Positions 1-64,000 of a stretch of DNA of 64,000 bases are shown piece by piece (positions within the stretch are counted from its first letter, which is position 1; every line of letters begins with the position of its first letter). Below the pieces are notes generated by a model that was given only the letters and a program-made list of their open reading frames with translations, was not told the DNA's origin and did not search any database. The translations under genes and the position numbers were made by a program. The stretch lies in the IMG/VR virus record IMGVR_UViG_3300002220_000425, positions 1,989 through 65,988 of that record; one strand, written 5' to 3'. The stretch comes from a virus. Lineage: Duplodnaviria; Caudoviricetes.

Positions 1-129
1 TTGGATCTGGTGATTATCCGTGTTGAACGTGACGACGAATTGATCAGCGATCTTGAAAACCGCTTGAAGCAGTTCGTCGAAGTGATGGAAGCAAAACTCA
101 AGAAGATCAGGGCAAGGGTGAAAGCGTGA
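1..129 (+). CDS. C-terminal end of probable YqaJ/lambda-exonuclease-like protein (5' truncated by window)
   Basis: Frame 1 reads LDLVIIRVERDDELISDLENRLKQF...KA*, typical YqaJ C-terminus; its stop overlaps the start of the SSAP gene. Confidence 0.5.
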   Translation: MDLVIIRVERDDELISDLENRLKQFVEVMEAKLKKIRARVKA

Positions 130-746
130 GCGAGAAACCAGAGGCAGACAATTTGGCGTTGTGGCGCAAGGTCGAGAAAACAGACCCAGCGTTCACCAAA
201 GAAGCGAACAACGGTCGGTTCAAGTTCACCAACGTTGATCCGGCGTACCAGTGCCGTCAGGCTACAGAACTGTGGGGACCGTACGGCGACAAGTGGGGCC
301 TGTACAACCTTGACTTCACAACGCTTGCAAGCGATCCGCCGTCACTGATGTTGCAGGCTGACTTTGCGTATCCCGGCGGCATCGAGCAGTGCAGTTTCCC
401 TATCGCCGTTGACATGAAACTCAAGGCGGGCGACGACATTTGCAAGAAGCTTGTTACATCAGCGATCAGCAAGGCATTGTCCCGGCTTGGGTTTAGCGCG
501 GACGTGTACATGGGCAAGTTTGACGATGCTGCGTACGTCTCCGACCAGAAGATCCGGTCGAGCGAGCAGAAGGAGTTCATGACGAAAGCCCTTGCCCAGA
601 TCAAGAAGGCGACAACCGAAGCTGACCTTGATAAGTGTTCGTCCCGTGTGAACCAATTGATTGCCGGCGACACGCTGGACGAAGCAAATTGGCGTGAGTT
701 GCTCCGTGCGATTGCCGAGCGACGTGAAGCAATCCTGACCGTTTGA
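126..746 (+). CDS. Single-strand annealing protein, Rad52/Sak-like
   Basis: NLALWRKVEKTDPAFTK...VDPAYQ...ATELWGPYG.KWG and ISKALSRLGFSADVYMGKFDD..YV; follows an exonuclease-like gene. Confidence 0.7.
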   Translation: MSEKPEADNLALWRKVEKTDPAFTKEANNGRFKFTNVDPAYQCRQATELWGPYGDKWGLYNLDFTTLASDPPSLMLQADFAYPGGIEQCSFPIAVDMKLKAGDDICKKLVTSAISKALSRLGFSADVYMGKFDDAAYVSDQKIRSSEQKEFMTKALAQIKKATTEADLDKCSSRVNQLIAGDTLDEANWRELLRAIAERREAILTV

Positions 747-753
747 TTTTTCT

Positions 754-783
754 CCTGTAACGTTACAGGCTGAAACGTTTCAC
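754..783. promoter_or_regulatory. Tandem TGWAACGTTWCA palindromes (operator or parS-like)
   Basis: CCTGTAACGTTACAGG (754-769, perfect) followed by CTGAAACGTTTCAC (770-783), intergenic. Confidence 0.75.
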
Positions 784-802
784 CCTCCAACAGAGAGATC
801 CA

Positions 803-2164
803 GTGAGAGTTATTGAATACGAAGTGTTCCACATGATGGGCCTCAAACGCGCCAACCTGAAGATGCCTGACAACGGTATCGTTCTGTTTGGCGGCGAGAA
901 TGGGCATGGCAAGTCGCGATCGATCGACTCGCTGCTGATGGCGTTGTGTGGCAAGTCTGGCATGGATTGGCCGGATGTTGAGCTTGCGGAAGAAGATCGT
1001 GAAGGATGGGTTCGCGTCAAGCTGAGCGGCGATGCTGAACTGCACGACATGGCAGGGTTCACTGTTGAACTGCAACTGAAGAAGCGTCGTGGCAAGTCAA
1101 CGCTTGAGCGGTTCCGCGTTCTGGACTCCACCGGCGATGAGGCGGCAACCCCGCGAGACTTCCTGCAAAAGCTTTACAGCCTTCGTGCGTTAGACCCTCG
1201 TGCGTTGGAGAAAGCCAAGCCCGCTGAGCGTGTTAGGCTGATCAAAGAGTTGGTTGGGCTTGATTTCAGCGCGTTGGACGCTGAACGCGAAGAGGCTTAC
1301 AAGAAGCGAACGGAAGTCAACCGCGACGGCAAGATGTTGCAAGGGCGGCGTACCGGGATCACGTTCCCTGAAGACACTCCCGATGCACTGATTAGCGTTG
1401 TTGAGTTGGTGGACAAGAAAGACAAGGCGATGGCGCACAACCGTGGCGTCGAGGAAGCGGGCAAGAAGCTTGCCAAGCTTGAAGCCAATGATGCGAAGCT
1501 TGCCGAAGAGATTGCCAAGCTGGAAGAACGCTTGCGAGCACTCAAGGATTCACGTGTTGAAAATCAGGAAGCGATCATCCAACAGAAAGCTGTTGTTGAG
1601 AAGTCGCAAATGGTCGATGTCACCGACATTCAGGCGGCAATCGTCAACAGCGAAGCGGTCAACAAGGAAGTGGCCAAGAAGCTTGAGGCAATGCGTATCG
1701 ACAAAGAGTTGCATGCCCTTGAGGTCGAAAGCCAGAAGCTTACCGACAAGATTGCACGCATCGACAACGAGAAGCAGCGGCGATTGGAGTCTGCCAAGTG
1801 GCCGTTACCAAACATGTCGCTTGATGATTCGGGCGTGTTGCTTGACGGGCTCCCGTTTGAGCAGGCCAGCGCAGCACAGCGGTTGATTGCCAGCGTCAAG
1901 GTCGGCATGGCGTTGAACCCCAAGCTGAAGTTGTTTGTTTCGAAGGACGGCAACGACTTGGATAACAACACGTTGCTTGAGCTTGACAAGATCCTCAAAG
2001 AGAACGGCTACCAGATGATTCTGGAGTTCGTCACTCGCAGCAATGCGGACGAATCGCGGTGTGCGGTGGTGTTCAAAAATGGAACGCAGGTTGGCTTGGC
2101 TGAGGAACCTGAGTTTGATGACGTTTCAGTGGACGCAGAGCAGGGCGGTTCTGAGGCAGAGTAG
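803..2164 (+). CDS. SMC/Rad50-like coiled-coil ATPase
   Basis: Walker A GENGHGKS near N-terminus, long central coiled coil, degenerate signature ASAAQR and C-terminal KDGNDLD. Confidence 0.8.
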   Translation: MRVIEYEVFHMMGLKRANLKMPDNGIVLFGGENGHGKSRSIDSLLMALCGKSGMDWPDVELAEEDREGWVRVKLSGDAELHDMAGFTVELQLKKRRGKSTLERFRVLDSTGDEAATPRDFLQKLYSLRALDPRALEKAKPAERVRLIKELVGLDFSALDAEREEAYKKRTEVNRDGKMLQGRRTGITFPEDTPDALISVVELVDKKDKAMAHNRGVEEAGKKLAKLEANDAKLAEEIAKLEERLRALKDSRVENQEAIIQQKAVVEKSQMVDVTDIQAAIVNSEAVNKEVAKKLEAMRIDKELHALEVESQKLTDKIARIDNEKQRRLESAKWPLPNMSLDDSGVLLDGLPFEQASAAQRLIASVKVGMALNPKLKLFVSKDGNDLDNNTLLELDKILKENGYQMILEFVTRSNADESRCAVVFKNGTQVGLAEEPEFDDVSVDAEQGGSEAE

Positions 2165-2245
2165 TTGCTTGAGGCTACTTTGCCGGGGAGTTGGGGGAAG
2201 CCAGTCATGGGCAAGATGCTCATGACTGGATTTTGAAAGGAACAC

Positions 2246-3151
2246 ATGAACGCTGACGACATCATTATCGACCCTGAGTTTGAAGCCCTGTTGCCATACG
2301 GCGACAAGACAGAGGACTCACTACTTGAGCAATCTGTGGTGGATTCAAAAGGCCCCACCGACCCACTGGTGTTGTGGGGAGACTCAAACATCCTCATTGA
2401 CGGACACCGCAGGCTGAAGATCTGCAAGCTTCACGGGTTGCCGTTCAAGACGATCAGCGAGCCGCTTGAAACGCGGGAGGCTGTGAAGGTGTGGATGCTC
2501 ACGAAACAGCTTTCGCGACGAAACCTACGCGACACGTCGAAACATCGCCTTGTGCGTGAACTGTACGACCGCATTCGCAGCGAGCGCGAAGGTCGCGACG
2601 GCAACGCGGCGGACAAGATTGCCGAAGTGATGGGCACAACCAGGCGAACCGTTTATCGGCACTTGGAAACGCAACGCAAAATCGAAACGCTCATACCTGA
2701 CTGGCAAGTGCAGGCCGAGCGATCGAGCATACCCAAGACTTTGATCAGTGAGTTAAGCAAGCATTCGCCAGAGGACCAACAGATACTCATTGACGAGTGC
2801 ATATCGGACGGGCAGTTAAATCACTATGTGGTAGTCGGCAAGCTTCGCGAATCGCTTGGCATTAAGGTAAAGAAAACACACAACCCGCCGCTAACCGTGT
2901 TTGCCGGCGAGGATGACCAAAAGCCTGCCCGCGACAAGCCAGGCAGAGCGACCAAGAAGCAAATTGCCGCGAAGATCGAAGAGTGCCGCAAGTCGTTTGC
3001 GCAAACCAAGAAACTCGCTGAGGAACTGACCGGCAAATACTACTTAGATTCTGGCATTATGCGGGAGCGAATGCTCGTGAGCATGTCGAAGCTCCAGCAA
3101 TGCCTGAAGTTCTTGGCCGACAACGCTTACAAGAGGCCAGGAATCAAGTGA
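2246..3151 (+). CDS. ParB N-terminal domain plus HTH protein
   Basis: PLVLW..NILIDGHRRL, QLSRRNL, HTH AADKIAEVMGTTRRTVYRHL. Confidence 0.75.
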   Translation: MNADDIIIDPEFEALLPYGDKTEDSLLEQSVVDSKGPTDPLVLWGDSNILIDGHRRLKICKLHGLPFKTISEPLETREAVKVWMLTKQLSRRNLRDTSKHRLVRELYDRIRSEREGRDGNAADKIAEVMGTTRRTVYRHLETQRKIETLIPDWQVQAERSSIPKTLISELSKHSPEDQQILIDECISDGQLNHYVVVGKLRESLGIKVKKTHNPPLTVFAGEDDQKPARDKPGRATKKQIAAKIEECRKSFAQTKKLAEELTGKYYLDSGIMRERMLVSMSKLQQCLKFLADNAYKRPGIK

Positions 3152-3549
3152 GCCAATACCAGCCAGAAACGAAAGCTAAAGAACATGCGATACGTCGTGA
3201 TCTTGAACTGATACTGCTTGGAGCAGCGATCGGGAAGGGTGAAGCGCGACAACGCATTCTCGATGGCTTGCCGACAGGATTTGCAACTGCGGAGATTGGC
3301 GAGTTGATTGATGCAGTTAGAGCACAGAACGCAATCCCAATTGGGAAATGGCTTACGGACAGGAAGTGCAAGTGCGAGAAAGGAAAGGACTTCATACAGG
3401 TGATTCTGGATCGACTTGTTGAGTCGAACCAAAGGGAGAAGATCAGCGCAATCGTTACTGAGATTCAGTTTGCGTTGAAGCTTGAGTCGGTCGATGAGAT
3501 CAAGGCTCGAATCGTGTCGAAACTACAACAGATAGGAGAAATGCCATGA
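3148..3549 (+). CDS. Small protein resembling an isolated DnaB-helicase N-terminal domain
   Basis: GTG start overlaps the upstream TGA; ELILLGAAI...LPTGF...ELIDAV resembles the DnaB N-domain. Confidence 0.45.
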   Translation: MSQYQPETKAKEHAIRRDLELILLGAAIGKGEARQRILDGLPTGFATAEIGELIDAVRAQNAIPIGKWLTDRKCKCEKGKDFIQVILDRLVESNQREKISAIVTEIQFALKLESVDEIKARIVSKLQQIGEMP

Positions 3550-3809
3550 GCGGTGGATTTGAATTACGCGAAGGACAGGGAACGCTGTTCCGCAACAAGC
3601 AGAAGAAAGCCGAAAACCACCCTGACTATCGGGGCTCGTGCAAGATCAATGGCGTGATCTTTGAGATCGGCGGCTGGATCAAACAACCCAAGAACGGAGG
3701 CGATTCTTTCATATCCTTTCGATTTGAAGAAAAGCAAGATCAACCACCAAAGGACAGGCAGATCGATCGAGGACAGAAGCAGCAGGCCAGGAGCGAAGAT
3801 CCTTTCTGA
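3546..3809 (+). CDS. Small SSB-like / DUF736-like protein
   Basis: GTLFRNKQK..NHPDYRG..KING..EIGGWIK..GDSFISF, acidic tail ending EDPF. Confidence 0.55.
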   Translation: MSGGFELREGQGTLFRNKQKKAENHPDYRGSCKINGVIFEIGGWIKQPKNGGDSFISFRFEEKQDQPPKDRQIDRGQKQQARSEDPF

Positions 3810-3940
3810 ACCTGTTGAGACGTGCTGCGGATACGCAAGCAATTGGATTGAGGAACCGGACAAAGATCGATCCGGTTGGATTCGCACTGAATGTATGTGC
3901 GGCAAGTTTATTGGCTACCGACCAAACCTGAAAGCAAAAC

Positions 3941-4894
3941 ATGACCAAGCCGATAGTGAAGCGGATTAAGATATCCGAGATCGTAAACGACATTGACCTA
4001 CAATCGCGAGTGTCGATCGATTCGGCAACCGTCGAAGAGTACGCCCAGGTTGATGATAAGAACTTCCCGCCGATCATCGTGTTCAAAGAGATCGTCGAGT
4101 TGGACAGTGAACTGTTCTGGCTTGGCGACGGATGGCACAGGCTACTCGCAGCGATAAAGCGAGGGCAGAAGGACATCTCTTGTGAGATCCGCGATGGCGA
4201 CCGCCGCGATGCGTTACTGTTCTCGTGCGGCGCGAACGCTACCCACGGATTGAATCGAACCACTGCCGACAAGCGACGAGCGGTAAAGCGGTTGCTTGTA
4301 GATGGCGAATGGAGCAAGTGGAGCAGTGCGGCGATTGCATCGGCGGCATCGGTCAGCACTCCGTTTGTTGCGTCTGTCCGAACGGAAATGGAGAAGGACG
4401 GCAGCACACCAGAAGCATCCACACGCATGGGCCGGGATGGCAAGCAATACCCTGCAAAGCTTCCGCCGAAACGTGACAGCGAATCACGTAACAGCCCGCA
4501 ACCAATCAGCCCGATCCGCGACAAGTCGGTGATTCCACCATCGCCCAAGAAACCTAGTGTCGCTCCGGTCGATGCGGACATGCCAGAGCGGTACGAGGAC
4601 AACGAAGGGAATGAGGTGCCTGAAACGTTGTACCCTGTTTGGCAGCGGCTTGACGACTACATGCGAATCTCCAACCGGATTCGTGAATCGGGCGTTACAG
4701 AGGCATTGGCAGAGCTTAAAGCGATCGGCGTCGAGCTTGGCGACAAAGACACGATTGCGTTTGCGGACGAAGCGATTGAGAAGATTCGTTTGATCGTCAA
4801 CGGCGTGAAGCAGCGAGCCCCCGCGTTTGTTCGTGGCGAGGGCTGGAGTTCGCTTTACACCGAGTTCATGGAGTCAGGTGAGTCTGATGAGTGA
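3941..4894 (+). CDS. Second ParB/Srx-like protein with HTH
   Basis: LQSRVSID..TVEEYA, FPPIIVF, LGDGWHRLLA, ANATHGLNRTTADKRRAV, HTH WSSAAIA..ASVS..FV. Confidence 0.75.
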   Translation: MTKPIVKRIKISEIVNDIDLQSRVSIDSATVEEYAQVDDKNFPPIIVFKEIVELDSELFWLGDGWHRLLAAIKRGQKDISCEIRDGDRRDALLFSCGANATHGLNRTTADKRRAVKRLLVDGEWSKWSSAAIASAASVSTPFVASVRTEMEKDGSTPEASTRMGRDGKQYPAKLPPKRDSESRNSPQPISPIRDKSVIPPSPKKPSVAPVDADMPERYEDNEGNEVPETLYPVWQRLDDYMRISNRIRESGVTEALAELKAIGVELGDKDTIAFADEAIEKIRLIVNGVKQRAPAFVRGEGWSSLYTEFMESGESDE

Positions 4895-6464
4895 AGTCTA
4901 CTCCGATCGCGATTACCAGATTCGCACTTACAAGCAGGTCGCACAAGCTTGGCATGAAGGGCACCGCCGAATCATTTGTTGCCTTCCAACGGGAGGCGGC
5001 AAGGGACGGATGGCAGCGAGAAAGCTCCAGATGAGTGCAGCCAAGGGGCGTGAATCGATTTTCTTTGCCGATCAGCGTGAGTTGATTAACCAGATCGCGA
5101 ACCACTTGAACACACTGGGCACACCGTACCGAACGATCATGAGCGGCGTTGAGGATGAATACCAAACCGCCGAGGAACACTTGGCAGCGCAGCAGTGTTG
5201 TTTGGTCGCGAAGGATACGCTTTGGGCTCGTGCCATGCGAACCAACAAGATCGAGCTTCCAGCGGCAGACGTGATCCACATTGACGAATGCCACAAGAGC
5301 CTGAGCAGGACTTACCAAACGCTATTGGAGAAGTACCCCAATGCAACCGTTATTGGATGGACTGCAACGCCTTGCCGAAGCGACAACAAGCCGTTGGGAA
5401 CGTTCTATACCAAGCTGATTCAGGCAGCGACGTATGAGGAACTGCAACGCAATGGGTTCTTGGTTCCGGTCAGGGTGATTGCACCAAGCCGACCAGACTT
5501 GAAGGGCTGCAAGGTGAGTCGCGGCGACTATGCCAAGGGCGATCTTGAAAAGCGAATGAACCGGGACGAGATGGTAGGTTCAATCGTCAAGGAATGGCGG
5601 AAACATTCGGACGGTCGATCGACAGTGTTGTTTGCTGCGGGGATCTCCCACAGCGTTCATTGCCGCAACGAGTTCAGAGCGATCGGTGTGACCGCCGAAC
5701 ACCTTGACGGAACGATGGAAGCATCCGAGCGCGAGGACATTCTAGGGCGTGTCGCAGACGGCAAGGTGCGAGTGCTTTGCAACTATGGGGTAGCCACAAC
5801 CGGCGTGGACGTTCCCGCGTGGAAGTACATGATTTGTGCAAGGCCAACCAAGTCGTTCAGTTTGTTCAGGCAGATGGGCGGGCGGATCCAGCGGCCATAT
5901 CCAGGTCACGACCATTGCATGATCCAAGACCACTCGGACAACTGCATCATCTTCGGACACCCCGACGAGGACGTTGAATGGGACATCGACGGCGAAGAGG
6001 ACCAGGGCAAGAAGCACGCGGAACGCATGAAGAAGCCCAAGGACGGCGACAAGGAACCTCGTGAACCGTACACATGCCCGTCATGCTCAACGCAGTATCG
6101 CGGTCCCCATTGTCCAGCGTGCGGCGCGAAGCGGGAACGCAAACCTGAAGAGGTCAAGATGACCAAGGGCGAACTGCAAGAACTGGAACGCAAGAAAGCA
6201 AACCGGGCTGCAACGTTAATGGACAAGCAGAAGCATTGGGACGAATGTTTGGGGTGGGCGGTCGGTACAAACAAACTCGTGGGCGCTGCGGCTCATCGCT
6301 ACAAGGAAAGGTTCGGCGTGTTCCCCAACAGCGAGATCCAGAACGTGCCGCGTTCATCGCAATGGAAGATGAAGGGCAAAGACTTCTACATGCAACACGT
6401 GAAACCAGAACTTGAACGCGCCAAGCGTCAGGCGGCTTACGAAGGGGCTGGTGAGTTATTTTGA
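4887..6464 (+). CDS. SF2 DEAD/DEAH-type helicase (RadD/YejH-like) with Zn ribbon
   Basis: LPTGGGKG, HIDECH, WTATP, TGVDVP, QMGGRIQRP, CPSC/CPAC; probable start MSEVY at 4887. Confidence 0.9.
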   Translation: MSEVYSDRDYQIRTYKQVAQAWHEGHRRIICCLPTGGGKGRMAARKLQMSAAKGRESIFFADQRELINQIANHLNTLGTPYRTIMSGVEDEYQTAEEHLAAQQCCLVAKDTLWARAMRTNKIELPAADVIHIDECHKSLSRTYQTLLEKYPNATVIGWTATPCRSDNKPLGTFYTKLIQAATYEELQRNGFLVPVRVIAPSRPDLKGCKVSRGDYAKGDLEKRMNRDEMVGSIVKEWRKHSDGRSTVLFAAGISHSVHCRNEFRAIGVTAEHLDGTMEASEREDILGRVADGKVRVLCNYGVATTGVDVPAWKYMICARPTKSFSLFRQMGGRIQRPYPGHDHCMIQDHSDNCIIFGHPDEDVEWDIDGEEDQGKKHAERMKKPKDGDKEPREPYTCPSCSTQYRGPHCPACGAKRERKPEEVKMTKGELQELERKKANRAATLMDKQKHWDECLGWAVGTNKLVGAAAHRYKERFGVFPNSEIQNVPRSSQWKMKGKDFYMQHVKPELERAKRQAAYEGAGELF

Positions 6465-6859
6465 AACGATCAAGCCTAAAACGTTACAGCCTGAAACGTT
6501 CGCAGCGTGAGGCTGAAGCCAAGCCGTTTCGCGATGGGCTCATTGCCAAAGTCGGCTACTGCGAGAAGTGCGGAGTGGCAGGCCAAGGCAATGGCCACCC
6601 CAATGCAAGGCTTTGCGTGCATGAGATTGCCAACGGTCCATTGCGACAGAAGGCACTTGATCAACCGTATGCCGTGCTGGTGTTGTGCTGGCCCTGCAAC
6701 GGATTGGCCACAGACAAGGGCACTTGGCCGGAAGCCGAGCAGCTTGCGTGTTTGAAGATCAACCGCCCCGAGGACTATGACCTCAAAGCATACAACCGAT
6801 TGGTGAACGAGAGAGCACCGAATCGGATCACTGAAGAAGAAGTCGATCAATTCACTTAG
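6461..6859 (+). CDS. HNH/NinG-like Zn-binding protein
   Basis: MKRSSLKR N-terminus, CEKCG, CVHEI, LCWPCN. Confidence 0.55.
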   Translation: MKRSSLKRYSLKRSQREAEAKPFRDGLIAKVGYCEKCGVAGQGNGHPNARLCVHEIANGPLRQKALDQPYAVLVLCWPCNGLATDKGTWPEAEQLACLKINRPEDYDLKAYNRLVNERAPNRITEEEVDQFT

Positions 6860-6866
6860 GACAATC

Positions 6867-7070
6867 ATGAACCCACAAAAGCCAGTCAATTTCCCATTGC
6901 GTCTTCCCCGTTCGATCGACACCACGTTGCGACAAGAGGCGAACCGTGATGGGGTAAGTATCAACTCGGTGATCCTGATGCACTTGGCCCGATCGTTGGC
7001 GATGAAGGCGACACAGGCAACGAAGGTTCCGAGAACCCGGCAGAGAACCACCCCCAAAGACGGCAAGTGA
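6867..7070 (+). CDS. Arc-like ribbon-helix-helix regulator
   Basis: FPLRLPRSIDTTLRQEANRDGVSINSVILMHL. Confidence 0.75.
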   Translation: MNPQKPVNFPLRLPRSIDTTLRQEANRDGVSINSVILMHLARSLAMKATQATKVPRTRQRTTPKDGK

Positions 7071-7071
7071 G

Positions 7072-7257
7072 ATGCTGCTAACGGTCAAAGAAGTTGCCGA
7101 TCATTACCGTGTTTCCCAAGACACGGTACGCAAGTGGATACGTGAGAAGCGTATTGAGTATCTGAACGTCGGTCGCGGTAAACGGGCGACGTATCGGATA
7201 CCGAAGGATGCAGTGCTTGGCAGGCGTGTTGCCAGGCCGATTGAAGAGATCGTTTAA
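7072..7257 (+). CDS. xis: Excisionase-like winged HTH
   Basis: LLTVKEVADHYRVSQDTVRKWIREKRI...YRIP; close to and convergent with the integrase. Confidence 0.75.
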   Translation: MLLTVKEVADHYRVSQDTVRKWIREKRIEYLNVGRGKRATYRIPKDAVLGRRVARPIEEIV

Positions 7258-7310
7258 CGCTCGGGTTTACCGGGCACGAGCAAATAAATTAACCATAAGG
7301 AAAGATCAGA

Positions 7311-7595
7311 ATGAGTGCTCCGGTACAACCCGTTGTTCCCCGTCCCGGTATCGGCAATTCGTCGGTTCAGTTGAGCATCGACAGAATCAAGCAGTGTGAC
7401 CCGCACGACAATACGTTCAACGAATTCGTGCTAGACAACGACGCGAAAAAGGTTGTGATCTTTCTTGAGCAGTTGCACGAACGAGCGGCGGATTTGGTTA
7501 GGTCGATCGACAATTGGCGAAACGTCCAGCCGGTCAATCCGCAAGTTCAGCAAGACGTAGAACGATTGCGAGACTGTACGGTGTTTCGGGCGTAG
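7311..7595 (+). CDS. Hypothetical protein
   Basis: 94-aa ORF with upstream AAGGAAAG; converges on the integrase. Confidence 0.5.
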   Translation: MSAPVQPVVPRPGIGNSSVQLSIDRIKQCDPHDNTFNEFVLDNDAKKVVIFLEQLHERAADLVRSIDNWRNVQPVNPQVQQDVERLRDCTVFRA

Positions 7596-7613
7596 GGTAC
7601 GGGGAACAAGTAA

Positions 7614-8750
7614 TTATCCGGCGCCGCGCCGGTTTATTCTCCCAAACAGCCAATCCCTGACCGTATTGGCTGCAAGCAGCAATCGGTGATCGTGTACCAT
7701 CTCCCGGTACACTCCACCCATCGTTTCATCGACGTGCCCCATGATGTAGTTTACGGCAACTTGATCCTTACACGCGCCCGCTTCTGTCTCGAATGTGTGC
7801 CGCAACCAGTAGAACCCGCCTGCTTTGATGCAGGCCGCTTGGCGTACCGCACGGAACCGCTTGCTGATGTCCCCGTTGGATTCGCTGAACTGCTTGCCGT
7901 TCGCACGCACGAAGGCGTACTTGAGTTCTGTCTTGGGACGGCGATTGAGCGATGCAGACAGGGCTTCCCGCGTTTCAGGCCACAGCGGGCAGCGGCGGTC
8001 AACTTCTGTCTTGGGGCGTGGATAGTCGATCCATCCGGTCTTCACTGCTTTGGTTGCCACTGACAGCGGAAGCTCGTTGATGTCGTTGTTGCCGAAAGCG
8101 CAGTTGATCCCCAGCAGCAGCATCGCCTTGAAGTGAACGCCGGATTCGTCCAGCAGCAAATGAATCTGCTCTGGCGTGAACAGCATCTCGTCGCGTGTTC
8201 TGCGATGACGGCGAACCACCTTGGAGCTTGGCTTGCGGAAGTCGGTGCCGGTGTCGATCGTCGCAATCTTCTTGTTGGCAGCAAGCCACTTGAGGATCGT
8301 CTTAACCCGGGTGATCTCGTTCCCAACGGAGATGACGTTGCAACTCTGCAACCTGCCAGCGCGGTACGCCTGGAAGTCTTCTGGCGTGAGGGTGGCAATC
8401 GCCCTGGCTCGGCCCCACATCGCAATGAGCCGCTTGGCTGTACGGCAGTAATCCTTGTATGTCCGATCGGAGAGGTGGCCTGAGTCGCGATCGTCGCGCT
8501 TGGCCAGTAGGAACAGGTTGCACGCATCAGACAGCGTAAGCGATAGCGTGGTGGATTCCGCGATGAACTTCTTGGACTTCTCGCCACCGTCCTTGGCGTA
8601 CGCTTCGTATTCACGCAACGCCCCGGGAGCATCTTCCCAGCGTCCAAAATAAATCAACTTTCCTTTGATTTTTTTGGCCCACTTGCCGGAATCGTGCGGG
8701 AAGAGAGGGAAGTCGGGGTACGGTTTCGGCGGCTTAGCTTTACCTTTCAC
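7614..8750 (-). CDS. int: Tyrosine integrase
   Basis: N-terminal arm domain KPPKPYPDFPLFPH..KWAKKIKGKLIYFG; YWLRHTF, IMGH, VYRE; adjacent to a tRNA 3' half. Confidence 0.93.
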   Translation of the reverse strand: MKGKAKPPKPYPDFPLFPHDSGKWAKKIKGKLIYFGRWEDAPGALREYEAYAKDGGEKSKKFIAESTTLSLTLSDACNLFLLAKRDDRDSGHLSDRTYKDYCRTAKRLIAMWGRARAIATLTPEDFQAYRAGRLQSCNVISVGNEITRVKTILKWLAANKKIATIDTGTDFRKPSSKVVRRHRRTRDEMLFTPEQIHLLLDESGVHFKAMLLLGINCAFGNNDINELPLSVATKAVKTGWIDYPRPKTEVDRRCPLWPETREALSASLNRRPKTELKYAFVRANGKQFSESNGDISKRFRAVRQAACIKAGGFYWLRHTFETEAGACKDQVAVNYIMGHVDETMGGVYREMVHDHRLLLAANTVRDWLFGRINRRGAG

Positions 8751-8770
8751 TGTGGCACCACCTTGAGAGA

Positions 8771-9024
8771 TACACCACCGCTAAACCCGTCCGAAGTTTT
8801 GATGGTGTAGTAAGTGCCAAAAAAACGGAGAAAAAAGTACACCCGGCAGGATTCGAACCTGCAACCCTCGGTTCCGAAGACCGATGCCAGACGTTAGGAC
8901 TTCCAGCGTTTCCCGCTATTTGCCGACTCGGACAAAAATGACTAAACCCATTTGTTGCCGAAAATCGTGATATAGCCCGTGATATTACACCCACTTTACA
9001 CCACTACTCCTTGCAGATACACCA
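8771..9024. repeat. TACACC(A/C) repeats flanking the att core, candidate integrase arm sites
   Basis: Copies at 8771, 8803 (inverted), 8986, 8997, 9018. Confidence 0.55.
8838..8887 (-). other. attP core: 3' half of tRNA-Arg(UCG)
   Basis: Minus strand GCA-TCGGT-CTTCGGA-ACCGA-GGGTT-GCAGG-TTCGAAT-CCTGC-CGGGTGT-A; no 5' acceptor strand or D-arm upstream. Confidence 0.85.
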
Positions 9025-9298
9025 TTGCGTAATTCGTTGGTATGGATGGTTAATTAGTTCTCTAGAAAAAGTTAAAGCGATCGAAACGATTGAATTGACC
9101 AGACGTGTCACTGCGGGCGTTAAGATCCATGGAAACATTTACGCAGGGATGTACCAACCCCCACTTATCGCATGAGCCCCAATATGAAATCGTTTGAAGT
9201 AGACAGTGAGCGTGTTTCTTTCGCACTTGACGGATTCTCAAGCGAGACTCTCGTTCAACTGCGCAACGCTATTGAAGGCATTCTGGCGGCGCGTTCAA

Positions 9299-9568
9299 TC
9301 ACGCCTGGGAGCCAGCCTTCTGGACTTTGCTCTCAGTCTTGTGATTCGTCTCGATCTCAAGTGCAGAGCGAATTATCTCTTCTTTCAGATCCTTGCTGCC
9401 ATGACGAGCAAGAAAGAGCACCAAGCTCTTAAGATTGTGCGGATCGAAGCCCCGAGACTTCTCCGCATAGATCCTGTTCATTCCAGCCTTGAACGACTTG
9501 GATCCAAACTTACAAAGTTTGAAAATATCCTCGTAACCAAACTGGAACACTGCTTCAGGCTTTGCCAT
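9299..9568 (-). CDS. Small protein, possible HTH DNA-binding protein (repressor candidate)
   Basis: Start MAKPEA with GGAG SD; FGYEDIFKLCKFGSKSFKAGMNR is HTH-like; next to attP. Confidence 0.5.
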   Translation of the reverse strand: MAKPEAVFQFGYEDIFKLCKFGSKSFKAGMNRIYAEKSRGFDPHNLKSLVLFLARHGSKDLKEEIIRSALEIETNHKTESKVQKAGSQA

Positions 9569-9588
9569 TTTACTAACTCCAAGTGAAC

Positions 9589-9614
9589 GGGTGACACGTT
9601 TAACGCTGTCACCC
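9589..9614. promoter_or_regulatory. Inverted repeat GGGTGACA-N10-TGTCACCC (operator-like)
   Basis: 8-bp perfect arms in the leader of the 9299-9568 gene; half-site equals the TGTCAC promoter element. Confidence 0.6.
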
Positions 9615-9642
9615 ATTCTATCCAGGCCAATCCTGGCGTCTA
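9615..9642 (-). promoter_or_regulatory. Sigma70-like promoter TAGACG-N16-TAGAAT
   Basis: Minus-strand match to -35/-10 upstream of 9568; spacer is itself palindromic (CCAGG-N5-CCTGG). Confidence 0.4.
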
Positions 9643-9698
9643 GGCGTACGCCCCCTGCACAATGCGGGGGCTGAACACGCTTCCATATTGCCAACGGC

Positions 9699-11087
9699 CT
9701 ACAGGCTAAGGCACTCGGCAACACATTCGGAGTCGAGTCCGAGATGCTTGACCAAGTGAACCTTGTCGCTGACCCGTGCGAGGTCGCCGGCGCTTGCCTC
9801 GATCACGATCGTGTCGAGCTTGACGTTCTCTTGCATCTTCCATGCCATGAACGACTCTTCGATTGCTGGTGGGACGCGGCAGATTGCGTCAGTGATCATG
9901 ATCAGGTCGGTCTTGCCACGTGGACAACCAAGCGATGCCCACTTCTGCGGAAGTTCCTCAAGCGGAACGTCCATGTCGGTGCCGCAACCGAAGAAGTGCT
10001 CCAGCCATGCAAGCAGAGTCGCCTCGTCGCTGGTGCCTGGCGGAATGACCAAGTAGTTGCCTTGCTCGGAGCCGCTGAATCCGACCAGTGCGATGAAACG
10101 CTTTTGGTGACGGGCGATCCAGGCCATTGCCAGTGCCATCGCCTTGGCGTTTGCAACACGGTCGCCCTGCATCGAACCCGACTCGTCAACGACAACGACG
10201 ATCGGACCCTTCTGCTCGGACTCGGTTGCGGTCAACTCTTCGATCTGCAATTCACCCTCAGCGAATCGTCGCAGGAAGTCGAGTTCCGTGTCGTCGTCGG
10301 CCAACAGTGCAAGCTCTGACGGTACGACCAATGACAGGTCATCGCCGTACTCGATGCCGACAACCTCATCGACCCCGTGAACGTGCTTGTGGATCTGCAA
10401 CGACTGGGCCAAGCGGCGATACCGTCCGGCCAGTTTCATGATCTGGGCAAGCTGATGGTTCTTGCGAATCCGCTTGAACAGGTTGCGGACTTTTGCAATG
10501 TCAGAGGCGCCAGCACCCTGACCGCTAGTCCCCATACCCATGGCAGATCGGGCGTCGTTCAGTTCGCTAACTTCCTCAGAAGCTTGGCCGACCGCCTTGG
10601 ATGCAGCCTGCAACGCTTGAGCGTCACGATCAAGATCGTCTTCGGGTTCGTCCTGCTTGATCATCTGGACGTACTGTTGTTCGTACGACGCAGCGGCCAT
10701 CTCGGACGCAATGTCGTCCAGTCGCGTCTGGCGGTGCAGCGATTGGTACTCGGGTGTTTGCATGAGAATCGACAGGAAGTGATGCCGGCGAGCGTCGGTA
10801 CACTTCTCGACCAGTTGCGGCGAAGGCTCCCATGCCGCTGCAAGGAAGTCGGACGCAGCATCGATCTCGTGCTGTTCGTAGTTGATGTTCTTGCGGGCCT
10901 TGAGCCATTCCTTGCCGCGCCGCATCGACCAGCGATCAAGCTTGAGGGCCGTTGGCGAAGGTGGCGTTTCCACCACAGTCTCTTCGATGATGTCGTCACC
11001 AGTTGAAACTGGCGTATCGTTCAAGTCACCTGCAAGTGCTGCGGCAAGATCATCGCCAAGCCGCTTAAATCGTTCTGGATCTGTCAT
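9699..11087 (-). CDS. VWA domain protein (ViaA/CoxE-like)
   Basis: MIDAS VVVDESGSMQG, GGTD-like GCGTDMD, MITDA; N-terminal helical region. Confidence 0.88.
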   Translation of the reverse strand: MTDPERFKRLGDDLAAALAGDLNDTPVSTGDDIIEETVVETPPSPTALKLDRWSMRRGKEWLKARKNINYEQHEIDAASDFLAAAWEPSPQLVEKCTDARRHHFLSILMQTPEYQSLHRQTRLDDIASEMAAASYEQQYVQMIKQDEPEDDLDRDAQALQAASKAVGQASEEVSELNDARSAMGMGTSGQGAGASDIAKVRNLFKRIRKNHQLAQIMKLAGRYRRLAQSLQIHKHVHGVDEVVGIEYGDDLSLVVPSELALLADDDTELDFLRRFAEGELQIEELTATESEQKGPIVVVVDESGSMQGDRVANAKAMALAMAWIARHQKRFIALVGFSGSEQGNYLVIPPGTSDEATLLAWLEHFFGCGTDMDVPLEELPQKWASLGCPRGKTDLIMITDAICRVPPAIEESFMAWKMQENVKLDTIVIEASAGDLARVSDKVHLVKHLGLDSECVAECLSL

Positions 11088-11127
11088 GCGATACTCCTAA
11101 AACCTGATTCCGTGGAAGCTGGGGAGA

Positions 11128-11168
11128 AAACAAAAAACCCCTGCCAGACAATTATCCGGCAGGGGTGA
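11128..11168 (-). terminator. Intrinsic terminator overlapping a promoter motif
   Basis: Minus strand CCCCTGCC-GGATAATTGTCT-GGCAGGGG-TTTTTT. Confidence 0.7.
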
Positions 11169-11170
11169 CA
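11152..11170 (-). promoter_or_regulatory. Phage promoter-like motif
   Basis: TGTCACCCCTGCCGGATAA(T) upstream of the VWA gene. Confidence 0.75.
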
Positions 11171-11198
11171 GGGTGGTCTAGTTGCGTGAGCGTGCAGG

Positions 11199-11423
11199 TT
11201 ACTCGTCAACGACGATCAAAGCGGTTGGTGCGTGCGGCATGTCGCTGTGAAAGCCGTCGATCTGCTGAATTGCTTCCCACTGTTCAGTGCTGATTGTCGC
11301 GATACCCGGGTGTCGCAGTTGCACCATCACGCTTGGAAATTGCTCGTCCATCTCGGCGAAGAATCCTTCAGCGTTGTATTCTTCGTCGCACTTTACGTTC
11401 AGTCTGAGTTGTGGAGATGCCAT
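11199..11423 (-). CDS. Hypothetical protein
   Basis: Probable start MASPQ with AAGGACA upstream. Confidence 0.55.
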   Translation of the reverse strand: MASPQLRLNVKCDEEYNAEGFFAEMDEQFPSVMVQLRHPGIATISTEQWEAIQQIDGFHSDMPHAPTALIVVDE

Positions 11424-11505
11424 TGTCTTGTCCTTGGGTTTTGTTTGTGAACAGGGGACGCGGGCCACCGTTGACCCGCCGCACAGAGCCTAACCCCACT
11501 CTGCC

Positions 11506-11832
11506 TTACGCATCGACAACACGAAACGCAAAATGCTCTTGGATTGCCTGCTGAGCGTCAGTCTCGTCGCTGTGAGCTTCGAGAAAGCCGTAAGCATCAT
11601 CGCCACACACTGGCTCGATGCCCTCCGAACCGCCACGCCCGTTGTTGCCAACAGAAACGGCCATGTCGGTCATTGGGCCGCCAACGTGATGGATAAACCA
11701 AGAGCCGTTCTTGGTGACGTACAGCGTTTTCGTGCGGTAGTTGAAGTCGCTCGAATACGCTCCGTTGCTGTGGAAGAACACAAGGGTTGCGGTTTCAGTG
11801 TTGTACCGCTTGCCATCGATCACTTTGATCAT
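11506..11832 (-). CDS. Conserved phage hypothetical protein
   Basis: MIKVIDGKRYNTETA motif, familiar from small phage proteins. Confidence 0.65.
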   Translation of the reverse strand: MIKVIDGKRYNTETATLVFFHSNGAYSSDFNYRTKTLYVTKNGSWFIHHVGGPMTDMAVSVGNNGRGGSEGIEPVCGDDAYGFLEAHSDETDAQQAIQEHFAFRVVDA

Positions 11833-12033
11833 CAGAGAATCCTGCCCGACTTGGGCTGTTGCGAGTAGCTGACGTGCTACCCTGGGGAAAACATGCAGCG
11901 ACATGCTGCCAGTAACATTATGCACGGACTTGGGACCGTTCGCCAGTATCGACTGGCAAGTGCATTACACACGGGACGCAACAAGCATCCCGTGTGCCCT
12001 CTGCAACGTGGAGCGGCGTCACAGAGGCCCCGT

Positions 12034-13122
12034 TTACCCAAGCGATTCCATGGTCTGGAGTCGCAGTGTCTTCATCATGCCCACCACTCTCTCGTGAGCC
12101 TTACCAGCACGGTCGCCGGTCATCTTGTCGAGTCGTTTGGTGATGTCGGCCAACTTCTTGGCAGTCACCGCAGACGCTTCAAGGTTCCGTGGATCTGTCG
12201 TACGGACCAACTCGGTTGCATCGGCCAACAACTGAGACGCAAGCAACTGGCTTGGCTTGGCGATCTCAGCAACAGCATCGGCTACCGTGTTCATCTGATC
12301 GGGGTGGCTCCACCAAACATGACTGAGCAACGCCAGGTCGTCAGTCTCAACCGTCATACGCCCCTCAAGCCATGCAGCACACTGAAGGGCGGCGGCGGTC
12401 TTGCGGAGTCGTCGATCACCAATGACAACACCTTGAGACGTAACACGCTGTCGGATGGTCGCCATTGCCGACTTGGTGTCAGCGTCAAACGTCACGAGTC
12501 GGGCTTCGTTGCGGGCGGCTTCCAGTTCGGCCATGGTCAACGTCACGGACAAGCTTGGCGTCAAGCTTGGGCTGAACATCAAACGCTCAATGTCGGCTTC
12601 GCCAGTGACGGGCTGAACAAGTTTGCGAAACAGGAATCGGTCGAACAACGCACCAAGCTCTTTGGCTTCAGTGGGCCATTCGTTGGACGCAGCGATGCAC
12701 AACTGCAATGGGCAGCGCATGGTCACGTCACCGTTCTGAAAGGTGCCCTCGTTGAGAATCTTGAGGGTCGTGTTCAGGATCGCACTGGACGCTTTGAACA
12801 CTTCGTCGAGAAACGCAACTTGGCATTCGGGAAGCATGCCAGTCGTGATACGGCGGAACACGCCAGTCTTGAGAGCCATCACGTCAACGGCGCCGTGGAC
12901 TTCTTCGGGCTTGCTGAACTTGTTAAGCAACACGCTGAACTTGCTACAGTCCAGAAAGCTCACGATCGAATCAGCCAACAGCGACTTGGCAGTACCGGGC
13001 GGGCCAACGAATACGGCGTGTTCGCCAGCAACAAGTGCAACCAACGCAATCTGAATCTCGTCATCGCGGTCAATGAGTGCCGCGTTAAGTTCATCGCGGC
13101 ATGTTTGAAACTTGTGAATCAT
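12034..13122 (-). CDS. MoxR/RavA-like AAA+ ATPase
   Basis: GPPGTAKS, AFLDEVFKASSAILNTTL..LNE, ASNE, LFDRFLFR, GDRRLRK; start MIHKF after GGAG. Confidence 0.9.
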   Translation of the reverse strand: MIHKFQTCRDELNAALIDRDDEIQIALVALVAGEHAVFVGPPGTAKSLLADSIVSFLDCSKFSVLLNKFSKPEEVHGAVDVMALKTGVFRRITTGMLPECQVAFLDEVFKASSAILNTTLKILNEGTFQNGDVTMRCPLQLCIAASNEWPTEAKELGALFDRFLFRKLVQPVTGEADIERLMFSPSLTPSLSVTLTMAELEAARNEARLVTFDADTKSAMATIRQRVTSQGVVIGDRRLRKTAAALQCAAWLEGRMTVETDDLALLSHVWWSHPDQMNTVADAVAEIAKPSQLLASQLLADATELVRTTDPRNLEASAVTAKKLADITKRLDKMTGDRAGKAHERVVGMMKTLRLQTMESLG

Positions 13123-13179
13123 CTTGTGCTCCAAGACGGGTTAGAAAATCGGCACCAGGACTGTCCCGGCTCACTGGAG

Positions 13180-13198
13180 TTATCCGGCAGGGGTGACA
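13180..13198 (-). promoter_or_regulatory. Phage promoter-like motif
   Basis: TGTCACCCCTGCCGGATAA(C) upstream of the AAA gene. Confidence 0.75.
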
Positions 13199-13239
13199 GG
13201 CCGCTGAAATGTGCGTTTACGTGCGGGTGCGCGCGTAAC

Positions 13240-13268
13240 AAAAAAACCCGCTCGGATAACCGAACGGG
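13240..13268 (-). terminator. Intrinsic terminator
   Basis: CCCGTTCGG-TTAT-CCGAGCGGG-TTTTTTT on the minus strand. Confidence 0.7.
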
Positions 13269-13298
13269 GTGAGGGTGAAACGTTACAGGGCGTAACGT

Positions 13299-14147
13299 TT
13301 AAGCGTTTGCGGGTTCAGTCTGAACCGTGTGAACCTTCTCAACAAGCTTGGCCTTGGCAGCGTCGATCTGCTTGAGCAGTTCTGCTTGCTCCGAAGACAG
13401 GTACTCGGCATAGCACTCTGCTTTGTGCTTGATTTCCTGCCACTTTTTGATTCCACGTGTCATCGTCGTGGTACGAGTGGTGTCGTCCCAACCGTCAACA
13501 CACTCGTTGAGTTCGTCGAGGATTGCACGCAAGCCGCTGGCAACGGCTTCCTTGACGCTCTTGTTGCCGTCAGAAGTACCTTTCGGGACAGGGAATCGCC
13601 ACAGCGAGCCACCCATCGCCTCAATAAACATCTGGACCTTTGCGGTAAAGCCAGCATGTGCTTGGGGCGTAAAATAGGCAATTCCGCGCCGGGGATTGAT
13701 TGGGAACAAGTCAGCGTTGTTCTTGAACATGGTTTGGACCATGCGGGTAATGTCACTGGCTGTTCGCACTTGCATGGCATGGGCATAAAGCTTGCGAGCT
13801 TCAGTCTCGACTTCAAGCGATTCACTTTGAATGTCGCCAGTCTTGGTGTCGAGGATAACACGGCACTCGTACTGGAAGTCCATTGTCTCGCCTGCGATCT
13901 GCTTCTTGGTAAGCTGGAAGGTGATCGTCCCGTCCTTGCCCTGCTTTACCTTGTCGATCGATCGGTTTTCCTTCAAGTGCTTTGTGGCACGAGTGAACGC
14001 CGATCGGCTGTTCAAATCCTTGGCAACGCATGGAAGCCCTGCAAGTTCCAAGGCTTGACGGATGACGGCAATGTCGATCTCGCCTTCGCCAGTGTCCCAA
14101 GTAACGATCTCGCCAAGCAAGTGATCTGGTGATGTTGTAACGCTCAT
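13299..14147 (-). CDS. DUF6744-like protein
   Basis: LLGEIVTW, RSAFTRA, LFPINPRRGIAYFTP, SVKEAV..GL; sits upstream of the AAA/VWA pair. Confidence 0.6.
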   Translation of the reverse strand: MSVTTSPDHLLGEIVTWDTGEGEIDIAVIRQALELAGLPCVAKDLNSRSAFTRATKHLKENRSIDKVKQGKDGTITFQLTKKQIAGETMDFQYECRVILDTKTGDIQSESLEVETEARKLYAHAMQVRTASDITRMVQTMFKNNADLFPINPRRGIAYFTPQAHAGFTAKVQMFIEAMGGSLWRFPVPKGTSDGNKSVKEAVASGLRAILDELNECVDGWDDTTRTTTMTRGIKKWQEIKHKAECYAEYLSSEQAELLKQIDAAKAKLVEKVHTVQTEPANA

Positions 14148-14213
14148 TTTGCTGCTCTCTTTGAACGGGGTTTGAAAGTGGCGGCGACGTGCCGCAGAGT
14201 CGGCTCACTCCAG

Positions 14214-14232
14214 TTATCCGGTGAGGGTGACA
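14214..14232 (-). promoter_or_regulatory. Phage promoter-like motif
   Basis: TGTCACCCTCACCGGATAA(C). Confidence 0.75.
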
Positions 14233-14274
14233 GCGGCCCTTATTCGCACACCTATGCGGACGCACGCGCGAAAC

Positions 14275-14307
14275 AAAAAAACCCACGTGCCGCATGACAC
14301 GTGGGTT
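14275..14307 (-). terminator. Intrinsic terminator
   Basis: ACCCACGTG-N8-CACGTGGGT followed by a T run on the minus strand. Confidence 0.7.
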
Positions 14308-14321
14308 AAGTGTAACGCTAG

Positions 14322-14522
14322 TTAATTCTTGTTGCCCCACAAACTACCAACGTCCGCAATCTCCTTACGGACGATCTTGGTAGTCGGCGGTGCGGTGAAC
14401 AACAACCTTGCACCCTTGCCCTTGGCCTTGATTACTGTCACTTGACACGGGCCATCGATCAGTACGGATTCGTCGATGTCACGTGACAACACGAGGTTTT
14501 TCAGTTCAGGATTCTGCGACAT
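14322..14522 (-). CDS. csrA: CsrA-like RNA-binding protein
   Basis: LVLSRDIDESVLIDGPCQVTVIKAKGKGARLLFTAPPTTKIVRKEI aligns by eye with CsrA, including the Arg44-equivalent (IVRKEI). Confidence 0.8.
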   Translation of the reverse strand: MSQNPELKNLVLSRDIDESVLIDGPCQVTVIKAKGKGARLLFTAPPTTKIVRKEIADVGSLWGNKN

Positions 14523-14524
14523 GG

Positions 14525-14743
14525 TTACTTCCCTGTAGGTGGTTGTTGATTACGTTCCAATCTGGCTACACGCTTGCTAAGCAGTTCAAGCCTTCTTTGG
14601 ATCACACGCATGATGTTGCGATCCTCAGCCTTCTCCGACCGCATTTCCTCAAGCCCTTCGTCATGGGCTTGGAGAACGTGGTCCATCTCTTGCAGTTCGT
14701 CAGCGACGAGCCGCTTCAGTTCTTTGATTTCCTCTTGATCCAA
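14525..14743 (-). CDS. Small coiled-coil hypothetical protein
   Basis: 72 aa, heptad pattern, tightly coupled to neighbours. Confidence 0.6.
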   Translation of the reverse strand: MDQEEIKELKRLVADELQEMDHVLQAHDEGLEEMRSEKAEDRNIMRVIQRRLELLSKRVARLERNQQPPTGK

Positions 14744-14744
14744 G

Positions 14745-15095
14745 TTAATCCTCTTCCGGCAGCATTACCGTCATGCCGCCCTTGTCGTTGGGTTTGATGA
14801 AAACTGTTCCGGCTACAGTGTGATTAAGCTTGGCGAACGATACGCCTTCGGGGTGCTTTCGCATGAGCTTCTGGACTTGCCTGATACAGTCCATGAGCAA
14901 GGGGACGAGGCACTGTTCGTAAGTGCGTCCATCGAACTCCGAGGCGGTTTCGCACGCCCCGTGAACGCCACTGGTGATCAACAGCCAAGGCCAGCGTTCA
15001 GGGTACGGGTGAATGAGAACGCCATCGTCAATCGCTTGCTCAGTGGTGTACACCGAGATTGGCTCAAGGCCAAAGAACGGATTGTCTTCGTGCAT
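14745..15095 (-). CDS. Hypothetical protein (DUF6573-like)
   Basis: ISVYTTEQAIDDGVLI motif. Confidence 0.5.
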   Translation of the reverse strand: MHEDNPFFGLEPISVYTTEQAIDDGVLIHPYPERWPWLLITSGVHGACETASEFDGRTYEQCLVPLLMDCIRQVQKLMRKHPEGVSFAKLNHTVAGTVFIKPNDKGGMTVMLPEED

Positions 15096-15451
15096 CAGTA
15101 TGCTCCTACGGATTGGCAGGCATGGTCGATCATGCCCACGGCGGTCATGATTCGGGACTTCTCACATACGGATTCGTCAGAGCCTTCTCCGACGATCATA
15201 AAGCGGTGGCGCATGGCCCAGATTTCGTTCAGTGCTTCGTTGTCGATCGTTCCGCCAAACGTGAACGTCTGATAGGCGATCAACTGTGCCATTTCAAACA
15301 TCGTGCAGCAAACGGGCTCGAATCCGTGGCACGCGAATCCGTCAAACTTCGTCTGCTTCATGAACTCGCACAGTTCAAGCGGGATGTCGCTCTGTGCAAG
15401 TGCCAATGCTCGGCTGAACTCAGCTTTGCTCATGTGTGGTGCTTTTGCCAT
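15095..15451 (-). CDS. Hypothetical protein
   Basis: Probable start MAKAPH after AGGGA; first gene after the promoter motif. Confidence 0.55.
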   Translation of the reverse strand: MAKAPHMSKAEFSRALALAQSDIPLELCEFMKQTKFDGFACHGFEPVCCTMFEMAQLIAYQTFTFGGTIDNEALNEIWAMRHRFMIVGEGSDESVCEKSRIMTAVGMIDHACQSVGAY

Positions 15452-15505
15452 GTTGTTCCCTGTCGGTGGACTGGACTGGACCGGGACAGTCCCGGCTTGC
15501 ATCAG

Positions 15506-15524
15506 TTATCCGGCAGGGGTGACA
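15506..15524 (-). promoter_or_regulatory. Phage promoter-like motif
   Basis: TGTCACCCCTGCCGGATAA(C). Confidence 0.75.
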
Positions 15525-15529
15525 CTGCC

Positions 15530-16072
15530 TCAGAACGGGTGCTCACAATGTTCGGCAATCACTTCGAGAACGTGATTCTCTTCGTCTTCGGATAGCCTGC
15601 GAAACTTCATGATCTTTCTGTTCCATGAGCAAATAGCCTTAACGCCAGAGCGTTTGCCTTGCTCGACGTGCGCCCACAAGCCAGGCATGTTCTCAAGCCT
15701 AAAAACAATACCGACTCTCATAATTGCGATATGGAACGCCTTGAAGGCGATTGGCGTATCGAGCAAGCCGCTAAGCTTCTCTCGCTTCTTGGCCTCTTTG
15801 AGTTGCTTCTTGGCTTGAGCTTGCTCCCACTCGGCCTGTCGTTCGCTTACAAGCTTCCTGTAAGCCTCAGCGTACTCAATCAGCTTGTCTCGTTGGCTTT
15901 CGGGTGCTGGTGCAGCAAACGCCTTCTTGGACTGCATGTTGCTGTACTCTACGCCTACTTCGATCTTCCCGGTGAAGAACGACGAGGCAGGGACGTACGG
16001 TTCACCATTGACCATGTAGAAGCAATCATGGCCAAACAGTTGTCTTGGGATTCGTTCTATCTTCTTAGGCAT
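15530..16072 (-). CDS. Hypothetical protein
   Basis: 180-aa ORF overlapping the upstream stop. Confidence 0.6.
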   Translation of the reverse strand: MPKKIERIPRQLFGHDCFYMVNGEPYVPASSFFTGKIEVGVEYSNMQSKKAFAAPAPESQRDKLIEYAEAYRKLVSERQAEWEQAQAKKQLKEAKKREKLSGLLDTPIAFKAFHIAIMRVGIVFRLENMPGLWAHVEQGKRSGVKAICSWNRKIMKFRRLSEDEENHVLEVIAEHCEHPF

Positions 16073-16652
16073 CTACGGCTTCCTCCAGGGCGTCTAGTAT
16101 GGCGTTAGCGATTTTGTCTTGAATACGTTCATAGGCCATGACTCGCTTCAGGCTTACGTCAATAGCGAATACACATTCATCGGGCGGTGACTTTTGAAGT
16201 TCCTTCAGGGAGACAATTCGATACAGCCCCGGCAGTCCTTCAATCTTGAACATCGAGTGGTCTGGCGTATAGCAGTCCATAAGCATCCTTACGCTCTGAA
16301 GGGACGCGTCTTTCGTTGATCGATACGCCGCTGCTTCGGCAAGCCCCATGCTCAATGCCTTGCTTATTGAAACGCGACCTGATTGAAACAGCTTGAACTC
16401 AAAGCACTTGAACGCAAACGGAGTGTCACAACCAAGTGCCACTCCGCGTTGTCGGGCAATTGCCCTATAGCCTGACTTTTCGTCATGCTGCTTTTCCCAA
16501 GACTCTATGAACATGTTGTCTATGCGATCACGGTCCCGCTCAGCGTGCTCTTTGAAAGTTCCGTCATTGTAGTAGGTTCTAATTACATACTGGCGATTTG
16601 CCTCATTGCGGAACGACTTTTGATATACCACCTTGCCTGCATCTGTCATCAT
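16065..16652 (-). CDS. Hypothetical protein
   Basis: Probable start MMTDAG; paralog-like IEGLPGLY vs LENMPGLW in the neighbouring gene. Confidence 0.55.
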   Translation of the reverse strand: MMTDAGKVVYQKSFRNEANRQYVIRTYYNDGTFKEHAERDRDRIDNMFIESWEKQHDEKSGYRAIARQRGVALGCDTPFAFKCFEFKLFQSGRVSISKALSMGLAEAAAYRSTKDASLQSVRMLMDCYTPDHSMFKIEGLPGLYRIVSLKELQKSPPDECVFAIDVSLKRVMAYERIQDKIANAILDALEEAVDA

Positions 16653-16666
16653 CGCACGCGCGTAAG

Positions 16667-16692
16667 AAAAGAACCGGCACAATGGCCGGTTC
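16667..16692 (-). terminator. Intrinsic terminator
   Basis: GAACCGGC-N6-GCCGGTTC-TTTT on the minus strand. Confidence 0.65.
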
Positions 16693-16700
16693 AGGTTTGG

Positions 16701-17351
16701 TTAATCGAGCATCGCCCCGCTGGCGATCTCCTGTAGTGCTTTCCGCATGTTGAACTTGGAATCAGCCAACAGTTGCAGGTAAGCGTCAAGCGGCTTGCCA
16801 TCGCATTCGTGCTTTCGTGCAATCGACTGAAGCCGCTCAGCCATCGCAATTACCGTTTCCTTGTCCAGTTCAAGCTTGAGGCAAATTGCCCGGCTCAGGA
16901 AAGGGCAAGCGTCAAACTTCGTGTCAAACAAGAGTTGTTCACCCTTGTTGGTTGTCGTGAAGATCCACGTGCTGTTGCGTTGAACCGCAGGGTCTTCGAG
17001 TACCGTCTGTAACGCGGACACAATCTTCGAGGTCAACGTGTGAGCCTCATTGACGATGAACGCAAACTGACCGAACAGCGATGGTGCAAGGGCTTTGCGA
17101 TACCACTCGTCCAGCATTTCGGTCAAAAGCTTCTGTGCGTCGATCTCGTACGTGCAACAGTCTGGTGCAACGTGAGATGCAATGATCTTGGCGAGCGTTG
17201 TCTTGCCGGTGCCAGACTCGCCCGTGATCCAATACACCTGACCGTCCAGGCCAGTCGTCTTGAGCGTACAGGCCAAACGTTTCAGCGTCTTCTGGTGCCC
17301 AGCAACCTCACTGAAGTTGCGTGGGCGTTCTACTTCGTACAGTGCTGTCAT
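16701..17351 (-). CDS. Clamp-loader (DnaX/RFC-like) AAA ATPase, short
   Basis: LYEVERPRNFSEVAGHQ, GESGTGKTTLAKI, IVNEAH, FLSRA. Confidence 0.8.
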   Translation of the reverse strand: MTALYEVERPRNFSEVAGHQKTLKRLACTLKTTGLDGQVYWITGESGTGKTTLAKIIASHVAPDCCTYEIDAQKLLTEMLDEWYRKALAPSLFGQFAFIVNEAHTLTSKIVSALQTVLEDPAVQRNSTWIFTTTNKGEQLLFDTKFDACPFLSRAICLKLELDKETVIAMAERLQSIARKHECDGKPLDAYLQLLADSKFNMRKALQEIASGAMLD

Positions 17352-17401
17352 CTAAAGCTCCATTGACAGGGTTCGTTGCCGGGGATGTCCCGGCAGTGTT
17401 G

Positions 17402-17420
17402 TTATCCGGCAGGGGTGACA
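17402..17420 (-). promoter_or_regulatory. Phage promoter-like motif
   Basis: TGTCACCCCTGCCGGATAA(C). Confidence 0.75.
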
Positions 17421-17426
17421 CCGGGC

Positions 17427-17774
17427 TTAGTTGCTCTCTCGGATCTTGGCCATTCGGATACGCTTCTGCTTGTCGATCAGCAGGGCGTTGGTGTAGCCAT
17501 TGGACAACCCGACGTAGAACACCACTCGCATGATTGGCGAAGTCTTGAAGTGTTCGATCGTTTCGCTGACCGTCATTCCGTCCAATCCGCCATGCTTTTC
17601 GTCCATGTCCATGCCCATCGCTTCAGCCAAGCTTCTCAGCATTGGCCCAGCGACGTTCTTCCAGATTTCCGCACCGCAATGCTCAACGAACTGATGAGCT
17701 TCTTCGTTTGCCTCTTGGCATTCGGGGTTGTCTCGAACGTCCGTGTACTCAAACTTACCGTTGGTATTCATCAA
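17427..17774 (-). CDS. Hypothetical protein
   Basis: 115-aa ORF with GGAG SD. Confidence 0.6.
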   Translation of the reverse strand: MMNTNGKFEYTDVRDNPECQEANEEAHQFVEHCGAEIWKNVAGPMLRSLAEAMGMDMDEKHGGLDGMTVSETIEHFKTSPIMRVVFYVGLSNGYTNALLIDKQKRIRMAKIRESN

Positions 17775-17853
17775 ACTGCTCCAATACAGGCTTGTGACTG
17801 TTCACCACGTTGGTGAGCCGCATTCAGGCCATGAAACATGGCCCCACTCTGCG

Positions 17854-18135
17854 TTAGGAAACAACGGTTACTTGTCGAGAGTAAACTTGCTCCTCAACGT
17901 ACTTCTTCGTGGTGTAGTCGTAGTAGCGACTGAACACTTCAAACAGATCGCCTTCCCAATCGGTTGCCCAAGTACGAGCGTGCTGGATTGGCGTTGAATA
18001 CTCGTCCCAGCCGCCGTTGTCGCTGTTGTCGTCAAACAGCTTGCCGTTGCGGCGAATGACGTAGCGGGTTCGAGTCCGTGTTACTTTCTTGCCCATTTTG
18101 CGTCGTACTCCTCGTGTGTCATAAGGTTGTTCCAC
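17854..18135 (-). CDS. Hypothetical protein
   Basis: ORF in the minus-strand cassette; true start may be MGKK. Confidence 0.5.
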   Translation of the reverse strand: MEQPYDTRGVRRKMGKKVTRTRTRYVIRRNGKLFDDNSDNGGWDEYSTPIQHARTWATDWEGDLFEVFSRYYDYTTKKYVEEQVYSRQVTVVS

Positions 18136-18290
18136 AGCAACAAGCCATCAATCGCTTGGTGCTTCAATTCAATCTCATCCCGAAGGTGAGCTTCAAGTTG
18201 TGCGTTCCTGAGCGCTAATCGATCGACTTCACGCTGAAGGCTCTCGACTTGGCGTTTGAGACTAACGCGGGGACGTGTCGCTAGCTGCAT
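18081..18290 (-). CDS. Small coiled-coil hypothetical protein
   Basis: 69 aa, GGAGCAACCATG start. Confidence 0.55.
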   Translation of the reverse strand: MQLATRPRVSLKRQVESLQREVDRLALRNAQLEAHLRDEIELKHQAIDGLLLWNNLMTHEEYDAKWARK

Positions 18291-18619
18291 GGTTGCTCCT
18301 GATTTCCTTTGGCCTTGTTGATTGCGGCTTGAACCGCTTTGAGTGCTGGGAACTCGTCAAGAGACGCGGTTGTCTTGACGCTTTCGTGGAAGCTGTTCAG
18401 GATGCCCTCAAGTGCTTCGAGCATGTCGGGTGCAGCGGCAATCAGATTTGCGTTCGCTAGGTCTGTTTCCGTTGCAGTGTTGCCGTATGGCATTTCAAAG
18501 AACTTTGCCCGTGGTGGCATTGCTGGTCCGATTGGAGGCACGATCACGTTGAGGTATTCGCCACCACCACAAGCCTTGCCGTGTGACACTCTCCACGGTC
18601 CAGGTGTATGATTGCTCAT
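18281..18619 (-). CDS. Widespread phage hypothetical protein
   Basis: HTPGPW...ANANLIAAAPDMLEAL motif. Confidence 0.75.
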   Translation of the reverse strand: MSNHTPGPWRVSHGKACGGGEYLNVIVPPIGPAMPPRAKFFEMPYGNTATETDLANANLIAAAPDMLEALEGILNSFHESVKTTASLDEFPALKAVQAAINKAKGNQEQPCS

Positions 18620-18627
18620 GGTTGCTC

Positions 18628-18894
18628 CTATTCGAGAAAGCGGTAGTGATCAGAGTCTTCAGTTTGGATTGCCTTGGCCTTTTCGCGGGCGTCGTCAAGG
18701 CACTCACACATGGCATGGATCTTGAAGCGACCACGCCATGACAGTTCAACGTGGCTGCAAGGGCCACAGATCGGACACTCGAACGATGGAAGCCCATCGA
18801 GCAATTGCTGAGTTTCGGGTTCTGTCCGAGCACCAACATCAGCGATTCGCAATGTCTGCTGAGCGTACTTGTTGCAGGATACAACGGCCAACAT
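18628..18894 (-). CDS. Hypothetical Cys-rich protein
   Basis: CPICGPC, CECL; start after TGGAG. Confidence 0.55.
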   Translation of the reverse strand: MLAVVSCNKYAQQTLRIADVGARTEPETQQLLDGLPSFECPICGPCSHVELSWRGRFKIHAMCECLDDAREKAKAIQTEDSDHYRFLE

Positions 18895-18973
18895 GGGGGA
18901 AGTCTCCAAACGGGTAACGGGTAAAACCAGTGATGCCCCTAAACGCTGCTGCTGAGTAGGGGCAAGGCTGGGC

Positions 18974-19273
18974 TTACCGCATGTTCAAAGACATGGAGAT
19001 GATTTGGCTCCACGAGTCACTGAAGTGCGACTTCTCGTAACGCAAGCATCGATGTTCGACGTGCGACTTCATGCTGGCGATTCGATCTTGCAGCTTCGGC
19101 TTGGTCAGACCACGGATCATCGACTTGAACTCGGTGCCATCTTCGGACGTGTAGATCACGGGAACGAAGTACCGATAGCGGTTGCTTGCCGGAAGGCGTT
19201 GAGCAAACTCTTTGCCCATGTCGGCAACCTCGTTCACGATCTTCATGGAAACTATTACGTGTGCGTTCGTCAT
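18974..19273 (-). CDS. Hypothetical protein
   Basis: 99-aa ORF with TGGAG SD. Confidence 0.6.
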   Translation of the reverse strand: MTNAHVIVSMKIVNEVADMGKEFAQRLPASNRYRYFVPVIYTSEDGTEFKSMIRGLTKPKLQDRIASMKSHVEHRCLRYEKSHFSDSWSQIISMSLNMR

Positions 19274-19351
19274 TGCATTGCTCCAAGGGTGAAACGTTAC
19301 AGGGTAAAACCAGAGCCGAGCCGCCCTGTCGAAGCGGCGCGGGTGCTGGGT

Positions 19352-19618
19352 TCACTCAGCGTCATCGTCTTCGCCATCACCAAACAGTTCTGTCCATCCA
19401 ACTGGCGAAGTGCCAGAGATCAAGAACTCACGATCTTCGGCAGGCAGTTCTGGGAAAGCCTCTTGGATTCGTGCTCCACTGGAGTATCGATCAAACCCTT
19501 CCATTGGCACTTGGACCGAATAGGATTCGCCAGTGACAATGCAAGGCCCGGTGAACACAAGTGATAGTTCAGGTGCGACAACGGCACGGCAGTGGCAAGC
19601 GGCTAAGGCATATCGCAT
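19352..19618 (-). CDS. Conserved phage hypothetical protein
   Basis: GARIQEAFPELPAEDREFLISG..P.GW..LF motif. Confidence 0.65.
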   Translation of the reverse strand: MRYALAACHCRAVVAPELSLVFTGPCIVTGESYSVQVPMEGFDRYSSGARIQEAFPELPAEDREFLISGTSPVGWTELFGDGEDDDAE

Positions 19619-19687
19619 GACTGATGCTCCATTAGGGTTAAACGTTACAGGGTGAAACGGACCAGAACCGGCAGTCCGTCACCACAG

Positions 19688-19706
19688 TTATCCGGCAGGG
19701 GTGACA
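19688..19706 (-). promoter_or_regulatory. Phage promoter-like motif (first of the leftward early region)
   Basis: TGTCACCCCTGCCGGATAA(C). Confidence 0.75.
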
Positions 19707-19910
19707 GGCCGACTAATGCCACCTTCAAAAAACTTTCCAAAAAGTTACAGACAGTCACTTTACTCTGGAGTGAGAGACGGTAGAGTGATTGCGGCTTCGG
19801 TTTGGATAACCGGAAGTCTGTTGGTGTTCTTTGGGTTAGTGATTAACACGCCCCTGGTACAAGGCTATCTGCTTGTAGAGCAATAGCTGGTAAACCGCAT
19901 GGGGCTCCAT

Positions 19911-19982
19911 TTCGGGGTGGAGAAGTAGTAACTCGTGAGGCTCATAACCTCAAGATCGCTGGTGCGAACCCAGCCCCCGAGA
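19911..19982 (+). tRNA. tRNA-Met(CAU), initiator-like variant
   Basis: Cloverleaf: TTCGGGG/CCCCGAG, D-stem GAG/CTC, TGAGG-CTCATAA-CCTCA, GCTGG-TGCGAAC-CCAGC; CCA not encoded. Confidence 0.85.
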
Positions 19983-20020
19983 CTGTCGCTGCCCTGAACG
20001 CCAACGACTACCATCTACGA

Positions 20021-20062
20021 AGCAGCCATGGAGCCTTGTAAACTCCGTGGCTGTTTTCGTTT
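20021..20062 (+). terminator. Terminator after the tRNA
   Basis: CAGCCATGGAG-N9-CTCCGTGGCTG-TTTTCGTTTC. Confidence 0.7.
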
Positions 20063-20350
20063 CTAAGCTAAGGCCCCACTGCTATAAACCGGCCCTAGAA
20101 TGATCCCGGGTCGTCGAAGGCGCTGCGGTTCCATCGGGGTCGTGTTTGAATCAACGCAATCTTCAGCGGCAAGGCCAATGTCGTTGGGGCGTCTGAGGAC
20201 TCTCTGCGGGGAGCGGTGCGGGACGTTAATCATCAGCGGTGGGCGAAGTAAGCGAGTGCGGCTCCGAAGGTTGGGGTTCTCTTACGCAACAGCCTGGTAA
20301 GGGCTCGTTGCGCTCATGCTCTCCAAAGGTTGGCGTTACCAACAACGATT

Positions 20351-20746
20351 ATGACCAAGCAAACAGTGCGACTGGCTTACGAACAACGAGACGCAGTGCT
20401 CAGGGCGATGGGGTTTCCGAGCTACCGCGCGTACCGCCAGTCTGGAATGTGGATTCGGATACGTGAAAAGCAGTTGGCGGATCAGCCGTGGTGTACGGGC
20501 TGCGGTCGCAAAGCTTCGCAGGTTCACCATCTGCGATACGACAAGCAGACGTTGCAAGGACGGCGCCCTAGCAACTTGGTTTCTGTCTGTGGCCATTGCC
20601 ACTTCTCAAGTGAGTTTGATTCAATCGGCACAAAATTGAGCATTGACGAAGCGAACAAGCGGCTTTTGGCGAAGTTGCGATCTTCACCCATTGCGTCAAG
20701 GATGAGTTCTGGTTCGTCAAAGAAAGGCAAGCGGTTTACCAAATGA
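20351..20746 (+). CDS. Small HNH endonuclease
   Basis: YRAY.QS..W..IR, CTGCG, VHHLRY, NLVSVCGHCH. Confidence 0.85.
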   Translation: MTKQTVRLAYEQRDAVLRAMGFPSYRAYRQSGMWIRIREKQLADQPWCTGCGRKASQVHHLRYDKQTLQGRRPSNLVSVCGHCHFSSEFDSIGTKLSIDEANKRLLAKLRSSPIASRMSSGSSKKGKRFTK

Positions 20747-21048
20747 ACTACAAGAGCAAGCGGAAAACCCATTCAAAGCGACAAGAACGCATCGCGCGAT
20801 ACCAAGAGGATTCACGCAAGAAGGTGATCGAACCGATTCCCTCAAAGCCCGGTACAGTGTTCGAGCCAATGATCTGCATGGATTGCGAGACGGTCTACAC
20901 AACTGACGACACCCATATCCGAATGAACTCCAAGGTGTTGTGCATCAAGTGCGAGGGAATGCTGATGTTGTTGCACCAATACGACGCAGACCGGGACGAG
21001 TGTGAGCTTGACGTTCGCTTGAAGGAAACGCTTCGGACCACGCTGTAA
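20743..21048 (+). CDS. Zn-ribbon hypothetical protein
   Basis: CMDC...CIKC. Confidence 0.6.
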   Translation: MNYKSKRKTHSKRQERIARYQEDSRKKVIEPIPSKPGTVFEPMICMDCETVYTTDDTHIRMNSKVLCIKCEGMLMLLHQYDADRDECELDVRLKETLRTTL

Positions 21049-21068
21049 CGTTGCATCCCCCTTCCATC

Positions 21069-21087
21069 TGTCACCCCCAGCGGATAA
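21069..21087 (+). promoter_or_regulatory. Phage promoter-like motif with downstream palindrome
   Basis: TGTCACCCCCAGCGGATAA(T); CCTGTAACGTTACAGG at 21101-21116. Confidence 0.75.
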
Positions 21088-21147
21088 TGCTAGTGACAGC
21101 CCTGTAACGTTACAGGCTGGGTTTAGAGCTTACTAAAGGGGGACGGG

Positions 21148-21747
21148 ATGATGGGTGAGTTTGTGTTCGATGTGCTGTTCTGGTCGGTTTACACAGTGAT
21201 CATCATGTGGAGCGTCTGGGTTATTACTCAGAAGCACTACGGCAGGAAGTTGAAGCAGGAAAGAGCCTGGACGGACGAGGCTATTGCCGGTACTGAACGC
21301 ATCGCGAAGGATCTGGAGTCAACCCGTAAGCTGAACGTGGAAATTGCCAGGGAACTGGATACAAACAAGCACGAAGTGGGCAGGCTTGCCGATCAGCGCA
21401 AGGAATTGCTTCAGAAGTTGCTTGGACAAGGCGGCGATAACAAGCGGCTACAGGACGAACTTGACAAGGCCGTAGGTGAACGCGCGGGAGTGGTGAAGGT
21501 GAACCATGAACTAGCCGAAGAGAACACCCAACTACGTGCCAAGCTTGAAGACACCGAGAAGGCATTGGACATCAACGACAAAGCTGGTTCGGCAAAGTTC
21601 ATGAAGTTCATGGAAGCCAAGAAGCTTGTTCGTGCAGAGGTGGCCTATCACCTTAGCAGGGCGAACGAACTGAACGTATGGTTGAAGGCGAGCGATTTCC
21701 AACTCGACAAAGCCCCCGAGAACGCTCCAAAGCCCAATAGTGACTGA
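21148..21747 (+). CDS. Membrane-anchored coiled-coil protein
   Basis: N-terminal hydrophobic segment VLFWSVYTVIIMWSVWVI then long coiled coil. Confidence 0.65.
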   Translation: MMGEFVFDVLFWSVYTVIIMWSVWVITQKHYGRKLKQERAWTDEAIAGTERIAKDLESTRKLNVEIARELDTNKHEVGRLADQRKELLQKLLGQGGDNKRLQDELDKAVGERAGVVKVNHELAEENTQLRAKLEDTEKALDINDKAGSAKFMKFMEAKKLVRAEVAYHLSRANELNVWLKASDFQLDKAPENAPKPNSD

Positions 21748-21800
21748 TTGTCACGTCAAGCCGTTTGCGCTCGAAATAGGCCCAGAAATGAAAGCCCCCA

Positions 21801-22253
21801 ATGGTGTACCGCAAGAAAGCAAGACAGATCGACAAGAAGAGCAAGCCCCGTAGCGTAATCAAAGCCCCGTTGTGTCCATACTGTGGCAAACGGAGCAAAT
21901 TGATGACGGGCGCCGAAGCGTTAAGCACGGAGATTGGCGAAGAGCGACCAGACTTACTCAAGAAGTTGTGCTATGCGTGTTTGCCTTGTAACGCGCGTGT
22001 GTGGTGCCACAATCGAGACGGAAGCCCCCTTGGCACATTGGCCAATCGGGAATGCCGGTTGTTGCGTAAGATCTGCCACAAGCTGTTCGATGAACTGTGG
22101 GAGAGTGGTCGCATGACGCGCGATGGAGCTTACGTTTGGTTGGCCAAGCAACTAGGGCTTACACGTAGGCAATGCCACTTTGCACTATTTGAAGAGACAA
22201 TGTGCAGACGCGCGATAGAGATTCTGGAGCACGAGAAGCTATTTCGTGCGTAA
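21801..22253 (+). CDS. DUF3268-like zinc-finger protein
   Basis: CPYCG, CLPCNARVWCH, PLGTLAN, CHKLFDELW, AYVWLAKQLG, CHFALF. Confidence 0.8.
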   Translation: MVYRKKARQIDKKSKPRSVIKAPLCPYCGKRSKLMTGAEALSTEIGEERPDLLKKLCYACLPCNARVWCHNRDGSPLGTLANRECRLLRKICHKLFDELWESGRMTRDGAYVWLAKQLGLTRRQCHFALFEETMCRRAIEILEHEKLFRA

Positions 22254-22464
22254 ATGGGTGCATATCGGCCAGCCTAGACTGGTCGATTTTCGTGTTCTCT
22301 GGCGGCACTCCAGCCTGTCCTGTCCTGCCCCTCCCGTATGTGGTATGCCGCTGGCACTTGGCGTATCGGCTATCCGTTGGCGATCGGCCTATCCGATTGG
22401 CGGATTGGCGATCGTCTGCGGCACTGTGCTGTGAGCCGTGCGCCGCTGCGGTCGGTCAATTCAG

Positions 22465-22483
22465 TTATCCGGCTGGCATGACA
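22465..22483 (-). promoter_or_regulatory. Phage promoter-like motif with no downstream ORF
   Basis: TGTCATGCCAGCCGGATAA(C). Confidence 0.65.
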
Positions 22484-22587
22484 ACGGGGGCAGGGTGCAA
22501 CGTTTCAACCTTGCCGATTGTGGCCCACTGCGTGAGCCGTGCGCCACTGTGAACGCTCGGCATGGCGTTGGGATCATGAAACGAATA

Positions 22588-22617
22588 AACCCCGCCAGAT
22601 ATAAACCTGGCGGGGTT
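22588..22617. terminator. Stem-loop terminator
   Basis: AACCCCGCCAG-N8-CTGGCGGGGTT. Confidence 0.6.
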
Positions 22618-22700
22618 GTCGTTGGTCGATAGTTGGGATCGGCCTAGTGTTCGAATTCGGTGCGAATGCTTAACTGGATTGCGCGTGCACTAGATAGGGA

Positions 22701-22916
22701 TTAGCCGCGGAGAAAGTATCGATAGCCAAAGCTATCACGGGTCTGTTTGCCGATGATCTTTAAACCGCGATAGTAAACCGTGGTTTCAATGATGCGGCCA
22801 TGGCTATCACGCCACTTTGACGATTCTTGACGAGTAGCCTTTGAACTCACGTAGTGGTCAAAATTTCCAGCCCTATCACCGTGAATGCATTCGGTATACT
22901 TGATTTTCGTTTTCAT
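22701..22916 (-). CDS. Hypothetical protein
   Basis: Start MKTKIK after AGGAG. Confidence 0.55.
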   Translation of the reverse strand: MKTKIKYTECIHGDRAGNFDHYVSSKATRQESSKWRDSHGRIIETTVYYRGLKIIGKQTRDSFGYRYFLRG

Positions 22917-23014
22917 TGTTAAATCTCCTAAGTGATTGAAACGGGGAATGATGAAACGAAACAAGCCGGCGCCACTGAAGAGCGGCGCCGGCTACGTTGG
23001 GATCGTGCGGGATG

Positions 23015-23428
23015 TTAGCCGGGCAGTGCGGACAACAGTTCCTGCAATTCAAGTTTGCGGCGCTCGTCTGCGCTCACTGTTGGCGAAACTGCCACGTGTG
23101 CCGATGCGCCCTTGCCGGTTTTCTTGGCCTCGCGCTCTGCCTTCTCACGCAAGACGCGCTCTTCTTCGCCTGGTTTGTCAAGCTTCTCGAATGCTTCCTT
23201 TACCGCTGCCTTGAATCCGGCAAGATCACGCAGAATCGTCAACGCCTGTTCGCCATTCAGTGACCAAGGCCCACCTTGCACTTTGACGCCGCATGACAAG
23301 CCACCTCGGCCCATGAACGTTTGCGCCTCAAACGTCTTCTTCGGCGCTTTGCCCTTCTTCGCTGCCAGCAGCGCTTCAAGTTCGGCAATGGTGATGTCTT
23401 TCGCTGCGGTCTGTGGTTGTGTGCTCAT
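23015..23428 (-). CDS. Hypothetical protein
   Basis: 137 aa, TGGAG SD, downstream of a promoter motif. Confidence 0.65.
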   Translation of the reverse strand: MSTQPQTAAKDITIAELEALLAAKKGKAPKKTFEAQTFMGRGGLSCGVKVQGGPWSLNGEQALTILRDLAGFKAAVKEAFEKLDKPGEEERVLREKAEREAKKTGKGASAHVAVSPTVSADERRKLELQELLSALPG

Positions 23429-23507
23429 TCGTGAGACTCCAAAACGGGTTTGAAACGGGGATGATCAGGCTGAAACGTTACAACCTGTCATGATTCGGAC
23501 AATGGTA

Positions 23508-23526
23508 TTATCAATCAGGGGTGACA
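23508..23526 (-). promoter_or_regulatory. Phage promoter-like motif embedded in the sigma gene's stop region
   Basis: TGTCACCCCTGATTGATAA(T) encodes V-T-P-D-stop. Confidence 0.6.
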
Positions 23527-24083
23527 AGCGATTGCATGTCACGCAATTTATCGGGGGCGAATAGGGCAAAGCGTTGGCGTAGGGTAGCCTTGTATCGTTG
23601 CACTTTGCGTACGGAGCAACCGAGTTCTGCCGCTGCCATTTCGTTGCTCATCTCCAGAAACAACCGTCCGTCAAACGTCATGCCAGATAGAACAATCGCT
23701 GCGCGTAGTTCGTGAACGTCATGGCATAGTCGCGATACGTAGCTGGGCAGTCGGTTGTCGCTGGGTTCGGTGTCGGCCACCAGCGACGAATCAACGGGAT
23801 CGTCTGCGAACGGCGATAGGTGGCCATCATGACAAGCTTGTTGCTCAATCCAGTTGATTAACACTGCATGCACTGAGAGATAAACCGCGCCACGTATTGC
23901 CGATGCTGATTTTGGCGGTCGTTTGGCGATCGTTTCTAAGGCTTTAATCAAGGCGTCTGTGCTGAGGTCGTCAATGTCTGCGGGTTGCATGGTCATGCCA
24001 TACAATCGCAACTTGCGCGTTAGCCGTCTGCGGGCCATTCGCTGAAGTTTCAAGGCGTTGTCGTTGTCAATTTGTGGGATCAC
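23511..24083 (-). CDS. ECF/sigma70-like factor
   Basis: Region-2-like ADIDDLSTDALIKAL; region-4 HTH MSNEMAAAELGCSVRKVQRY; 190 aa. Confidence 0.65.
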   Translation of the reverse strand: MIPQIDNDNALKLQRMARRRLTRKLRLYGMTMQPADIDDLSTDALIKALETIAKRPPKSASAIRGAVYLSVHAVLINWIEQQACHDGHLSPFADDPVDSSLVADTEPSDNRLPSYVSRLCHDVHELRAAIVLSGMTFDGRLFLEMSNEMAAAELGCSVRKVQRYKATLRQRFALFAPDKLRDMQSLVTPD

Positions 24084-24834
24084 GGTAACGAAGTCCTATA
24101 GGCAAGGGAACGGGAACGAAGTCGGCGAACATATCGCCAGTAATATCATGATACGCTGTAACGTTACAACAGGGCAAGGGGATAATCGGCATAAAACGTC
24201 GTAGACAATGAATAAATAAGCGGCCCGTTCTGCCTATTGGCTTAATGCCATGTCATCCGATCTCCGCTCGGCTCACGAATCAACTAAAGAGAACAGACCG
24301 GGAATACACTATGGGATCATGCACGCAACCACTGAAGCCACCACTACACACAATCACCACACAATCACCCACCAATGCCAATCACCCACCAATGAACGCG
24401 ATACACGTAGCATTGCCGCGCCGCTGACTATCCGTATGCCGATCGTCTGCGCCGCTGCGGGGAATGGGTGTTAAAATGGGGGAGATTCTTGGTAAACTGG
24501 GCAAGATAGGCAAGCTATAGCTGCAATGTTGAGCCCTGTTATTAGAAAACTGCCGCAAAATGCCACGTTTTCCGCAGTCCAATCCGATCGACTAGCCCTA
24601 TGCCGTAGGGGGCAGGGTCCCTTTGGCGGCACGACTATTAGTTACGTTCCTCCCCGAACTTTTTCCACCAAAACCGATTTCCCCACTCGGGGGAGAAAAC
24701 CAGTATCCGTGAATCTGCCGCAATTTACGGGCTAAAATGAAAAGCGGGTGTGGTATGCTCACGGGGCGGGATAGACGTGCCGCGAGGTTGCTTCTGCCAC
24801 TGGAGGGGATGAAACGTTACAGGCTGTCATGCTT

Positions 24835-24853
24835 TGTCATGCTTACCGGATAA
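24835..24853 (+). promoter_or_regulatory. Phage promoter-like motif
   Basis: TGTCATGCTTACCGGATAA(T), preceded by a second TGTCATGCTT and a palindrome at 24809-24823. Confidence 0.7.
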
Positions 24854-24873
24854 TATGGATGGCGGGAGAATGG

Positions 24874-24938
24874 GAGGCGGCGGGGCGGGTCCGTAATGCG
24901 AGCAATCGCTAAGGTTGGTTCGATCCCAACACGCTTCA
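24874..24938 (+). ncRNA. tRNA-like element 1 (no anticodon loop)
   Basis: GAGGCGG/ACGCTTC-A acceptor, CGG-N7-CCG, GCGA-GCAA-TCGC, GTTGG-TTCGATC-CCAAC. Confidence 0.6.
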
Positions 24939-25007
24939 CTGTGTGAAATTAACGTCGAGATTCACCGCAAAAACAATACAACGTGACAGCCGGAGAGACG
25001 GCACTTA

Positions 25008-25075
25008 TGAGGCGGCGGCGTGGTGCCGAGCGGAATTATCAGCCCGCAGCCGCGAGTTCGATTCTCGCCCGCCTC
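25008..25075 (+). ncRNA. tRNA-like element 2 (aberrant anticodon loop)
   Basis: GAGGCGG/CCGCCTC-A acceptor, CGGC-GTGGT-GCCG, GCGG-N10-CCGC, GCGAG-TTCGATT-CTCGC. Confidence 0.7.
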
Positions 25076-25106
25076 ATTTAGAGGGTGTTCTTTATGGAGA
25101 CTGTTG

Positions 25107-25478
25107 ATGATTCGATGGGGAGACGAGCAGAAGTCGGCATTGCGTGAGTTTAGTGCTGCTGGTTGGACGCAGGGGCAGATAGCTCGTGCGATGAGTTGCA
25201 GCACGACGACGATTGCCGGGAAGCAAGCTGAGTTGGGTATTAAGTCGATGCCCCGTGGTCGTCGTTCTTACGTGCTTGGCGGCGAGAGCAAGGGTGGAGC
25301 GGTATTTGTGCGGTTGCCGAAGGGGTTGCACCGTGAGTTTGCGGAGATGTGTTTGGATCGCATGGAGTCGATGAATGATTGTTTGGTGAGGCTGATGGCG
25401 GGAGAGGTTGCAGCGTTTCGGGGTGAATTGGTTGAGTCTGAAGCGTTGCAGGGTGAAACGTTACACGGTGGAGAATAG
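25107..25478 (+). CDS. HTH plus ribbon-helix-helix regulator
   Basis: WTQGQIARAMSCSTTTIAGK (GcrA-like HTH) and VFVRLPKGLHREFAEMC..SMND (RHH). Confidence 0.65.
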   Translation: MIRWGDEQKSALREFSAAGWTQGQIARAMSCSTTTIAGKQAELGIKSMPRGRRSYVLGGESKGGAVFVRLPKGLHREFAEMCLDRMESMNDCLVRLMAGEVAAFRGELVESEALQGETLHGGE

Positions 25479-25480
25479 CG

Positions 25481-26035
25481 ATGCGATGGCGTGACGTGAG
25501 GTTTGAGAAGCCGACTGAGGCGGATGCGGATAGCGATAGATACATTTTTCAAAAGCTGACAGGCGGAAGATACACCGCTTGGCACTGGGACAGTCTTGCC
25601 GACTGTATCGCTTGGTGCCCAACCAGCGAACTTCCCGCATTTGATCCGATCCCCGATCCACCCGAGGGCTGGAAGTTCGTGGTGGAGGGCGATGCGTTTG
25701 ATTTTAGATGCCAGGTGTGGGATGCGAGCATTAATCAATATCGACCGCGAAACTATCCTCGCCTGCCACTTACGGCAGGCAACGTTTACATCGTCCCCAT
25801 CGACCCGCCTGCACCACCGGAACCGCAGTATCGACCGTTTGCGAATGCCAAGGAGTTTGCACCGCATCGTGACAGGTGGTGGCGATATGAGAGCGACGTT
25901 TCATCGCGGCGTAGGCCGCCGTGCGCATATGACGGCCTTGGCATTGGCACTGAATCGTGGGAGCAGTGCTTTAATAGCAGGCTTTTTGAAGACGGCAGCC
26001 CCTTCGGCATCAAAGTGGAGCCATTCGAACCATGA
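25481..26035 (+). CDS. Hypothetical protein
   Basis: 184-aa ORF; YRPFANAKEF motif seen in phage proteins. Confidence 0.6.
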   Translation: MRWRDVRFEKPTEADADSDRYIFQKLTGGRYTAWHWDSLADCIAWCPTSELPAFDPIPDPPEGWKFVVEGDAFDFRCQVWDASINQYRPRNYPRLPLTAGNVYIVPIDPPAPPEPQYRPFANAKEFAPHRDRWWRYESDVSSRRRPPCAYDGLGIGTESWEQCFNSRLFEDGSPFGIKVEPFEP

Positions 26036-26199
26036 GCGGCCCTCGATCTGAACCACGTCCGCGATTGACTGACGATCAGGTGCGAGAGATCCGCAAGAGC
26101 GTGGAGGCGTTGAGTGAACTTGCGCGTCGTTACGGAGTGAGTCGGATGACGATACGGGATATTCGGAAGCGAACGAGATACGGGAAGGTGAGGGACTGA
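26032..26199 (+). CDS. 55-aa HTH protein (not in the ORF track)
   Basis: RLTDDQVREIRK...ELARRYGVSRMTIRDIRKR, like the HTH tail of HNH homing nucleases. Confidence 0.65.
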   Translation: MSGPRSEPRPRLTDDQVREIRKSVEALSELARRYGVSRMTIRDIRKRTRYGKVRD

Positions 26200-26200
26200 G

Positions 26201-26818
26201 ATGGTCGCGATGGCAAAGGGCAACTGCTTTGACGGTGCGTGTCTGTGTCCCGATGAGCGAAAGCCGGTGGAGATGGTTGCGTTCAACGGTGGTGGTATTT
26301 CGTGGAAGGGCGGGTATTCGATCGCGAAGTACCTTCCCAAGGCGGCAGTGGAGCACAGGAGCCACAACTGGAACTTTCGGCGGGCGATGCACTTTGCGGA
26401 GAGTATGGATCGATTATCCGTTGGTGTGGCATTCTCGCGCGGCGCGACAGCGTTAAGCCACATGCCGGCGTTCACGGATTACTTTACTGACGTTTTTCTG
26501 CATACACCAGCGTTTGATCAGCCGATGGTCAACCCTGGTTGCCGATACCACATTTTCGTCACGCAAGGGGACAAAACGCCCGTGGCGAAGGACGGATTTA
26601 GGCTGTTTGAGTGGGTTGCCGATCACGGCGCGACGGTCACTTTGGTGACGCTTGCGTGGGCTGAGCACGCGAATCCGACATGGTTTGAGATGTGGCTGGA
26701 GCGAAAACGGCACATGTTCCACAACATTGTCCCTATACTGACCGCGTGTAACGTTACACGCTCGTTTTACACCCTTGAAGAGTTGAGAGCACAGAATGAG
26801 TGGCAGCCAAGCTGTTGA
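26201..26818 (+). CDS. Alpha/beta-hydrolase-like protein
   Basis: Nucleophile elbow GVAFSRGA, TQGD, C-terminal HMFH. Confidence 0.55.
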   Translation: MVAMAKGNCFDGACLCPDERKPVEMVAFNGGGISWKGGYSIAKYLPKAAVEHRSHNWNFRRAMHFAESMDRLSVGVAFSRGATALSHMPAFTDYFTDVFLHTPAFDQPMVNPGCRYHIFVTQGDKTPVAKDGFRLFEWVADHGATVTLVTLAWAEHANPTWFEMWLERKRHMFHNIVPILTACNVTRSFYTLEELRAQNEWQPSC

Positions 26819-27050
26819 GATTGAGAAACGGTTGAACCGTCAGGCCAAACTGAAGGGCACTGACCAGTGGTTCGACATGGGGAACGTGTCTTTCGAGGAC
26901 GCGGCGATAAACTTGGCCGAGAGGCTTGGGCGAGGTGCGGACAAGATTCACGTGACATTGCGAGATGCTGACGATCTTGCGACGGAGTTTGACGTGACGG
27001 TGGAATCGACGCGGGCGTACCGGGTTGTTGGCTTACGTGGCGGTGAGTAA
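26796..27050 (+). CDS. Hypothetical protein
   Basis: 84-aa ORF in the operon. Confidence 0.55.
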   Translation: MSGSQAVEIEKRLNRQAKLKGTDQWFDMGNVSFEDAAINLAERLGRGADKIHVTLRDADDLATEFDVTVESTRAYRVVGLRGGE

Positions 27051-27377
27051 ATGGTAATCAGCACGGACGAAAAGCGGCACCTTGAGCGGCTCGTGGACTC
27101 TGTTGTGGAAGCGAGGGCAGTGTTTGACCTTGCGTCCATGGAGTTGAGCAAGCGACTTGACATCAGCCTTGAATTGGCGTCTGAAGCGATCGATGAGGCT
27201 GATGAGGTTCAGGACTTGTTGGACAAGTTTGGCATTGAGGTGTCATCGTGCGTGAGGACCACGTGGGAGAACGTACAGCGTTCATGCACGGGCGAAGAGC
27301 CTGAAGCTTCGCGTTATTACGACGAAGATGATGAGGAACTGTTCGGCCCTTGGGGTGACGCTTACGAGGGCTGGTGA
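27051..27377 (+). CDS. Hypothetical acidic protein
   Basis: 108-aa ORF in the operon. Confidence 0.55.
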   Translation: MVISTDEKRHLERLVDSVVEARAVFDLASMELSKRLDISLELASEAIDEADEVQDLLDKFGIEVSSCVRTTWENVQRSCTGEEPEASRYYDEDDEELFGPWGDAYEGW

Positions 27378-27820
27378 TGTTTGAAAAGGAACTTGACCCC
27401 ACAGCGCCGATAGAGATCTGCGGAAAGTGGTTTATCTGGGATGCACGTACACGGCGCCATCGACCAGCAGAAGAGCGGCCAGCCAAGCCAGCCAGGACCC
27501 GCAAAAGCGAAGCGGGAGATCGAGATTTGGCTTCCGTTCCTGTTGCCCCTGAACAACGAACTCGCCGGAAAAAACCGCTTCGTCGTAGCCAGGATTGCGA
27601 AATTAGTCAAAGAGTTGACATCGAGATCCATACCTACCGAGTACACTCATGCGACACCGATGCCGTCTTTATTAAACACGCGCTCGACGCAATCGTTGAT
27701 CGACGAGTTATATCGCAAGACACTGCGGAGAAAATCGCGTCAATCAAGTTCCTCGCCGCCGAAAAAGTCGCGACGTACGAGGAAGAAGGACACTTAATCA
27801 AGATCATCGCCGCCGAATGA
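27374..27820 (+). CDS. rusA: RusA-like Holliday junction resolvase
   Basis: DIEIHTYR..CDTD...KHALDAIVD..VISQD. Confidence 0.65.
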   Translation: MMFEKELDPTAPIEICGKWFIWDARTRRHRPAEERPAKPARTRKSEAGDRDLASVPVAPEQRTRRKKPLRRSQDCEISQRVDIEIHTYRVHSCDTDAVFIKHALDAIVDRRVISQDTAEKIASIKFLAAEKVATYEEEGHLIKIIAAE

Positions 27821-27831
27821 TTCGGGCGGGA

Positions 27832-28983
27832 TCACGCAACTTCGGTTTTTTGCTTTCGTGCTAAAACGATCTGTTGCATGTTGGCTCGCTTCATTTCGAT
27901 GATGCGAGTCATCTTCTTTTTCTTCTCTTGGCCGTACGCGAATACCGTATCCCTTCCCGGTATTTCTGCCGGATTGGTGATGCACTTGTCACGGTAGAAG
28001 TGTTCCGCTGCGTAGATTTCGTAAACACGCTTCTGGCTGTTTGTTCGCCATCGTTCTTCGTTGCGTCGATCGGTTGGCGGCTTGCCCCCGCTCTTGAGCA
28101 AGTGCAATTCCCAAGCGATATCCTTCCAGTCCATGCAAAGCTTGTCACGCATGAAGATGATCAGGGCCATTTCGCGGCGTTGCTCAACGTCCCACACAAG
28201 CTTGCGGGTTCTGCGGTTGACGATCGGGCCAAGCTTGGTGCCAGCGGGCGGTGTGGTGAACGAATTACCTTTGATGCGTGCCGTTCGACATGCCTCCTTC
28301 ATTCGGGCACTGGTTGTTTCCGCTTCAAGCTGAGCGAACCCGGCAATGAGCGTCATGAACATCCGGCCAATCGGAGAGTTTGGCTGGAAGTGCTGACCGC
28401 CAAGGTTGAGGATGTGCAAGTTGATGTGGTTGTTTTGGAACCAATCGTTGCAGTACAGAAAGTCACGTGTGTCGCGGAATGCACGATCGCACTTGTCGAT
28501 GATGAAGTGGTCGCCCTGCTTGATCTGTGCAAGGATCTTGCGAACGCCAGGACGGGTCATGAACGGACGTAGCCTTGCGGACCTTGCCTGTCCGTCGTCA
28601 ATCACGCCGGCGAAGCGAACCTTCTGCGGTTGAAGCTGAAATCGGAAGTAATTCTCCATGCGAAGCTTTTGATCAGGGATCGATGAATCCGCCTCGTACT
28701 GGTTCTTGGTGGACACGCGAGCGTAACCGTAAGCACACGGTTGACCGTCTTCAGGCTTGGCGTAGAAGGGCCGCTGAACCTCTTCGCCGGCTGACGGAGA
28801 GCGGTATCGCTTGGGTGGAACCTTGATCAATTCGTCAAACTGTCTCAGTTCTGCGACTGTTCCTGCTTCTGGAATCTGCAAGGTTTCTTCGGTAATTTCG
28901 TTTTTGATTCGCTCGACTTCGGCGTAGACCATCGCCCGCAGTTCGTCGATTGTGTAGATCATCCAGTCTTTGAAGATTGCCAT
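27832..28983 (-). CDS. Serine recombinase (resolvase domain) with N- and C-terminal extensions
   Basis: YGYARVSTKNQ, SIPDQ, RPG, GDHFIIDKCDRAFRD, AGFAQLEAETTSARMKE. Confidence 0.88.
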   Translation of the reverse strand: MAIFKDWMIYTIDELRAMVYAEVERIKNEITEETLQIPEAGTVAELRQFDELIKVPPKRYRSPSAGEEVQRPFYAKPEDGQPCAYGYARVSTKNQYEADSSIPDQKLRMENYFRFQLQPQKVRFAGVIDDGQARSARLRPFMTRPGVRKILAQIKQGDHFIIDKCDRAFRDTRDFLYCNDWFQNNHINLHILNLGGQHFQPNSPIGRMFMTLIAGFAQLEAETTSARMKEACRTARIKGNSFTTPPAGTKLGPIVNRRTRKLVWDVEQRREMALIIFMRDKLCMDWKDIAWELHLLKSGGKPPTDRRNEERWRTNSQKRVYEIYAAEHFYRDKCITNPAEIPGRDTVFAYGQEKKKKMTRIIEMKRANMQQIVLARKQKTEVA

Positions 28984-29052
28984 AGATTTGTCCGTAATTT
29001 TCGGGGAGTTTTGAAACGACAGTGCCGACGATGGCAGTCCGTCCATTTAACT

Positions 29053-29071
29053 ATATCCGGCAGGGGTGACA
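29053..29071 (-). promoter_or_regulatory. Phage promoter-like motif
   Basis: TGTCACCCCTGCCGGATAT upstream of the serine recombinase. Confidence 0.65.
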
Positions 29072-29233
29072 CGGCAGCTTGCTACACCTCCTTATTTTAG
29101 CCTTAGCAAGTCCAAGAAAAAACGCACTTGACTATTGCGATCGCACCTAAACAGGTGTTAAATGAATAGTGACAGCCTGTAACGTTTCAGGCACAGCGGT
29201 CCAATCGCCCAAACATTGTGGCAGGAGTTTGAC

Positions 29234-30490
29234 GTGGCAGAAGAAGCGACGATCGTAGACACACCGGCGAACGACAGTGATGCAACACTGAGCGATGGCG
29301 ATTTGTCTCGGATGTTCACGGACGCTGCTGGCGTTGCACCCGGGCCTGCTCCAGACGTAGCCGATGAAACTTCGGTTGTATCGGACGAAGCTCCGGTCGT
29401 AAGTGACCAAGTTCCGGTGGCTGACCCGGCGACAGCCGCGAGCGAGCCTGCTGCACCTGTTGTTGAACCGCCAACGATTCAGTCTGCTGAGTTGTTGGCA
29501 GCGGCCAAGGATCTTGGCATTTCGACCGATGGCATGAAGACCGCAGAGGATCTCGCACTTGCGAGTTTGCGGAAGCTTCACGAATCGGCACCAATGTTGA
29601 ACTATGCTCAACAGTTGTTGCCCTATGCCGATCAGATTCGCGAGTTCTTTGCTTCACGTGAAGGGCAAGCGGGTCAACAGAATCAGCCTGCTGGACAGCA
29701 GGAAGAGTGGACGCCCGATTCGCACTTCAATCAGCTTTGGGGCGGTCCACAGTGGGACTCGCAGTTCACTGAAGCGATCAATTCTGGGATGGTCCAGCGC
29801 GATCCAGCGACTGGGTTGTGGCAATCGGCACCTGGTTACGAAGTGATAACGGGCTCGATGATTGAGCCGCTGAATGCCGCTCATCGTCACGCGACCAGTT
29901 TTTGGACAGAGCTTTCCCGCAGCAATCCGTATCAGAAGTTCTACCAAGCGATGGAAGAACCGATGCGTCGAGCGTGGAAGCAGGACATGGAAGAGTTCTT
30001 GCAAACGCGGGAGCAAGAGGCCGCGACGAGCAACGACATTGCTCAGTTTGAAAAGCAGCATGAAGCGTTGTTGTACAAGACGAATCCTGTCACGGGACGG
30101 CGGGAACCAACTGAACATGGCAATGCGTTGTTGAGTTCGATCGATCGAATCAACCGTGCCCAGACGCCGCAGGAAAAGCTTGCAATCGCCGTTGAGTTGG
30201 CGGGTATTGGCAAGCAAGCCGCGCAGCAACCAGCGCAGCCAGTTGCCGCAGCGCAACCCGCACAGCCCGCGCCGGCTGTTCCTGCACAACAAGCCGCTCC
30301 TGCACAGCCAGTTGCAGCGGCACCAACAGATCAACGGTCGCAACAGTCGTTCCTTGATGGGGCTTTGAGAGTTGCATCTCACAGCCCTGGTTCAAACGGT
30401 TCGGGCGATGCAATGGGCACCGCTCCTGTCCAAATGGAAGCAAATGAGTTGGGCAATTTCTTTATTAACCAATTCAGAAGCAGAACGTAA
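29234..30490 (+). CDS. Probable capsid scaffolding protein
   Basis: GTG start after AGGAG; acidic, A/P/Q-rich; immediately upstream of the capsid gene. Confidence 0.6.
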   Translation: MAEEATIVDTPANDSDATLSDGDLSRMFTDAAGVAPGPAPDVADETSVVSDEAPVVSDQVPVADPATAASEPAAPVVEPPTIQSAELLAAAKDLGISTDGMKTAEDLALASLRKLHESAPMLNYAQQLLPYADQIREFFASREGQAGQQNQPAGQQEEWTPDSHFNQLWGGPQWDSQFTEAINSGMVQRDPATGLWQSAPGYEVITGSMIEPLNAAHRHATSFWTELSRSNPYQKFYQAMEEPMRRAWKQDMEEFLQTREQEAATSNDIAQFEKQHEALLYKTNPVTGRREPTEHGNALLSSIDRINRAQTPQEKLAIAVELAGIGKQAAQQPAQPVAAAQPAQPAPAVPAQQAAPAQPVAAAPTDQRSQQSFLDGALRVASHSPGSNGSGDAMGTAPVQMEANELGNFFINQFRSRT

Positions 30491-30501
30491 AAAGGTGACT
30501 T

Positions 30502-31617
30502 ATGGCCGACGAATGGATCGGTATTGTCAATTCGACACGTGCCCGGTACATGAAGGGCGCGTCGGACTTGACAATCCGCAAACGACTGTTGCTTGCAATG
30601 TTGCGCAAGCGTGGTCGCTTTGAGTACAACTGCTCAGGCGACGAAATGAAGTGGCAGGTTGAGTTCAGCCAGCCTCCTGTCAGTGCTCACGCGGACGGCG
30701 GTGTGGTTGACTTCGCGAACCACGATGCGTTCCGTCAGTTGTCGTTGGATTGGCGCGGTTACATCGCGACCGATTCGATGAGCAAGAAGCAAGTCGGTAT
30801 GAACAAAGGCGATGAAGCCCTCATCCGTTTGTTCAACACGAAGCAAGAGCGATTGCGTAAGTCGATCGACAACAACTTCGCCGGCGAGCTTTACCGAGAC
30901 GGTTCGGCAGCGGGACGTGAAAACAACATTCACGGCCTTGAAACGTTCTTTGGTGCGGGTACGGTCACTGCTGGCGACCGCATTGCGGCTCCGAGCGACA
31001 CTTACGGCAACACTGCGTTGTCCACCGTTCCGGCGACGTACGGCGGTTCGTGGTCGAGTGCGTTGGCCACCAAGCCGAACGCTTCGTTGGCGACTGACTG
31101 GCCTGACGGTCAAGGCGATGTGGAGTACGACTTCAACAGTCCGAAACTCATCAACTGGAGTTCGACTGCATGGGGAACTTCGTCCACGACTTGGGAAGCC
31201 AATGCGTGGCGTGTGATTTCTCAGGCGATCACTTGGTTGACCACGACGGGTGGCGACGATGGCATGCCGTCGTTGATCCCGATGGCGCCGAACATGTTCC
31301 AGGGCTACAAGAACGCTCAGGAAGTGAAGACCCGAATCAACATTCCTCACAAGGAATCGCAAGATTTGGGATTTGGCAACACGCTCAACCAAGACGGTTG
31401 CGGGCTGTACCCTGACTTCGATTGCCCTGTTGATACGGCTTACTGCCTCAACGTGGCGATGATCACGGTTTGCAGCTTGTTTGACGAGTTGTTTTGGATG
31501 GAAGGTCCAGACAAGGATCCTCGCACTGGCTGGGGCTATTTGTGGGGCACTGGTTTCTTTGGGAACGTGAAGTACGAATCACCGAAGCATTTCGGCAAGA
31601 TCAAGAACTTCGCTTGA
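30502..31617 (+). CDS. Major capsid protein
   Basis: 371 aa; DLTIRKRLLLAML, DSMSKKQ..N.GDEALI.L..K...L.KSIDN.FAGELY.DG, HGLE; followed by a hairpin. Confidence 0.8.
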   Translation: MADEWIGIVNSTRARYMKGASDLTIRKRLLLAMLRKRGRFEYNCSGDEMKWQVEFSQPPVSAHADGGVVDFANHDAFRQLSLDWRGYIATDSMSKKQVGMNKGDEALIRLFNTKQERLRKSIDNNFAGELYRDGSAAGRENNIHGLETFFGAGTVTAGDRIAAPSDTYGNTALSTVPATYGGSWSSALATKPNASLATDWPDGQGDVEYDFNSPKLINWSSTAWGTSSTTWEANAWRVISQAITWLTTTGGDDGMPSLIPMAPNMFQGYKNAQEVKTRINIPHKESQDLGFGNTLNQDGCGLYPDFDCPVDTAYCLNVAMITVCSLFDELFWMEGPDKDPRTGWGYLWGTGFFGNVKYESPKHFGKIKNFA

Positions 31618-31686
31618 TGAATCGGGCGGTCGCGTAAGTCGCGCGGCCTTTGGGACTTTTTTTAAGAAACGTATTGGAGATTCACC

Positions 31687-32292
31687 ATGGCCGATAAGGT
31701 CAGTTCATTACCGCGACGGGGTAAAACCTATAGCGGTGGTACTCCAAGCTCGATTGGTCAATCCGTTGGGCTTGAAGGGTACATTCAGGAGTTCAAAGAC
31801 GAGGTTAGCACTGGCGCGGGCGTGCTCAGCCAGCGATCGGGCCAAGTCACAAAGGCGATGCTTGTTCGCAATGCTTCGGGGTTTGCCTTGCTTCCCGGTC
31901 GCAGCGTTGCGTGGCAGGCTGGATTTCGCGGGCGACGGGTTGCGGGTTACACCGCGACCACTGCTCAAGAGGTTGCTGGTTACGTGGACGACAAGTTGCC
32001 ATCGACGGGCGTTGCTCAAAACGACTTGTTCTGGTTGCTCCGTAAAGGGCCAGCACTGGTCAAGACACCAAACGCGGGTGGTGCTGCAAACGTGTTTGCT
32101 GAAGGTGACGTGCTTGTTGCGTTGACTGCGGCAACGACGGGAGCGGTGACTGCGGGGCGCCCTGCGGTTCTCGACCTTGCGGTTGCAACCAACACGACGG
32201 GAGCGATTGTCAACCGAATTGGCCGAGTCATGAGCGCGATGACGACCGCTCAGACGAACGCTGACATGCTGGTTGATTTGGAATTGATGTGA
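31687..32292 (+). CDS. Capsid cement/decoration-like protein
   Basis: A/G/T-rich beta protein right after the capsid gene; VRN.SG.ALLPG, GVAQNDLFW. Confidence 0.6.
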   Translation: MADKVSSLPRRGKTYSGGTPSSIGQSVGLEGYIQEFKDEVSTGAGVLSQRSGQVTKAMLVRNASGFALLPGRSVAWQAGFRGRRVAGYTATTAQEVAGYVDDKLPSTGVAQNDLFWLLRKGPALVKTPNAGGAANVFAEGDVLVALTAATTGAVTAGRPAVLDLAVATNTTGAIVNRIGRVMSAMTTAQTNADMLVDLELM

Positions 32293-32299
32293 TCGGTTG

Positions 32300-32338
32300 C
32301 AGCCTGAAACGTTTCAGGCTGTCACCCTTGGCGGATAA
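32300..32338 (+). promoter_or_regulatory. 22-bp perfect palindrome fused to a promoter motif
   Basis: CAGCCTGAAACGTTTCAGGCTG (32300-32321) overlapping TGTCACCCTTGGCGGATAA (32320-32338). Confidence 0.8.
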
Positions 32339-32346
32339 TAACATTG

Positions 32347-32380
32347 AGCCGGCCAGTCTTCGGGCTGGTCGGCTTATTTT
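32347..32380 (+). terminator. Terminator/attenuator with UUCG loop
   Basis: AGCCGGCCAGTC-TTCG-GGCTGGTCGGCT-TATTTT. Confidence 0.75.
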
Positions 32381-32397
32381 GCAAACAGGTGCAAACG

Positions 32398-32619
32398 ATG
32401 GCGATCGATAAGCAAAGATTGGACAAGTGGTTTAGCAACAAGGCATTGCCGGTATCTGACAAGACTCAGAATCACGGTGCCCAAGAGATCCGCATGAAAG
32501 CCAGAGCGTTGGCTGATGCGATTGTTGCGAACACACCGGCGAGTGCCGATCAGAGCGATGCGATCCGCAAGGTGCGTGAAGCGATGCAGGTATCGTTTCA
32601 GTCGATCGTTTGCGAGTGA
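32398..32619 (+). CDS. Acb2/Tad1-hairpin-like small protein
   Basis: LDKWFS...EIRMKARALADAIVANTPASADQSDAIRKVREAMQ. Confidence 0.6.
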   Translation: MAIDKQRLDKWFSNKALPVSDKTQNHGAQEIRMKARALADAIVANTPASADQSDAIRKVREAMQVSFQSIVCE

Positions 32620-32637
32620 CAATCCAACAGGCCAACA

Positions 32638-32949
32638 ATGCCTCAGAAACAAGACATTCGACAGATACCCGCACCAGATGGCGGGCGCGTAGAAACTGGG
32701 CCAGTCCAGTTCGGTGACGATTGGCCAGGGACGTTCATTCGCGGTGACAGTTCAGCGTACTACGCACTTCTCTTGAATCAGCTTATCGAAACGGGAGAGG
32801 TTGATTTAATTTCCAAGATTCAATTGCGCGGATTGGTTGACGAACTAAACAGTTCGACGACCGGACCATGCAGCGATCGAATCTCTTCTTTGATCCTCAA
32901 GCTCCGCAACGCTAACAAAGCAGGCAATGATGCAGAAACCGAAACTTGA
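32638..32949 (+). CDS. Conserved phage hypothetical protein
   Basis: RVETGPVQFGDDWPGTFIRGD motif. Confidence 0.65.
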   Translation: MPQKQDIRQIPAPDGGRVETGPVQFGDDWPGTFIRGDSSAYYALLLNQLIETGEVDLISKIQLRGLVDELNSSTTGPCSDRISSLILKLRNANKAGNDAETET

Positions 32950-34621
32950 TGTCCTAGTCGTGTTCTTCGCCTTCGGTGGCAATGGTTCAGTAGGCATGCA
33001 ATTGCCGCAGATCACGACATGGTTTGCGAAGCTTCACGAATGGATGAAGAAGGACGAACGCATTGGGAGAATCGCGTGTGTTACAGCGGGCGATATCCCC
33101 TTGTCGATGGAACGCAACAAAATGGTAAAGAAAGCCATGGACCAAGGCTTTGACTGCATCCTCATGCTTGACTCTGACAACGTTCCCGATCTTTACGTCG
33201 GGCACGATCCAAAGGCCAAGCCGTTCTTCCAGACTTCGTTCGACTTCCTTTACAGCCGTGCGCTACGTGAACTTCCCACGGTTGTGTGTGCGCCGTACTG
33301 TGGTCCACCACCTCATCCAACACGAGGTGGCGAAGAGAACGTGTACGTGTTTTACGCCGAGGCGAACGAAACGCCAGATCCGAACGCACCGCACCCGGGA
33401 ATGCGATTCAAGGCTTACTCACGTCAGCATGCCGCGATCATGGAAGGGATTCAGCCGATTGCCGCTGGGCCAACCGGCGTGATTTTGTACTCGGTGGATG
33501 CGTTCAAGCTGATGCCGACCAAGCCGGATGTTGAATCTGTCTTGAATGACGTTGCCGCTGGGAAGGTGGGCGTTGCACGCGCCAAGGAATTGCTTGCCAT
33601 GGAATCGTGGTTCTACTACGAGTACGAAGACGGCGAATGCACTCACAAGGCTTCAACCGAAGATTGCACGAACACTCGTGAGATTCAGCTTGCCGGTATC
33701 CACAAGCACGGCGAACCGATCGTGTTTTGCAATTGGGATTCGTGGGCGGGGCACTACAAGCCGAAGTGCGTTGGCAAGCCGAACCCACTGAGGATCGAGC
33801 AAGTGTCGTCAGTGTTTGCTGAGGCTGTTCGCAGCAACGTTTCATCGCAGGATTCGGCGGTGATGCTGGACCTGCCAGATATTGACCTGGACGGTCCCCT
33901 AAACCTGTCAGCCGAAGGATTGGCAAAGGCATCGGCCATGCAGGTCAAGCAGGCTGTTGAAGCCGAAACCGACAGTAAGTTCGTGATCTACGGACGCAAG
34001 TTTACCAATCCAGTATACACCAAGCAGCAGTGTGTTGATCTGTACCACATTTGCAATGTCGTGTTTAGCGAATGGGTGGTACAGGAAAAGGCGTTTAGCG
34101 GTCGGGTTGCAGTCATTGGCGACACGACTGGAGAGCTATGTTGGACAGTGCATCATGCTTTTCCAAGTGCCATAATTTACTGCGTTACCGACAAGCCGAT
34201 GGGCATGACACCTGAAGGCGAACCGATACCTCCGATTGGGTTCCCGCTGGGGATGCCAAAAGAGATTCGCGTTGTGAACATCACAGCCGATAGCGTTGAT
34301 CCGCAGGAATTGGATCTGATTGTCGTTGGTTGTCGAATGCGACCCCAGGCGGCAACATCTGAGATTGGATTGTGGGGGCGTCGGCACTTGTCGAAAGATG
34401 GGACATTGATCGCCGCTGGTGCTGCCCATCAGAGTTCCGATGCACAAGGATTAGTGAAGGTTCTGGAAATGCTTGGCGTTGCTGGTGGGTCACTGTGCGG
34501 GTCTGTCATTCGAATTGACCGCGACGACTTTGACATGCAGCCAGAATCGGAACTCGCCCCTGTTGAAGACGACGCGAATGACGATGACGATTTCGATGAA
34601 GCGGAGGCGACTTACGGATAA
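32927..34621 (+). CDS. GT-A glycosyltransferase-like protein with C-terminal Rossmann-like domain
   Basis: LSMERNKMVKKAM..GFDCILMLDSD (DxD), VVCAPY, GTGVIL-like PTGVILYS, SEDxxF-like STEDCT. Confidence 0.6.
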   Translation: MMQKPKLDVLVVFFAFGGNGSVGMQLPQITTWFAKLHEWMKKDERIGRIACVTAGDIPLSMERNKMVKKAMDQGFDCILMLDSDNVPDLYVGHDPKAKPFFQTSFDFLYSRALRELPTVVCAPYCGPPPHPTRGGEENVYVFYAEANETPDPNAPHPGMRFKAYSRQHAAIMEGIQPIAAGPTGVILYSVDAFKLMPTKPDVESVLNDVAAGKVGVARAKELLAMESWFYYEYEDGECTHKASTEDCTNTREIQLAGIHKHGEPIVFCNWDSWAGHYKPKCVGKPNPLRIEQVSSVFAEAVRSNVSSQDSAVMLDLPDIDLDGPLNLSAEGLAKASAMQVKQAVEAETDSKFVIYGRKFTNPVYTKQQCVDLYHICNVVFSEWVVQEKAFSGRVAVIGDTTGELCWTVHHAFPSAIIYCVTDKPMGMTPEGEPIPPIGFPLGMPKEIRVVNITADSVDPQELDLIVVGCRMRPQAATSEIGLWGRRHLSKDGTLIAAGAAHQSSDAQGLVKVLEMLGVAGGSLCGSVIRIDRDDFDMQPESELAPVEDDANDDDDFDEAEATYG

Positions 34622-35223
34622 TGGCAGGGCTCCAGTGCGAAGAATGCGGGTTGGACTTTCCGATCGACCATTTTCCAGACATTGCCCTTGGCATGATCTG
34701 CGAGAACTGCCTTCTTGGCATTGATTCCGAGCAAGCCGCCAAGAAGCTTGAGGCCAAAACGAAAGCGATGGCCAACAAGCTGCTTGACGTGAAGGACGTG
34801 AACGAATTGCTTCCCAAGGTCAGGACGGTCTTGGGATCGATTTACAAGAACTTTGGTGGTCCGCGTGGATTTGCAGATCGCGTTCACTGGATGATCGAGG
34901 AATTGTGCAATCGGTCGCCGGTGCCGTCGAGCGCCGCTCAGTTGATGATTCAGTTGATGAAGCTGCATTTGTCGCTTGAGCAGACAGAAGATCAAAGCGA
35001 TGCTCGCAAGATGACAGACGAGCAGATTAAGAACGAGCAGCAGTTAGCACTGTTGCAGATTGCAATGGATGCCGCTGGCGATCCGAGCAAGCAATCGATC
35101 CTGTTCAAGATGCTTGAGGCTCAGGGGATTGTCGCCTATCAGATGACCCCCGAAGAACAGCAGAAGCGGTTGGTTAGCGAAGTGCTGGAGAAGGAACCTC
35201 AGCAAGAGCAGACTGATCAATGA
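34621..35223 (+). CDS. Candidate terminase small subunit
   Basis: Helical protein with CxxC pairs directly upstream of and overlapping terL. Confidence 0.45.
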   Translation: MAGLQCEECGLDFPIDHFPDIALGMICENCLLGIDSEQAAKKLEAKTKAMANKLLDVKDVNELLPKVRTVLGSIYKNFGGPRGFADRVHWMIEELCNRSPVPSSAAQLMIQLMKLHLSLEQTEDQSDARKMTDEQIKNEQQLALLQIAMDAAGDPSKQSILFKMLEAQGIVAYQMTPEEQQKRLVSEVLEKEPQQEQTDQ

Positions 35224-37001
35224 GTACAACCCAGCGGTACATTGAGCTAAAAGCAGAGGCCGAACGCAGGCAGAAGGAAGCCGTTCGCCTATACCGCCCG
35301 GCACCGCAGCAGGAACCAATTCACTTTTGCAAGTCGCCTGAAATCCTCACGAGGGGGGGGAAGCGGTCAGGCAAGACGGTTTCAATCGCAATGGAGTTCG
35401 CTTCACGTGTAACCGGGATTCCGCTACACGACGCCAAGGGGAATGAGATCCCAAGTAAGTGGCCGATTCCATCGAAGGATTACCCGCGACTGTTCTGGTG
35501 TATTGGATGGGACTTGAAGCACATTGGACAAACGATCCACCGCATTCTGTTTCAGCCTGGCATGGGCGGTCAGATGCGTTGTATTCAGGATGAGCACACT
35601 GGCAACTGGCGAATCTGGAATCGATCAAACCCGGTCGATGCCAAGCGTGTTACAGAAAGCCATTTGACTGAGCCGCTGATCCCGGCACGGTTCATTATTG
35701 AGGATTCGTGGGCATGGAACGAAAAGCGATCGAACCAGTTCGAGAGCGTTGAACTGATCAACGGCGCAAAGATCTTCGCGTTTCCGTCAAGCGGCGTTCA
35801 GGCAAAGCAAGGGGACGCGGTATCGGGGATCTGGATCGACGAAGACATTCAGTTCCCGGGGCACCTCCGAGAGTGGCAGGACCGCTTAACTGACGAAGAA
35901 GGCTGGTTCTTGTGGTCGGTATGGCCGCACATGAAGAACGAAGCGTTGCTTGGGCTGATGGAGCGGGCAGAGCGAGACGAGTTCGAGAAGACTCCGCAGA
36001 TCAAAATGTTCCAGTTGATCATGACGGAGAACCCGTTCTTGACCGACAAGGGCAAAGAGCAGTCATTGGGCCGAATGGAGACGGACGAGGAAATCGCTCG
36101 CCGTAACCGTGGCGAAGTGCTGATGGACGCATTGTCCATGTACGCATTTGAAAACTCCACACACTGCATTCGCCGGCCTGATCCCAACAGGCGATTTGAA
36201 GCGGTTTGCCCTGCAAAGCAGATACTCATTGACATGTGGCTTGCTGGTGGATTCCCGCGCGAATGGACCCGCTACTTGTCGATCGACCCGTCGCACACGC
36301 GAACCGCTTGCCATTCGTGGGTTGTGCCGCCGATCGAGCATGGCGGTGTGTTCTTCGGCAACTTAGCGATCTGCGAATGGGAAATTGTTGGGCGCCGATG
36401 GTCTGCCGCGATGCTTGCACAGGAAGTGTTCAACCGTGCTGGCAACAAGAATTACGAAGCATTCATCATGGACAAACGCGCTGGCCGACAGACGCACACG
36501 GGGCGTGATGCAGGCGATAACGTGTTCACTGTCTACTCGGAAGCATTTGCAGCGAAAGGGCTGTTTGCGAGACTTACCGGCAACAGTTTCCTGCCGGGCG
36601 TTGACGTTCCAACGATTCGTTTCCGTTGCGTTCGGGATCTTATGGGAGAGCAGCCGGGAGTCGGTTTGCCGTCGATTCTGTTCGTTGAAGAGGCTTGCTC
36701 CGAAACGCGGCGTGAGTTTGCCAAGTACCGCAAGAAGACCGAGATTCGAGGCGAAGGTATGGATACCGTCTTGGACGAACCCGCCAATCCACGGATTTTT
36801 GACTGTATGGCGTCGATGGAATACTTTGCCGCCTACATTCACCCAGCGTTTATTGGTGGCACAGCATGGGTTGATCCAACGATGTACGCTTCACGCGGGA
36901 GTGGTGCCTTTCGTGCGGCACAGAAGATACTGGAACGCAGGCGATCGAAAGAAGAAGGCAGCGAGGGAGTTGTTTACATGCAGGCAGGTGATTACACTTA
37001 G
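35220..37001 (+). CDS. terL: Terminase large subunit
   Basis: Walker A RGGKRSGKT, Walker B IWIDED, NPFL, nuclease YLSIDPS. Confidence 0.9.
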   Translation: MSTTQRYIELKAEAERRQKEAVRLYRPAPQQEPIHFCKSPEILTRGGKRSGKTVSIAMEFASRVTGIPLHDAKGNEIPSKWPIPSKDYPRLFWCIGWDLKHIGQTIHRILFQPGMGGQMRCIQDEHTGNWRIWNRSNPVDAKRVTESHLTEPLIPARFIIEDSWAWNEKRSNQFESVELINGAKIFAFPSSGVQAKQGDAVSGIWIDEDIQFPGHLREWQDRLTDEEGWFLWSVWPHMKNEALLGLMERAERDEFEKTPQIKMFQLIMTENPFLTDKGKEQSLGRMETDEEIARRNRGEVLMDALSMYAFENSTHCIRRPDPNRRFEAVCPAKQILIDMWLAGGFPREWTRYLSIDPSHTRTACHSWVVPPIEHGGVFFGNLAICEWEIVGRRWSAAMLAQEVFNRAGNKNYEAFIMDKRAGRQTHTGRDAGDNVFTVYSEAFAAKGLFARLTGNSFLPGVDVPTIRFRCVRDLMGEQPGVGLPSILFVEEACSETRREFAKYRKKTEIRGEGMDTVLDEPANPRIFDCMASMEYFAAYIHPAFIGGTAWVDPTMYASRGSGAFRAAQKILERRRSKEEGSEGVVYMQAGDYT

Positions 37002-37061
37002 GCTGAATGGTTACAGCCTGTAACGTTTCAAGGTGTTTCGCAACAATCGAAGGTAAATCCC

Positions 37062-37490
37062 ATGGACCTCACTCAGATCCAAAAGCAGATCGACGAACTT
37101 GACGAGCAGATTGCCAACCCTACGCCTACGCCACCAGTCGGCACAAGCGTGAAGTGGTTCAAGCGGGCGAACAAAGACGACGTGTATGCCGCGATCGTCA
37201 CGAAGATTGAAGCCGCTGGCAAGCTGACGCTGACCGTCTTTCCGCCGTTTGGTCTGACCACTCACACACGTGGATGTTTGCATATCAGCAATCCGATCCA
37301 CCAGCAGCGTGCTCACAGCGTGAGTGTGAACTCGGGTGCGTGGGATTACCTGGACGGACAAAAACCGCCCAAGGCTCACTTTGACATGGACGTTGCTGTT
37401 TTGACGAAGCGACGAGACGCACTGTTGGTTCAGTTGGCTGAAGCCAAAGTGGTTGCCGAGAAAGAGAAGAAAACCGTAGCCGCGCGATAA
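37062..37490 (+). CDS. Hypothetical protein
   Basis: PTPPVGTSV..YAAIVTKI...LTVFPP. Confidence 0.6.
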   Translation: MDLTQIQKQIDELDEQIANPTPTPPVGTSVKWFKRANKDDVYAAIVTKIEAAGKLTLTVFPPFGLTTHTRGCLHISNPIHQQRAHSVSVNSGAWDYLDGQKPPKAHFDMDVAVLTKRRDALLVQLAEAKVVAEKEKKTVAAR

Positions 37491-37533
37491 GTGCAGCGAT
37501 TAGTGCTGCGGCACTCCAGATCAAAGTCTATGA

Positions 37534-39873
37534 ATGGACCGTTCGACAATCGACAGCGAGTTTCTGCGACCGCTTTGCACGGCCTGGCTTGAAAAGCTTG
37601 AGTCGGCAAAGGAGGCTCGCTCTCGCTGGAAAGAGGTTGCCGACGAGTGCATGATGTTCTATTCGCAATCTGCTTCTGCGATGTGGAACAACGACTACTC
37701 CAAGAAGTTTTGGAAGGGCGTCAAGCTTCCTCGCTTCAGGATCACGATCAACAAAGCGTTTGAGATGGTGGCAATTTATGGCCCCAATCTCATGTGGGAA
37801 TACCCTCACCGGACGGTAAACCCCAAAAAGCCAATGTCTTTCCCAGAAGAGTTGGTGCAATTCCTTGATCCGCAACAGCAGCAGATCGTTCAGGCGTTGC
37901 AACAGCAGCAGATGATGAAGGACGCTGGCGACAAGGTTACAGCGTCCATGATGGACCTGTGGTTGAACTACACGCCCGGCGAACAGCCAGACGGCGGATT
38001 GGTTCATCACAGCAAGCGGGCAGTCACCGACTCGCTGATCAAGGGGCGAGGGTGTCTTGCATCGCGACCGTACAAAATGCCGGGCAGTGACATCACGCTC
38101 ACCGGCTCGTTCCATGTTGACCCATACGACGTGTTGACCGATGGCGACTTCAAGTCGGTAGGCGATTGTAAGTGGATTGCGATCCGCAAGGTTGAGCACG
38201 CAAAGGACGTTGAAGAGCGTTACCAGTTGCCCAAGGGAACGCTCAAGGGGCGTGCGACACTGGAGAGCAGTTGGCAGCGATCGGAATTGAAAACCGACCC
38301 AATGTCGGGCACCAACCGAAACGCTCACAAGACGGCAGACTTGATTGCCTATTGGGAGATCTACTCCAAGGCCGGCGCCGGTTGCAGTCATGCCTCAATG
38401 GACAATTCGATTCGCGAGCACATGGAAAACGTGGTGCCGCGATACGCTTACTTTGCGATATGCGAGAGCGTTCCTTATCCGCTTAATCTCCCAACGGACA
38501 AGCTTCGTTCGGGCTTGACTGACGAAGAGGTCAAGGCTGCAACGCAGTGGCCTGTGGACATGTGGCGTGACGATCGTTGGCCGGTCGAGTTTTTGGATTA
38601 CTTTGTGGATCCAAACTCAGCATGGCCGATCGCACCGCTGGCGCCGGGGCTTGGTGAACTGAAGCTGCTCAACTTCTTGGTGAGTTGGATGGCATCTCGA
38701 GTGTGGAGTTCGTCTCGAGACTTTTGGGCGGTCGCTGGCCCTCACGTAGACCACTACAAAGAGTATCTGCTCAACGGCGACGACCAGTCGATCATTCCGA
38801 CTCCAGTGAGCGTTGAGGACGTGCGTAAGGCAGTCACGATCCTGACTCAGCCTGAAACGCGACAGGACTTGAGCAAGCTGATTGCGTTCGTTTCCGACAT
38901 GTTCGACAAGCGGGTTGCATTGACACCGTTCATGTACGGGCTCAATCAGGACGGAACGCAGAACCGAACCGCTGAAGAAACCATGGCCAAGTCTCGAGCG
39001 GTACAAGCTCGACCGGAGTACATGGCTAAGCAGGTTGCTGATTGGCAGTCTCGAGTTGCCGTAGCCGAGGCGTTTGTCACAAAGCGATTTGTGACATCAC
39101 AAGACATTTTGCAGTTGGCCGGCCCTCTCGCCGCCTTTATGTGGCAGCAGTTTGTTGAGGGGCGTGATCCATCGCAGATTGCCCGCCAGTTCGATTACAG
39201 CATTTCGGCAACGTCAATTCGTCGCCCTGACCGGGAACGTGATTTGGCGAACTACCAGCAGGTGTTGCAATACTTCTTGGGTGTTGTGCAGGGATACGGC
39301 CAGTCATCTGGCAACTACCAACCATTCAACTTCTTGATGCAGCAGTGGGGTGACTTCCACGACGCTGACTTGACGGGCGCGATGATCCCGCCGCCAGAAC
39401 CGCCAAGCGAAGAACAGCAGGCCATGCAGCAGCTTGCCGCACAGGAACTACAGGCCAAGGTTGAATACCTAATGGCACAAGCTCAAGCGAAGCAGGCTGA
39501 CGCACAGGCGACGATGATCGACGCGCAGCTAAAGCCGCAAGAGATGCAAATGCAGATGGCGGTTGAGCAAATTCGTGCTCAGCGCGAATCCAGCAAGCTT
39601 GAGGCCGAACAGGCAAGTCTTGGCATCGACATGATGCGGCAACAGGCAGAACTTGAGGGCGACTTGGCACAGACTCAGTTTGCTCAGCAGACAACGTTGC
39701 TTGACATGCTCCAGGATTCTGAACGCCATGCCCAAGAAATGGATCAAGACGAAGAGCGTCACGAACAAGAACTTCGACAGAAGCAAGAGATGGGCAAGGT
39801 CCAGATCGAGCTTGCCAAGAAGGCGGCAGCGGCCAAGCCTAAGCCAGAACCCAGACCAAGGGCCAAACAATGA
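37534..39873 (+). CDS. Portal protein
   Basis: 779 aa after terL; TDSLIKGRG, VDPYDVLTD, TAEETMAK, Q-rich C-terminal coiled coil. Confidence 0.8.
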   Translation: MDRSTIDSEFLRPLCTAWLEKLESAKEARSRWKEVADECMMFYSQSASAMWNNDYSKKFWKGVKLPRFRITINKAFEMVAIYGPNLMWEYPHRTVNPKKPMSFPEELVQFLDPQQQQIVQALQQQQMMKDAGDKVTASMMDLWLNYTPGEQPDGGLVHHSKRAVTDSLIKGRGCLASRPYKMPGSDITLTGSFHVDPYDVLTDGDFKSVGDCKWIAIRKVEHAKDVEERYQLPKGTLKGRATLESSWQRSELKTDPMSGTNRNAHKTADLIAYWEIYSKAGAGCSHASMDNSIREHMENVVPRYAYFAICESVPYPLNLPTDKLRSGLTDEEVKAATQWPVDMWRDDRWPVEFLDYFVDPNSAWPIAPLAPGLGELKLLNFLVSWMASRVWSSSRDFWAVAGPHVDHYKEYLLNGDDQSIIPTPVSVEDVRKAVTILTQPETRQDLSKLIAFVSDMFDKRVALTPFMYGLNQDGTQNRTAEETMAKSRAVQARPEYMAKQVADWQSRVAVAEAFVTKRFVTSQDILQLAGPLAAFMWQQFVEGRDPSQIARQFDYSISATSIRRPDRERDLANYQQVLQYFLGVVQGYGQSSGNYQPFNFLMQQWGDFHDADLTGAMIPPPEPPSEEQQAMQQLAAQELQAKVEYLMAQAQAKQADAQATMIDAQLKPQEMQMQMAVEQIRAQRESSKLEAEQASLGIDMMRQQAELEGDLAQTQFAQQTTLLDMLQDSERHAQEMDQDEERHEQELRQKQEMGKVQIELAKKAAAAKPKPEPRPRAKQ

Positions 39874-40577
39874 GCCACAGCATGAAACGTTACACCCAGA
39901 AGGTGATTATTGAAAAGTTTCTGGAACAGAATCCAGACTGGTCCAAGTATCCAGACTTGATCACCAATCCGCCAACGTCTGAAGAGTTGCAAGTTGAGTT
40001 CAAGGATGTTGATCCTGAAGTGTTGCGGCGGCATGGCGAGTGGATTGCAACGTTGGTGACGCGGGGGGCGTTTTACTTCCGCGCACGCATGCAGGGTTCA
40101 AGCGATCGTGCTGCGGCGATGTACGCACTTCAGAAGACTGCACGGATTGAAACTGACGACGTGTTCTTCCAGGGTGCCAAGCCGCTTTACGATCAGTTTG
40201 AAAGCCAGCAGGCATTGAACCGAACATTGCGTGAGAGCAAGAAGCGAGGCTTCACGCCTGACAAGAACGCGATTTACTACCCGAACCTTGCAAGGTTCAG
40301 GGGCGATCCTGAAGCGTACGTCACCCGTGCGATGGGTCGTTCGTACATTCGCAAGCTACTTGAGAAGCGAGGTTGGTCGGCAGAGGGCGGTGTGAATGTT
40401 AAAGGGCGAGAGCCTGAATCAGATCCGCTTGACGCAAAGAACTGCAAGCCGCTTGGTGAGGACATTGTTCGTCGCAGGATGTCCGAAGAGATCAAGAAAA
40501 ACCCCGATCTTGCGAGGGGCAAAAACCGCAAGGAGTTACGGCAAAAGATCATTGAGCGTCACGGGTCAAAACCTTAG
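39870..40577 (+). CDS. Hypothetical protein
   Basis: 235 aa coupled to the portal gene; LARF.GDP.AYV motif. Confidence 0.65.
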   Translation: MSHSMKRYTQKVIIEKFLEQNPDWSKYPDLITNPPTSEELQVEFKDVDPEVLRRHGEWIATLVTRGAFYFRARMQGSSDRAAAMYALQKTARIETDDVFFQGAKPLYDQFESQQALNRTLRESKKRGFTPDKNAIYYPNLARFRGDPEAYVTRAMGRSYIRKLLEKRGWSAEGGVNVKGREPESDPLDAKNCKPLGEDIVRRRMSEEIKKNPDLARGKNRKELRQKIIERHGSKP

Positions 40578-40591
40578 TTGGGAGTTATGCG

Positions 40592-40876
40592 ATGGCATTA
40601 AGTGTTGCGGTACGCCGGGGCCTGGCGTTTGCGCTACGGAGCGACAAGGCCGCAGACGAGATCGTTGACATGGTTGACGGACAGGCGGGCGGAACGGTTT
40701 CGGTCGATACCAAACGCCGGCTTGAGCTTGCGTTCGTTGACAAACAGACGGCATCGCAGATGGTGACGTTTTTACAGACTTACCAAGCCGTTCCCAGCGA
40801 AAACCTCAAGAATCGAATGGGAATCATGCTTGGTGCCAGATACCTAGCTGACGAACTTATTGCCGCAAACGCATAG
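40592..40876 (+). CDS. Hypothetical virion-region protein
   Basis: 94 aa, GGGAG SD. Confidence 0.6.
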   Translation: MALSVAVRRGLAFALRSDKAADEIVDMVDGQAGGTVSVDTKRRLELAFVDKQTASQMVTFLQTYQAVPSENLKNRMGIMLGARYLADELIAANA

Positions 40877-40885
40877 GCCACCAAG

Positions 40886-41224
40886 ATGCTAGCCGTGCTC
40901 TTAACCCTCGCCACCTTCGCCCCCTCGCTACCCGTTATCGAAGTCTGCGAAATCAACACCACGCCGAACTTCACGCAGGTGATTTTACGGAGGTGGCATC
41001 GCCTTGGCGAAGTGAATGGCCATCGTGTTACGGAGTGGTGGATACCGCGAAAAGAATCGACCACGGTGGAGCGATTTGGCGACCGCTGGCTAGTACGATC
41101 GGACGGACGCGAGTTTATTGCACGATCGGTGCGGTGGACGCAGACAAGCCACGATCCTGAGATGGCGGAACGTAAGATTTTATGTCCGAGTGATCGGGTG
41201 CCGTATTTCGAGGGCGCGAAGTGA
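40886..41224 (+). CDS. Hypothetical protein with signal-like N-terminus
   Basis: MLAVLLTLATFAP; coupled to the next gene. Confidence 0.55.
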   Translation: MLAVLLTLATFAPSLPVIEVCEINTTPNFTQVILRRWHRLGEVNGHRVTEWWIPRKESTTVERFGDRWLVRSDGREFIARSVRWTQTSHDPEMAERKILCPSDRVPYFEGAK

Positions 41225-41658
41225 ACGACATTTTTCTTATACCGCAGGACGGGGCACCGGGGGCCGACGGCGCTGATGGTGCCGACGGCGCACTGGCACC
41301 GCTACACATCCAAATCGCACTTTCGCCAAACGGGCAGAACATCGCGGCAGGCACAAAAAAAGGCATGTTTCGCGTTCCGATTGCCGGCACGATCACGGGC
41401 TTTGTTTGCGTATGCGATCCGGCGAACGAACCATCGGCAACATCGGTGCAGTGCGACTTGAACACACTCGATCTTACAACCGGAGCGGCAACATCGGTGC
41501 TTAGTTCTGTTGCTACGATTGCAACGGGGGCAAATGCAAGCACAGGCGGTGCTATCAGTGGCACGCCAGCGGTAAGCGTAGGCGACTTGCTATCGGTCGA
41601 CGTGGATCAGGGCAGCGACGGGCAAGAATTACTAGCGACAATTACCATCACCCCATAG
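41221..41658 (+). CDS. Fibre-like protein with short collagen-like repeat
   Basis: GAPGADGADGADGA; VSVGDLLSVDVDQ. Confidence 0.6.
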   Translation: MNDIFLIPQDGAPGADGADGADGALAPLHIQIALSPNGQNIAAGTKKGMFRVPIAGTITGFVCVCDPANEPSATSVQCDLNTLDLTTGAATSVLSSVATIATGANASTGGAISGTPAVSVGDLLSVDVDQGSDGQELLATITITP

Positions 41659-41667
41659 GCAGAAATC

Positions 41668-42243
41668 ATGGCAGTTAATCCAATTACCGGCATTGACCCG
41701 ACTGTAGACCGATTCGCAATCTGGCGGGTGTCCACCTCGTCATATATCAACATGAACGCCGTTTGGCCGCGTGTTGATGGCGGGCCATTGGTCGGTGCAA
41801 ATCCTGATCTAAAGTATTACAAGCGGGTAAACGGCACTGCACCCGACGCCGATCACCGATTCACGGTCAACTCAACATGGGGCAAGGTGGAGACAGAACC
41901 AACACCAGCAGAAGGCTACCCAAGCGGCGTTTACACCCAGACTTTTGACGTGGTTCGTCGTCCCGTTGATGAACTCAAATTGCAAGTCGATGCAGAGTTC
42001 CAACGGCAAGTGCGGTTGCAATTTCCTGATTCGGAAAACCCCGCAACGATTATCGAAGCCGCTGGCGTAATCGCACGCAAGCAAGCGGGTTCGCCAATCA
42101 GCGAGGCACAGCAAGCGTTATTAGATTCGTTCATTGGGATGGAGGATCAGATTACCTACATGCGAGCAAGGCAGGTCGCACTGTACGCCGCCATTGACGC
42201 GAACCAGGACTATGACCTAACAGACGGCTGGGTCGAACTGTGA
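41668..42243 (+). CDS. Hypothetical virion protein
   Basis: 191 aa in the fibre cluster. Confidence 0.55.
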   Translation: MAVNPITGIDPTVDRFAIWRVSTSSYINMNAVWPRVDGGPLVGANPDLKYYKRVNGTAPDADHRFTVNSTWGKVETEPTPAEGYPSGVYTQTFDVVRRPVDELKLQVDAEFQRQVRLQFPDSENPATIIEAAGVIARKQAGSPISEAQQALLDSFIGMEDQITYMRARQVALYAAIDANQDYDLTDGWVEL

Positions 42244-43043
42244 CCCCCGGCTATGCCAAGCCACGGTCAGAACTGCCGTGGCTACCTTATCGAGAGAATG
42301 ACAAAGTGTTTGTAATCAATTCGCATAACTTCGGCGGGCCAGCGGCGTTTGATCCAAGCGTCAACGGCAAAATGCCGATTGCGGCGTGGATACCGTCGCG
42401 CGATGATGCTGGCAACGGCACCACCACGCTTAATGATTTGGTTGCGTCGTTTGATATGACGCTAACCAACATGGATGCCGCTTCAGATTGGCCTGCGGAC
42501 ACTGACGCTGGTGGCGTAAGGGCGATTGATACCGATGGAAGCAATGATTATTGTCTTAATTCGAGCGCCTTTTCGTGTTTTACCACAGGCGTCTGGTCTG
42601 TTTCGTGCTGGATTTTCAGGCGAGGTGGTGATTACTTTCTCAACTTTGGTGCATCTGCTGGTTTTTCGCAATACATCGGATGTCTCGTCAACGTCACAAC
42701 ACTGCAATTTAATCTTGTCGGTGCTTCGCAGGGCGTGTTGGTAGTTCAGGCCGGAACGATTAGTAACACTACGTGGACACACCTAGCGTTCCGCATGAAT
42801 GCATCTGGCTTCGCTGTATGGGTAAATGGTTCTTTGCGCGCTCTCGCCGTAGTCAGCGGCACAAACAACCAGAAAACATGGTCGACAAACCAACTTAACC
42901 GAAACGCAATCGGTGCATCTGTGGGATCAAGTGCAATCGCGTGGTTCAACGGAAGGCATGACGATTATCGGCTTTTTGATGTTGCGATCGATGCCACCGA
43001 CGTAGCCGCACTTTACGCCGCCCAACGCGGAGGCCAAGCATAA
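42240..43043 (+). CDS. LamG/ConA-like jelly-roll domain protein
   Basis: WSVSCWI, TWTHLAF, VWVNGS, FNGRHDDYRLFD...VAALY. Confidence 0.8.
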   Translation: MTPGYAKPRSELPWLPYRENDKVFVINSHNFGGPAAFDPSVNGKMPIAAWIPSRDDAGNGTTTLNDLVASFDMTLTNMDAASDWPADTDAGGVRAIDTDGSNDYCLNSSAFSCFTTGVWSVSCWIFRRGGDYFLNFGASAGFSQYIGCLVNVTTLQFNLVGASQGVLVVQAGTISNTTWTHLAFRMNASGFAVWVNGSLRALAVVSGTNNQKTWSTNQLNRNAIGASVGSSAIAWFNGRHDDYRLFDVAIDATDVAALYAAQRGGQA

Positions 43044-44869
43044 TGCCACTCACAATCCAAGTATTCATCCCCAGCGGCGAAACCGAAGCCACGCTAACCG
43101 CGATCACCGGCACCGGCACGCCAGCAAATCCTTATACGATTACGCAGCAGGGTGGCTCGCAATTTGGCACGATTGAGGTTGCCGATGCGATCGATCCAGA
43201 AGACGATCTTCTAGGCTTGTGGCAATGGAAGGTAGGCACGCGGGCTGTTGGCAGGGTGCTTATCGTCGCGGGGCAGACGGACTATCCGATACTAAGCAAC
43301 CAGCAAGCCGCAGCCGCAGCGATCACGGCGGCGGGGCTCGAAACCGAGACCGACGCAGCAGAGCGACAGACGGCGGTGCTCGCGGCGATTGAGGGGATTG
43401 AGGGGGGCGGGGGAGGTGGTCAGGGCGATTGGGCAATCCGCCGAACTTTCCAGCTAGCAGGCGGCGCAAAGATTCCAGGCGTACAAATGTCGCTCGTTGG
43501 TGTGGCCGGCAAAGTAGACACGACTGGAAGCGATGGGATTGCGCAGGTCAATACAGACAACGGGACATTTACGCTGAGGGTGACGGTGCCAGCGGGGTAT
43601 GAATCCGTTGCTGATTCTCCAGTCACAATTAGCGGTGCAGACAGTGTTGCGACGGTTACGCTCACGCGGGAAGCTGTTCCGGTGCTTGTGTCGCCTTCGG
43701 GCACGCTAATTCGTCGCCCTTCGATGAATCGGCGCGGCAACTTCATGACGCTTGCGTCGGTGGTTGATCATTTGCTTGCGGTGGAGGAACTTAATCCCGG
43801 CGAGCCCCGGGCGATCGAGCGTGCGGTATCTGCGGCTCAGTCTGCGCTGCTGTCGCTCACGTCGCACTCAACACAGGGATTCCGGTACTACCAAGGCAGG
43901 CAGAAGCTTGTCATGCCGGGCACGGTTAATCTCGGTACGATCACTGCGTCCAACGGGCTCGTGACAGGTACGTTCAACTTGCCGACGTGGACCGATCTTG
44001 GCCACTTGCGGGTTGGTCAGCATTCGTATCCGGTCGTGGGTCAAGATGGTCAGGGCGGCGTGTTTGTGGATGCAACGCTTCCCAATGGGACGCACGCTTC
44101 GGCAATTCTGGAGCAAGTATTCTTCCCGCTCCCCAAGAACTTCCGCCGTCGTGGTCGAATCTCGGACAGGGGCCAGCAACTCGACATCGAAGACCTTTCG
44201 GGAAGTGTTCTTCAATCGCTGTACGATCACTTGAACTGGATCAACAATTCCGGTCGAAATCGCTCGTTCTCAGCGATCACGGTTGACCAACGGTATCAGG
44301 GTGAATTGATGCTGATGGTATGGCCACCGTACGGCACCAGAGCTGAACTTGACCTGTTCTACGAGCGTTACCCTGAACCGCTTGACGTTCACCGCACGGC
44401 GATTGCTTCGCTTGGCGTTTCAGGCAACGTGGCAACGGCGGGATCGGCAGTGTTTACCGACAAGCATGTTGGCTGTGCGATCACGATCGGCCTGAACAAC
44501 GACATCGAACTAACCAAGCCATTGTCCAACCCAGCATTGGCTGAAGCCCAGCGAATCATTCTGCGGGTCAACAGTTCAACCGAAGCGGTGCTTGACGCTA
44601 ATGTGTCTGACTCAGCGATCAGCAACCGCGCGGCGTACGTCTCGGACGTTGTTGACGTACTGAAGGGGCCAATGTCGGAGGCGTACTTACGGTTGGCCGA
44701 ATACGAATTGCTGCGTCAGGCTCGCCACAAGTCGGCACAGTTGCGGCAGGTGGAGTTCATGCAGCAGTTGGCGATTGCAATGCAGGACGACAACCGTTCG
44801 CGGGAATCACCCGGCGATTTGACTCGCTCGGACGGTCACTTCATGTGGGGCGATACAACTTACAACTAA
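43043..44869 (+). CDS. Beta-sandwich domain fused to a head-tail adaptor-like region
   Basis: IPGVQMSL..TTGSDGIA..NGTFTLRVT.PAGY, then MTLASVVDHLL...PEPL. Confidence 0.5.
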   Translation: MPLTIQVFIPSGETEATLTAITGTGTPANPYTITQQGGSQFGTIEVADAIDPEDDLLGLWQWKVGTRAVGRVLIVAGQTDYPILSNQQAAAAAITAAGLETETDAAERQTAVLAAIEGIEGGGGGGQGDWAIRRTFQLAGGAKIPGVQMSLVGVAGKVDTTGSDGIAQVNTDNGTFTLRVTVPAGYESVADSPVTISGADSVATVTLTREAVPVLVSPSGTLIRRPSMNRRGNFMTLASVVDHLLAVEELNPGEPRAIERAVSAAQSALLSLTSHSTQGFRYYQGRQKLVMPGTVNLGTITASNGLVTGTFNLPTWTDLGHLRVGQHSYPVVGQDGQGGVFVDATLPNGTHASAILEQVFFPLPKNFRRRGRISDRGQQLDIEDLSGSVLQSLYDHLNWINNSGRNRSFSAITVDQRYQGELMLMVWPPYGTRAELDLFYERYPEPLDVHRTAIASLGVSGNVATAGSAVFTDKHVGCAITIGLNNDIELTKPLSNPALAEAQRIILRVNSSTEAVLDANVSDSAISNRAAYVSDVVDVLKGPMSEAYLRLAEYELLRQARHKSAQLRQVEFMQQLAIAMQDDNRSRESPGDLTRSDGHFMWGDTTYN

Positions 44870-44891
44870 GTTTAGAGCTAGGTGAAACCAC

Positions 44892-45386
44892 ATGCACATG
44901 TTTACAATTGCGGAGGCGATCGTTGCACAGATCGACACTTTGCTTGATACTTTAGCGGACGAACTTCCGAACAATTCGCAGATTGCCAGAGAGCGACTGA
45001 AGCCTGACGTGGAGATTCACAAGCGTCGGGCTCAGGACAGAAAGGAAATGCGGATTCAGGAAGGGATCACGATCGTTCCAATGAAGCCTGTTTCGGCGGG
45101 CGGAACGAACGAGCGTGATGACGTGGGGTATGCGTTTTTGGTGGCAATAGCCCAGCGAACGCTGACCGATACCCTGACAGAAGATTGGAGAGTCGGGATT
45201 TGGGAACAGGCCATCCGACAACGGTTTAATCACCGCCGATTGGGAATCACCTTGGATTCGGCATGCGAGCTTAGCTGCATTGTCGCGCCGGGGGAACTTC
45301 CGAATTGGGCAATGTTGGACGAGGGCATGGACTTATCCATGCTGACAATTACCTGTTACGTGAGAGAGGCTCGCCGCTATGTCTGA
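44892..45386 (+). CDS. Tail completion/terminator-like protein
   Basis: Position before the tail-tube-like gene; GTNERDDVGY. Confidence 0.45.
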   Translation: MHMFTIAEAIVAQIDTLLDTLADELPNNSQIARERLKPDVEIHKRRAQDRKEMRIQEGITIVPMKPVSAGGTNERDDVGYAFLVAIAQRTLTDTLTEDWRVGIWEQAIRQRFNHRRLGITLDSACELSCIVAPGELPNWAMLDEGMDLSMLTITCYVREARRYV

Positions 45387-46305
45387 AATCTGCCCATGCG
45401 GCTCACAGGGAGCCCTATCGGAAATCGCAGTTATTTCCGGTTCGGGAACGGAGCGATACGACTTCGTTGCCGAAGACCTGAAACTGAACGAGACGCTTGT
45501 CGGAGATCAGGGGATCACGGGCAAGCTCGACCTGTTTGCCGACCACATTCGCCGTGGTTCCGCCTACGTGTCGGGCGCATTGATGATGAACGTGTCGCCG
45601 CTTGAACTTGAGAACTGGTTGCCGCGAATCTTTCGTGGGGCCAAAACAGGCAACACGCACTTTCCAGGAGAGCAATCGCCAGAGTTTGACATAATTGTCA
45701 AGCGAGACAAGGCAGTTTATCGGTACACCGATTTGCAGGTTGACAAGGCACTGTTTCGCGCATCGGCCAATTCTGAAGAACCGGGATTGCTGGAGATGAT
45801 GTTGACGTTCGTTGGCGTTGACGAAGAGTCTGCGACATGGCCTGATCCAGCACCAGATCGATTGCGAGATAACGTTCTGTACTGGTTGCTTGGCGATTCG
45901 ACGCTGACGATCAACAATGTTGATTACTACATGGAGGCGTTCAACCTTCAGATCGACAACATGCTCAGGCCGCTAATGCGGAACAGCTTGCGTCCAGTCT
46001 GTATCCGAAGCGAAGGCAGGCGATTCCGGTTCCAGCCGGCAGTCACCCACTGTGCGGACACGGTTGCCAACTTGTATTTTGGCGAACTTGACGCAGCAGG
46101 GCAGCTTGCGTTTGAATCGAGCAAGAACCTTGACAATTCGGACAGCACGACGATCTTCGATTTTGCGAGACTGCTTGGGCCGAAGCTGACGCCATCAACA
46201 CGCGGGCGAACAGAGACGTTCTTGCGGCTGGACTTGTCGAGCTATCCCGGCGATGACCTGGAATTGAATCCATCACTGAAGGTAACAAACACGTTTCCGT
46301 CGTAA
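45379..46305 (+). CDS. Tail tube-like protein
   Basis: ERYDF..EDLK, GITGKLD, VSG.L.MNVSP.EL..WL; beta-rich 308 aa. Confidence 0.6.
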   Translation: MSEICPCGSQGALSEIAVISGSGTERYDFVAEDLKLNETLVGDQGITGKLDLFADHIRRGSAYVSGALMMNVSPLELENWLPRIFRGAKTGNTHFPGEQSPEFDIIVKRDKAVYRYTDLQVDKALFRASANSEEPGLLEMMLTFVGVDEESATWPDPAPDRLRDNVLYWLLGDSTLTINNVDYYMEAFNLQIDNMLRPLMRNSLRPVCIRSEGRRFRFQPAVTHCADTVANLYFGELDAAGQLAFESSKNLDNSDSTTIFDFARLLGPKLTPSTRGRTETFLRLDLSSYPGDDLELNPSLKVTNTFPS

Positions 46306-46362
46306 CTGAAACGTGACCGCCTGAAACGTTTCAGCCTGCAACGGAAAATCCAGAAGGTCACC

Positions 46363-47292
46363 GTGAAAGATCCAGACCAGCCAGACCTGAACGATCCTCG
46401 CCGCAGGGAGTACGACTTCCATCAGGCGATGGCTGCACAGCGGCAGATGGCTTCCGGTACGTTCGGACAGCACCACAGCGCAATCCTGCCTGACGCAGAC
46501 AATCCTCGCGGAGAGTCAACCAAAAGCAGGCTGGAGTCGATGATCAGCGAAGCGGTCAAAAGTGCCGTCACGCAGATCACCACCAACGTGGCAGGGTTCG
46601 TTGATTCGGCAATCGATCACGAGCCGCCAAAGGTGGTTCAGCCTGAAACGTTTCAGGCTCAAGTGATACAGGAAGCCCAGCGGCAAGAGGTTGTTCAGCC
46701 GCAACCGATCAAGCCACAGGCCGAACCGATCATTGTCCAGGCGCCCGCGCACCGGGCAGAAACGGTCCAGCACCAGACGCCACAAATGCCAGACGTGCCG
46801 CAGATTCGCACGCCTGACGTGAACATGGTGAACCCATTCCGCAACGAGGCAGAGGCACCCAAGACGGCGTTTGCGCCGATAGAGCCACAAAAGCCAGCGT
46901 TGCAGGCGTTGCAGCAGATGGCACCGCCAGAAAGGCCAATTGAGGTTGTTCGTACGGGATTCAGGGTCGCTCAGCCACAGCAGCAGGCCGAAGACTTAAA
47001 CGAACCGCCCAAGCCAGAGCGGCGAGCGGTTCCGCAATGGCCAACTGACCGAGCGGCATGGGGTCCGAGCGAACCGTTTTTGGATCCAGGCGGACAGACA
47101 GCCGATCCACAGAAGTCTGCCTATCAAGCCAAGTCGCTTGAGCAGGCCATGCAGTTTAGTGAAGCCATGGACAGCTACGGAATGGCAATGGGCGAGTTTA
47201 CTGAGGCAGTTGCCGAATCGATTCGTGTCCTGACCCGCCGTGTGAACGACATGACACGCGCGATTCAGGGAGAGGGTTACGACATCCGATGA
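46363..47292 (+). CDS. Pro/Gln-rich hypothetical protein
   Basis: 309 aa low-complexity; contains a perfect 20-bp palindrome at 46640-46659. Confidence 0.6.
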   Translation: MKDPDQPDLNDPRRREYDFHQAMAAQRQMASGTFGQHHSAILPDADNPRGESTKSRLESMISEAVKSAVTQITTNVAGFVDSAIDHEPPKVVQPETFQAQVIQEAQRQEVVQPQPIKPQAEPIIVQAPAHRAETVQHQTPQMPDVPQIRTPDVNMVNPFRNEAEAPKTAFAPIEPQKPALQALQQMAPPERPIEVVRTGFRVAQPQQQAEDLNEPPKPERRAVPQWPTDRAAWGPSEPFLDPGGQTADPQKSAYQAKSLEQAMQFSEAMDSYGMAMGEFTEAVAESIRVLTRRVNDMTRAIQGEGYDIR

Positions 47293-48059
47293 GCGCTCCC
47301 AGAGGCTTGATATTCGAGTATGGCAGTTACCAGCATGAACGCGGTGAAGTCTACCCACAAATGATCGAGATCATGTCGGTGGATAGCGATCGTGGCTACC
47401 GCTGGGCGTTCGATTACCGCATGCAGATTGCCGGCAACTTCTGTCAGGCACCAGACAATCCGCTAACACCGGCAACGATCGACGCAAAGATTCTTGCTCT
47501 GACCAATGCGTACGCGAACGACTACCAAGACTTCGGTTTTCTGTTTGGCGACTTGTCGCGCACGTCGCATTACATGGAAACGGACCACGTTGACAACTTA
47601 AGCGGGAACAAAGTGTTGTCGCGATCGTGGGATTATCAGAGTCCTGCGGAGTTTGCGAACACGCGATCGTTCCAGATACGACTTGGTGCGAAGATTTTCA
47701 GTTCGTACAATTCGATTCTGTACTTTCAGGAAACTGTTTCGCAGCGCGGCACAGGCGGGCCACGATGGAATTACCAAGAGCGATGGCAAGGCATACCGAT
47801 TCGCGAGGACATTACCCAAAGAACGGCGGTTGAAATCTACCAGCGCGGCATTGTCGTTGGGGCAAACTCGTTTGTTCAGCCACCTCCCCCGTGGTGGCCT
47901 GACGACGAACAGCAGGAGTTTCGTTATATCGAAAGGGTAAGCCCAAGGCTTCACGGGCACCCAAGCTTCGCAAAGGCCACTCATCACACAGTACGGTATT
48001 CGTACAAGTTTATGATGGCAGTGAGCCCGAATCAGAACCCTAACATCTGGTATCCGTAA
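47289..48059 (+). CDS. Tail-region hypothetical protein
   Basis: 256 aa, translationally coupled. Confidence 0.6.
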   Translation: MSAPRGLIFEYGSYQHERGEVYPQMIEIMSVDSDRGYRWAFDYRMQIAGNFCQAPDNPLTPATIDAKILALTNAYANDYQDFGFLFGDLSRTSHYMETDHVDNLSGNKVLSRSWDYQSPAEFANTRSFQIRLGAKIFSSYNSILYFQETVSQRGTGGPRWNYQERWQGIPIREDITQRTAVEIYQRGIVVGANSFVQPPPPWWPDDEQQEFRYIERVSPRLHGHPSFAKATHHTVRYSYKFMMAVSPNQNPNIWYP

Positions 48060-49480
48060 TGAGCGCAAGGGCAACGCTGACCGGATTCCCAGAGGTGGTT
48101 GCGGTCGATATTTTCATGGGCTCATACGCAGAGCCTGGCAACATTGTCGTGGACACATTGGTTCGCGGCAGCCTTGTCCCAACATCGCTCCCCAGGGGCG
48201 ACGTGACGCTTACTATCGGCGCAAGAAGCGAACTTGAGCAAGTCTCTATAGACTTCACCAGACTGCGAATGAAGAAGCTTCCCAGGCAATATGGGGCTTT
48301 CATGCGAACGGTATGGGAGGACGAAAGATGGAAGCTTCGAGAGTTCACCATGGGGGAAAACTTCAACGTTCGGGACTGCGAAGGAACGATATACCCTGAA
48401 ACGGAAAAGACGATCTTGGAGTTGGTTCAAGAGATCGCAGACGTTTCCAATATGAACATATCGGCAATCGAGCTAGGCTTGCCAGATTACAAGCCATCAG
48501 CCCCGTGGAAGGGAATGACTGCGGAGCAAGCACTTAACCAGCTACTGCACGCCACGTTCACAAGAATGCTTTATACCGGGAGTGGATCGTACGTCGTGTG
48601 TGCGGCCAATACTGGCAATCTGCCAGACTTTGGAGAGAGGTTTTTTAGTCCGTATCCAGAAGCAAAGTACACCGGAATACGGGTCCAGACAGCACCGATT
48701 ACCTACGAAAAGCGGTTCCAGTGCGATGCGGTCGTTTGGAACAACGACAACGAAACAGAGGTGGTGCAAAACCCTGAGAGGATATTCAACAATTTTGTTG
48801 AGATCGAAGACTTGAGGCTTCGCTCCAAGTACGCACATTCGGCAATGAGGCTTTGGCGACCGAACGACGAAGATATTGTTCTTCTTGGCAGGCGGGCGTT
48901 GTCGGTAGCGCCAGGGTGCGATGACAGCACGTATGCGGCGATGGTATTTACCATGCCCGATCTTGCGAAGGTTCCATTGTATGGGCATTTAATACAGCCG
49001 CACGGTCAACCGTACAGCAATGCGCCAAATCAGCTTTCGCTGACTGGTGGTGGTGAGATTATCCAGTGCGAGCAGGCCCACTTAATTGTTGACGGTAGCG
49101 GTCAGATTGAAACAACCGCTGAAGTGCTTTGTGCCTACCACAAGATTGTCAACGGAGAACTTGAGCGAAGATCGACAGATGTTGCTGTAGGTGGGGAAGG
49201 CGGCATGCTGAAGCTCTACGTAGACTGGATTCGCCCTGTTGACACAACCGAACCTGACATCGATCCGCTGGAGTGGGACTCGCTGCTTAACAAGGTTGAG
49301 GATGCGGTTGAACTCAAGTACCAAGGCGAACCGCAGCATGTAACGTTACCGACTGTTGTGGCGGTGCCGCCAAGCGGAAAGATCGGAGGTTTGCGATACG
49401 TGCTGAAGCTTGGTTCGCACCCCGAGTGCTACACAGTAATTGCCGTAAACTTTGATCCGGCAGATGCGAGGGCAATGTGA
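48059..49480 (+). CDS. Tail hub/baseplate-like protein
   Basis: 473 aa; EDERWKL, TILELVQEI, W.GMTAEQALNQLL. Confidence 0.5.
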   Translation: MSARATLTGFPEVVAVDIFMGSYAEPGNIVVDTLVRGSLVPTSLPRGDVTLTIGARSELEQVSIDFTRLRMKKLPRQYGAFMRTVWEDERWKLREFTMGENFNVRDCEGTIYPETEKTILELVQEIADVSNMNISAIELGLPDYKPSAPWKGMTAEQALNQLLHATFTRMLYTGSGSYVVCAANTGNLPDFGERFFSPYPEAKYTGIRVQTAPITYEKRFQCDAVVWNNDNETEVVQNPERIFNNFVEIEDLRLRSKYAHSAMRLWRPNDEDIVLLGRRALSVAPGCDDSTYAAMVFTMPDLAKVPLYGHLIQPHGQPYSNAPNQLSLTGGGEIIQCEQAHLIVDGSGQIETTAEVLCAYHKIVNGELERRSTDVAVGGEGGMLKLYVDWIRPVDTTEPDIDPLEWDSLLNKVEDAVELKYQGEPQHVTLPTVVAVPPSGKIGGLRYVLKLGSHPECYTVIAVNFDPADARAM

Positions 49481-50298
49481 GGCACGCAAGATTTGTTTAC
49501 GGGATCGCGCTCGAAGACGCGGCGGCAATGTCGCCAGGTGGCCAATGCGATACGTTCAAGATTGCTCCAAGGATGTTCACGCCGGCCAACAGTCTTGTTG
49601 AGACTCAGGGTGAACTGGAGATCCTGAACACCGGCGATGCCGTATCCGAAGGCGACGAGGTAGTTGCGGTTTCTGATATCTCTGGATTCTGGACTAGATT
49701 CCAGGGAGTTGGTGGTGGCGGTTCGTATGTGACTTTTGAGTTTGTGGACGAAGCCTCTGTTAGTCAAAGCCAGTCGTTGGCTTCCGCTTCCGCCTCCGCT
49801 TCCCAGTCGTCTAGTCAAGTCGCTGGCGATTGCGAATCACGGGTTATTGCAACCGGGCCGTTTTATGGTCGCGTGATCAACAAGGCGTGCGGAATGAGTT
49901 CTGTTCCAGGCGAAAGGGCAGACGGGCTGATTGAACTGTCTGACGAGATTGGGATCATGGACGGCAGGGATGAGCAGGACATTGTTGGCAGGATTGGGTT
50001 TGCTGTGAGGATGCAGCGAGAGCCGGAAAGCAGCTTGATAAGCGGGTCTGTTTCGATTGAACCTGACTGCTACTGGATGATCGTCATAGTAAACTTCTGG
50101 AGAACGGTTCGCGTCGTTAGTGACTTCATATTTGACGGCAAGGACATAACGGTAAGGTACAAGAACATTACAGTATGGGACGATTGCCAGTTGCCAGACG
50201 AAGTGATCGAAGGTATCGATTGCGAAGAGTCCAGCGGCAGCGTCAGCGGCAGTGCTGCTTCCGGCAGTTCTCCAGCCCTCCCGCCACCGGGGCCATAA
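49477..50298 (+). CDS. Tail-region protein with Ser-rich linkers
   Basis: SQSQSLASASASASQSSS. Confidence 0.55.
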   Translation: MRHARFVYGIALEDAAAMSPGGQCDTFKIAPRMFTPANSLVETQGELEILNTGDAVSEGDEVVAVSDISGFWTRFQGVGGGGSYVTFEFVDEASVSQSQSLASASASASQSSSQVAGDCESRVIATGPFYGRVINKACGMSSVPGERADGLIELSDEIGIMDGRDEQDIVGRIGFAVRMQREPESSLISGSVSIEPDCYWMIVIVNFWRTVRVVSDFIFDGKDITVRYKNITVWDDCQLPDEVIEGIDCEESSGSVSGSAASGSSPALPPPGP

Positions 50299-50304
50299 AA
50301 TGCC

Positions 50305-50803
50305 ATGGCCAATCATCTACCGAGGCAAGATACTTTCCAGAGATGGAAAGCTCGCAACGTCGTTATCGTGCTGCTGCGATGTTTGCCGATTCCCGGTGCA
50401 GTTTCAAGTTACGCTTTCAGGCGCCTCAATACCATATCCAGGAATCCCGGCAGATCCGCCAATACCAGAAGCGGCAACGATTATCTATCACGGTAGAGTC
50501 CGAGACACACTTAGCGATCCAATTGGCGGAAGATACTGGACGCACTTGTGGGTAATTGAGCTATGCGTACCGGAAGGCGAGCAAACGCAATTCATAATTG
50601 ATTACAACCTGGAACTCATTGACTGGCAGGAAGCCAACATTCCAGACAGTCTTTTAACTGCTGGCGAAGATGAAAGAAGCATTGAACAAATCAAGTTTGG
50701 TGATGGATTGATCGCTGGTCTATTGGTCACGCCAGACACACCAAACGAACAAGTGGACGATCTGTTCGGACCAATCCCAAGGCCAGGCTGCCCGCCGTGC
50801 TAA
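50305..50803 (+). CDS. Hypothetical Cys-containing protein
   Basis: Start MPWPII; SCCCDVC. Confidence 0.55.
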
Positions 50804-50804
50804 C

Positions 50805-51935
50805 ATGTCCTGTAAAAACTGCGATAAGAAACTGCCAGCAAGAGAACGCAAACAAGTCGGGCTTTACGAACTTGCCCAACAGCGAAGGACTAGCTGTAGC
50901 TCTTGCGATGCAAACCAAGACGGCAACTGCCAAGAACTAGGGTTGCCGGTTGTCGAACTCACGAAAGACTGGTCGTCCCAATGCCCAAGGGGTCAGTTTG
51001 GTGGCGTAAAGCAGTCATGCCCAGGATGCAATCGAGCAGGCCAGTACCTTAGTAGATCAAGCCTCTGCCGTTGGTGTGAAATCGACCGCAACAACAGGAA
51101 TCGCAAGAATGGTCGCTCTCGATCATCGCTTTTACAGACAAGCCAGACGATCACGCCGTTGCTGTCTCAGCCGATTGAACCAATCTATCCAGCTCTTTGC
51201 GACAGTGGCCGCACAACGGCTGTCTGGGTGTATTGGGCGGGCGGGCAAAGGGCCAATGAACTTTGGTACTCCATGAAATTGGCACAGCAGCATTTGCAAG
51301 ATGTCGGCAGCATGGTGCTTTGTGGAGACGTTCCGCATTGGTATCACGGGCTATCGATCGTTTCTCCAAGAGTTTCGGAACAAGAGGCAAAATCGAGATA
51401 CGGCGGAACTAGATACAGAAAGTGGCTAGATTCGATCGTAAAGCTCCAGAAGATAATCGACAGTCCGCTTGTTACCGAAACGTTCCTCTGGATGTACGAC
51501 GACACGTTTGTTGTCCGCAATGCTTCTGTGGGAGAAATTGCGACTCCACGGTACAGCGGAAACCTTGCAACAACCGGCAGGGGATCTTGGCGTACAGTGA
51601 TGAAACAGACGGTCAGCAAGCTGCAAAGGCTAGGGCTACCCACCCGCAACTATTCGACGCACTATCCGATCGTGTTCAGCAAGGAAAAGCTTCAGCGAAC
51701 GTTAGACATGTTCAATCCGTGGGAGTCTCCACTGCTCATTGAATCGGCTTACCAGAACCAATGGGCCGAATCGCCCAAGCCGCACGCAAAGGAGTTTGAG
51801 TACGTGCAGAGGGTCCGTGGCGGGTGGAGGCCCAAGCCGGGCGCAGTGATTGCCAATGTTGGCCAATTCAACGCACCAGCGGAATCTGCGATTCGTGGCA
51901 TAATGCGCAGTTCTGTGAAGGCGACCGCAACTTAA
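50805..51935 (+). CDS. Cys-rich N-terminus plus Stealth-like phosphotransferase/glycosyltransferase-like domain
   Basis: ELWYSM...VLCGD.PHWY, ETFLWMYDDTFV, NYSTHYPIVFSKEKL. Confidence 0.55.
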   Translation: MSCKNCDKKLPARERKQVGLYELAQQRRTSCSSCDANQDGNCQELGLPVVELTKDWSSQCPRGQFGGVKQSCPGCNRAGQYLSRSSLCRWCEIDRNNRNRKNGRSRSSLLQTSQTITPLLSQPIEPIYPALCDSGRTTAVWVYWAGGQRANELWYSMKLAQQHLQDVGSMVLCGDVPHWYHGLSIVSPRVSEQEAKSRYGGTRYRKWLDSIVKLQKIIDSPLVTETFLWMYDDTFVVRNASVGEIATPRYSGNLATTGRGSWRTVMKQTVSKLQRLGLPTRNYSTHYPIVFSKEKLQRTLDMFNPWESPLLIESAYQNQWAESPKPHAKEFEYVQRVRGGWRPKPGAVIANVGQFNAPAESAIRGIMRSSVKATAT

Positions 51936-52215
51936 GCCCTTCGTACCCAGCCACGAAGTTTGGAATGTCTCCCGGTTCGAGAGGAACCCATTCACACTTC
52001 CCTTTTGGGGATTTGGTTGCCAAGACAAAGACGGCGCCAGCGATCATCGCAATGGGGATGCAGGCCAAAAAAGCACGACTTAACCGAGAATTGGTTGCCG
52101 ACAAGGGATCTACCCCAGTGTTGTGCTCCACTCTCACTGTAGCCAAAAGCGATATCGCAATCAAGCTTTCTATTGCCTATTCCCCTTCGGGTGTGTCCAA
52201 TGGTTACAATGAGTC

Positions 52216-54231
52216 ATGTTACCCAATCGGCCAATCCCGAGGTTTGCAATGGTTTTCCCACAAAATCCAGTCACGACGAACGTCCCGAAGCAACCGATTG
52301 TCGCCAACACACCAAGGCCGCTTGCCAGTCGCCGGGTCGCTCCAAGCCCGCAGTCACCACTGATTTCAAGCCAGGATGAAAGCGTGTTTCGCAATGCCAT
52401 TCTTGGGAATGTGCCTGCGCAGCAAACGCCGTCGCCTCCGCAGCGCGGGCCTGACCAGCGGTCGAATCTTTCGTCCCGACCGCTTACTGGTCCTGATGGA
52501 AGGCTAGACGAAGCAGCGCGTGCGCTGACAACGGACGCCGGAGCTTTCACCCCGGCACATAGGACAGAAGCAGACTTCAAATTAATGCGACAAATAATCC
52601 AAAGCGACGTCGATTCTGGAAACCCTGAAAGAGTTGCACGCGCCAATCGTCTTTTTCGGTCAATGGGCATGCCTAGACCTATGCCAACTGCTGAAGTGCC
52701 TGGGATAAGCACACCGCGAGAATTGCCGTTTCCGGCGACAACGGACATGCCGGTAGGCCAGCCACTCCGCGCATTTCCGCGATACCAGCCATCAGACGTA
52801 GGCATGCCAGTGGTCGCAGGTGGTCAGCCTGGAATGCGAAATCCGCTACCAGCACCCGGCATGGACATTCCAGGTTCCGTCATAACGCCAGAGGGAATGC
52901 TTGCCGATCGAATTGCAGGAATGTCCATGCAGCCCGATCCGGCAGAGGTTGCCGAGCAAACGGCAATCGCACAAGCGTTAGGTGAGCAGCGTTACAACGA
53001 AAGCGATGTCGCCAGAATGCAGGGTGGCCGCATGGCAGACATGACTGCCAATCGCAATATGGGACAGATGGCGGGCGGCAACTATGCGGACATGACGCCT
53101 GAGCGTGCTGCGATGTCTTCGCGAAACATGTATCGCGGTGGCGGTATGGGCGGCGCGTCCATGGCCGCACGTGAAGATGCTATCGAACAGGCGTTGCGTG
53201 CTCAGCCAGCGGCAGGGCCATCGCTTCAAGAGCGTACCGCAGGAACTCGCCAAGAGATGCAAGGAATGGTTTCCCAGGCACTTCAAGCACAAGGCGGCGA
53301 GATGAACCCGCAGGCGGGCTTTGAGCAGAACGCTCGCATGCTACAGCCGGGCACGACGCTTCGCGGGACCAGTGCGGACGGTACGCCGATGATTGTTTCG
53401 CGTGGCAGTGCAGGTACAAGGGACGATAGGTCAAGGCTTGCACAGCAGGAAACCAACCAGCGTGTTCGTCAAGAACGAATCGCAGGCTTGCGCAATGCTG
53501 GACAGATGCGAATGGCACGCAACGCCGCAATGCAGGAAGCGGCTTCCAATCCGATGAACAGCCCAATGTTTGCCGCATTGATGGCCAATGATCCGCGTGG
53601 AGCCGCTGCGATGATGCAGGCGCAAGGTAATATGCAGTTGGGGCAGATGGAAGTCGCCCAGCGCGCTCAGGCAGCAAAGCAGCAGTTTGACATCGAGACA
53701 CAGCGACTTCAACAAATGGGTGTCATTGGCCAAGCTGAAGCAGCAGAGCGCAACGCACGTGCGGAGTCTTCACTTGCTGAGGCCAGTGCAATTCGTGATG
53801 CGTTGACGCCAGAAGGACAGGATCGCGCCCAGAGGAATGCTTTGGTGCAGAATGCGGCTGCATCCGGCATGGTTACACCACAAGCAAATCTGGCGATTGG
53901 AAGTGAAATCAATCGTCTTCTTGGCGGTGGTCAGCAGGCAAATAGCACGGTAATGCCGCCATTGCTTCCTAAGTTTGGCAAGTCAAAAGTGGAAGAATCG
54001 GAAATTAAGGCAAGGGTCAAAGAGCTTGAATCATTCGGACAGAGTGGTGAGCAAATCGTAGCCGAGCTTGAATCGTACGGTATTCCAAAGGAATCGATCG
54101 ACGAACTGATCAAGAAGGAGAACACGACTTTCTCACATCGAGTCTCCGCTGGAGCACAAGCCATGGCGCCACGGGTAGTTTCTCCGCTTGCAAGAAGCCT
54201 TGCTGGGCGAGTTGCTGGCTGGCTTCAATAA
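52216..54231 (+). CDS. Probable internal virion/ejection protein (P/Q/M/A-rich)
   Basis: 671 aa low-complexity helical; directly before the giant protein. Confidence 0.55.
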   Translation: MLPNRPIPRFAMVFPQNPVTTNVPKQPIVANTPRPLASRRVAPSPQSPLISSQDESVFRNAILGNVPAQQTPSPPQRGPDQRSNLSSRPLTGPDGRLDEAARALTTDAGAFTPAHRTEADFKLMRQIIQSDVDSGNPERVARANRLFRSMGMPRPMPTAEVPGISTPRELPFPATTDMPVGQPLRAFPRYQPSDVGMPVVAGGQPGMRNPLPAPGMDIPGSVITPEGMLADRIAGMSMQPDPAEVAEQTAIAQALGEQRYNESDVARMQGGRMADMTANRNMGQMAGGNYADMTPERAAMSSRNMYRGGGMGGASMAAREDAIEQALRAQPAAGPSLQERTAGTRQEMQGMVSQALQAQGGEMNPQAGFEQNARMLQPGTTLRGTSADGTPMIVSRGSAGTRDDRSRLAQQETNQRVRQERIAGLRNAGQMRMARNAAMQEAASNPMNSPMFAALMANDPRGAAAMMQAQGNMQLGQMEVAQRAQAAKQQFDIETQRLQQMGVIGQAEAAERNARAESSLAEASAIRDALTPEGQDRAQRNALVQNAAASGMVTPQANLAIGSEINRLLGGGQQANSTVMPPLLPKFGKSKVEESEIKARVKELESFGQSGEQIVAELESYGIPKESIDELIKKENTTFSHRVSAGAQAMAPRVVSPLARSLAGRVAGWLQ

Positions 54232-54241
54232 AGGCAAGTAA

Positions 54242-57200
54242 ATGTCTGAGATCCTTCGTTCAATCAATCCGGCAATGGCAAACCTGTTATTGCCAGCCGC
54301 CCCCGCTGCGATTCGCCCTGCCAGTCGTCGCCGCGAACCCGCGCCCTACGTGGACGAGGAAGAAGAACGAACGCTTGCCGGTAGCTTGCGAGACAAGTCG
54401 CTAACAACGATCGGCGCGGTCGGCAACTTGCTTGACCTTCCCGGCAGTATGGTCCGAGACGTTGGTTCTTCGATCGTCCAAGGCAAGTTCGTCAATCCTT
54501 TTGATCAACTGTTGTCGCCGCTTTCAGCAGACAACCGAACAACCGGGAAGGATCTTCTGCGGCAAACAGGAATCGTGGACGACGCCGATACGTGGGGCAA
54601 TGCGATTGCTGGCTTTGGTGCTGAAGTCGCGATGGACCCGCTGACGTACATGACGTTTGGCGGAAGTGCATTAGGAAAGTCTGGTCAACTCGCAAGTAAA
54701 GCAGGTCTACTTGACGAACTTGGAAGCGTTGCAGCGCGCAAGGCCGGCAAGCAGGTCGGTCAGGTTGGATCACGCGAAGCAAGGCTTACTACCACGCTTG
54801 CGGACGTTGCACAGTACGGCACGGAACGGTCTGCCGCAAAGGCAAAGCAGATCCTTAAAGACAGTCCAGATCTTGCCGACGAGGCGTTTGGTGGACTTGC
54901 TGGATTCGGGTTGCCATTTATGCAGCCGATGGCGATTGCCGGCCAGGGTGCCAAGAGTCAGGCTGTGGCAAGAGGATTGGACACGGCGGGCAGGACAGTG
55001 CGCTACGGCAAGATTCCAGGCACGGAGTTCCAGCCTGTCAACTCGCTTCTCAATCTGTTTGACGCTCCCGCAATGGGCACGAAGTCTCCGATGTGGCAGG
55101 CGATCGCGCGTCACAAGTCACGGCAGAAGGACGTGAAGTCTGCTGACGTGTTGATGGATACCAATCGCTGGGCCACCGAACTGGAGCAAGCGGGGCTTGT
55201 AGGGCAGGATGCAGCCGACATGCTGCGCGACGGGCTAGAAGGTGTTGTGCCAATCGATAGCCTTCCTGACGCCATGCAGCCGATAGCAAGGCAGATGCGG
55301 GCACAGAGCGCTGAAATGCCGGCACGCGGTCGGGTAGATGGAGTGCAGATAACGGAACTCACGGACGACGAGATTGACTATGCCGCAAGATTCTTGGTTG
55401 CCACACGTGGGATTCACGGCAAGCGATCCAAGGCAGTGTTTACTGCGGACGATCCTTCCAACCAGGGACGCAAAGACTTTATGCGTAACGTTCCAGGCGG
55501 AACAAACAAGCTAAAGCGAGAACTGTTTCTTGATGACGCAATCAACGCAGCAGTGGACAATGGTTCTGATGTTGACACCATTCGCAAAATGATGGAGGCC
55601 AAGGCGAACGGCTGGCTGCCAGATACGTTCAAAGAGTTCAACCCCAAGGCCGAAGGTGCAGTTGATGGATGGGTAGTCAAGGAAGGGCGATACCAAAAGA
55701 TTGCGGAATGGTTTGGTGGTTTGTCCAAAGAAACCCGAGAAGCGGGCGTGTTCGGCAATCACCCGATCCTTGACCACACAGCCAGAAGGATGGCGTTCGA
55801 GGACTCCATCAATGCAACCGAAACAGTTGCGATGGCGTTGAGTCAGCCGAAGATTCTGTTGCCTCCAAGTGCTGCCGCCAACGTCGCAGCAGACGGATCG
55901 ATGACGGTTGGCGAAGTGCTTGCCAAGCTGAAGATGGACCTTGGCGATGTCAACGGCGGGCTTGGTCGCAAGATCATGAAGTCGAAAGGGATGGCACCCG
56001 ACGACGACTCGATCAAGGCTCTGCGTGACAGGCGACTGTCCAAAGAGAACGCCGAAGAACTCATGTCGATCCACAGGACAATAAGCGGTCCTGACGCGAT
56101 CAATGATCTTATCGGCATGATGGACTCGGTGGTGAACTACTCCAAGGGGATGTGGACAAGCGTGTGGCCAGCGTTCCACGTGCGAAACCGCATATCGGGT
56201 GCGCTCCAAAACATGGCACTGGGCATTTGGAGCAAGGAGGGTGACACGTGGGCCGATCAATTGCTCAAGGGCAAGGTGATTGAGGGTGCAGCCAAGGAAC
56301 CGTGGGTGCGTGCTGTCTGGGAGCGAGAGCAGGCAGAGCTTGCGAGGATCAACGCTTTAACGCCACCGGGCGGTGCTGCTCCAGGACCAGGGCAACCACC
56401 GGGACCGGGCGGACAAATGCCAGGTCAACCGGGTGCAGGTGTATCGCCAACCATGGCAACGCCAACAGGCGAGTTCGTTGAGATCGACGGGGTTGCCCGC
56501 CCGACAGTTGACAGCAACGGCAAACCGATCCACACAACCGAAGAGGGTGTTCGTAACTTCTGGAGTGCGTTTAGGGACAGCAAACTTGTTGACGATCAGG
56601 GCAGGCCGATTCCGATTTACCACGGAACTAGAAGTGCAGACCTTGGAACTGCGGCAGCAAAGGATCGAAACAGAAAGATCGACCAAGCCAAGTTGTCGCT
56701 CGATGAATGGAATGCAGCCCACAAGCAATCGTATTCTGACCTGAGTACTCAGCGATACAGCGCAATCGAAGCGGAGGCAGACGCACATGACCGAATCGCT
56801 TCGTTGCTTAAAAGCAATCGCGCTGCAAGCAGCGCAACCAAAGCTAGTTCGTGGCAATCCTTTTCAGAAAGCGTTAAGGCTGACGTTTCTCCTGAAACCT
56901 GGAGGGCAGTAGACAAGGGGCTGTTAAAGCAAGAGTTCGACCGGCTTCAGTTGGCAAAGCGTGAAGCAGAGTCGATCCAAGAACGCCTTGATCAAATACC
57001 CAAGAAACCTTCAAGCAGCTTGGCGACTGCAACGAAAGGAAGCGAGGCGGCAGTATTTGACACAATGCGATATGGAGAAAACGACACCGGCTACCTTTCC
57101 GCTGGTACGTACTTCACCAAGAACGCCGAGCTATCTGGAAACTATGCGGGTGCTGGAGAAGGTGCTGGCGTAATCCCAGTTTATGCTAACCTGAAAAACC

Positions 57201-60200
57201 CGTTCGTTCATGGCGTCACAAACGACCCAAGAATTGACGAAATGGTGAACGCAACAGTCGCGGAGATGCACGAAAGAATCAGAGCGGCACGCGGCAGTGT
57301 TGACGACTACTCTCGCGCAAACTCTCTTGCAAGGCGAAAGGTTCTTGAAGACCTTGGCTACGATGGCGAGATTTACGAAAGGGGCGTTGCCAATGCCGCT
57401 GGCGTTGCAAGGCGAGACTTGGCCGAATCCGAAGTTGTTGTGTTTCAGCCTGAGCAAGTCAAGTCTGCCATTGGAAACCGTGGTACGTTTGATCCAGGCT
57501 CGCCAGACATCATGGCAACGCCAAGCGATGCGTTTGATGCGGATTTTGCAAACGCGGCTGGCAAAACTGCGCGTCCATGGAAAATGACAACCACGTACAG
57601 ACAAGCTTCGTCTTTGGTGAGGCCAGGCATGAAAGTCGTGGACTATGGATCCGGTCCATACCAGAATATCAGGCAAACAATTGTTGACGCTGGTGGTGAG
57701 TACACGCCATTTGACCGCTATGGGAACATCGGAAAGATCGAAGACATCGGGAACGCAGATATTGTGATGGGCAGTAATGTGCTCAATACGGCAGTTTATG
57801 CAAGCGATCCTGAGCAGGCGTATTATGCGGCACTGGAAGAAATGGCAGGGGCACTCAAGCCAGACGGTAAGCTTGTGGTCAACATGCCAACCAGCGGCCC
57901 AATGGCAGACTGGATGACGCCCAAGAGGCTCAAAGAAGATCTTGAGCAGATGTTTGAGTCAGTGTCCCGAAAGGGCGAGGTGTTCACGGCATCGGGCGCG
58001 AAGGTTCAGGGTGGGGGTTTTGCAGACGAGTTGCGCAAGATCCCAGGGCATATTCGCGACAATCCATCACTGCAAGATCAGGAAGCACTTAGAAGGGCTG
58101 CCAGGCACGACATCCGAAGCGGGAATGGTCTAAGAAGGGCCATGGAAGATGTTATCAGCGGAACGTCGCCTCCAAAGAGTGCCAACGTGTCGGTGTACGA
58201 GGATCGACTGAAGGCATGGACGATTCTTGATGAGCTTGATAAGTCACCGCTGGTTGAGGTTCCGCTTTATCGAGGGGAAAGAGCGGTTACGGCGGGTGTT
58301 GATAATCGCAATGTAAGCGTCGGGGACCGGATTTTGCTTGGCGGCAAGATTGCCAGTACAGGCATCACGAGCAAGCGTAATGTGGCTGAGCATTTTGCCG
58401 GTGGAGTCATTTACGAAATCGAGCCTGGCGCAAAGGCATTGCGGGTCAGCACTGGGCCTGATGTTCCGTTTTCAAAGTCAATCGCTGGTGAAGAAGAGTT
58501 CCTAGCCACTGGCAAGTTTGAGGTTACTGATGTCCAGGATCTAGGCGATCAGCGAATCATCAAGGTCAGACACGTCGAACCAGCGAGCATCCCTAGGCCG
58601 GTCGCTCAGGGTCAACTGCGTCAAGGGTCGATTGCCACCGGCAACCGTGGCACGTTTGATCCAGGCTCGCCAGACATCATGGCAACGCCGATCGACCGCA
58701 CTCCACCACGGTCCTTGTATCGCCAAGCAGATGCCATGGAGGCCCTTGCTGCAATGGACCCCGGCAGGCAGATCGTTGGTGATGGTCCGGCTGGCGCGAT
58801 GGAGAGACACTTTACTGACAATCCTGATCTTGCTTTAGGCCAAGGAAGGAACGCAGATGGAGTGCTGATGGAGTTTGCTGACGATTTTGGTGCTAAGGCA
58901 CAAAACACTGCCGGATACGCAGTTTCGGCAGCAATGGGCAAGGGTGGATCATTTGTTGCGCCAGTTAATCCAAGCAGTCTTGCTCGACATTTGCGATCGG
59001 CTACTTTCCCAAGCGAAAAGGACGTGCCGCGATACATGATGTCGCAGGAATGGCTAGACGAATCTGGCTTTGCTATGAGAAGGCTGGATAGCGGCCAAGT
59101 AGAGTTCAGAAAACAGGAGCCTTTGCCGTTAGACGAACCTGGCCAAACGCTTGATTCCGTTGGCCCTACACCAAAAGAAGCACGCGAACTTGCCAAGGCG
59201 TTGAAGCCCGCCGCGATACCCAAGGTTGGCAACCAAGAGATCAACAAGTGGACCGAAGAACAAATCAATTGGGTGAAAGACCCCAAGAACTTCAAGGCAC
59301 TGAGCCCGCAGCACGAGAAGCTGAACGGGTTCTTGGATTACTTCGTCGCCAAGAAAGCGATCAAGCCCGAAGACGCCGACATCCTGCGAATCATCTACTC
59401 GCAGACGGATGCACGGTACTTGCCGGATGAAGTCAATGCGGGACGTGTGCTCAAGACGCAGCAAGGCAATAAAGTCACGGGAGCACTGGGGTTTGCCGAA
59501 GCACAACAGTGGCACCCGAAAGACAGAGTGAGCTTGTTGTCGAAGGCTCGCAAGGGATCGCGCGATCAATCGTCAGCGTACAACGAAGGCACGCGGGTGA
59601 TGCTGCACGAGCTTGGGCACATCGTTTACTTTGCCGCATTGCGCAGTAACGATCCGGCACAGTTGGCAGTCTTGCGTGAGTTCCACAATCTTGCAGGGAC
59701 CGCTGGAAAGCCGACTTTCATTGACGAGTTCATGTCGGGCGGCAACACGAAGTTTCAGGCCGAGTATCACGCGGGCGCGTCGAAGCATAAGAACAACCTG
59801 ACGAACCCTGAACGGGAGCAGTTTGCGGAGTTCTTTGCGCATTCGATCATGCGTCGAAAGATTCCCACGGGCGCGTTTGGCCAGGTCATCACCAAGGCTC
59901 TTGATTGGCTAAGGCTGCAACTCTCTAAGCTTGCCAGCGTAACCGGGCTTCAACCGTCAGTTCGCCAGCGTCTTGACGAGATCATGGACGAGCTTGGCGG
60001 GTTCAACAATGCACCTGATCTGTCTGCAACGTTGCAGGGTGGACGGCGCGCTGGGAAGCAAGGCGGGCAGCAAGTTCCACCAACCGGCCAAGTGCCACCC
60101 CAAGTACCAGGCCAAGCTCCACCGGGACAACCGCCAGTTGCCCCACCGGGACAGGGCGTTGCGCCGGGTGGGCCAGTACCAGGACCGCCAGCGCCATCGG

Positions 60201-61534
60201 GACCGCCAGTGCTCACCGACGAAGAGGCCACGCGAATTATCGGGCGAATGGCAGCTAGCCAGGGTGTGGTTGGCAAGTTCGAGGGGAACGCAACGTCGAT
60301 CATTGGACAACCAACAGGTCAGTCCGGAGATTTGATGGACACGCTTTCGGGCATACCGCGACCAGGCAATCAGCAGATATCAGCAGGCAGGGTTGCGCGT
60401 AAGGCTGTAGGCATGGAACCGGGAACCAGCCTGAATCCAATTGACGTTCGCGGCGTAGGCGGGCGAGAGGAAAGCGGGTTTGGTATTGCGGCGGCAGGGG
60501 AGGAAATCGGCAACTACATCGAAGGCATGAACCGACTTGGCCCGTGGATCACGATGATGAAACGCGGGTACGATCCGGCAGAAGCATCCAAGAAGGCGGG
60601 TGCTGCTCAGGTGCTCTACGGCAACAAGAATTACACGCCATTTGAACAGCAAGTGATGGCACGGCTGTTTCCATTCTACAAATTTTCTCGCGGGTCCATG
60701 CCGGTCGTTGCTCGGAACCTGATGGAGAAACCGGGTGGAATGTACGGCACGATCATCAAGGGAAACAACCGTGCTCAAGGTGATGGTGAACTTGCTCCTG
60801 ATTACGTTCGGGACACGGCAAACATTCCCGTTGACCGAAACAACCCGATCTTGTCAGCGATCGCAGGAACGCCACCAGAGGGCACTGATCGCTACATCAC
60901 GGGCTTTGGTCTGATGCACGAGGACTTAATGGGCTTTGGTCCGTCAGTGCGTGGTGCTGGGCTCGAAGCATTGTCCAGAATGAACCCATTCATTAAGGGG
61001 CCGCTGGAGTGGTCAACCGGGCAAACGTTCTTCCAGAGGGGACCAGAAGGTGGTCGCGACCTGGACAAGCTTGACCCAACCATTGGTCGTCTTGTCGCCA
61101 ACGTCATGGGGCAGACAGAACCGGACGATTCCAAGAAGTTCCCGTTGTGGATGGAGCAGATTGTCGCGAACTCACCGATTGCCCGAGCAACAACCACAGC
61201 GAGATCGCTCACTGATCCACGCAAGCGATCCGAAACAGTGCCGGGAATGCCGGGTGCTGCGTCGTTGCTCAACACGCTTACCGGGTTCCGTGTTTCGGAC
61301 GTGTCGCCAGCAAGCAAAGACGCAATCTTGCGGGAAATGCTCAATTCTGAAATGCAGGATGCGGGTGCTTCAGTGTTCGAGCGAGTGTACTTCAGCAAGG
61401 AGGAACTCGACAAAATGTCTCCCGCAGCAAGGGAGAATGCGATCAAGCTCCAGGGACTGGCCAACGTGCTTGCACAGCGATCTAAGGAACGCAAGGCACA
61501 GCGACAAGCAGAGGAAGCGAAGAAAGGCAAATGA
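54242..61534 (+). CDS. Large polyvalent (DarB/ejection-type) protein, 2430 aa: ART-like, SAM-MTase, RSE-type ART, zincin protease
   Basis: IYHGT...AGTYFT; VVDYGSG; LYRG...STG...EEEFL; VMLHELGH...EQFAE. Confidence 0.8.
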   Translation: MSEILRSINPAMANLLLPAAPAAIRPASRRREPAPYVDEEEERTLAGSLRDKSLTTIGAVGNLLDLPGSMVRDVGSSIVQGKFVNPFDQLLSPLSADNRTTGKDLLRQTGIVDDADTWGNAIAGFGAEVAMDPLTYMTFGGSALGKSGQLASKAGLLDELGSVAARKAGKQVGQVGSREARLTTTLADVAQYGTERSAAKAKQILKDSPDLADEAFGGLAGFGLPFMQPMAIAGQGAKSQAVARGLDTAGRTVRYGKIPGTEFQPVNSLLNLFDAPAMGTKSPMWQAIARHKSRQKDVKSADVLMDTNRWATELEQAGLVGQDAADMLRDGLEGVVPIDSLPDAMQPIARQMRAQSAEMPARGRVDGVQITELTDDEIDYAARFLVATRGIHGKRSKAVFTADDPSNQGRKDFMRNVPGGTNKLKRELFLDDAINAAVDNGSDVDTIRKMMEAKANGWLPDTFKEFNPKAEGAVDGWVVKEGRYQKIAEWFGGLSKETREAGVFGNHPILDHTARRMAFEDSINATETVAMALSQPKILLPPSAAANVAADGSMTVGEVLAKLKMDLGDVNGGLGRKIMKSKGMAPDDDSIKALRDRRLSKENAEELMSIHRTISGPDAINDLIGMMDSVVNYSKGMWTSVWPAFHVRNRISGALQNMALGIWSKEGDTWADQLLKGKVIEGAAKEPWVRAVWEREQAELARINALTPPGGAAPGPGQPPGPGGQMPGQPGAGVSPTMATPTGEFVEIDGVARPTVDSNGKPIHTTEEGVRNFWSAFRDSKLVDDQGRPIPIYHGTRSADLGTAAAKDRNRKIDQAKLSLDEWNAAHKQSYSDLSTQRYSAIEAEADAHDRIASLLKSNRAASSATKASSWQSFSESVKADVSPETWRAVDKGLLKQEFDRLQLAKREAESIQERLDQIPKKPSSSLATATKGSEAAVFDTMRYGENDTGYLSAGTYFTKNAELSGNYAGAGEGAGVIPVYANLKNPFVHGVTNDPRIDEMVNATVAEMHERIRAARGSVDDYSRANSLARRKVLEDLGYDGEIYERGVANAAGVARRDLAESEVVVFQPEQVKSAIGNRGTFDPGSPDIMATPSDAFDADFANAAGKTARPWKMTTTYRQASSLVRPGMKVVDYGSGPYQNIRQTIVDAGGEYTPFDRYGNIGKIEDIGNADIVMGSNVLNTAVYASDPEQAYYAALEEMAGALKPDGKLVVNMPTSGPMADWMTPKRLKEDLEQMFESVSRKGEVFTASGAKVQGGGFADELRKIPGHIRDNPSLQDQEALRRAARHDIRSGNGLRRAMEDVISGTSPPKSANVSVYEDRLKAWTILDELDKSPLVEVPLYRGERAVTAGVDNRNVSVGDRILLGGKIASTGITSKRNVAEHFAGGVIYEIEPGAKALRVSTGPDVPFSKSIAGEEEFLATGKFEVTDVQDLGDQRIIKVRHVEPASIPRPVAQGQLRQGSIATGNRGTFDPGSPDIMATPIDRTPPRSLYRQADAMEALAAMDPGRQIVGDGPAGAMERHFTDNPDLALGQGRNADGVLMEFADDFGAKAQNTAGYAVSAAMGKGGSFVAPVNPSSLARHLRSATFPSEKDVPRYMMSQEWLDESGFAMRRLDSGQVEFRKQEPLPLDEPGQTLDSVGPTPKEARELAKALKPAAIPKVGNQEINKWTEEQINWVKDPKNFKALSPQHEKLNGFLDYFVAKKAIKPEDADILRIIYSQTDARYLPDEVNAGRVLKTQQGNKVTGALGFAEAQQWHPKDRVSLLSKARKGSRDQSSAYNEGTRVMLHELGHIVYFAALRSNDPAQLAVLREFHNLAGTAGKPTFIDEFMSGGNTKFQAEYHAGASKHKNNLTNPEREQFAEFFAHSIMRRKIPTGAFGQVITKALDWLRLQLSKLASVTGLQPSVRQRLDEIMDELGGFNNAPDLSATLQGGRRAGKQGGQQVPPTGQVPPQVPGQAPPGQPPVAPPGQGVAPGGPVPGPPAPSGPPVLTDEEATRIIGRMAASQGVVGKFEGNATSIIGQPTGQSGDLMDTLSGIPRPGNQQISAGRVARKAVGMEPGTSLNPIDVRGVGGREESGFGIAAAGEEIGNYIEGMNRLGPWITMMKRGYDPAEASKKAGAAQVLYGNKNYTPFEQQVMARLFPFYKFSRGSMPVVARNLMEKPGGMYGTIIKGNNRAQGDGELAPDYVRDTANIPVDRNNPILSAIAGTPPEGTDRYITGFGLMHEDLMGFGPSVRGAGLEALSRMNPFIKGPLEWSTGQTFFQRGPEGGRDLDKLDPTIGRLVANVMGQTEPDDSKKFPLWMEQIVANSPIARATTTARSLTDPRKRSETVPGMPGAASLLNTLTGFRVSDVSPASKDAILREMLNSEMQDAGASVFERVYFSKEELDKMSPAARENAIKLQGLANVLAQRSKERKAQRQAEEAKKGK
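57476..58689 (+). repeat. 47-bp direct repeat (38 bp identical) at 57476-57522 and 58643-58689
   Basis: ACGTTTGATCCAGGCTCGCCAGACATCATGGCAACGCC twice, 1167 bp (389 codons) apart. Confidence 0.9.
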
Positions 61535-61631
61535 AGTTTTGCCGCTGGTGTTGTAACTGATATCGCCAATAGCTAAAGTGGTGTGAGGTTACAGCCTGTA
61601 ACGTTTCAGGGTTCCATTCTGAGGTGATGCC

Positions 61632-62234
61632 GTGTCTACTGGCCGAGTCAATATCAGTTATCGAGTTGGTGGTGCAGTAGTCGATGCACAGATCGATCGT
61701 GAGGACGAACAAGGGGCGGCAACCCTGGTGCCGTTGCCTGCCGGGATTGCTGGCACGCTCACCACACGAACCGATGCCGACACCGGGGTCGTCACGGTCC
61801 TTGCTGGTCACGGGATTACCACGTCCGACACGGTAACGCTGTTCTGGGCGGGCGGTGTTCGGCGCGGGCTTACGGTCACTGCAACAGCCGCAACCACCAT
61901 TTCGATTGACGTTGGCGCTGGTGCAGACCTGCCTGCTGTCAGTTCGGTTGTTACGATTGCCAAAGAGGTGATCACGTCGCTAGGGCACATTGGCAACGAT
62001 TTGGCAATCTTTGCCGTCCATAGCGTGAACCGCTTGATGGCAAACATTCGAGACGCTGTTCCTGCAACCATCCTAGCTTTGGATATCACAGGGCGTGAGT
62101 CGTTTGCCTATATCTCAACCTTCAGCGGCACTAATCCGTTTGCCGGTGAAACGCTTGTAACTGCGGTGCTTGCCAATGGTGGGACCACTCCAGCGACAGC
62201 AACAATCCTGCACTTGAAAGACACGATCGTTTAA
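61632..62234 (+). CDS. Hypothetical beta-rich protein
   Basis: 200 aa T/A/G/V-rich; GAGGTG SD. Confidence 0.65.
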   Translation: MSTGRVNISYRVGGAVVDAQIDREDEQGAATLVPLPAGIAGTLTTRTDADTGVVTVLAGHGITTSDTVTLFWAGGVRRGLTVTATAATTISIDVGAGADLPAVSSVVTIAKEVITSLGHIGNDLAIFAVHSVNRLMANIRDAVPATILALDITGRESFAYISTFSGTNPFAGETLVTAVLANGGTTPATATILHLKDTIV

Positions 62235-62274
62235 TCGTGGCTTGTTAGATACATTCAACAATTAGGGTTCGATT

Positions 62275-62490
62275 ATGAATTGGTTGGTCATTGTCCGCAT
62301 GATCTTGGAAATCATTGCGATGCTTCCGAAAGACGCCGACGATGCGACGATTGAAAGCGTCGTTGAGACTGCGGTTTCGGATTGTGTTGGAAACGAACCC
62401 GCCGCACAGTCTGACGATTGGCAGGAGCTTATTCCGCACATCGTGGCGATCGTCAAGTTCTTGCTAAAAAAGTTCGGGCCGTCACTGTGA
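62275..62490 (+). CDS. Small amphipathic protein, possible holin-like
   Basis: Two hydrophobic helices flanking an acidic loop, 71 aa. Confidence 0.4.
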   Translation: MNWLVIVRMILEIIAMLPKDADDATIESVVETAVSDCVGNEPAAQSDDWQELIPHIVAIVKFLLKKFGPSL

Positions 62491-62846
62491 ACGAACTGTT
62501 TGACCTTCACAACGCCGAACGTTTAAGCCGTGGCTTGCCTGCCATGGAACAGAACGATCGGCTAAACGCCGCTGCCCAGAAGCATGCCGATTGGATGCGA
62601 TCGAGGCGGCGAATGTCGCACCGCGGGGCGGGCTTTTCATCGCCTGCACAGCGAATTGCGGCTGAAGGTTATCGGTTTTCATCGGTGGCAGAGAACATTG
62701 CCGCTGGCCAAACGTCAGCGGCGCAGGTCATGAATGCGTGGATGCGTTCACGCGGGCACCGAAACAACATCCTTGGACGCAACCGGGAGATCGGCTTAGG
62801 TCGGTCTGGAAACTACTGGTGCGTTGTTTTTGGCACTCAGAGGTAA
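62487..62846 (+). CDS. CAP/SCP domain protein
   Basis: LHNAER...L..AAQKHA..M...MSH, AENIAAG, WMRSRGHRNNIL, EIGLG. Confidence 0.9.
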   Translation: MNELFDLHNAERLSRGLPAMEQNDRLNAAAQKHADWMRSRRRMSHRGAGFSSPAQRIAAEGYRFSSVAENIAAGQTSAAQVMNAWMRSRGHRNNILGRNREIGLGRSGNYWCVVFGTQR

Positions 62847-62848
62847 CT

Positions 62849-63823
62849 ATGACCGCTGCGTATGACCTGGCGTTTGAATACGATCCACCAGTGGGTTTGC
62901 CGCCAGACTTGGTTGATGAGCATGAAGACTTCACGCTCATGTCCGAAGCGGCGCCCATTGTGTGGCACTTCCCAAGGCCGTTGTGGGAACCGATCTGGAA
63001 GAAAGGCTTTACGGGCAAGGGTGAAAGGATTGCGATCCTCGACACGGGTTGCAATGCTCACGCGCTCCTGCCGACACCCGTAGCCGAAAGGTCTTTCATC
63101 AGTGGCCAGTCCCCGCGTGACCCACGATCAGGACACGGCACTCACTGTGCGGGAACTGCTCTCGGTAGGGGCGGGATCGGTGCAGCGTGCGAGGCTGAAT
63201 TGCTTGTTGGCAAGGTGCTGAGCGATGGCGGAAGCGGTTCGAGTTCAGGGATTGCAGCCGGTATCAATTGGGCGATTGATCAGGGTGCAACGATCATCAG
63301 CATGAGTTTGGGTGGTGGATCCTCGTACGAACCAACACGGCGAGCGATTCAAAGGGCAAACGAAGCGGGGATCTTGGTGTGTGCGAGTGCAGGCAACAGT
63401 GGCCAGCGGCTCCCGCGTAACACAATCGGTTTCCCCGGTCGGCACCTTGAATCCTATTGTTCTGGTTCAATGGACCAACAGGGCCGAATCTCTTCGTTCA
63501 GTTCGGCGGGTCGCGAGATGGACGGTGTTACACCGGGCTCGCAGATTGTTTCTTGCAGCAATGGCAACCGCAATGGATACCGCACGATGAGCGGGACCAG
63601 CATGAGTTGCCCGTTCGCTGCTGGCTTGTTCGCTTGCGTGCGAACCGGCATGGCAATGGCAGGCTTGCCAAGGCTTGGCGGTATCGACGATTGGCGTCCA
63701 TGGCTACAGCGTTTCTTTATCGACCAAGGGCCAAGCGGTCACGATCCGACGTGGGGCTGGGGAATACCAGACTACCGCAAGATCGTTGACATGATGGCAC
63801 AACCACAGGTGAAGTTCGTATGA
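62849..63823 (+). CDS. S8 subtilisin-like serine protease
   Basis: Triad motifs ILDTG, HGTHCAG, MSGTSMSCP; oxyanion SAGN. Confidence 0.95.
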   Translation: MTAAYDLAFEYDPPVGLPPDLVDEHEDFTLMSEAAPIVWHFPRPLWEPIWKKGFTGKGERIAILDTGCNAHALLPTPVAERSFISGQSPRDPRSGHGTHCAGTALGRGGIGAACEAELLVGKVLSDGGSGSSSGIAAGINWAIDQGATIISMSLGGGSSYEPTRRAIQRANEAGILVCASAGNSGQRLPRNTIGFPGRHLESYCSGSMDQQGRISSFSSAGREMDGVTPGSQIVSCSNGNRNGYRTMSGTSMSCPFAAGLFACVRTGMAMAGLPRLGGIDDWRPWLQRFFIDQGPSGHDPTWGWGIPDYRKIVDMMAQPQVKFV

Positions 63824-64000
63824 GACTGATACTAATCTTACTGTTGCTGCTGCCGTCGCTTGCTGCAGCGCAACCCAAGGCTGTGATCGACGCTCCAGCA
63901 ACGGTCAACGTTGGCGATTTGGTCATTCTCGATGGCGGGAAGTCTGTTGGTGACAATCACCTGTGGGTTGTCGATGAACGCGCCAAAGGCCGATTCCTGG
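63820..64000 (+). CDS. Secreted PKD-like protein (3' truncated by window)
   Basis: Signal peptide MRLILILLLLLPSLAAA then PKAVIDAP..V.VGD.VILDG.KS. Confidence 0.7.
   Translation, partial: MRLILILLLLLPSLAAAQPKAVIDAPATVNVGDLVILDGGKSVGDNHLWVVDERAKGRFL

Follow-up and report, generated by a model that had tools for sequence, protein, structure and literature searches.

Dispersed palindromes in the genome of an integrating phage as putative operators of a control network

A short palindrome recurs throughout the 65,988-bp genome of an integrating phage (IMG/VR record IMGVR_UViG_3300002220_000425). Are these sites operators, a centromere, nucleic acid structures, or a repeat without function? We analyzed a window of 64,000 nucleotides, the whole stretch of DNA studied here, to which all coordinates refer unless the genome is named. 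We consider it somewhat probable that the palindromes are putative double-stranded DNA binding sites of one dimeric, phage-encoded regulator, and that they form a genome-wide control network. Phage control networks of this kind are known already, and most likely we see another one here, not a plasmid-style centromere.

The palindrome and its distribution

The phage genome contains 18 exact copies of TGWAACGTTWCA. Of these, 17 are in the window (Table 1) and one precedes the start of the window by 779 nt (genome positions 1209-1220). Only 0.03 copies were expected in the window from dinucleotide shuffles. The first-pass annotation had suggested counting the palindromes against a Markov background, and with an order-3 model 0.025 copies were expected in the whole genome against the 18 found. 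When up to two mismatches to TGWAACGTTWCA were allowed, there were 41 matches versus 7.1 expected. With degenerate partners included, about 29 palindrome units occur at 22 loci, and seven loci carry tandem pairs with units 15 bp apart. The motif was found at all 22 positions listed by the first-pass annotation, within 1-5 nt of where they had been placed, including three one-mismatch units (6477, 19638, and 21044) and the more diverged units at 13291 (two mismatches) and 6492 (three). Its list lacked two more one-mismatch copies (22496 and 49339), four degenerate tandem partners (25439, 37004, 46307, and 61582), and the exact copy upstream of the window.

The conserved unit is a 22-bp palindrome, CAGSC-TGWAACGTTWCA-GSCTG, with the core TGWAAC-GTTWCA. 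Conservation beyond the core is symmetric (CA at -5/-4, TG at +15/+16). Eight of the 12 core positions are invariant across the 22 loci while the flanks drift, indicating purifying selection on the core. The 22-mer GGTTACAGCCTGTAACGTTTCA, in which the degenerate unit is included, is the same at 37009 and 61587, as had been claimed, and a comparison of 27-mers gives 25 of 27 identical positions between 29163 and 37004. Such near-identity at three loci shows that the sites spread by copying, which fits a selfish element too and counts against operators.

Coding sequence makes up 91% of the genome, yet 14 of the 18 exact copies lie wholly between genes (p = 3.6e-12), and three more are at most 40 nt from a gene boundary. 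A site was present in 9 of the 12 gaps that bear the phage promoter motif versus 5 of the 20 other gaps (Fisher p = 0.008). Five phage promoters have a site 3-15 nt ahead of TGTCAC, and three others have one 15-40 nt downstream. The earlier remark on several copies that adjoin or come after the promoter motif was correct. Facing the phage sigma-like gene is a sigma-70-like promoter whose spacer is filled by the palindrome at 24157-24168. This promoter, a consensus match only, is one of only three sigma-70-like matches in 16-33 kb.

The palindrome is specific to this phage. The tyrosine integrase of the 66-kb phage adjoins a tRNA-Arg attP that matches Pirellulaceae and Planctomycetaceae tRNA genes identically over 50 nt, which points to Pirellulaceae (Planctomycetota) as the host clade, and related elements exist as integrated prophages. 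Across 401 Pirellulaceae genomes, the motif was at control level (0-8 per 2.4-16 Mb, unclustered). Counts in five host-type genomes were 0-2, no different from the control, and the three copies inspected there were inside long ORFs. The motif was also absent from the syntenic relatives, namely two IMG/VR fragments (L006 and L007) and a prophage on G197:C50 and G197:C24. The matching genes lie tightly together in the relatives, whereas this phage has repeat-bearing gaps of 57-98 nt; the terminase-stop junction (37004-37030 here) is overlapping or short in them.

Table 1. Palindrome loci, candidate binding proteins, and a promoter in the window
Feature	Coordinates	Strand	Context
Tandem pair, exact units 756 and 771, 15 bp apart	756..782		Between exonuclease gene (126-746) and AAA_23 ATPase gene (803-2164); next start codon 20 nt on
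Candidate binder 1	2246..3151	+	301 aa; DGHRR motif, central HTH; ParB/Spo0J/Noc/KorB-like predicted fold
ParB_N-type protein	3941..4894	+	DGWHR motif; conserved pair with adjacent helicase in many phages
Tandem pair, 1 + 3 mismatches	6477..6503		Junction of helicase gene and next gene
Candidate binder 4	6867..7070	+	Arc-like RHH protein
Candidate binder 3	9302..9568	-	89 aa; adjoins attP and integrase; behind sigma-70-like promoter
Weak unit, 2 mismatches (TTAAACGTGTCA on minus strand); family membership uncertain	9592..9603		Just downstream of sigma-70-like promoter 9642-9615, within GGTGACA-N10-TGTCACC inverted repeat
Tandem pair, exact (13276) + 2-mismatch unit	13276..13302		Minus strand: between 13299-14147 stop and terminator hairpin 13268-13247
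Exact unit	19290..19301		16 nt upstream of 18974-19273 start (minus strand)
One-mismatch unit + half unit	19638..19664		Downstream of leftward phage promoter 19706-19687; 19 nt before 19352-19618 start
One-mismatch unit	21044..21055		13 nt upstream of phage promoter at 21069
Exact unit	21103..21114		Begins 15 nt after -10-like element of 21069 promoter
One-mismatch unit	22496..22507		About 10 nt upstream of leftward promoter 22483-22464
Exact unit	23471..23482		24 nt downstream of leftward promoter 23526-23507
Sigma-70-like promoter	24148..24177	-	TTGCCC, 18-nt spacer, TATCAT; precedes sigma-like gene 23511-24083
Exact unit	24157..24168		Inside 18-nt spacer of the preceding promoter (minus strand)
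Exact unit	24810..24821		Upstream of rightward phage promoter at 24835
Candidate binder 2	25107..25478	+	GcrA-like N-terminal HTH, C-terminal RHH-like segment (RHH read by eye)
Tandem pair, 2-mismatch + exact unit (25454)	25439..25465		3' end of HTH+RHH gene; 15 nt before 25481-26035 start
Exact unit	26747..26758		37 nt before 26796-27050 start; only copy with T-rich tail after it
Degenerate + exact unit (29178)	29163..29189		Divergent region, serine recombinase gene / late operon start
Exact unit	32305..32316		3 nt upstream of TGTCAC element (promoter at 32320); in perfect 20-bp palindrome
Degenerate + exact unit (37019)	37004..37030		Immediately 3' of terminase stop codon
Exact unit	39883..39894		9 nt past 37534-39873 stop
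Degenerate + exact unit (46322)	46307..46333		57-nt gap preceding 46363-47292
Exact unit in perfect 20-bp palindrome	46644..46655		Deep inside ORF 46363-47292
One-mismatch unit	49339..49350		Within ORF 48059-49480
Degenerate + exact unit (61597)	61582..61608		3' of 2430-aa gene; 23 nt before 61632-62234 start

Structures, repeats, host operators, or a centromere

Palindromes could work as structures, either as RNA hairpins in termination, processing, or translational control or as DNA cruciforms. Several copies form perfect palindromes of 18-22 bp, with predicted hairpin energies of -10 to -16 kcal/mol, most copies have a start codon 15-37 nt downstream, and the copy at 26744-26761 scores terminator-like. 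However, the two W positions vary independently (complementary in 8 of the 18 copies, not in 10), the flanks are often non-complementary (e.g., ccc...ccc), and predicted RNA hairpins are strong at 7 of 18 copies, weaker than -8 kcal/mol at 11, and absent at 3. These observations suggest that selection acts on each half-site, as protein recognition predicts. T-runs are absent with one exception, and copies upstream of promoters would escape transcription with the gene. We find a structural role very improbable. A selfish or neutral palindromic mini-repeat, copied through intergenic gaps without regulatory function, seems improbable as well. It would account for the near-identical 22- and 27-mers, the gaps at junctions that are tight in relatives, and the lineage specificity, but we recognized no transposase or HUH-type enzyme among the scanned proteins and saw no target-site duplications. 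The invariant core within drifting flanks, the promoter association, and the exact position of one copy within a promoter spacer also argue against it.

LacI-family sites typically have a central CG and a 6+6 layout, and the palindromes might be operators of a host LacI/Cra(FruR)-type repressor that couples phage expression to host metabolism. The 12-mer TGAAACGTTTCA, shared by 4 of the 18 copies, is letter for letter the operator O1 of fruB in E. coli, and Cra sites have the consensus GCTGAAACGTTTCA (PMC4050194, PMC10760178). But the host is a planctomycete, of another phylum than the enterobacteria; host-type genomes show no enrichment of the motif, which is absent in relatives from the same host family; and no LacI-type HTH is encoded by the phage. 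Moreover, TGAA is invariant in the known Cra sites, and TGTAAC, which makes up half of all half-sites, breaks this rule. The likeness to fruB O1 is one of letters only, and we strongly doubt this explanation. The other proposal of the first-pass annotation, a centromere of parS-type ParB loading sites, here segregating a plasmid-like prophage, was not supported and is extremely improbable. The phage does encode two ParB-like proteins, and N15-type phages have dispersed centromere sites. The half-sites, which had been called parS-like, share the hexamers GTTTCA and TGAAAC with chromosomal parS, TGTTTCACGTGAAACA, which is bound by ParB/Spo0J. Their order does not agree: it is GTTTCAC-GTGAAAC in parS and TGAAAC-GTTTCA here, and a parS-like order is seen only where tandem units meet, with a 3-bp spacer. 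Furthermore, this phage has an integrase beside its attP, its relatives are integrated prophages, the sites are promoter-associated, and a ParA-type ATPase was looked for in the phage and not detected.

Candidate regulators

No CI-like repressor was recognized in the phage, and four other proteins are candidate binders (Table 1). For one of them, the HTH+RHH protein, expression is driven by the 24835 promoter. The ParB_N-type protein (3941-4894) is unlikely to be the binder, since it belongs to a widespread ParB_N-helicase pair; this module was found at 80 other phage loci, with dispersed palindromes at none, which also speaks against a partition system.

In a more specific form of the operator explanation, the ParB-fold protein encoded at 2246-3151, possibly acting as a CTP-dependent clamp, would load at the palindromes and silence promoters proximally and distally, as KorB does. 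Some sites lie 3-15 nt before a promoter and others far from any, which mirrors OB-proximal and OB-distal (PMC11790492). The top Foldseek matches of the protein's model are all ParB/Spo0J, pNOB8 ParB, Noc, and KorB, it has a central HTH, and by eye its DGHRR and LSRRNL segments look like boxes II and III of ParB. This predicted fold makes a KorB-style regulatory role possible. In addition, the block of genes encoding it is preceded, at 20 nt, by the sole tandem pair in which both units are exact, and the tandem junctions (GTTWCA-SSS-TGWAAC) have the half-site order of parS, although the spacer is 3 bp and not 2 bp. On the other hand, the model is of low confidence (mean pLDDT 63; below 50 over the N-terminal 54 residues), the protein has no Pfam ParB_N match, solved ParB structures give no sequence match to it, the Glu-Asn of box III appears to be replaced, and loci encoding its distant homologs have no dispersed palindromes. 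Compared with every ParB-family site known to us, the always-conserved unit has everted half-sites. We regard a KorB-type mechanism as rather unlikely.

A putative phage-wide operator network

The first-pass annotation had also suggested operators or a stoperator-like network, and this fits the data: the sites are intergenic, promoter-associated, and phage-specific, with no conserved hairpin. Published precedents with the same architecture are the operators and stoperators of L5 (PMC9283540), the OB sites of KorB (PMC11790492), and the 17-bp palindromes of Cluster O (PMC4351075). Cluster A mycobacteriophages (L5 gp71, TipsytheTRex repressor; PMC9283540) likewise have more than 20 copies of a short site across a temperate phage genome, at promoters and in short intra-operon intergenic spaces. 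However, L5 sites are asymmetric 13-mers that are bound by a monomer and oriented with transcription (PMC9283540), while here we have a dyad, in many cases repeated at 15 bp, and its polarity is unclear (7 vs 5); no gp71-like repressor was recognized, and the host is a planctomycete. The IncP plasmid RK2, a mobile replicon of about 60 kb, carries palindromic KorB operators at scattered positions, some a few bp upstream of promoters and others distant from them, and encodes a ParB-fold HTH protein (PMC11790492), as is predicted here for a candidate binder. Unlike in RK2, no ParA/IncC partner was detected in this phage and no KorA was recognizable, the half-sites are everted, and the element integrates. 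The Cluster O dyad TGTTCGGNNNCCGAACA also occurs in dozens of copies, many between ORFs (PMC4351075), but its sequence and spacing differ (7-3-7 there, 6+6 within a 22-bp dyad here), and here the sites are statistically linked to a phage-specific promoter set, and also linked to a sigma-like gene.

We infer that a protein binds these sites and represses on binding, as opposed to activating or acting outside transcription, with the proteins above as candidates. The site would be the TGWAAC-GTTWCA core in its 22-bp dyad, frequently with a weaker second unit 15 bp away. Sites that overlap or flank promoters would act as operators, whether in the spacer of the sigma-like gene promoter, upstream of TGTCAC at five promoters, or downstream at three. 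Sites in short intra-operon gaps might be roadblocks or extra anchoring points, similar to stoperators. If the promoter of the sigma-like gene were occupied, the entire regulon of the phage's own promoters would be turned off.

Number and anatomy of the palindromic sites

The 12-bp palindrome TGWAACGTTWCA (TGWAAC|GTTWCA) has 17 exact occurrences in the window, versus 0.03 expected from dinucleotide shuffles, and occurrences with up to two mismatches number 41 versus 7.1 expected. Across the complete IMG/VR record (65,988 bp, completeness rating 99%, 54% G+C), of which the window is bases 1989–65988, there are 18 exact copies of this AACGTT-centered palindrome, whereas an order-3 Markov model predicts 0.025. 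The first-pass annotation had described about 20 dispersed palindromes, and this observation is confirmed: the motif is present at each position it listed, off by a few bases at most, and the 22-mers it had called identical at 37009 and 61587 are so. In addition, the 27-mers at 29163 and 37004 are alike at 25 of 27 positions. Once degenerate partners are included, there are about 29 units at 22 loci. Copies had also been described as often tandem, and seven loci are indeed pairs with a constant period (see the table). In five of these seven pairs, the degenerate unit is the transcriptionally upstream member.

To define the anatomy of the site, we aligned the 22 loci, each in the direction of local transcription. 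All of them have AACGTT, and the outer TG and CA are nearly invariant. The two W positions can be A or T and they are uncoupled, with 8 complementary versus 10 non-complementary combinations among the 18 exact copies genome-wide. Outside the core, conservation is symmetric: S-rich triplets are followed by CA at −5/−4 (17/22 and 16/22) and TG at +15/+16 (19/22 and 12/22). The full element is thus a 22-bp dyad, CAGSC-TGWAACGTTWCA-GSCTG. Copies in the leftward operon have the flanks ccc-core-ccc. The site has no clear polarity: the transcription-oriented T..T and A..A variants number 7 versus 5. RNA hairpins of −8 kcal/mol or lower are predicted in only 7 of the 18 copies and none is predicted in three, so hairpin formation is not the conserved property; a T-rich tail or terminator-like character is found in one copy only. 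Such a pattern agrees with a protein dimer that recognizes each half-site on duplex DNA.

Features of the palindrome network and its surroundings (window coordinates)
Feature	Position	Strand	Remark
Tandem pairs	756/771, 6477/6492, 13276/13291, 25439/25454, 37004/37019, 46307/46322, 61582/61597		15-bp period
Palindrome 3 nt upstream of TGTCAC	−779; 32305		
Palindrome 10–15 nt upstream of promoter element	21044; 22496; 24810		
Palindrome 15–40 nt downstream of −10-like element	21103; 23471; 19638		
Promoter motif copy TGTCACCCCTGCCGGATA	29053–29075	minus	directly upstream of serine recombinase start at 29046
Inverted repeat GGTGACA-N10-TGTCACC	9596–9619	minus	directly after sigma-70-like promoter 9642–9615
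Strong intrinsic terminators, leftward block	11137–11166, 13247–13268, 14280–14307	minus	11166–11137 is the promoter motif itself paired with downstream sequence
tRNA-Arg(TCG)-like element, likely attP	8837–8909	minus	adjoins integrase gene 7614–8750
Candidate binder, GcrA-like HTH with RHH-like tail	25107–25478		directly behind promoter at 24835; tandem site at 3' end
Candidate binder, 89-aa protein	gp9568-9302		adjoins attP; confident model
Candidate binder, Arc-like protein	gp6867-7070		
Candidate binder, Xis-like protein	gp7072-7257		

Placement relative to genes and promoters

On our own gene map (82 genes, covering 91% of the genome), 14 of the 18 exact copies are wholly intergenic (binomial p = 3.6e-12). 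Three others are no more than 40 nt from a gene boundary, leaving the copy at 46644 as the only one deep within an ORF. For most copies the next start codon is 15–37 nt away. The sites are also associated with the phage promoter-like motif, TGTCACCCCTGCCGGATAAY, a 20-bp repeat present in 13 copies. Among gaps of at least 30 nt, 9 of the 12 that bear this promoter also carry a palindrome, versus 5 of the 20 others (Fisher p = 0.008). Five of the 22 loci are located 3–15 nt upstream of the promoter element and three are 15–40 nt downstream, while the remainder are far from promoters. One of the 13 promoter copies precedes the window, at 764 nt from its start. Another stands directly before the serine recombinase start, and thus its transcript would be nearly leaderless.

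Matches to sigma-70-like promoters are rarer than in shuffles (3 vs 6.4 and 3 vs 10.1; window 1–33000), and this scarcity would suit a phage that uses chiefly its own type of promoter. One such match (24177–24148, minus strand) is directed at the sigma-like gene (23511–24083), and the palindrome at 24157–24168 is exactly within its 18-nt spacer, a classic position for an operator. This suggests that occupation of the site shuts off the sigma-like factor, the presumed reader of the 13 phage promoters. The design that can be read from the sequence is one host-type promoter feeding the sigma-like gene and, through it, about 13 phage-specific promoters, with about 22 palindromic sites overlapping both. 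Behind a second sigma-70-like promoter (9642–9615) come first a two-mismatch unit and then the 89-aa gene adjoining the attP. The inverted repeat directly after this promoter has as its half-site TGTCAC, the upstream element of the phage promoters. In the relative L006, GGTGACAtcgTGTCACC (1166–1182) is found in the gap behind the major head gene.

Host, relatives, and the origin of the sites

Replication and recombination genes make up a rightward block (exonuclease, AAA_23/SbcC-like ATPase, two ParB-like proteins, SSB-like protein, ResIII/DEAD helicase, Arc-like protein, and Xis-like protein). The genome also has a gene for a tyrosine integrase and a long leftward block with a VWA protein and a clamp-loader-like protein. 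These are accompanied by a small regulatory region with the sigma-like gene, a gene for a serine recombinase, and a rightward structural block (major head protein, terminase, and 2430-aa protein). No relative was found among cultured phages by DNA (megablast) or by terminase protein (tblastn), nor in the genome_contigs set with the terminase as query. The closest homologs are P0001 (98% identity), P0002–P0010, and P0036–P0040.

Over its 3' 50 nt, the tRNA-Arg(TCG)-like element beside the integrase gene has the same sequence as tRNA-Arg genes of Pirellulaceae and Planctomycetaceae. Its 5' portion is degenerate, which is what an attP should show, and the element is likely to be the attP; it also points to a planctomycete host. 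Orphan 3' fragments of tRNA-Arg are found in several Planctomycetota genomes (L135, L147, L161, L172, and L214), suggesting that this tRNA is a commonly used att site. Terminase relatives were found in 3 of the 401 Pirellulaceae genomes searched. One of them contains a prophage (contig G197:C50, loci L230 and L231, 38,213 bp) that is syntenic with our phage from the serine recombinase, across the genes for head, terminase, and tail, as far as the C-terminal end of the giant protein, with 64% identity in the major head protein and about 50% in the terminase. Therefore, the host is most likely a member of the Pirellulaceae. This prophage has neither the palindrome network nor a copy of the promoter motif.

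The palindrome is absent from the syntenic relatives L006, L007, and G197:C50, and where our phage has motif-bearing gaps of 57–98 nt, the gene junctions of these relatives overlap or are short. The sites are thus recent, lineage-specific gains, and they have spread, at least in part, by copying. In the 401 Pirellulaceae genomes the motif occurs 0–8 times per genome, matching the reversed-word control. In the genome with the highest count (G144) the copies are scattered across megabases, and all copies examined in three host-type genomes are within long ORFs. The motif density of the phage is about 1000 times that of these genomes. When IMG/VR was scanned with the 18-mer, only one unrelated contig was returned; the tandem pattern returned 15 contigs, each with a single chance-level match except L092, and the promoter 19-mer had no other match. 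L092 (IMGVR_UViG_3300015608_002113) is an unrelated viral contig of 59% G+C. It has three exact TGWAACGTTWCA units in 210 bp and dense GTAAC/GTTAC/GAAAC words at 1900–1990, and the region looks like an origin or iteron region.

Several known elements were considered for the palindrome and rejected or judged unlikely. An intrinsic terminator or RNA hairpin element does not agree with the non-complementary W positions in 10 of 18 copies, the three unstructured copies, and the single terminator-like one. A host-wide iterated palindrome, uptake sequence, or REP element was dismissed on the background-level counts in the 401 Pirellulaceae genomes. Invertase sites such as hix and gix have a 12-2-12 geometry, which differs from that of our sites, and about 22 loci are too many. 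An E. coli-type SOS box would be CTG-N10-CAG, whereas our site reads CTG-N8-CAG. AACGTT as a methylation or restriction target was set aside because, of its 46 occurrences, only about half have the extended form. Finally, Cra (FruR) has the consensus TGAAWC|GWTTCA, and four phage copies are identical to its E. coli operator fruB O1 (PMC4050194, PMC10760178). Only these 4 of the 18 copies are TGAAACGTTTCA, while 18 of the 36 half-sites are TGTAAC. With these half-sites, a planctomycete as host, and no enrichment of the motif in host-type genomes, the likeness to Cra sites is probably a coincidence of letters.

Known systems and candidate binding proteins

Networks of this kind are known. The repressor of phage phiC31 binds conserved inverted repeats and is one analog. 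Another is temperate phage L5, whose repressor has more than 20 sites at promoters and short intergenic spaces (PMC9283540), and the palindromes of our phage are placed in a similar way; L5 stoperators are asymmetric, bound by monomers, and oriented with transcription, whereas our sites are dyads without clear polarity. In Cluster O mycobacteriophages a 17-bp dyad with no known function is present in 34 copies (PMC4351075), and similarly, our phage has tens of copies of one short palindrome across its genome, mostly between ORFs. The OB operators to which KorB binds lie at two ranges of distance from RK2 promoters, 4–10 bp and 45 to more than 1000 bp (PMC11790492). The many dispersed palindromic sites in our phage, both promoter-proximal and distal, resemble this arrangement, but unlike the KorB system, the phage lacks ParA/IncC, integrates, and has everted half-sites.

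The first-pass annotation had offered two readings, a stoperator-like repression network or a centromere at which the two ParB-like proteins load. The former is supported, and we lean somewhat towards regarding the palindromes as an operator network; the centromere is unsupported. A ParABS system should include a ParA-type ATPase, and no match to PF13614 or PF01656 at E ≤ 1 was found in six frames of the 65,988-bp genome (14 of 14 control genomes match). The half-site order of parS is xTTTCxx|xxGAAAx, while the conserved phage unit is everted, and the parS-like order occurs only at the seven tandem junctions, with a 3-bp spacer. Moreover, a centromere serves a replicon that is kept outside the chromosome and must be segregated, whereas here the integrase adjoins a tRNA-Arg attP sharing 50 nt with host tRNA genes, and the relatives are integrated prophages. 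A KorB-like version, either inside or beside the operator-network reading, is considered unlikely. In this version a ParB-fold protein would read the sites. Of the two ParB-like proteins, the one at 2246–3151 (gp2246-3151) contains a central HTH and the motif DGHRR. Neither Pfam ParB_N nor any solved structure was matched by its sequence; its AlphaFold model is weak (mean pLDDT 63), and the top Foldseek matches of this model are all Spo0J/ParB, Noc, or KorB. Loci with its distant homologs contain no dispersed palindromes. Homologs of the other protein, gp3941-4894, carry PF02195, and in about 25 IMG/VR loci of otherwise unrelated phages (e.g., L289, L298, and L254) they adjoin the same ResIII/DEAD helicase as here, where the pair occupies 3941–6464. 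The conservation of this pair across many phage contigs suggests a role in replication or recombination, and gp3941-4894 looks like a part of that module rather than a reader of the sites. Neither the 80 loci encoding its homologs nor G197:C24 has dispersed palindromes, and thus co-occurrence of a ParB-family protein with palindromes was not found in any of these loci. In metagenomes, the ParB-like alignment matched only N-domain relatives, none with the motif.

Other proteins are candidate binders of the sites as well. The protein at 25107–25478 has a GcrA-like N-terminal HTH (WGDEQ...GWTQGQIA) and a C-terminal ribbon-helix-helix-like segment (VFVRLPKGLHREF...), an unusual pairing of DNA-binding modules. 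The 89-aa protein belongs to a rare family, with 14 relatives among 1.8 billion representatives, and its model had no significant Foldseek or VIA-align match. The Arc-like and Xis-like proteins are further candidates. No LacI-type HTH (PF00356) was matched in the phage, and its small proteins matched no repressor family in PHROGs or Pfam.

A more specific proposal is that the partner-less ParB/KorB-fold protein gp2246-3151 is a genome-wide silencer of an integrating planctomycete phage. It would load at the roughly 22 everted-half-site palindromes and control the host-type promoter of the sigma-like factor and its regulon. We hold this proposal only tentatively and think it improbable as it stands; if true, it would bring KorB-like long-range control to the lysis-lysogeny circuit of a phage. 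Planctomycetota phages have hardly been studied. If a binder is found, the network would offer a model, open to testing, of the way in which such a phage switches its entire program, and it would add orthogonal promoters and operators to the few genetic tools available in this phylum. Should that binder be a ParB-fold protein, the range of KorB-type silencing would grow from plasmids to include integrating phages. The main weight of the finding lies in the host phylum and in the coupling of the sites to the phage sigma-like factor and its promoter regulon.

Follow-up and report, generated by a model that had tools for sequence, protein, structure and literature searches.

Analysis of a 64,000-nucleotide stretch of DNA (the window, positions 1,989 to 65,988 of the 65,988-bp, 99%-complete genome of an uncultured temperate phage) revealed a bipartite motif, TGTCAY-N8-GATAAY, whose 13 copies in the genome are probably the promoters of a phage regulon, read by the host core RNA polymerase (RNAP) with an ECF-like sigma factor of the phage itself (ORF 23511-24083). 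The window contains 11 exact matches, compared with 0.01 expected from shuffled sequences, none of which reached 11, and another exact copy occurs at genome position 1224 (+), inside the 2 kb ahead of the window. The copies in the window and the elements next to them are as follows.

11151-11170, minus strand: exact copy preceding the 462-aa ORF 9699-11087; its spacer, CCCCTGCC, doubles as the 5′ arm of the terminator hairpin 11137-11166
13179-13198, minus strand: exact copy preceding the MoxR-like ATPase ORF 12034-13134; terminator 13247-13268 upstream
14213-14232, minus strand: exact copy preceding the DUF6744 ORF 13299-14147; terminator 14280-14307 upstream
15505-15524, minus strand: exact copy preceding ORF 15095-15451; a hairpin begins 9 nt past the hexamer
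17401-17420, minus strand: exact copy preceding the AAA+ (clamp-loader-like) ORF 16701-17351
19687-19706, minus strand: exact copy preceding the 88-aa ORF 19352-19618; predicted first promoter of the minus-strand block
21069-21088, plus strand: exact copy preceding ORF 21148-21747, flanked by two TGTAACGTTxCA palindromes
22464-22483, minus strand: exact copy with no ORF behind it
23507-23526, minus strand: exact copy predicted to serve ORF 23015-23428, overlapping the last codons (LVTPD) and the stop codon of the sigma gene
24835-24854, plus strand: exact copy divergent from the sigma gene, leading into a structured tRNA-like region and ORF 25020-25478
29052-29071, minus strand: near copy (GATATA) preceding the serine-recombinase ORF 27832-29046
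32320-32339, plus strand: exact copy, the only one facing the roughly 30-kb head/tail block; the palindrome TGAAACGTTTCA adjoins it upstream
32345-32385, plus strand: strong hairpin (about -29 kcal/mol for the folded stretch) followed by TTATTTTG, beginning at the predicted start of the 32320 copy

A preliminary description had counted twelve copies in the window. Eleven of these are exact, while the twelfth (29052) surfaces only when two mismatches are tolerated, and the thirteenth was outside its view; the coordinates it gave were right on the plus strand and, trivially, one base too high on the minus strand. Because a mismatch-tolerant scan returned 18 matches against 11.5 expected, with the extra ones otherwise at chance level, no hidden weak copies exist. 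On a hand-curated gene list of the window, 11 of the 12 copies are fully intergenic (binomial P about 5e-9), and all are oriented toward the next downstream gene or RNA, which bears out what had been described, including the lack of a protein-coding ORF behind the 22464 copy. What that copy faces is an iteron-like 19-bp repeat (22358-22402), along with the 3′ end of the convergent DUF3268 gene. Terminators sit just upstream of several copies, the leaders are 38-72 nt long, and the first ATG of the serine-recombinase ORF coincides with the predicted start site of the 29052 copy. In the aligned copies, information content is limited to positions 1-27, nothing is conserved at the normal -35 distance, and each promoter has a single TGTCAY half-site with no second repeat, apart from a local tandem duplication of the half-site at 24835.

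The downstream half of the motif has the features of a -10 region, with C-G just upstream (C13-G14 in 12 of the 13 copies), A at -11, C at -7 in half of the copies, AT-rich sequence between -11 and +2, and TG where transcription is predicted to start. The AT content reaches 68% at positions 16-28, compared with 27% within the spacer and 8-18% over positions 29-31, and at least five copies carry 5′ hairpins that begin at positions 24-30. The TG occupies the 6th and 7th bases past the hexamer in 9 of the 12 copies in the window, the count reported before, and in 10 of all 13; GAGCCG and GAC were likewise recovered as its continuations. ECF holoenzymes prefer C-14/G-13 and have a T+1/G+2 element (PMC6372665), and in the sigma-28 consensus GCCGATAA GATAA takes up positions -12 to -8, with only A-11 flipped and T-7 dispensable (PMC12784957). 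As CG-GATAAY-N5-TG obeys these ECF and sigma-28 rules for the -14/-13 bases, the -10 element and the start, C-G with GATAAY would form the -14/-13 and -10 elements, the A at -11 would be the flipped base, N5 would be the discriminator, and transcription would start at the TG, about 6-7 nt past the hexamer. Counted from this predicted start, TGTCAY would span -26 to -21. That would be one helical turn closer in than the usual -35 position, and described promoters of that sigma family all have their upstream half farther from the start, by about one DNA turn.

Conservation among relatives is consistent with this reading. A homologue of the candidate sigma factor (52-86% identity) is encoded on six distinct related metagenome contigs (a seventh, L010, duplicates L009), and in the motif copies on all six the two hexamers are retained, as is the exact 8-bp gap between them, a gap that every copy in this phage shares, while spacers and flanks differ. 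GATAA is present in every copy found, whereas the TG shifts or vanishes, and the relatives read CCGATAA where this phage has CGGATAA. Individual copies also keep their places: the copy at 21069 is found in L009, L011 and L018, that at 22464 is the same at 20/20 bases in L009 and L011, and that at 23507 occupies the same place in L009, L011, L018, L012 and L020, with a variant, TGTCGC-N8-GATAAA, as its counterpart in L019. The flanks of the 24835 copy are kept even in the distant relative L012, and the relatives lack its duplication. The co-occurrence of sigma factor and motif is drawn from one narrow clade.

A tRNA match and one integrase homologue tentatively place the host in the Planctomycetota. 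Five candidate-host genomes (37 Mb) gave one motif match, and 401 Planctomycetota genomes gave 0-8 matches per genome, the same order as a reversed control. The preliminary description had raised the case that the motif is simply the ordinary housekeeping promoter of the host; in the 406 genomes of the tentative host phylum, it occurs at background frequency and does not appear to be a host signal. Every computational test that was run agrees with phage-specific promoters, and the promoter interpretation put forward earlier is thus supported by placement, orientation, terminators and leaders, conservation of the hexamers and the gap, the fit to a -10 element, and the presence of a candidate sigma factor in the phage.

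The candidate reader and its gene are located as follows.

23511-24083, minus strand: 190-aa divergent two-domain (sigma-2 and sigma-4, ECF-like) candidate sigma factor
24148-24177, minus strand: host-type promoter of the sigma gene, TTGCCC-N18-TATCAT, whose spacer holds the operator palindrome TGTAACGTTACA (24157-24168)

The protein is a candidate divergent ECF-like sigma factor and remains below threshold in every single test. The profile TIGR02937 matches seven of seven family members end to end, with a best E of 6.7e-5 and 17-20 bits against a cut-off of 42.9, and aligns residues 30-171 with model positions 21-160 of 165, which are ordinary ECF domain lengths. Pfam Sigma70_r2 gave no match, and Sigma70_r4_2 matched weakly at residues 142-164 (E 0.079). 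A structure model of mediocre confidence (pLDDT 63; three long N-terminal helices at 75-88) has SigH, sigma-28, SigE and SigL chains as its full-length top Foldseek matches (E 0.02-0.5), and the nearest ESM Atlas clusters bear Sigma70_r2 and r4. Neither a profile search against PDB sequences nor a tblastn search of 50,697 phage records returned a match to the protein. It is the sole full-length sigma-like ORF of the genome, the only other match being a 23-residue stretch; most large ORFs of the phage have no family match. A search for a T7-like RNAP yielded no PF00940 candidate in the genome, but control genomes gave no signal either.

None of the motif copies precedes the sigma gene itself. 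The TTGAC and the palindrome of its own promoter are kept in five relatives, and this conserved host-type TTGAC/-10 promoter with an operator suggests a cascade from host RNAP to phage sigma factor to the 13 promoters, in which an ordinary TTGAC/-10 promoter would be used where the phage relies on host sigma. Upon infection or induction, the host holoenzyme would fire this promoter, which has a repressor-type palindrome in its spacer, and the sigma factor so made would turn on nearly all remaining transcription units: the recombination and replication genes of the left arm, the minus-strand accessory genes singly, a recombinase, two non-coding transcripts, and the head/tail block through a single promoter. 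The 13 sites would thereby depend on the phage sigma factor. For the last unit, the hairpin at 32345-32385 may be a promoter-proximal terminator. The preliminary description had offered an activator or a sigma factor of unusual geometry as the two options. TGTCAY would accordingly be recognized either by the C-terminal helix-turn-helix domain of the sigma factor, docked unusually near, or by another protein acting in place of -35 recognition; we lean slightly toward the sigma factor itself.

The second of these options is a real though less probable explanation, in which a separate phage or host activator reads TGTCAY(CC) in place of a -35 element and a phage or host sigma factor reads only CG-GATAAY in the same register. 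It gains from one further element of the window.

9589-9614, no strand assigned: inverted repeat GGGTGACA-N10-TGTCACCC, lying between a sigma-70-like promoter (9615-9642, minus strand), which it follows immediately, and the 89-aa ORF 9299-9568

Outside the promoters, the 8-mer occurs three times in the window, twice in this repeat and once at 56239. With TGTCACCC in inverted orientation, no GATAA nearby and an operator position past a host-type promoter, the repeat suggests a dimeric binder; it resembles the site of a protein that binds as a dimer and works without a -10 element, which favours a separate reader of TGTCAY. On RNAP, the sigma-2 and sigma-4 domains of ECF factors are placed as they are in group 1 (PMC6372665), and even gp36 of phiEco32, a divergent phage sigma, contacts -37/-34 (PMC12276001), so that such domains touch DNA at about -35 in the solved complexes and, for a sigma factor of ordinary ECF lengths, a sigma-4 contact at -24 would be without structural precedent. 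PhoB-type activators use the half-site TGTCAY (PMC10294691), the 11 late promoters of phage P1 carry an activator site (PMC10695390), and further precedents are the action of MotA on T4 middle promoters and that of PhoB on pho boxes. Against an activator, no candidate for it was found in the phage: neither the 89-aa ORF adjoining the inverted repeat, which lacks a family or fold match, nor the conserved ORF downstream of the sigma gene, which likewise lacks both, offers one. Each promoter has one half-site only, and the rigid 8-bp gap and joint conservation of the two halves suit a single reader equally well.

A canonical ECF register is improbable. Here a 17-bp spacer would separate TGTCAC, taken as a -35 element resembling TGnAAC boxes, from a -10 element formed by the weakly conserved A-n-T-G-A at positions 24-28; transcription would start about 15 nt past GATAAY, and the invariant GGATAA block would serve as part of the spacer or as a site for a regulator. 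Positions 24-28 do lie at ordinary ECF spacing from TGTCAC, the sigma factor has ordinary ECF proportions, and with a start near position 35 the hairpin past the 32320 copy would end only upstream transcripts, as at the 11151 copy. However, positions 24-28 carry about 3 bits compared with about 9.5 bits for GGATAA, and it is the TG, not GATAA, that varies among relatives. The proposed -10 element and the bases that follow are GC-rich, whereas positions 16-28 are AT-rich; the 11151 copy has a perfect 20-mer and none of A-n-T-G-A, and a start at position 35 would fall within the 5′ hairpins.

Reading of the sites by an alternative sigma factor of the host, with the 190-aa protein unrelated, is very unlikely. 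Sigma-28 (FliA) might recognize CGATAA, since GATAA is its -10 core and the relatives read CCGATAA (PMC12784957), or sigma-54 might recognize the -24/-12-like layout, TGTCAC being one base off the sigma-54 box TGGCAC at the same -26 to -21 position, but there is no TAAA-type -35 element at N15, the near-invariant sigma-54 GG/GC doublets read GT/GG in 13/13 copies, the motif is not enriched in the 401 genomes of the candidate host phylum, and the phage sigma gene sits mid-regulon under its own host-type promoter. Least credible is a repeated binding site or RNA element that is not a promoter (for replication, packaging, antitermination or association with terminators), because, although the 11151 copy belongs to a terminator hairpin and the identical spacer common to seven copies could stem from duplication instead of selection, the copies are strictly oriented to downstream genes at leader distance and downstream of terminators, an AT-rich melting zone and a start-site dinucleotide exist, and the spacers of the relatives differ while the hexamers are unchanged.

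The proposed sigma-dependent promoters can be compared with several known systems. Canonical sigma-70/ECF promoters have -35 and -10 elements about 16-18 bp apart; here the elements are 8 bp apart. In T4 middle promoters, a MotA box lies at about -30, AsiA remodels region 4 of sigma-70, and host sigma-70 works with two phage proteins. As proposed here, a -10 element and a phage-specific upstream box at a non-standard distance replace the -35 element and define a temporal class; the T4 box is centred near -30, not -24, and no MotA or AsiA homologue was found in this phage. The Lpa site of P1 late promoters lies near -22, and the half-site of PhoB, about 10 bp upstream of the -10 hexamer, substitutes for a -35 element. 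P1 is likewise a temperate phage with dispersed operators and about a dozen late promoters that combine a -10 with a near conserved upstream element; Lpa binds this element, an inverted repeat of 9 bp, and host sigma-70 reads the -10, in contrast to an asymmetric hexamer and a phage sigma gene here (PMC10695390). Pho boxes share the TGTCAY half-site but consist of two direct repeats 11 bp apart (PMC10294691); nothing is conserved upstream of the single hexamer in this phage.

Sigma-54 promoters (TGGCAC-N5-TTGC) share an upstream hexamer at -26 to -21. Their GG at -25/-24 and GC at -13/-12, ten bases apart, are absent here, where the downstream box is of the AT-rich -10 type and the phage protein is assigned to the sigma-70 family. 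Class 3 flagellar promoters of sigma-28 (FliA/SigD) likewise have GATAA at -12 to -8 with a C/G-rich extension, an unneeded T at -7 and a start about 7-8 nt downstream, as predicted here; in those promoters TAAA(G) at -36 to -30, about 15 bp upstream of the -10, is the second element (PMC12784957), and sigma-28 has the three-domain build of group 3, compared with two predicted domains in the 190-aa phage protein.

The sigma factors of phiEco32 (gp36) and Salmonella phage 7-11 differ in that the phage described here is temperate with operators, no gp79-like partner was recognized in it, and no sequence relationship is detectable. In the gp36 promoters, the single strong element is AATGTA, with its centre at -11.5, and the C-terminal domain contacts -37/-34 (PMC12276001, PMC4331800, PMC8948821); this phage has a second invariant hexamer 8 bp upstream of the -10. 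Common to these systems and the present one are a very divergent two-domain phage sigma factor with a sigma-2-like N-terminal and a sigma-4-like C-terminal part joined by a long linker, a small number of highly conserved promoter copies, and a sigma gene first expressed by the host holoenzyme (PMC12276001, PMC4331800, PMC8948821), the first and the last of these being predicted for the phage described here.

In the 64-kb window, where chance would give 0.01 exact matches to the motif TGTCAY-N8-GATAAY, there are 11, and allowing two mismatches recovers copy 29052, a GATATA variant (copies are named by their start position in the window). The twelve copies counted in the preliminary description are thereby confirmed as 11 exact and one near copy, and a 13th exact copy lies just ahead of the window at genome position 1224 (+) of the phage record (IMG/VR; 65,988 bp, rated 99% complete), where it follows a T-run and a palindrome and points at the left-arm operon. 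The relaxed pattern otherwise gives 18 matches versus 11.5 expected, which is chance level; therefore, there is no hidden tail of weak sites. The placement described earlier as nearly always intergenic also holds, as 11 of the 12 window copies are fully intergenic (binomial P 5e-9, on a gene list curated by hand for 9-33 kb with 83.5% coding), and the remaining one overlaps the stop and last codons of ORF 23511-24083. Leaders from copy to next start codon measure 38-72 nt. Strong terminator hairpins stand just upstream of several copies, and in copy 11151 the spacer doubles as the 5′ arm of the terminator of the upstream gene.

Features of the window (coordinates in nt)
7614-8909: tyrosine integrase, beside a tRNA-Arg(TCG)-like gene
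11137-11166, 13247-13268, 14280-14307 and 22588-22617: strong terminator hairpins just upstream of motif copies
23511-24083 (-): 190-aa ORF, candidate reader of the motif
21040-21051, 21102-21113, 22497-22508, 24157-24168, 24809-24820, 29178-29189 and 32306-32317: palindrome TGWAACGTTWCA, found also in the metagenome contigs L009, L011, L012, L018 and L019, which carry a homologue of the 190-aa ORF

Alignment of the 13 sites (12 from the window and genome 1224) confines the information to positions 1-27, counted from the first T of TGTCAY. TGTCA is invariant and followed by C or T, the 8-bp spacer is C-rich and ends in C13-G14 in 12 of 13 copies, and GATAA is near-invariant (GATAT in one copy), position 20 being a pyrimidine in 12 of 13. 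Five loosely constrained bases follow, and then T26 (10/13) and G27 (11/13). This TG, previously placed 6 nt after the hexamer, is found as its 6th and 7th following bases in nine of the 12 window copies, and the continuations GAGCCG or GAC were likewise verified. No position is conserved in the 45 bp upstream of the motif, and therefore no element exists at the normal -35 distance. The AT content is 68% over positions 16-28, 27% in the spacer and 8-18% over positions 29-31, and a stable hairpin starts at positions 24-30 in at least five copies. Position 20 also splits the copies: GATAAC occurs on six minus-strand copies, four of which have no palindrome within ~50 bp, and GATAAT occurs in copies 11151, 21069, 23507, 24835, 32320 and genome 1224, five of which adjoin palindromic operators. 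The two groups could represent two temporal or regulatory classes.

When GATAAY is set at -12 to -7, the AT-rich zone coincides with the bubble (-11 to +2), TG occupies -1/+1 or +1/+2, the hairpins fall at transcript 5′ ends and TGTCAY lies at -26 to -21. In this register half of the copies have C at -7, a base that would be disfavoured by a housekeeping sigma. Positions 13-27 agree with published rules for ECF and sigma-28 promoters. For ECF holoenzymes these are a preference for C-14/G-13 immediately before the -10, the flipping of a single 'master' base and a core recognition element of T+1/G+2 (PMC6372665), and the sigma-28 consensus GCCGATAA spans -15 to -8, with A-11 as the only flipped base and T-7 dispensable (PMC12784957).

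The candidate reader is the 190-aa ORF, the sole full-length sigma-like ORF of the phage genome (one further match spans 23 residues). An NCBIfam sigma-70/ECF model aligns end to end, with scores under the threshold, with all seven family members examined (7/7); a weak Sigma70_r4_2 match comes from Pfam, and Sigma70_r2 and r4 are found in the closest ESM Atlas clusters. In the AlphaFold model (pLDDT 63), three helices make up the N-terminal domain, and a disordered linker joins it to a helical C-terminal domain; the model's top Foldseek matches are nearly all sigma chains (SigH, sigma-28, SigE, SigL; E 0.02-0.5).

The rigid 8-bp gap between the invariant hexamers cannot be reconciled with the known spacing of sigma-2 and sigma-4 on RNA polymerase. 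The sigma-2 and sigma-4 domains of ECF factors occupy the same RNAP sites as those of group 1 sigmas (PMC6372665), gp36 of phiEco32, a divergent phage sigma, contacts -37/-34 (PMC12276001), and the 190-aa sigma has ordinary ECF proportions; therefore, a sigma-4 contact at -24 would be without precedent. Either sigma-4 docks one turn closer than in any structure, or an unrecognised activator replaces -35 recognition. We regard it as possible, though rather improbable, that a two-domain sigma-70-family factor alone reads this -24/-10 promoter, with its sigma-4-like domain on TGTCAY 8 bp upstream of the -10; Planctomycetota are the phage's probable hosts. If true, such sigma-only reading would be a new promoter geometry for the sigma-70 family, its upstream contact lying one helical turn nearer than any solved holoenzyme shows.

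Alternatively, a second protein may read TGTCAY, in the manner of MotA, Lpa (PMC10695390) or PhoB; the PhoB half-site is likewise TGTCAY (PMC10294691). The 8-mer TGTCACCC occurs 13 times in the window, ten times in promoters, once at 56239 and twice as the inverted repeat 9589-9614, which follows a sigma-70-like promoter and precedes an 89-aa ORF, a placement in operator position that favours a separate binding protein. A search for a DNA-binding signature in this ORF and its neighbours was negative: no family or fold matched the 89-aa ORF, and ten other small ORFs match no DNA-binding family above threshold. The 89-aa ORF (9299-9568), strongly conserved across four metagenome homologues (66-98% identity), has three short helices and one long helix. 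A canonical geometry, with TGTCAC as the -35 and A-n-T-G-A at positions 24-28 as the -10, is weakened, since positions 24-28 hold little information, lie in GC-rich surroundings and shift in relatives; copy 11151 also counts against it. The remaining candidates were rejected: a host housekeeping promoter is disfavoured by the background frequency of the motif in candidate hosts and by the phage's use of TTGAC/-10 at the point where it relies on the host sigma; no T7-like RNAP gene was found in a search of the phage genome that had no positive control; the motif lacks defining features of sigma-54 and sigma-28 promoters; and only one half-site of a Pho box is present.

Six homologues of the 190-aa ORF (52-86% identity) lie on short metagenome contigs, and these relatives form one narrow clade. 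Every such contig has the motif at orthologous places, with both hexamers and the 8-bp gap kept, varying spacers (CCCTAACC, GTCTGCCC, GATTGAAC) and diverging flanks; even the variant TGTCGC-N8-GATAAA of a distant contig retains the gap. C instead of G before GATAA (CCGATAA) is frequent in the relatives, and the TG at positions 26-27 is shifted or lost in some of them, which is easier to explain by a preferred start site than by a box that the sigma reads. The family is tiny, with nine members among 1.8 billion representatives in an exhaustive profile search. There was no match to the sigma family in IMG/VR, JGI metagenome contigs or GTDB genome contigs. In 50,697 phage records, megablast with 13 kb and tblastn with the sigma and the terminase were equally negative. 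The canonical 20-mer is absent from IMG/VR and gave one unrelated AT-rich match in metagenomes, the terminase relatives L015 and L016 (58-61% identity) have neither motif nor palindrome, and a literature search found no description of the motif.

No motif copy precedes the sigma gene itself. Its upstream region has TTGCCC-N18-TATCAT with the palindrome TGTAACGTTACA within the spacer, and in five of five relatives whose contigs extend upstream of the gene, the palindrome is retained together with a TTGAC hexamer and a -10 resembling TAnnnT. Where it relies on the host sigma, the phage thus has an ordinary -35/-10 promoter under an operator, and its signal everywhere else is very different. The predicted cascade, from host RNAP through the phage sigma to the regulon, would have a classic layout. 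Because TGWAACGTTWCA lies in the spacer of this host-type promoter in the window and in all five of these relatives, it is probably the operator of a phage repressor. The same palindrome adjoins or lies inside many promoters of the 19-33 kb region, and at copies 32320 and genome 1224 no gap separates it from TGTCAC, which puts the palindrome at about -40 to -29. Over positions 9000-48000 of the window, E. coli-type sigma-70 consensus promoters are scarcer than in shuffles (6 versus 10.5 and 3 versus 8.8 in two scans).

As for the host, many phyla match the 3′ end of the tRNA-like gene next to the integrase, and the longest matches (50-58 nt) are all Planctomycetota; in a Planctomycetaceae MAG contig, this tRNA again has a homologous integrase as its neighbour. 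This offers a tentative lead to the host and attachment site, and Planctomycetota is the likely, still tentative, host phylum. Five such Planctomycetota genomes (37 Mb) contain the motif once and the reversed control also once, and 401 Planctomycetota genomes contain it 0-8 times each, the same order as the control. Therefore, for this tentative host, the motif does not behave as the ordinary host promoter; had it done so, the original proposal would have been overturned. Sampled matches in Planctomycetota genomes have no phage context, and these genomes lack a sigma homologue. To our knowledge, very few phages of Planctomycetota have been studied and the promoter biology is almost nil.

Phage sigmas with their own small sets of near-identical promoters are well known from phiEco32 and 7-11 (PMC4331800, PMC8948821, PMC12276001). 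The present system differs from these in its invariant 8-bp gap, in combining a sigma-28-like -10 core with an ECF-like protein and in its probable planctomycete host. Each phage sigma/promoter pair is an orthogonal switch for synthetic biology, and the regulon would give a full transcription map for an otherwise unannotated phage. The functions assigned here to the sites, the sigma and the regulon are what we infer from these comparisons.

Several individual sites have features of their own. Downstream of copy 22464, which no ORF follows, lies an iteron-like 19-bp tandem repeat (22358-22402, 2.3 copies), and transcription from this copy may enter a replication origin or yield an RNA antisense to the convergent DUF3268 gene. 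Even the distant relative L012 keeps copy 24835 and ~15 bases to either side of it unchanged, and a structured, tRNA-like region (24855-25090) follows this copy; ARAGORN predicts no tRNA in that region, and Rfam yields only one tmRNA-like match under its threshold, at 25047-25117, and no match behind the two non-coding promoters. Copy 32320 is the only promoter facing the 30-kb head/tail block, and at its predicted start site begins a hairpin (32345-32385) with a 14-bp stem followed by TTATTTTG. If this hairpin terminates, late expression would need antitermination, comparable to lambda pR′/tR′. The first ATG (29046) of the serine-recombinase ORF 27832-29046 coincides with positions 26-28 of copy 29052; the mRNA must then lack a leader, unless translation in fact starts at a later codon. 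In this ORF, the Resolvase domain is not reached until residue 105.

Follow-up and report, generated by a model that had tools for sequence, protein, structure and literature searches.

Non-decoding tRNA-like elements in a predicted operon leader of an uncultured temperate phage

Introduction

RNase P, RNase Z and the CCA-adding enzyme all read the acceptor/T half of tRNA, and organelles (t-elements, tRNA punctuation) as well as MALAT1/mascRNA offer documented cases of transcripts punctuated by tRNA-like elements. Phage T4 makes two small stable RNAs, species 1 (rnaC) and its neighbour species 2 (rnaD), from a tRNA-type precursor, and their function is unknown. The t-elements of plant mitochondria are non-canonical cloverleaves with a GGTTCRANYCC T arm that are cut by RNase Z and RNase P to form mRNA 5′ and 3′ ends (PMC1920247), and an excised t-element can be stable (Forner et al., 2007; PMC1920247). 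The YrlA Y RNAs, which are found in bacteria and phages, mimic the D arm, T arm and acceptor stem of tRNA (Chen et al., 2014; PMC4201824), and the YrlA of M. smegmatis is cut by RNase P and receives CCA (PMC4201824).

Here we analyse a stretch of 64,000 nucleotides (the window) from the IMG/VR virus record IMGVR_UViG_3300002220_000425; the record is 65,988 bp long and about 99% complete, and the window covers nearly all of it. On its plus strand lie two short elements, E1 (24874–24938) and E2 (25009–25076), originally predicted to be a pair of paralogous tRNA mimics directly behind a phage promoter. These elements are like the t-elements in having a conserved T arm and acceptor stem beside mRNA ends, here predicted ones, and they share with them the non-canonical cloverleaf, a conserved T-arm motif (in this family a GTTCGAWYC T loop), a position adjacent to an ORF and the sense-strand orientation. 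They differ in belonging to a phage and not to an organelle, we regard them as analogues and not homologues, and their cleavage is something that we only infer. Unlike the t-elements, E1 and E2 also stand in tandem directly behind a phage promoter and have middles that are replaced in the manner of cassettes.

The nearest phage counterpart is T4 rnaC, whose 3′ 90 nt (AF158101, 2911–3000, minus strand) consist of an acceptor-like helix and a GGTTCGAATCC T arm. With 22.3 bits this is the top match of our model R1, built from the E1/E2 family, in the T4 tRNA region and ranks above every T4 tRNA (all at or below 14.4 bits). However, the genes for rnaC and rnaD belong to a tRNA cluster and not to an mRNA leader, their sequence similarity to E1 and E2 is weak, and rnaC carries a 47-nt 5′ extension; we saw no T-loop motif in the rnaD sequence. 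The tRNA-like domain of tmRNA likewise joins an acceptor stem to a T arm without an anticodon arm, and the tmRNA-like combination of G3·U70 with A73 is present in E1 and in two of the related copies described below (both on contig L278). But tmRNA has a tag reading frame, has pseudoknots and exceeds 230 nt, whereas members of the E1/E2 family measure 65–138 nt. A tmRNA or permuted tmRNA was rejected on the grounds that ARAGORN makes no tmRNA call, that G3·U70 occurs in only three of eight copies and that a tag frame and pseudoknots would not fit into elements of this length. YrlA differs in that both ends of the RNA sit, at the anticodon position, in a stem that binds Ro60, and in that its gene lies beside Ro60/Rsr; an identity with YrlA or another Y RNA was also rejected, there being no TROVE/Ro60 domain among the 19 window ORFs scanned with Pfam and no match to an Rfam Y RNA. 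In a literature search we found no description of tRNA-style punctuation by non-tRNA elements in phage operons.

Results

The window phage

The phage is uncultured, and it is temperate since it carries a tyrosine integrase gene adjoining a tRNA-Arg gene as well as a serine recombinase gene. The integrase gene (7614–8750, minus strand) adjoins the tRNA-Arg(TCG) gene (8837–8909, minus strand), a likely attP, and the serine recombinase gene (27832–29046, minus strand) is separate, 2.7 kb downstream of E2. A large terminase gene was also detected. Neither DNA nor protein searches of the INPHARED phage collection returned a relative.

ARAGORN calls just two tRNAs in the window, tRNA-Arg and tRNA-Met. 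The tRNA-Met(CAT) gene (19911–19983, plus strand) has an odd T loop (TGCGAAC/TGCGAAT, with G at the universal U55 site) and a U1·G72 first pair, and these unusual features are kept in relatives (contig L030, 148–220; contig L277, 4026–4097, minus strand).

Two type-P5 twister ribozymes, at 11924–12005 and 17786–17853 (both on the minus strand), score 47.8 and 43.5 bits, above the Rfam threshold. Each occupies a short gap between co-directional minus-strand ORFs, the first between 12034 and 11925 and the second between 17854 and 17774, which indicates that cleavage modules at such gene junctions are used elsewhere in this phage. The former comes after the bpMoxR gene and before ORF 11506–11925, and the latter lies between ORFs 17854–18135 and 17427–17774.

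Anatomy of E1 and E2

Most of the predicted anatomy can be read directly in both elements: the common 5′ start GAGGCGGCGG, an acceptor helix of seven positions with one mismatch in E1, an A discriminator, and a canonical T arm with a perfect 5-bp stem and a TTCGAT(C/T) loop. The E1 acceptor strands (24874–24880 and 24931–24937; GAGGCGG/ACGCTTC) form five Watson-Crick pairs, G3·U70 and the G7×A66 mismatch and are followed by A73 at 24938, while the T stem (24914–24918/24926–24930; GTTGG/CCAAC) closes the loop TTCGATC (24919–24925). In E2 all seven acceptor pairs are Watson-Crick (25009–25015/25069–25075; GAGGCGG/CCGCCTC), A73 is at 25076, and the T stem (25052–25056/25064–25068; GCGAG/CTCGC) closes the loop TTCGATT (25057–25063).

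The middles of the two elements are only 33–36 nt long. In E1 the anticodon arm is replaced by a GCGA-GCAA-TCGC hairpin (24898–24909) of 4 bp, with the GCAA tetraloop that had been predicted, and E2 can form the expected 4-bp stem with a 10-nt loop as a possible GCGG-(10 nt)-CCGC hairpin. The D-like hairpins of E1 and E2, drawn without an 8/9 linker, are possible folds; three relatives differ in this region and have a CG linker followed by a D-like stem of 4–5 bp.

A descriptor of the acceptor and T arm, run over the 64 kb, found E1 and E2 as its only clean matches; composition-matched (first-order Markov) random windows gave a mean of 0.68 loose descriptor matches. E1 scores 63.8 bits and E2 63.6 bits against the family covariance model, which found no third copy in the whole record. 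As had been expected of tRNA mimics, ARAGORN makes no call on either element and neither reaches the Rfam gathering threshold (29 bits), E1 having no Rfam match and E2 matching tRNA-Sec at 21.2 bits.

Promoter, leader and operon

Directly upstream of E1 is a phage-specific, promoter-like motif, TGTCAT-N8-GATAAT (24835–24854, plus strand), whose function as a promoter is predicted. It is an exact copy of TGTCAY-N8-GATAAY, a pattern with 11 exact copies in the window versus 0.01 expected. Because it is the sole plus-strand copy between 21069 and 32320, it is the likely promoter of the operon at 25107–27820, in which case E1, the spacer and E2 would all belong to the leader of the operon transcript. 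The motif with 30 nt around it is identical in L030, and the upstream 300 nt including the promoter are 86–95% identical there. From the promoter spacing, transcription would start at about 24861, leaving a predicted 5′ leader of about 13 nt (24861–24873, plus strand) that RNase P could remove.

The two elements are separated by a spacer of 70 nt (24939–25008, plus strand), one more than the 69 nt first given. It ends in a GC hairpin (24989–25002) followed by ACTTAT, and its 3′ 30 nt are conserved in the related contigs L278 and L281. Neither the spacer fold (z = −0.29) nor that of the whole region (24861–25085; z = −0.86) is unusually stable. We rejected a small ORF at 24943–25107, since spacer length is very different between relatives and E2 is absent from L281, so that its frame cannot be conserved. 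Between E2 and the first gene is a short leader (25077–25106, plus strand) with a GGAG Shine-Dalgarno sequence (25096–25099), which is conserved in L030. The first operon gene, P0001 (25107–25478, plus strand), encodes a protein of 123 aa whose N-terminus, judged by weak PHROG matches only, resembles an HTH. It is followed by gene184 (25481–26035, plus strand), a member of a large family.

Upstream of the promoter motif, at 24806–24826 (plus strand), lies a copy of a dispersed palindrome motif, GAAACGTTACAG. Its 12-mer core has 25 copies window-wide (at most one mismatch) versus 0.19 expected, with palindrome copies for example at 757–781, 13277, 19291, 24811, 25455, 29177, 37018 and 61596. 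One copy precedes the E1 promoter by 9 nt, and the L278 and L281 spacers contain degenerate versions of the motif.

A gene for a protein of 190 aa (23511–24083, minus strand) runs divergently from the E1 promoter region; JGI names the homologues of this protein 'sigma24 family', and its PHROG sigma-factor match is weak only (E = 0.008). This sigma-like protein may be the reader of the TGTCAY-N8-GATAAY promoters. In the roughly 750 nt between it and the promoter (24084–24834) no gene is called in any relative, and the ORFs at 24250–24474 and 24526–24735 are probably not genes. The stretch is 70–92% identical to L030, as conserved as neighbouring coding sequence, and may be a regulatory region or another RNA.

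Copies in related phages

Relatives of the locus were reached through its flanking proteins, P0001, the sigma-like protein and gene184. P0001 has one 84% identical orthologue, P0003 (contigs L030–L032), which lies behind the L030 element; the sigma-like gene has homologues of 52–86% identity on L276–L282; and a search with the gene184 family led to contigs L283–L287. Together they yielded six further copies on five related metagenome contigs and thus, with E1 and E2, eight in all. Orthologues of E1 were found in L278 (760..677, directly behind the same promoter and identical in L282) and in L281 (553..488). Orthologues of E2 were found in L030 (4966–5052, 30 nt before P0003) and in L278 (522..385, 138 nt long and directly before gene184). 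The remaining two are a copy in L287 (3701–3780), 41 nt before a gene184 that is only 58% identical, and a copy in L034 (3318–3404), a distant phage with a P0001 homologue of 39% identity.

The copies range from 65 to 138 nt and are all on the operon sense strand. The E1 type stands directly behind the promoter in the window and in L278/L282, and the E2 type precedes the next ORF by 30–41 nt in four cases, namely the window, L030, L278 and L287. The window phage has two copies, which stand in an mRNA leader and not in a tRNA array. The copies are positional orthologues by synteny and by flanking BLAST matches to the window.

Further searches added no member. Scans of IMG/VR with exact patterns found no relative, the 26 matches of one scan being without acceptor closure. 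Metagenome and genome scans with CGGCGG-N28-58-GTTCGAWYCNNNCNCGNNTCA gave only real tRNAs or chance hits among the matches listed, and searches for related loci with P0001, TerL and a gene184 alignment gave no usable viral contigs. Two candidates, in L105 (60 nt) and L071, were left aside as possible chance matches. L283–L286 have related operons without either element. We also rejected a conserved link between the element and the P0001 gene family, as the distant homologues of P0001 have another gene immediately in front of them. Since L281 lacks E2, L030 lacks E1 and L283–L286 lack both, the function of the elements is dispensable.

A conserved upper half and a variable middle

Across the eight copies 94 of the 96 stem cells pair (54 of 56 in the acceptor and all 40 in the T stem), and nine of the twelve pairs (17 cells) change on both sides. 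A shuffle control reached none of five measures in 500 trials, and when the 3′ partner was slid by 1–3 columns pairing was only 40–54%. The copies had been found with a structure-aware descriptor and model, which biases these pair counts upward; among the six positional orthologues alone, 71 of 72 stem cells pair and five of the twelve pairs have both partners changed. As T stems the copies carry GTTGG, GCAAG, GCAGG, GCGAG, TCACG and GTCGG and as acceptors GAGGCGG, GAATCGG, GAATGGG and CGGTCGT, each matched by its partner strand. Compensated changes are found between positional equivalents, in the T stem of the E1 orthologues at the same site (L281, L278/L282) and in both the acceptor and the T stem of the E2 orthologues (L030, L278). 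The T loop is TTCGAnn in every copy.

In contrast to this constant upper half, the stretch from acceptor to T arm varies from 33 to 112 nt, is mostly unalignable among copies and consists of unrelated middles exchanged between phages. Its loose shared features are a CG(G/A) after the acceptor, a D-like hairpin whose loop contains GG and, a few nucleotides ahead of the T arm, a short hairpin. The D-like hairpin is clearest in L034 and one L278 copy, L278-B (GCGT-GTGGGA(A)-ACGC), and in the other L278 copy, L278-A. Position 3:70 is variable, with G·U and G-C in three copies each and A-U in two, and position 73 is A in six copies and G in two, from which we conclude that the copies share no conserved aminoacylation identity.

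Nowhere among the eight copies is there an anticodon arm of the canonical kind (5-bp stem, 7-nt loop, U33 and an anticodon), and the copies outside the window carry unrelated inserts of 46–112 nt in place of the anticodon arm. None reaches 29 bits against Rfam tRNA: the L030 copy scores 20.4 and the copy L278-A 22.5 bits, and the copies in L281, L287 and L034 and the other L278 copy have no match. ARAGORN calls one of the eight, the L034 copy, as tRNA-Ser GGA, but its 'anticodon' stem pairs at three of five positions and it has G at position 33.

A comparison across related phages, proposed with the original prediction, thus turned up eight copies and covariation but no canonical anticodon arm, and it bears out the view of a non-decoding tRNA-shaped RNA family whose acceptor and T stems covary strongly. 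Judged from these alignments, E1 and E2 are tRNA-derived, non-decoding elements on the sense strand of an operon leader, and it is the acceptor/T-arm half that is kept by selection, with only this upper half constrained. Covariation together with unrelated middles speaks for selected tRNA "upper halves" and not for decayed tRNA genes or decoders. The originally suggested role as a decoy for anticodon nucleases or uncharged-tRNA sensors is unlikely, because the anticodon-arm region is unrelated in sequence and length and nothing anticodon-like is conserved for such proteins to recognise.

Mosaic junctions

The cargo genes at the E1/E2 locus differ between relatives. The window and L030 lose homology at 24870 and regain it at 25056, inside the T loop of E2. 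Between these breaks L030 carries a 127-codon ORF and an element whose 5′ two-thirds differ; in the window the same interval contains E1, the spacer and the 5′ two-thirds of E2. From L281 both E2 and P0001 are missing together, and the left breakpoint of this absence falls precisely at 25008/25009, while L278 has both elements but no P0001. Compared between the window and L281, E1 is identical over its 5′ 29 nt, has six changes in the T stem and differs at nine positions over the T stem and 3′ strand. Breaks in homology between phages therefore fall at element ends or in the T loop, and the constant ends behave as junctions for module exchange between related phages. The description of E1 and E2 as a paralogous pair holds loosely, for the shared 5′ 10-mer and T loop, but the copies are mosaics, and L030 is without E1 and L281 without E2.

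The 127-aa ORF of L030 (4502–4885) stands where the window has E1 and the spacer. In L278 a 230-aa, weakly RecA_N-like gene (820–1512, minus strand) is inserted with a duplicated motif/promoter region.

Discussion

Our analysis leads us to favour, at about even strength for and against, a reading in which E1 and E2 serve as RNase P/RNase Z punctuation of the operon transcript from the 24835 promoter, in the manner of t-elements. The parts retained are those that the end-processing enzymes read: a 12-bp acceptor/T-stem stack, the T loop, a D-like loop containing GG, and an unpaired discriminator. Under this model E1 and E2 would be transcribed as the leader of the operon; host RNase P would cut at 24873/24874 and 25008/25009, and RNase Z, or an equivalent 3′ pathway for precursors lacking CCA, would cut after 24938 and 25076. 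The products would be two RNAs of about 65–68 nt, to which CCA would be added, a 70-nt spacer RNA with a hairpin as its 3′ cap, and an operon mRNA whose new 5′ end would lie 30 nt ahead of the first gene. If these cuts are made, the elements work as RNA punctuation, with their constant ends doubling as junctions for module exchange.

Of the roles originally suggested, a processing signal fits the anatomy best, through the leader position, the U at −1, the upstream hairpin and the missing CCA, although cleavage itself is deduced. The U at −1 is found in four E2-type copies, and every E2-type copy is directly preceded by a GC hairpin and an AU-rich stretch of 5–10 nt. CCA is encoded by none of the copies, just as it is missing from the phage's real tRNAs, and the 3′ trailer sequences of the copies (CTG, CTT, TTT) are similar to those of its own tRNA-Met and tRNA-Arg. 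The sense-strand position of all copies and the twister ribozymes at other gene junctions of the genome also favour this reading. Against it, a processing signal alone leaves the presence of two tandem copies unexplained, and equally the pattern of E1 between the window and L281, for which recombination or a role of the middle that depends on its sequence may be responsible. The related operons that lack one or both elements count against it as well.

A tentative alternative, compatible with punctuation in that processing would then be the route of biogenesis, is that the excised elements act in trans as stable, CCA-tailed RNAs, either as a scaffold with variable cargo or as a sponge for a host factor that reads only the acceptor/T half. 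Middles that are replaced wholesale and do not drift, with homology breaking at element ends or the T loop, argue for such a role, as do the high rank of T4 rnaC under model R1 and the fact that the 5′ 29 nt and middle of E1 are kept between the window and L281 despite six T-stem changes. On the other side, no antisense target of the middles or of the spacer turned up within the phage genome, positions 3:70 and 73 vary so that no identity for aminoacylation is kept, the window middles are just 33–36 nt, and no gene for a partner protein is conserved beside the elements. A narrower form, which we consider rather unlikely, is that after excision and CCA addition the elements, expressed early from a phage-specific promoter, are swappable-cargo scaffolds or upper-half decoys for host factors that read only the acceptor/T half of type II-like tRNAs; an example of such a factor is the AbiE/MenT family of nucleotidyltransferase toxins, which add to the 3′ ends of tRNAs, with a preference for tRNA-Ser (PMC7450476).

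The remaining explanations carry less weight. That the locus acts at the level of transcription, with a leaky terminator before E2-type copies and a tRNA-like fold that modulates read-through as a put-like element or attenuator, seems improbable to us: each E2-type copy does have a hairpin and then an A(Y)UUAU tail, E1 is within about 13 nt of the predicted start, and an alternative, terminator-like hairpin of the window (25070–25087) overlaps the 3′ acceptor strand of E2, but neither L030 nor L278 keeps this hairpin, the U tracts are short, L281 has the GC hairpin alone with no element, and the TTCGAnn loop and 12-bp stack are signatures of tRNA enzymes and not of known antiterminator RNAs. 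We think it very improbable that the role is at the DNA level only, the conserved ends being recombination junctions or att-like sites and the RNA fold incidental. The breaks at 24870 and 25056 relative to L030, the joint absence of E2 and P0001 from L281 with its breakpoint at 25008/25009, and the two recombinase genes in the window would suit it, yet a DNA site needs no complementarity between distant strands, whereas nine of twelve pairs carry compensated double changes and the RNA consensus of the T loop is kept on the sense strand only. An attP fragment was rejected on the same ground, the 5′ strand covarying with the 3′ strand as is not required of an att site. Least credible of all, in our estimate, are functionless tRNA pseudogenes in decay. 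The type II tRNA flavour (E2 contains GCCGAGCGG), the ARAGORN tRNA-Ser call on the L034 copy and the E1 mismatch at 7:66 point that way, but compensatory changes keep both stems in all eight copies while the flanking proteins are only 52–86% identical, no copy keeps an anticodon arm, and the L034 copy, with three of five 'anticodon' stem pairs, has neither U33 nor an Rfam tRNA match. Covariation thus contradicts or disfavours both the pseudogene and the DNA-only explanations.

If E1 and E2 are indeed cut by RNase P and RNase Z, they would represent tRNA-style punctuation of bacteriophage mRNA by non-tRNAs, and, with the two twister ribozymes, would reveal a phage that shapes its transcripts by both borrowed and self-contained RNA-cleavage modules. 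The constant ends, as recombination junctions, offer a concrete mechanism for module exchange. Compared with the T4 species 1 and 2 RNAs, the E1/E2 family adds an independent lineage of tRNA-shaped, non-decoding phage RNAs, here in the context of an mRNA leader.

Follow-up and report, generated by a model that had tools for sequence, protein, structure and literature searches.

The question raised by this phage locus is how a single gene for a giant protein came to encode the same short segment twice, on either side of two enzyme-like modules, and whether that segment serves as a joint at which such modules are exchanged. The window analysed here comprises 64,000 nucleotides of a 66-kb viral contig that is 99% complete (positions 1,989 to 65,988 of the IMG/VR record IMGVR_UViG_3300002220_000425), and the gene with all its parts described below lies on the + strand. 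The initial annotation had reported a 47-bp direct repeat with 38 identical bp recurring 1167 bp apart, and we found this repeat to be present. Its arms (57466-57528 and 58633-58695) span 63 nt at 90% identity with 6 of 63 positions differing, sit in distinct flanking sequences and share a longest exact run of 38 nt (57485-57522, identical to 58652-58689). The arms encode the 16-residue peptide NRGTFDPGSPDIMATP twice (57476-57523 and 58643-58690), with 46 of 48 nt identical. There are only these two copies of the repeat in the complete contig, and according to the ORF list and translation both are in frame within a single ORF of 2430 aa (54242-61534, protein P0001). Because the start-to-start spacing of 1167 bp is a whole number of codons (389), loss or gain of the cassette at the repeat preserves the frame, as had been proposed.

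P0001 showed features of the polyvalent proteins of phages and conjugative elements described by Iyer, Burroughs, Anand, de Souza and Aravind in 2017 (PMC5512222). It matched the Pfam family ART-PolyVal (E 6e-22) and combines several unrelated enzymatic domains in one polypeptide, namely ART-PolyVal, a class I methyltransferase fold, an HExxH module and an R-S-E-like ADP-ribosyltransferase (ART). Upstream of it the phage encoded for a large terminase, an SU10-type portal and a tail protein, which is the virion-gene neighbourhood of polyvalent proteins. The likeness to the published proteins thus extends to a giant polypeptide with ART-PolyVal, a zincin-like peptidase and other enzymes among virion genes, whereas the methyltransferase differs, being a small 'TARPWK' methyltransferase here and a DarB-type adenine methylase-helicase pair in the paper (PMC5512222). 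Other neighbours examined were a 200-aa ORF without Pfam match and another ORF, which matched a PHROG protease family and whose counterpart in the closest relative carries a Peptidase_S8 domain; the phage also encoded for a YqaJ-type recombination exonuclease, which speaks for the recombination explanation given below. Together with the recombination explanation as a whole, we consider it probable that P0001 is a phage polyvalent protein with carrier ends and with a payload (ART-PolyVal, a variable slot and the zincin; residues about 735-1935) between Pro/Gly-rich linkers. By analogy with what is known of the family, it would be packaged in the virion and delivered into the host.

The N-terminal carrier frame (54242..56377) is common to P0002, P0003, P0012 and P0013, and the C-terminal frame (60231..61534) to the same four proteins and to P0005 and P0093. 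The latter is possibly LPD38-like: its ESM Atlas neighbours were viral, with LPD38 in 10% of the members of one cluster, which is a lead only. Between the frames and the payload lie a Pro/Gly/Gln-rich linker (56378..56452) and a Pro/Gly-rich linker (60047..60230). The putative zincin-like metallopeptidase module (59156..60046) starts at an SVGPT joint and contains the motif HELGH (59606-59620, residues 1789-1793); the HExxH pattern is retained in P0002, P0003, P0012 and P0013. Residues 1468-1886 gave no match in Pfam, including MPTase-PolyVal, even at E 10, and neither P0001 nor P0002 matched any NCBIfam model.

The identity of the repeated segment was revealed by the domain that precedes it. 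The ART-PolyVal domain (ART1, 56453..57475) scored 79-87 bits with PF18760 (cut-off 31.2) over residues 934-1083 and contains an inserted helical stretch of about 130 aa, with long helices modelled at segment residues 63-176. Its candidate catalytic motifs IYHGT (56615-56629), GTYFT (57104-57118) and SEVVVF (57428-57445) match the conserved YHGT, F/Y and strand-5 columns in an alignment with 21 other units, which is the H-Y-D/E pattern of the HYD2 clade and a putative active site. The Pfam model ends at F1083, within the repeat, and in the structure model the segment forms a KSA strand followed by coil, where pLDDT drops to about 40 (low confidence). Copy 1 (57476..57523) is therefore the native C-terminal tail of ART1 by Pfam extent, model and repeat. 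The same holds across the family: each of the 22 segments with a tail that we tested matched PF18760, and a homologous ART segment preceded 147 of the 157 tails. What had been taken for a generic linker is thus the ART-PolyVal tail. Two other ideas about the segment were rejected. It is not a general punctuation behind any module, as ART-PolyVal precedes it in nearly all cases. Nor is the M of MATP the start codon of formerly separate genes, as it sits at an R/L position of the family consensus D-I-R-[F/Y]-S, and no ribosome-binding sequence was found upstream. Besides the two tail copies (repeat family D1), a partial repeat (D2) forms a third, partial copy of the joint (PTMATP, 56447-56464) ahead of ART1.

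Copy 2 is of a different kind. It belongs to an orphan tail (58601..58690) consisting of VAQGQLRQGSIAT followed by the second peptide copy, with no ART-PolyVal match upstream. Among the 157 tails it is the sole truncated orphan and the sole one lacking the F-x-P-x-Q-I-K-S-A strand, and it is similar to the extended tail of P0151. Copy 2 looks like a recombination scar.

The cassette between the tails contains two modules. The first (57524..58006) had been annotated as a class I SAM methyltransferase, with motif I VVDYGSG (57635-57655) and LKPDG (57854-57868), and this was borne out at the level of fold: AlphaFold2 modelled residues 20-178 of the cassette with pLDDT >90, and the top Foldseek matches were FtsJ/RrmJ (2nyu, 1eiz; probability 1.00) besides many other class I SAM methyltransferases. 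Residues D56, G58 and G60 are nearly invariant across 25 homologues, and the 32 homologues recovered comprise solo proteins of 158-217 aa as well as parts of other giant proteins. No curated family could be assigned, as the best Pfam hit (NNMT_PNMT_TEMT, E 0.053) was under the cut-off and NCBIfam gave none.

The second module (ART2, 58007..58600, with a helical N-terminal part) is probably, as judged from its motifs, an R-S-E-type ART. The motifs LYRG (58265-58276), STGIT (58355-58369) and EEE (58490-58498) occur in R-S-E order, and the columns LYRG, S/T-G-I/L-T-S/T and E-x-E-F/H are conserved in 7 homologues; ESM Atlas neighbours matched PF03496 (ADPrib_exo_Tox) at 0.95 with 173-184 shared features, again a lead only. 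The earlier assignment is therefore favoured by motifs and neighbours, while sequence and profile searches of ART2 against Pfam and PDB gave no match and its AlphaFold2 model was of low confidence. A PDB sequence search with the whole cassette returned noise only (E 0.5-1), and PDB profile matches were dismissed because they stemmed from an unrelated PolyA_pol domain that one of the aligned homologues carries. The ART2 module suggests that R-S-E-type ARTs occur within polyvalent proteins. We rejected ART1 and ART2 as tandem paralogues, as their ART clades differ and the tail is all that they have in common. In every other protein recovered the methyltransferase and ART2 were found apart, and ART2 homologues lacked both the methyltransferase and the tail; a word-index search with ART2 alone returned no solo homologues. 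By sequence comparison the two are independent modules and not one unit. The base composition of the cassette agrees with that of the adjacent payload modules.

The two tail copies are exceptionally similar at silent sites. Of the 16 codons of NRGTFDPGSPDIMATP, 14 are identical between the copies, with P ~3e-5 for at least 14 of 16 when conditioned on identical peptides and on the codon usage of the phage itself. Other genes with several tails keep the tail as a peptide and not as DNA, with exact runs of 5-15 nt compared to 38 nt here, and in four such genes with 3-8 tails the inter-tail codon identity was near expectation, except for one gene in which whole modules are recent duplicates. The silent-site identity therefore marks a recent recombination, and the recent event claimed initially is what these comparisons point to. 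Conservation as a peptide elsewhere indicates a protein-level role, and most likely the tail exists for such a reason and recombination merely exploits it; it probably serves the ART domain as an exit or processing segment.

Comparison with relatives showed what else can occupy this position. The closest relative encoded for P0002 at loci L003 and L004, which are identical in two assemblies, and was seen in 3 samples. DNA homology to L003 extends over 54239-57528, gives way to a non-homologous stretch exactly at the repeat and resumes from 59141. L003 has a single tail, made up of the left flank of copy 1 and the right flank of copy 2, then IDRTPP and then different modules, of which module Y is bracketed by its own direct repeat encoding ATPIDRTPP. 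In P0001, copy 2 is likewise followed by the IDRTPP joint, which is common to L003 (94.6% identity over 74 nt), and by module X of about 150 aa (together 58691..59155). Module X had no homologue among the fetched proteins, and no Pfam family was found for modules X, Y and Z. Thus P0001 and P0002 share their flanks and differ in their modules at a conserved junction motif, and the expectation that different domains would be found at this segment in homologues was supported. In the more distant orthologues P0003, P0012 and P0013 the slot is empty, and the tail passes into the zincin module within 15-36 residues. As only two payload-bearing and three empty alleles are known, the case for a 'hot' joint is based on a small number of events.

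The surrounding gene is itself mosaic. Sliding identity in the pairwise alignment with L003 rises from about 70% to about 95% at linker 1 and drops back to about 70% at linker 2, and the zincin module is 92-97% identical at the nucleotide level from the SVGPT joint onwards, at which homology to L003 sets in again. Four-fold-site identity was 0.91 for ART1 and 0.83 for the zincin module, compared to 0.47 (N-terminal frame, ~70% nt identity) and 0.38 for the frame, which indicates recombination and not mere constraint.

Taken together, we consider it probable that recombination through the DNA of a peptide-conserved ART-PolyVal tail left the footprint described above. A recent event that used tail-coding DNA as homology would have left an in-frame 1167-bp piece with two unrelated modules flanked by the native tail and by a truncated second one, whether through a gain in this phage or through the converse loss in the relative. 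Double crossover, circle integration and gene conversion are candidate mechanisms. The 38-bp perfect repeat would leave the cassette poised for precise in-frame loss, and service as a joint would be a by-product of the tail and not its dedicated function. The exact 1167-bp deletion allele (ART1-tail-IDRTPP-module X), proposed earlier as a check, was found neither on record nor when two contig collections were scanned for patterns. With a degenerate pattern at the DNA level for FDPGSPDIMATP, 0 matches were obtained in viral_contigs and 0 in metagenome_contigs, and L003 was not returned either, so these collections may lack L003 or hide near relatives. Likewise, a blastn search with the gene as query found no match among 50,697 phage records, tblastn gave weak ART matches only (phage F116 and phage Tunturi_5), and a search for related loci in viral contigs returned none.

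A protein-level role could also be the main explanation. The tail ending, [M/S]-[A/V]-[T/G]-P, might be chiefly a proteolytic processing site at which the embedded zincin or the downstream S8 peptidase cuts each joint; the second copy would then have been retained to give the cassette a cut site of its own, with recombination secondary. We regard this as possible but rather unlikely as the main account, and it is compatible with recombination through the tail, to which it adds a function. The motif occurs 4 times each in P0001 and P0002 (shuffle mean about 0.35), always at module boundaries and nowhere else, the tail is modelled as disordered and conserved family-wide as peptide and not as DNA, and every orthologue has the HExxH module. 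Cutting of polyvalent proteins into units by their metallopeptidase domains was proposed by Iyer et al. (PMC5512222). However, the sequences were already known when the motif was defined, which makes these statistics optimistic, and the motif is absent between the methyltransferase and ART2. Most family members have R-[F/Y]-S at the equivalent residues, so the site is not uniform, and peptide conservation alone does not explain 38 nt of DNA identity.

The initial annotation had gone further and described the linker as a plug-in site for swapping modules. Part of this stands, as a swap allele exists at the joint, break-points relative to L003 coincide with the tail and with short joints related to it, and modules are bracketed by direct repeats in both phages. 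A segment selected as a dedicated site, with its DNA kept uniform to promote cassette exchange, much like that of an integron attachment site, is nevertheless improbable: the near-expected codon identity of the other multi-tail genes shows no conservation of the DNA elsewhere, the tail nearly always terminates ART-PolyVal and not arbitrary modules, no site-specific recombinase is associated, and the outer mosaic boundaries fall in unrelated Pro/Gly-rich linkers.

An assembly artefact, in which the 38-nt repeat threaded a methyltransferase-ART piece from a co-occurring phage into a truly L003-like junction (ART1-tail-IDRTPP), is very improbable: the L003-type junction exists in nature, the cassette junctions of P0001 are supported by one contig only, and an independent contig of 5019 bp, which matches window positions 58678-63696 at 100% identity, begins inside copy 2, so that at least one assembly graph branches there, but such a break is expected at a genuine two-copy repeat too, a repeat of 38-47 nt is shorter than normal reads and the large k-mers of current assemblers, the arms differ at the 6 positions given above and in their flanks, a tail remnant (VAQGQLR...) continuous with ART2 precedes copy 2, and the base composition matches neighbouring payload modules.

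The arrangement resembles known systems in part. MARTX toxins of Vibrio carry arrays of effector domains that are reshuffled by recombination and freed by an internal protease. P0001 likewise has conserved carrier ends, a central swappable enzyme array, an embedded protease and short inter-module sites, but it is a putative virion-associated phage protein and not a secreted bacterial toxin, its protease is of another type, and its processing and delivery are hypothetical. In CdiA/Rhs polymorphic toxins a VENN or DPxGL junction motif marks the domain border and provides homology for replacement of the toxin tip. Here too a short conserved peptide motif lies at a border where variable modules swap by homologous recombination, but the module is internal and not C-terminal, the motif is part of an enzyme domain (ART-PolyVal), and neither immunity genes nor orphan cassettes were seen among the few neighbours examined. 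It may be that the tail serves two purposes, the peptide as a zincin cut site after delivery and the DNA as portable homology for in-frame cassette trade between co-infecting phages; we think this unlikely, but if true it would make P0001 a phage counterpart of the MARTX/Rhs toxin architecture, with the same motif at every payload border in the lineage. The analogy to polymorphic toxins was drawn in PMC5512222, which also describes phage T4 Alt, an R-S-E ART that is packed into the head and then injected. ART2 would similarly be a phage-borne R-S-E-type ART, presumably for early modification of host proteins, but Alt stands alone as a protein and carries a capsid-targeting leader, whereas ART2 is a polyprotein cassette and its membership only probable.

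Since related phages carry other modules or none at the same joint, the locus clearly illustrates how phages shuffle enzyme modules through ordinary recombination, although it is not the first such case. The concept is already known: PMC5512222 argued for accretion from solo modules and raised recombinational cassettes, while the term linkers does not occur in it and the ART tail as a joint is absent. The value of the locus therefore lies in being a clean and well-documented example. Polyvalent proteins are thought to be first-delivered phage toolkits, and fast change of their domain sets has mostly been inferred from architectures. At this locus the footprint of one such change is dated and visible base by base: a cassette of two enzymes is enclosed by a native and an orphan tail, a sister phage carries other modules at the joint, and in older relatives the slot is empty. 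The family-wide conservation of the tail as a peptide points to a testable protein-level role, possibly processing.

The source viral contig is 65,988 bp long (completeness 99%), and ORF 54242-61534 of the window encodes the 2430 residues of the giant polyvalent protein P0001. A repeat search returned one repeat family with two members (57466-57528 and 58633-58695; 63 nt, 90% identity, spacing 1167 bp), and the same peptide, NRGTFDPGSPDIMATP, is encoded at both 57476-57523 and 58643-58690. The coding copies share 46 of 48 bases with a longest exact run of 38 nt; the 47-bp direct repeat described in the initial annotation was thus confirmed by repeat search, ORF translation and this run. Given an identical peptide and the codon usage of this phage, at least 14 of 16 identical codons are expected with P ~3e-5. 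A fainter third echo of the motif end, PTMATP, is found at 56447-56464, upstream of ART1, the ART-PolyVal domain of P0001.

The closest relative protein, P0002 (2473 aa), is encoded on contigs recovered in three samples; two of these contigs are identical across the gene. DNA homology of the window to the P0002 gene covers 54239-57528, ending at the end of copy 1, and returns from 59141, with an extra 74-nt match between window copy 2 plus IDRTPP and the single tail of the P0002 gene. A three-way alignment showed this tail to combine the left flank of copy 1 with the right flank of copy 2, which indicates that, relative to the P0002 phage, the window carries a 1167-bp in-frame insert with the direct repeat at both sides; equally, there may have been a matching deletion in the P0002 phage. 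Neither the exact 1167-bp deletion form nor further alleles of the cassette locus were found in protein collections or pattern scans. Beyond IDRTPP the phages diverge again, with module X in the window and, in P0002, modules Y and Z separated by a second ATPIDRTPP (17 nt exact between the repeats); none of these modules belongs to a known family. Different modules therefore occupy the same joint, as had been envisaged: Y and Z in P0002 versus methyltransferase, ART2 (the R-S-E-like ART) and X in the window. In P0003, P0012 and P0013, orthologues that are more distant but keep the N- and C-terminal frame, 15-36 residues separate the ART tail from the zincin module, and their slot, the variable stretch between these elements, is empty. 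The P0002 flanks, the 1167-bp insert and the alternative modules support the core reading of an in-frame, swappable cassette made by recombination.

Compared with the P0002 locus L003, window 54239-64000 is a strong mosaic, with frame ends near silent-site saturation (0.38-0.47 identity) against 83-97% identity in the genes beyond 61536 and in both ART1 and the zincin module. Nucleotide identity was ~70% in the N-terminal frame and rose to 95-98% in ART1; the slot showed none, the zincin module reached 92-97%, and the C-terminal frame was at ~70-79%. Four-fold-site identity (0.47 in the N-terminal frame, 0.91 in ART1, 0.83 in the zincin module and 0.38 in the C-terminal frame) is a mark of recombination, not constraint. 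The outer pair of identity switches falls in two Pro/Gly-rich linkers, the inner pair at the tail and an S-V-G-P-T joint. HExxH is intact in both proteins, as HELAH in P0002 (residue 1841 region) and HELGH in the window.

The only Pfam family in P0001 is ART-PolyVal (PF18760) at residues 934-1083, up to the final profile position, so that the domain model terminates within copy 1. The tail consensus across 120 giant homologues is Q-I-K-S-A-x-G-N-x-G-x-F-D-x-x-x-P-D-I-R-[F/Y]-S, with up to 8 occurrences per protein. The tail as general punctuation was rejected, since the upstream segments of 147 of 157 occurrences, with the motif left out, group with ART1 in one homology cluster; PF18760 matched all 22 tail-bearing segments from five genes. 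In all remaining true cases an F-x-P-x-Q-I-K-S-A strand is kept ahead of the motif, except in copy 2, whose upstream domain is unrelated and whose sequence is cut short at G-N. Copy 2 is preceded by VAQGQLRQGSIAT, which is similar to an extended tail found on one ART-PolyVal unit of P0151, another tail-bearing protein. In an AlphaFold2 model of ART1 plus tail the last strand ends in K-S-A and the repeated peptide is coil (confidence falling from ~74 to ~40); in the cassette model both copies scored <50. ART1 also contains an insert of ~130 residues (56630-57100), modelled as long helices between the H and Y motifs and absent from 21 other aligned ART-PolyVal units.

Four other genes with 3-8 tails each were used for comparison. 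Inter-tail codon identity was near expectation in three (39 vs 31.5, 150 vs 124 and 219 vs 166 expected), with exact runs of mostly 5-15 nt and a maximum of 20 nt, suggesting that the tail is retained across the family for a protein-level reason; in the fourth, whole modules were recently duplicated. The proposed dedicated linker or plug-in site was therefore not upheld, the sequence being an ART-PolyVal tail elsewhere conserved as peptide. Unlike in the first three genes, the window tails share 14 identical codons (6.4 expected) and a 38-nt exact run, and this DNA identity marks a recent event, as proposed from the silent sites.

P0001 is known from a single contig. The 5019-bp contig L005 (JGI sample 3300000558) is 100% identical to window 58678-63696, its first base lying inside copy 2, 11 nt upstream of the point where the repeat copies diverge, so that copy 2 is a break point in at least one assembly graph. 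Such a break is equally compatible with a genuine two-copy repeat, with a mixed population and with an assembly problem.

A full-library HMMER search resolved the 405-residue cassette into two separate modules: residues 17-178 recur in 30-odd proteins and residues 176-378 in six others, with no protein containing both. The first (57524-58006) represents a small methyltransferase family whose N terminus carries a K-T-A-R-P-W-K motif and which no Pfam family covers; its homologues are solo proteins (158-217 residues) or lie at varied positions within giant proteins. No curated sequence family matched it at threshold; the predicted class I SAM methyltransferase-like domain was borne out by fold (pLDDT >90; top structural matches FtsJ/RrmJ and many other class I SAM methyltransferases). 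The second (58007-58600) is probably an R-S-E ART within the polyvalent protein, as had been suggested: L-Y-R-G, S/T-G-x-T-S/T and E-x-E are present in every homologue and the ESM Atlas places it next to ADPrib_exo_Tox clusters (0.95), but neither Pfam nor PDB gave a profile match and its structure model was poor.

Just upstream of the window lies a YqaJ-type exonuclease gene (G000:C1:1500-1943), followed at window 126-2164 by two further ORFs, one of 206 aa with no known function and one encoding a 453-aa protein whose AAA_23 P-loop ATPase matches are weak and stay below threshold. Together these genes may form a recombination module of the phage, although none of them was recognisable as encoding an annealing protein. 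Since the phage encodes this exonuclease, recombination via short homology would be plausible.

The pattern [M/S][A/V][T/G]P, chosen post hoc after the sequences were seen, occurs four times each in P0001 (56453-56464, 57512-57523, 58679-58690 and 59156-59167) and P0002 (residues 744, 1097, 1215 and 1691), solely at module borders (~0.35 expected), and may, as a post hoc definition, be a processing-site signature. A protease gene is kept two or three genes 3' of the giant gene. Window ORF 62738-63823 matches a PHROG protease family (E 1e-48); its counterpart (L003:12937-13911) is called Peptidase_S8 (subtilase) on both relative contigs, and the Peptidase_S8-like product is a candidate alternative processing enzyme.

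Functional analogues are found in the effector arrays of MARTX toxins and in the CdiA and Rhs junction motifs. P0001 itself has the character of a polyvalent protein as described by Iyer et al. 2017 (PMC5512222), who already proposed solo-module accretion and processing by embedded metallopeptidases and raised recombinational cassettes as a possibility, with no discussion of linkers or the ART tail. It differs in its probable R-S-E ART, a clade missing from genuine polyvalent proteins in that survey. The window cassette is a well-documented further example of an already known kind of module exchange.
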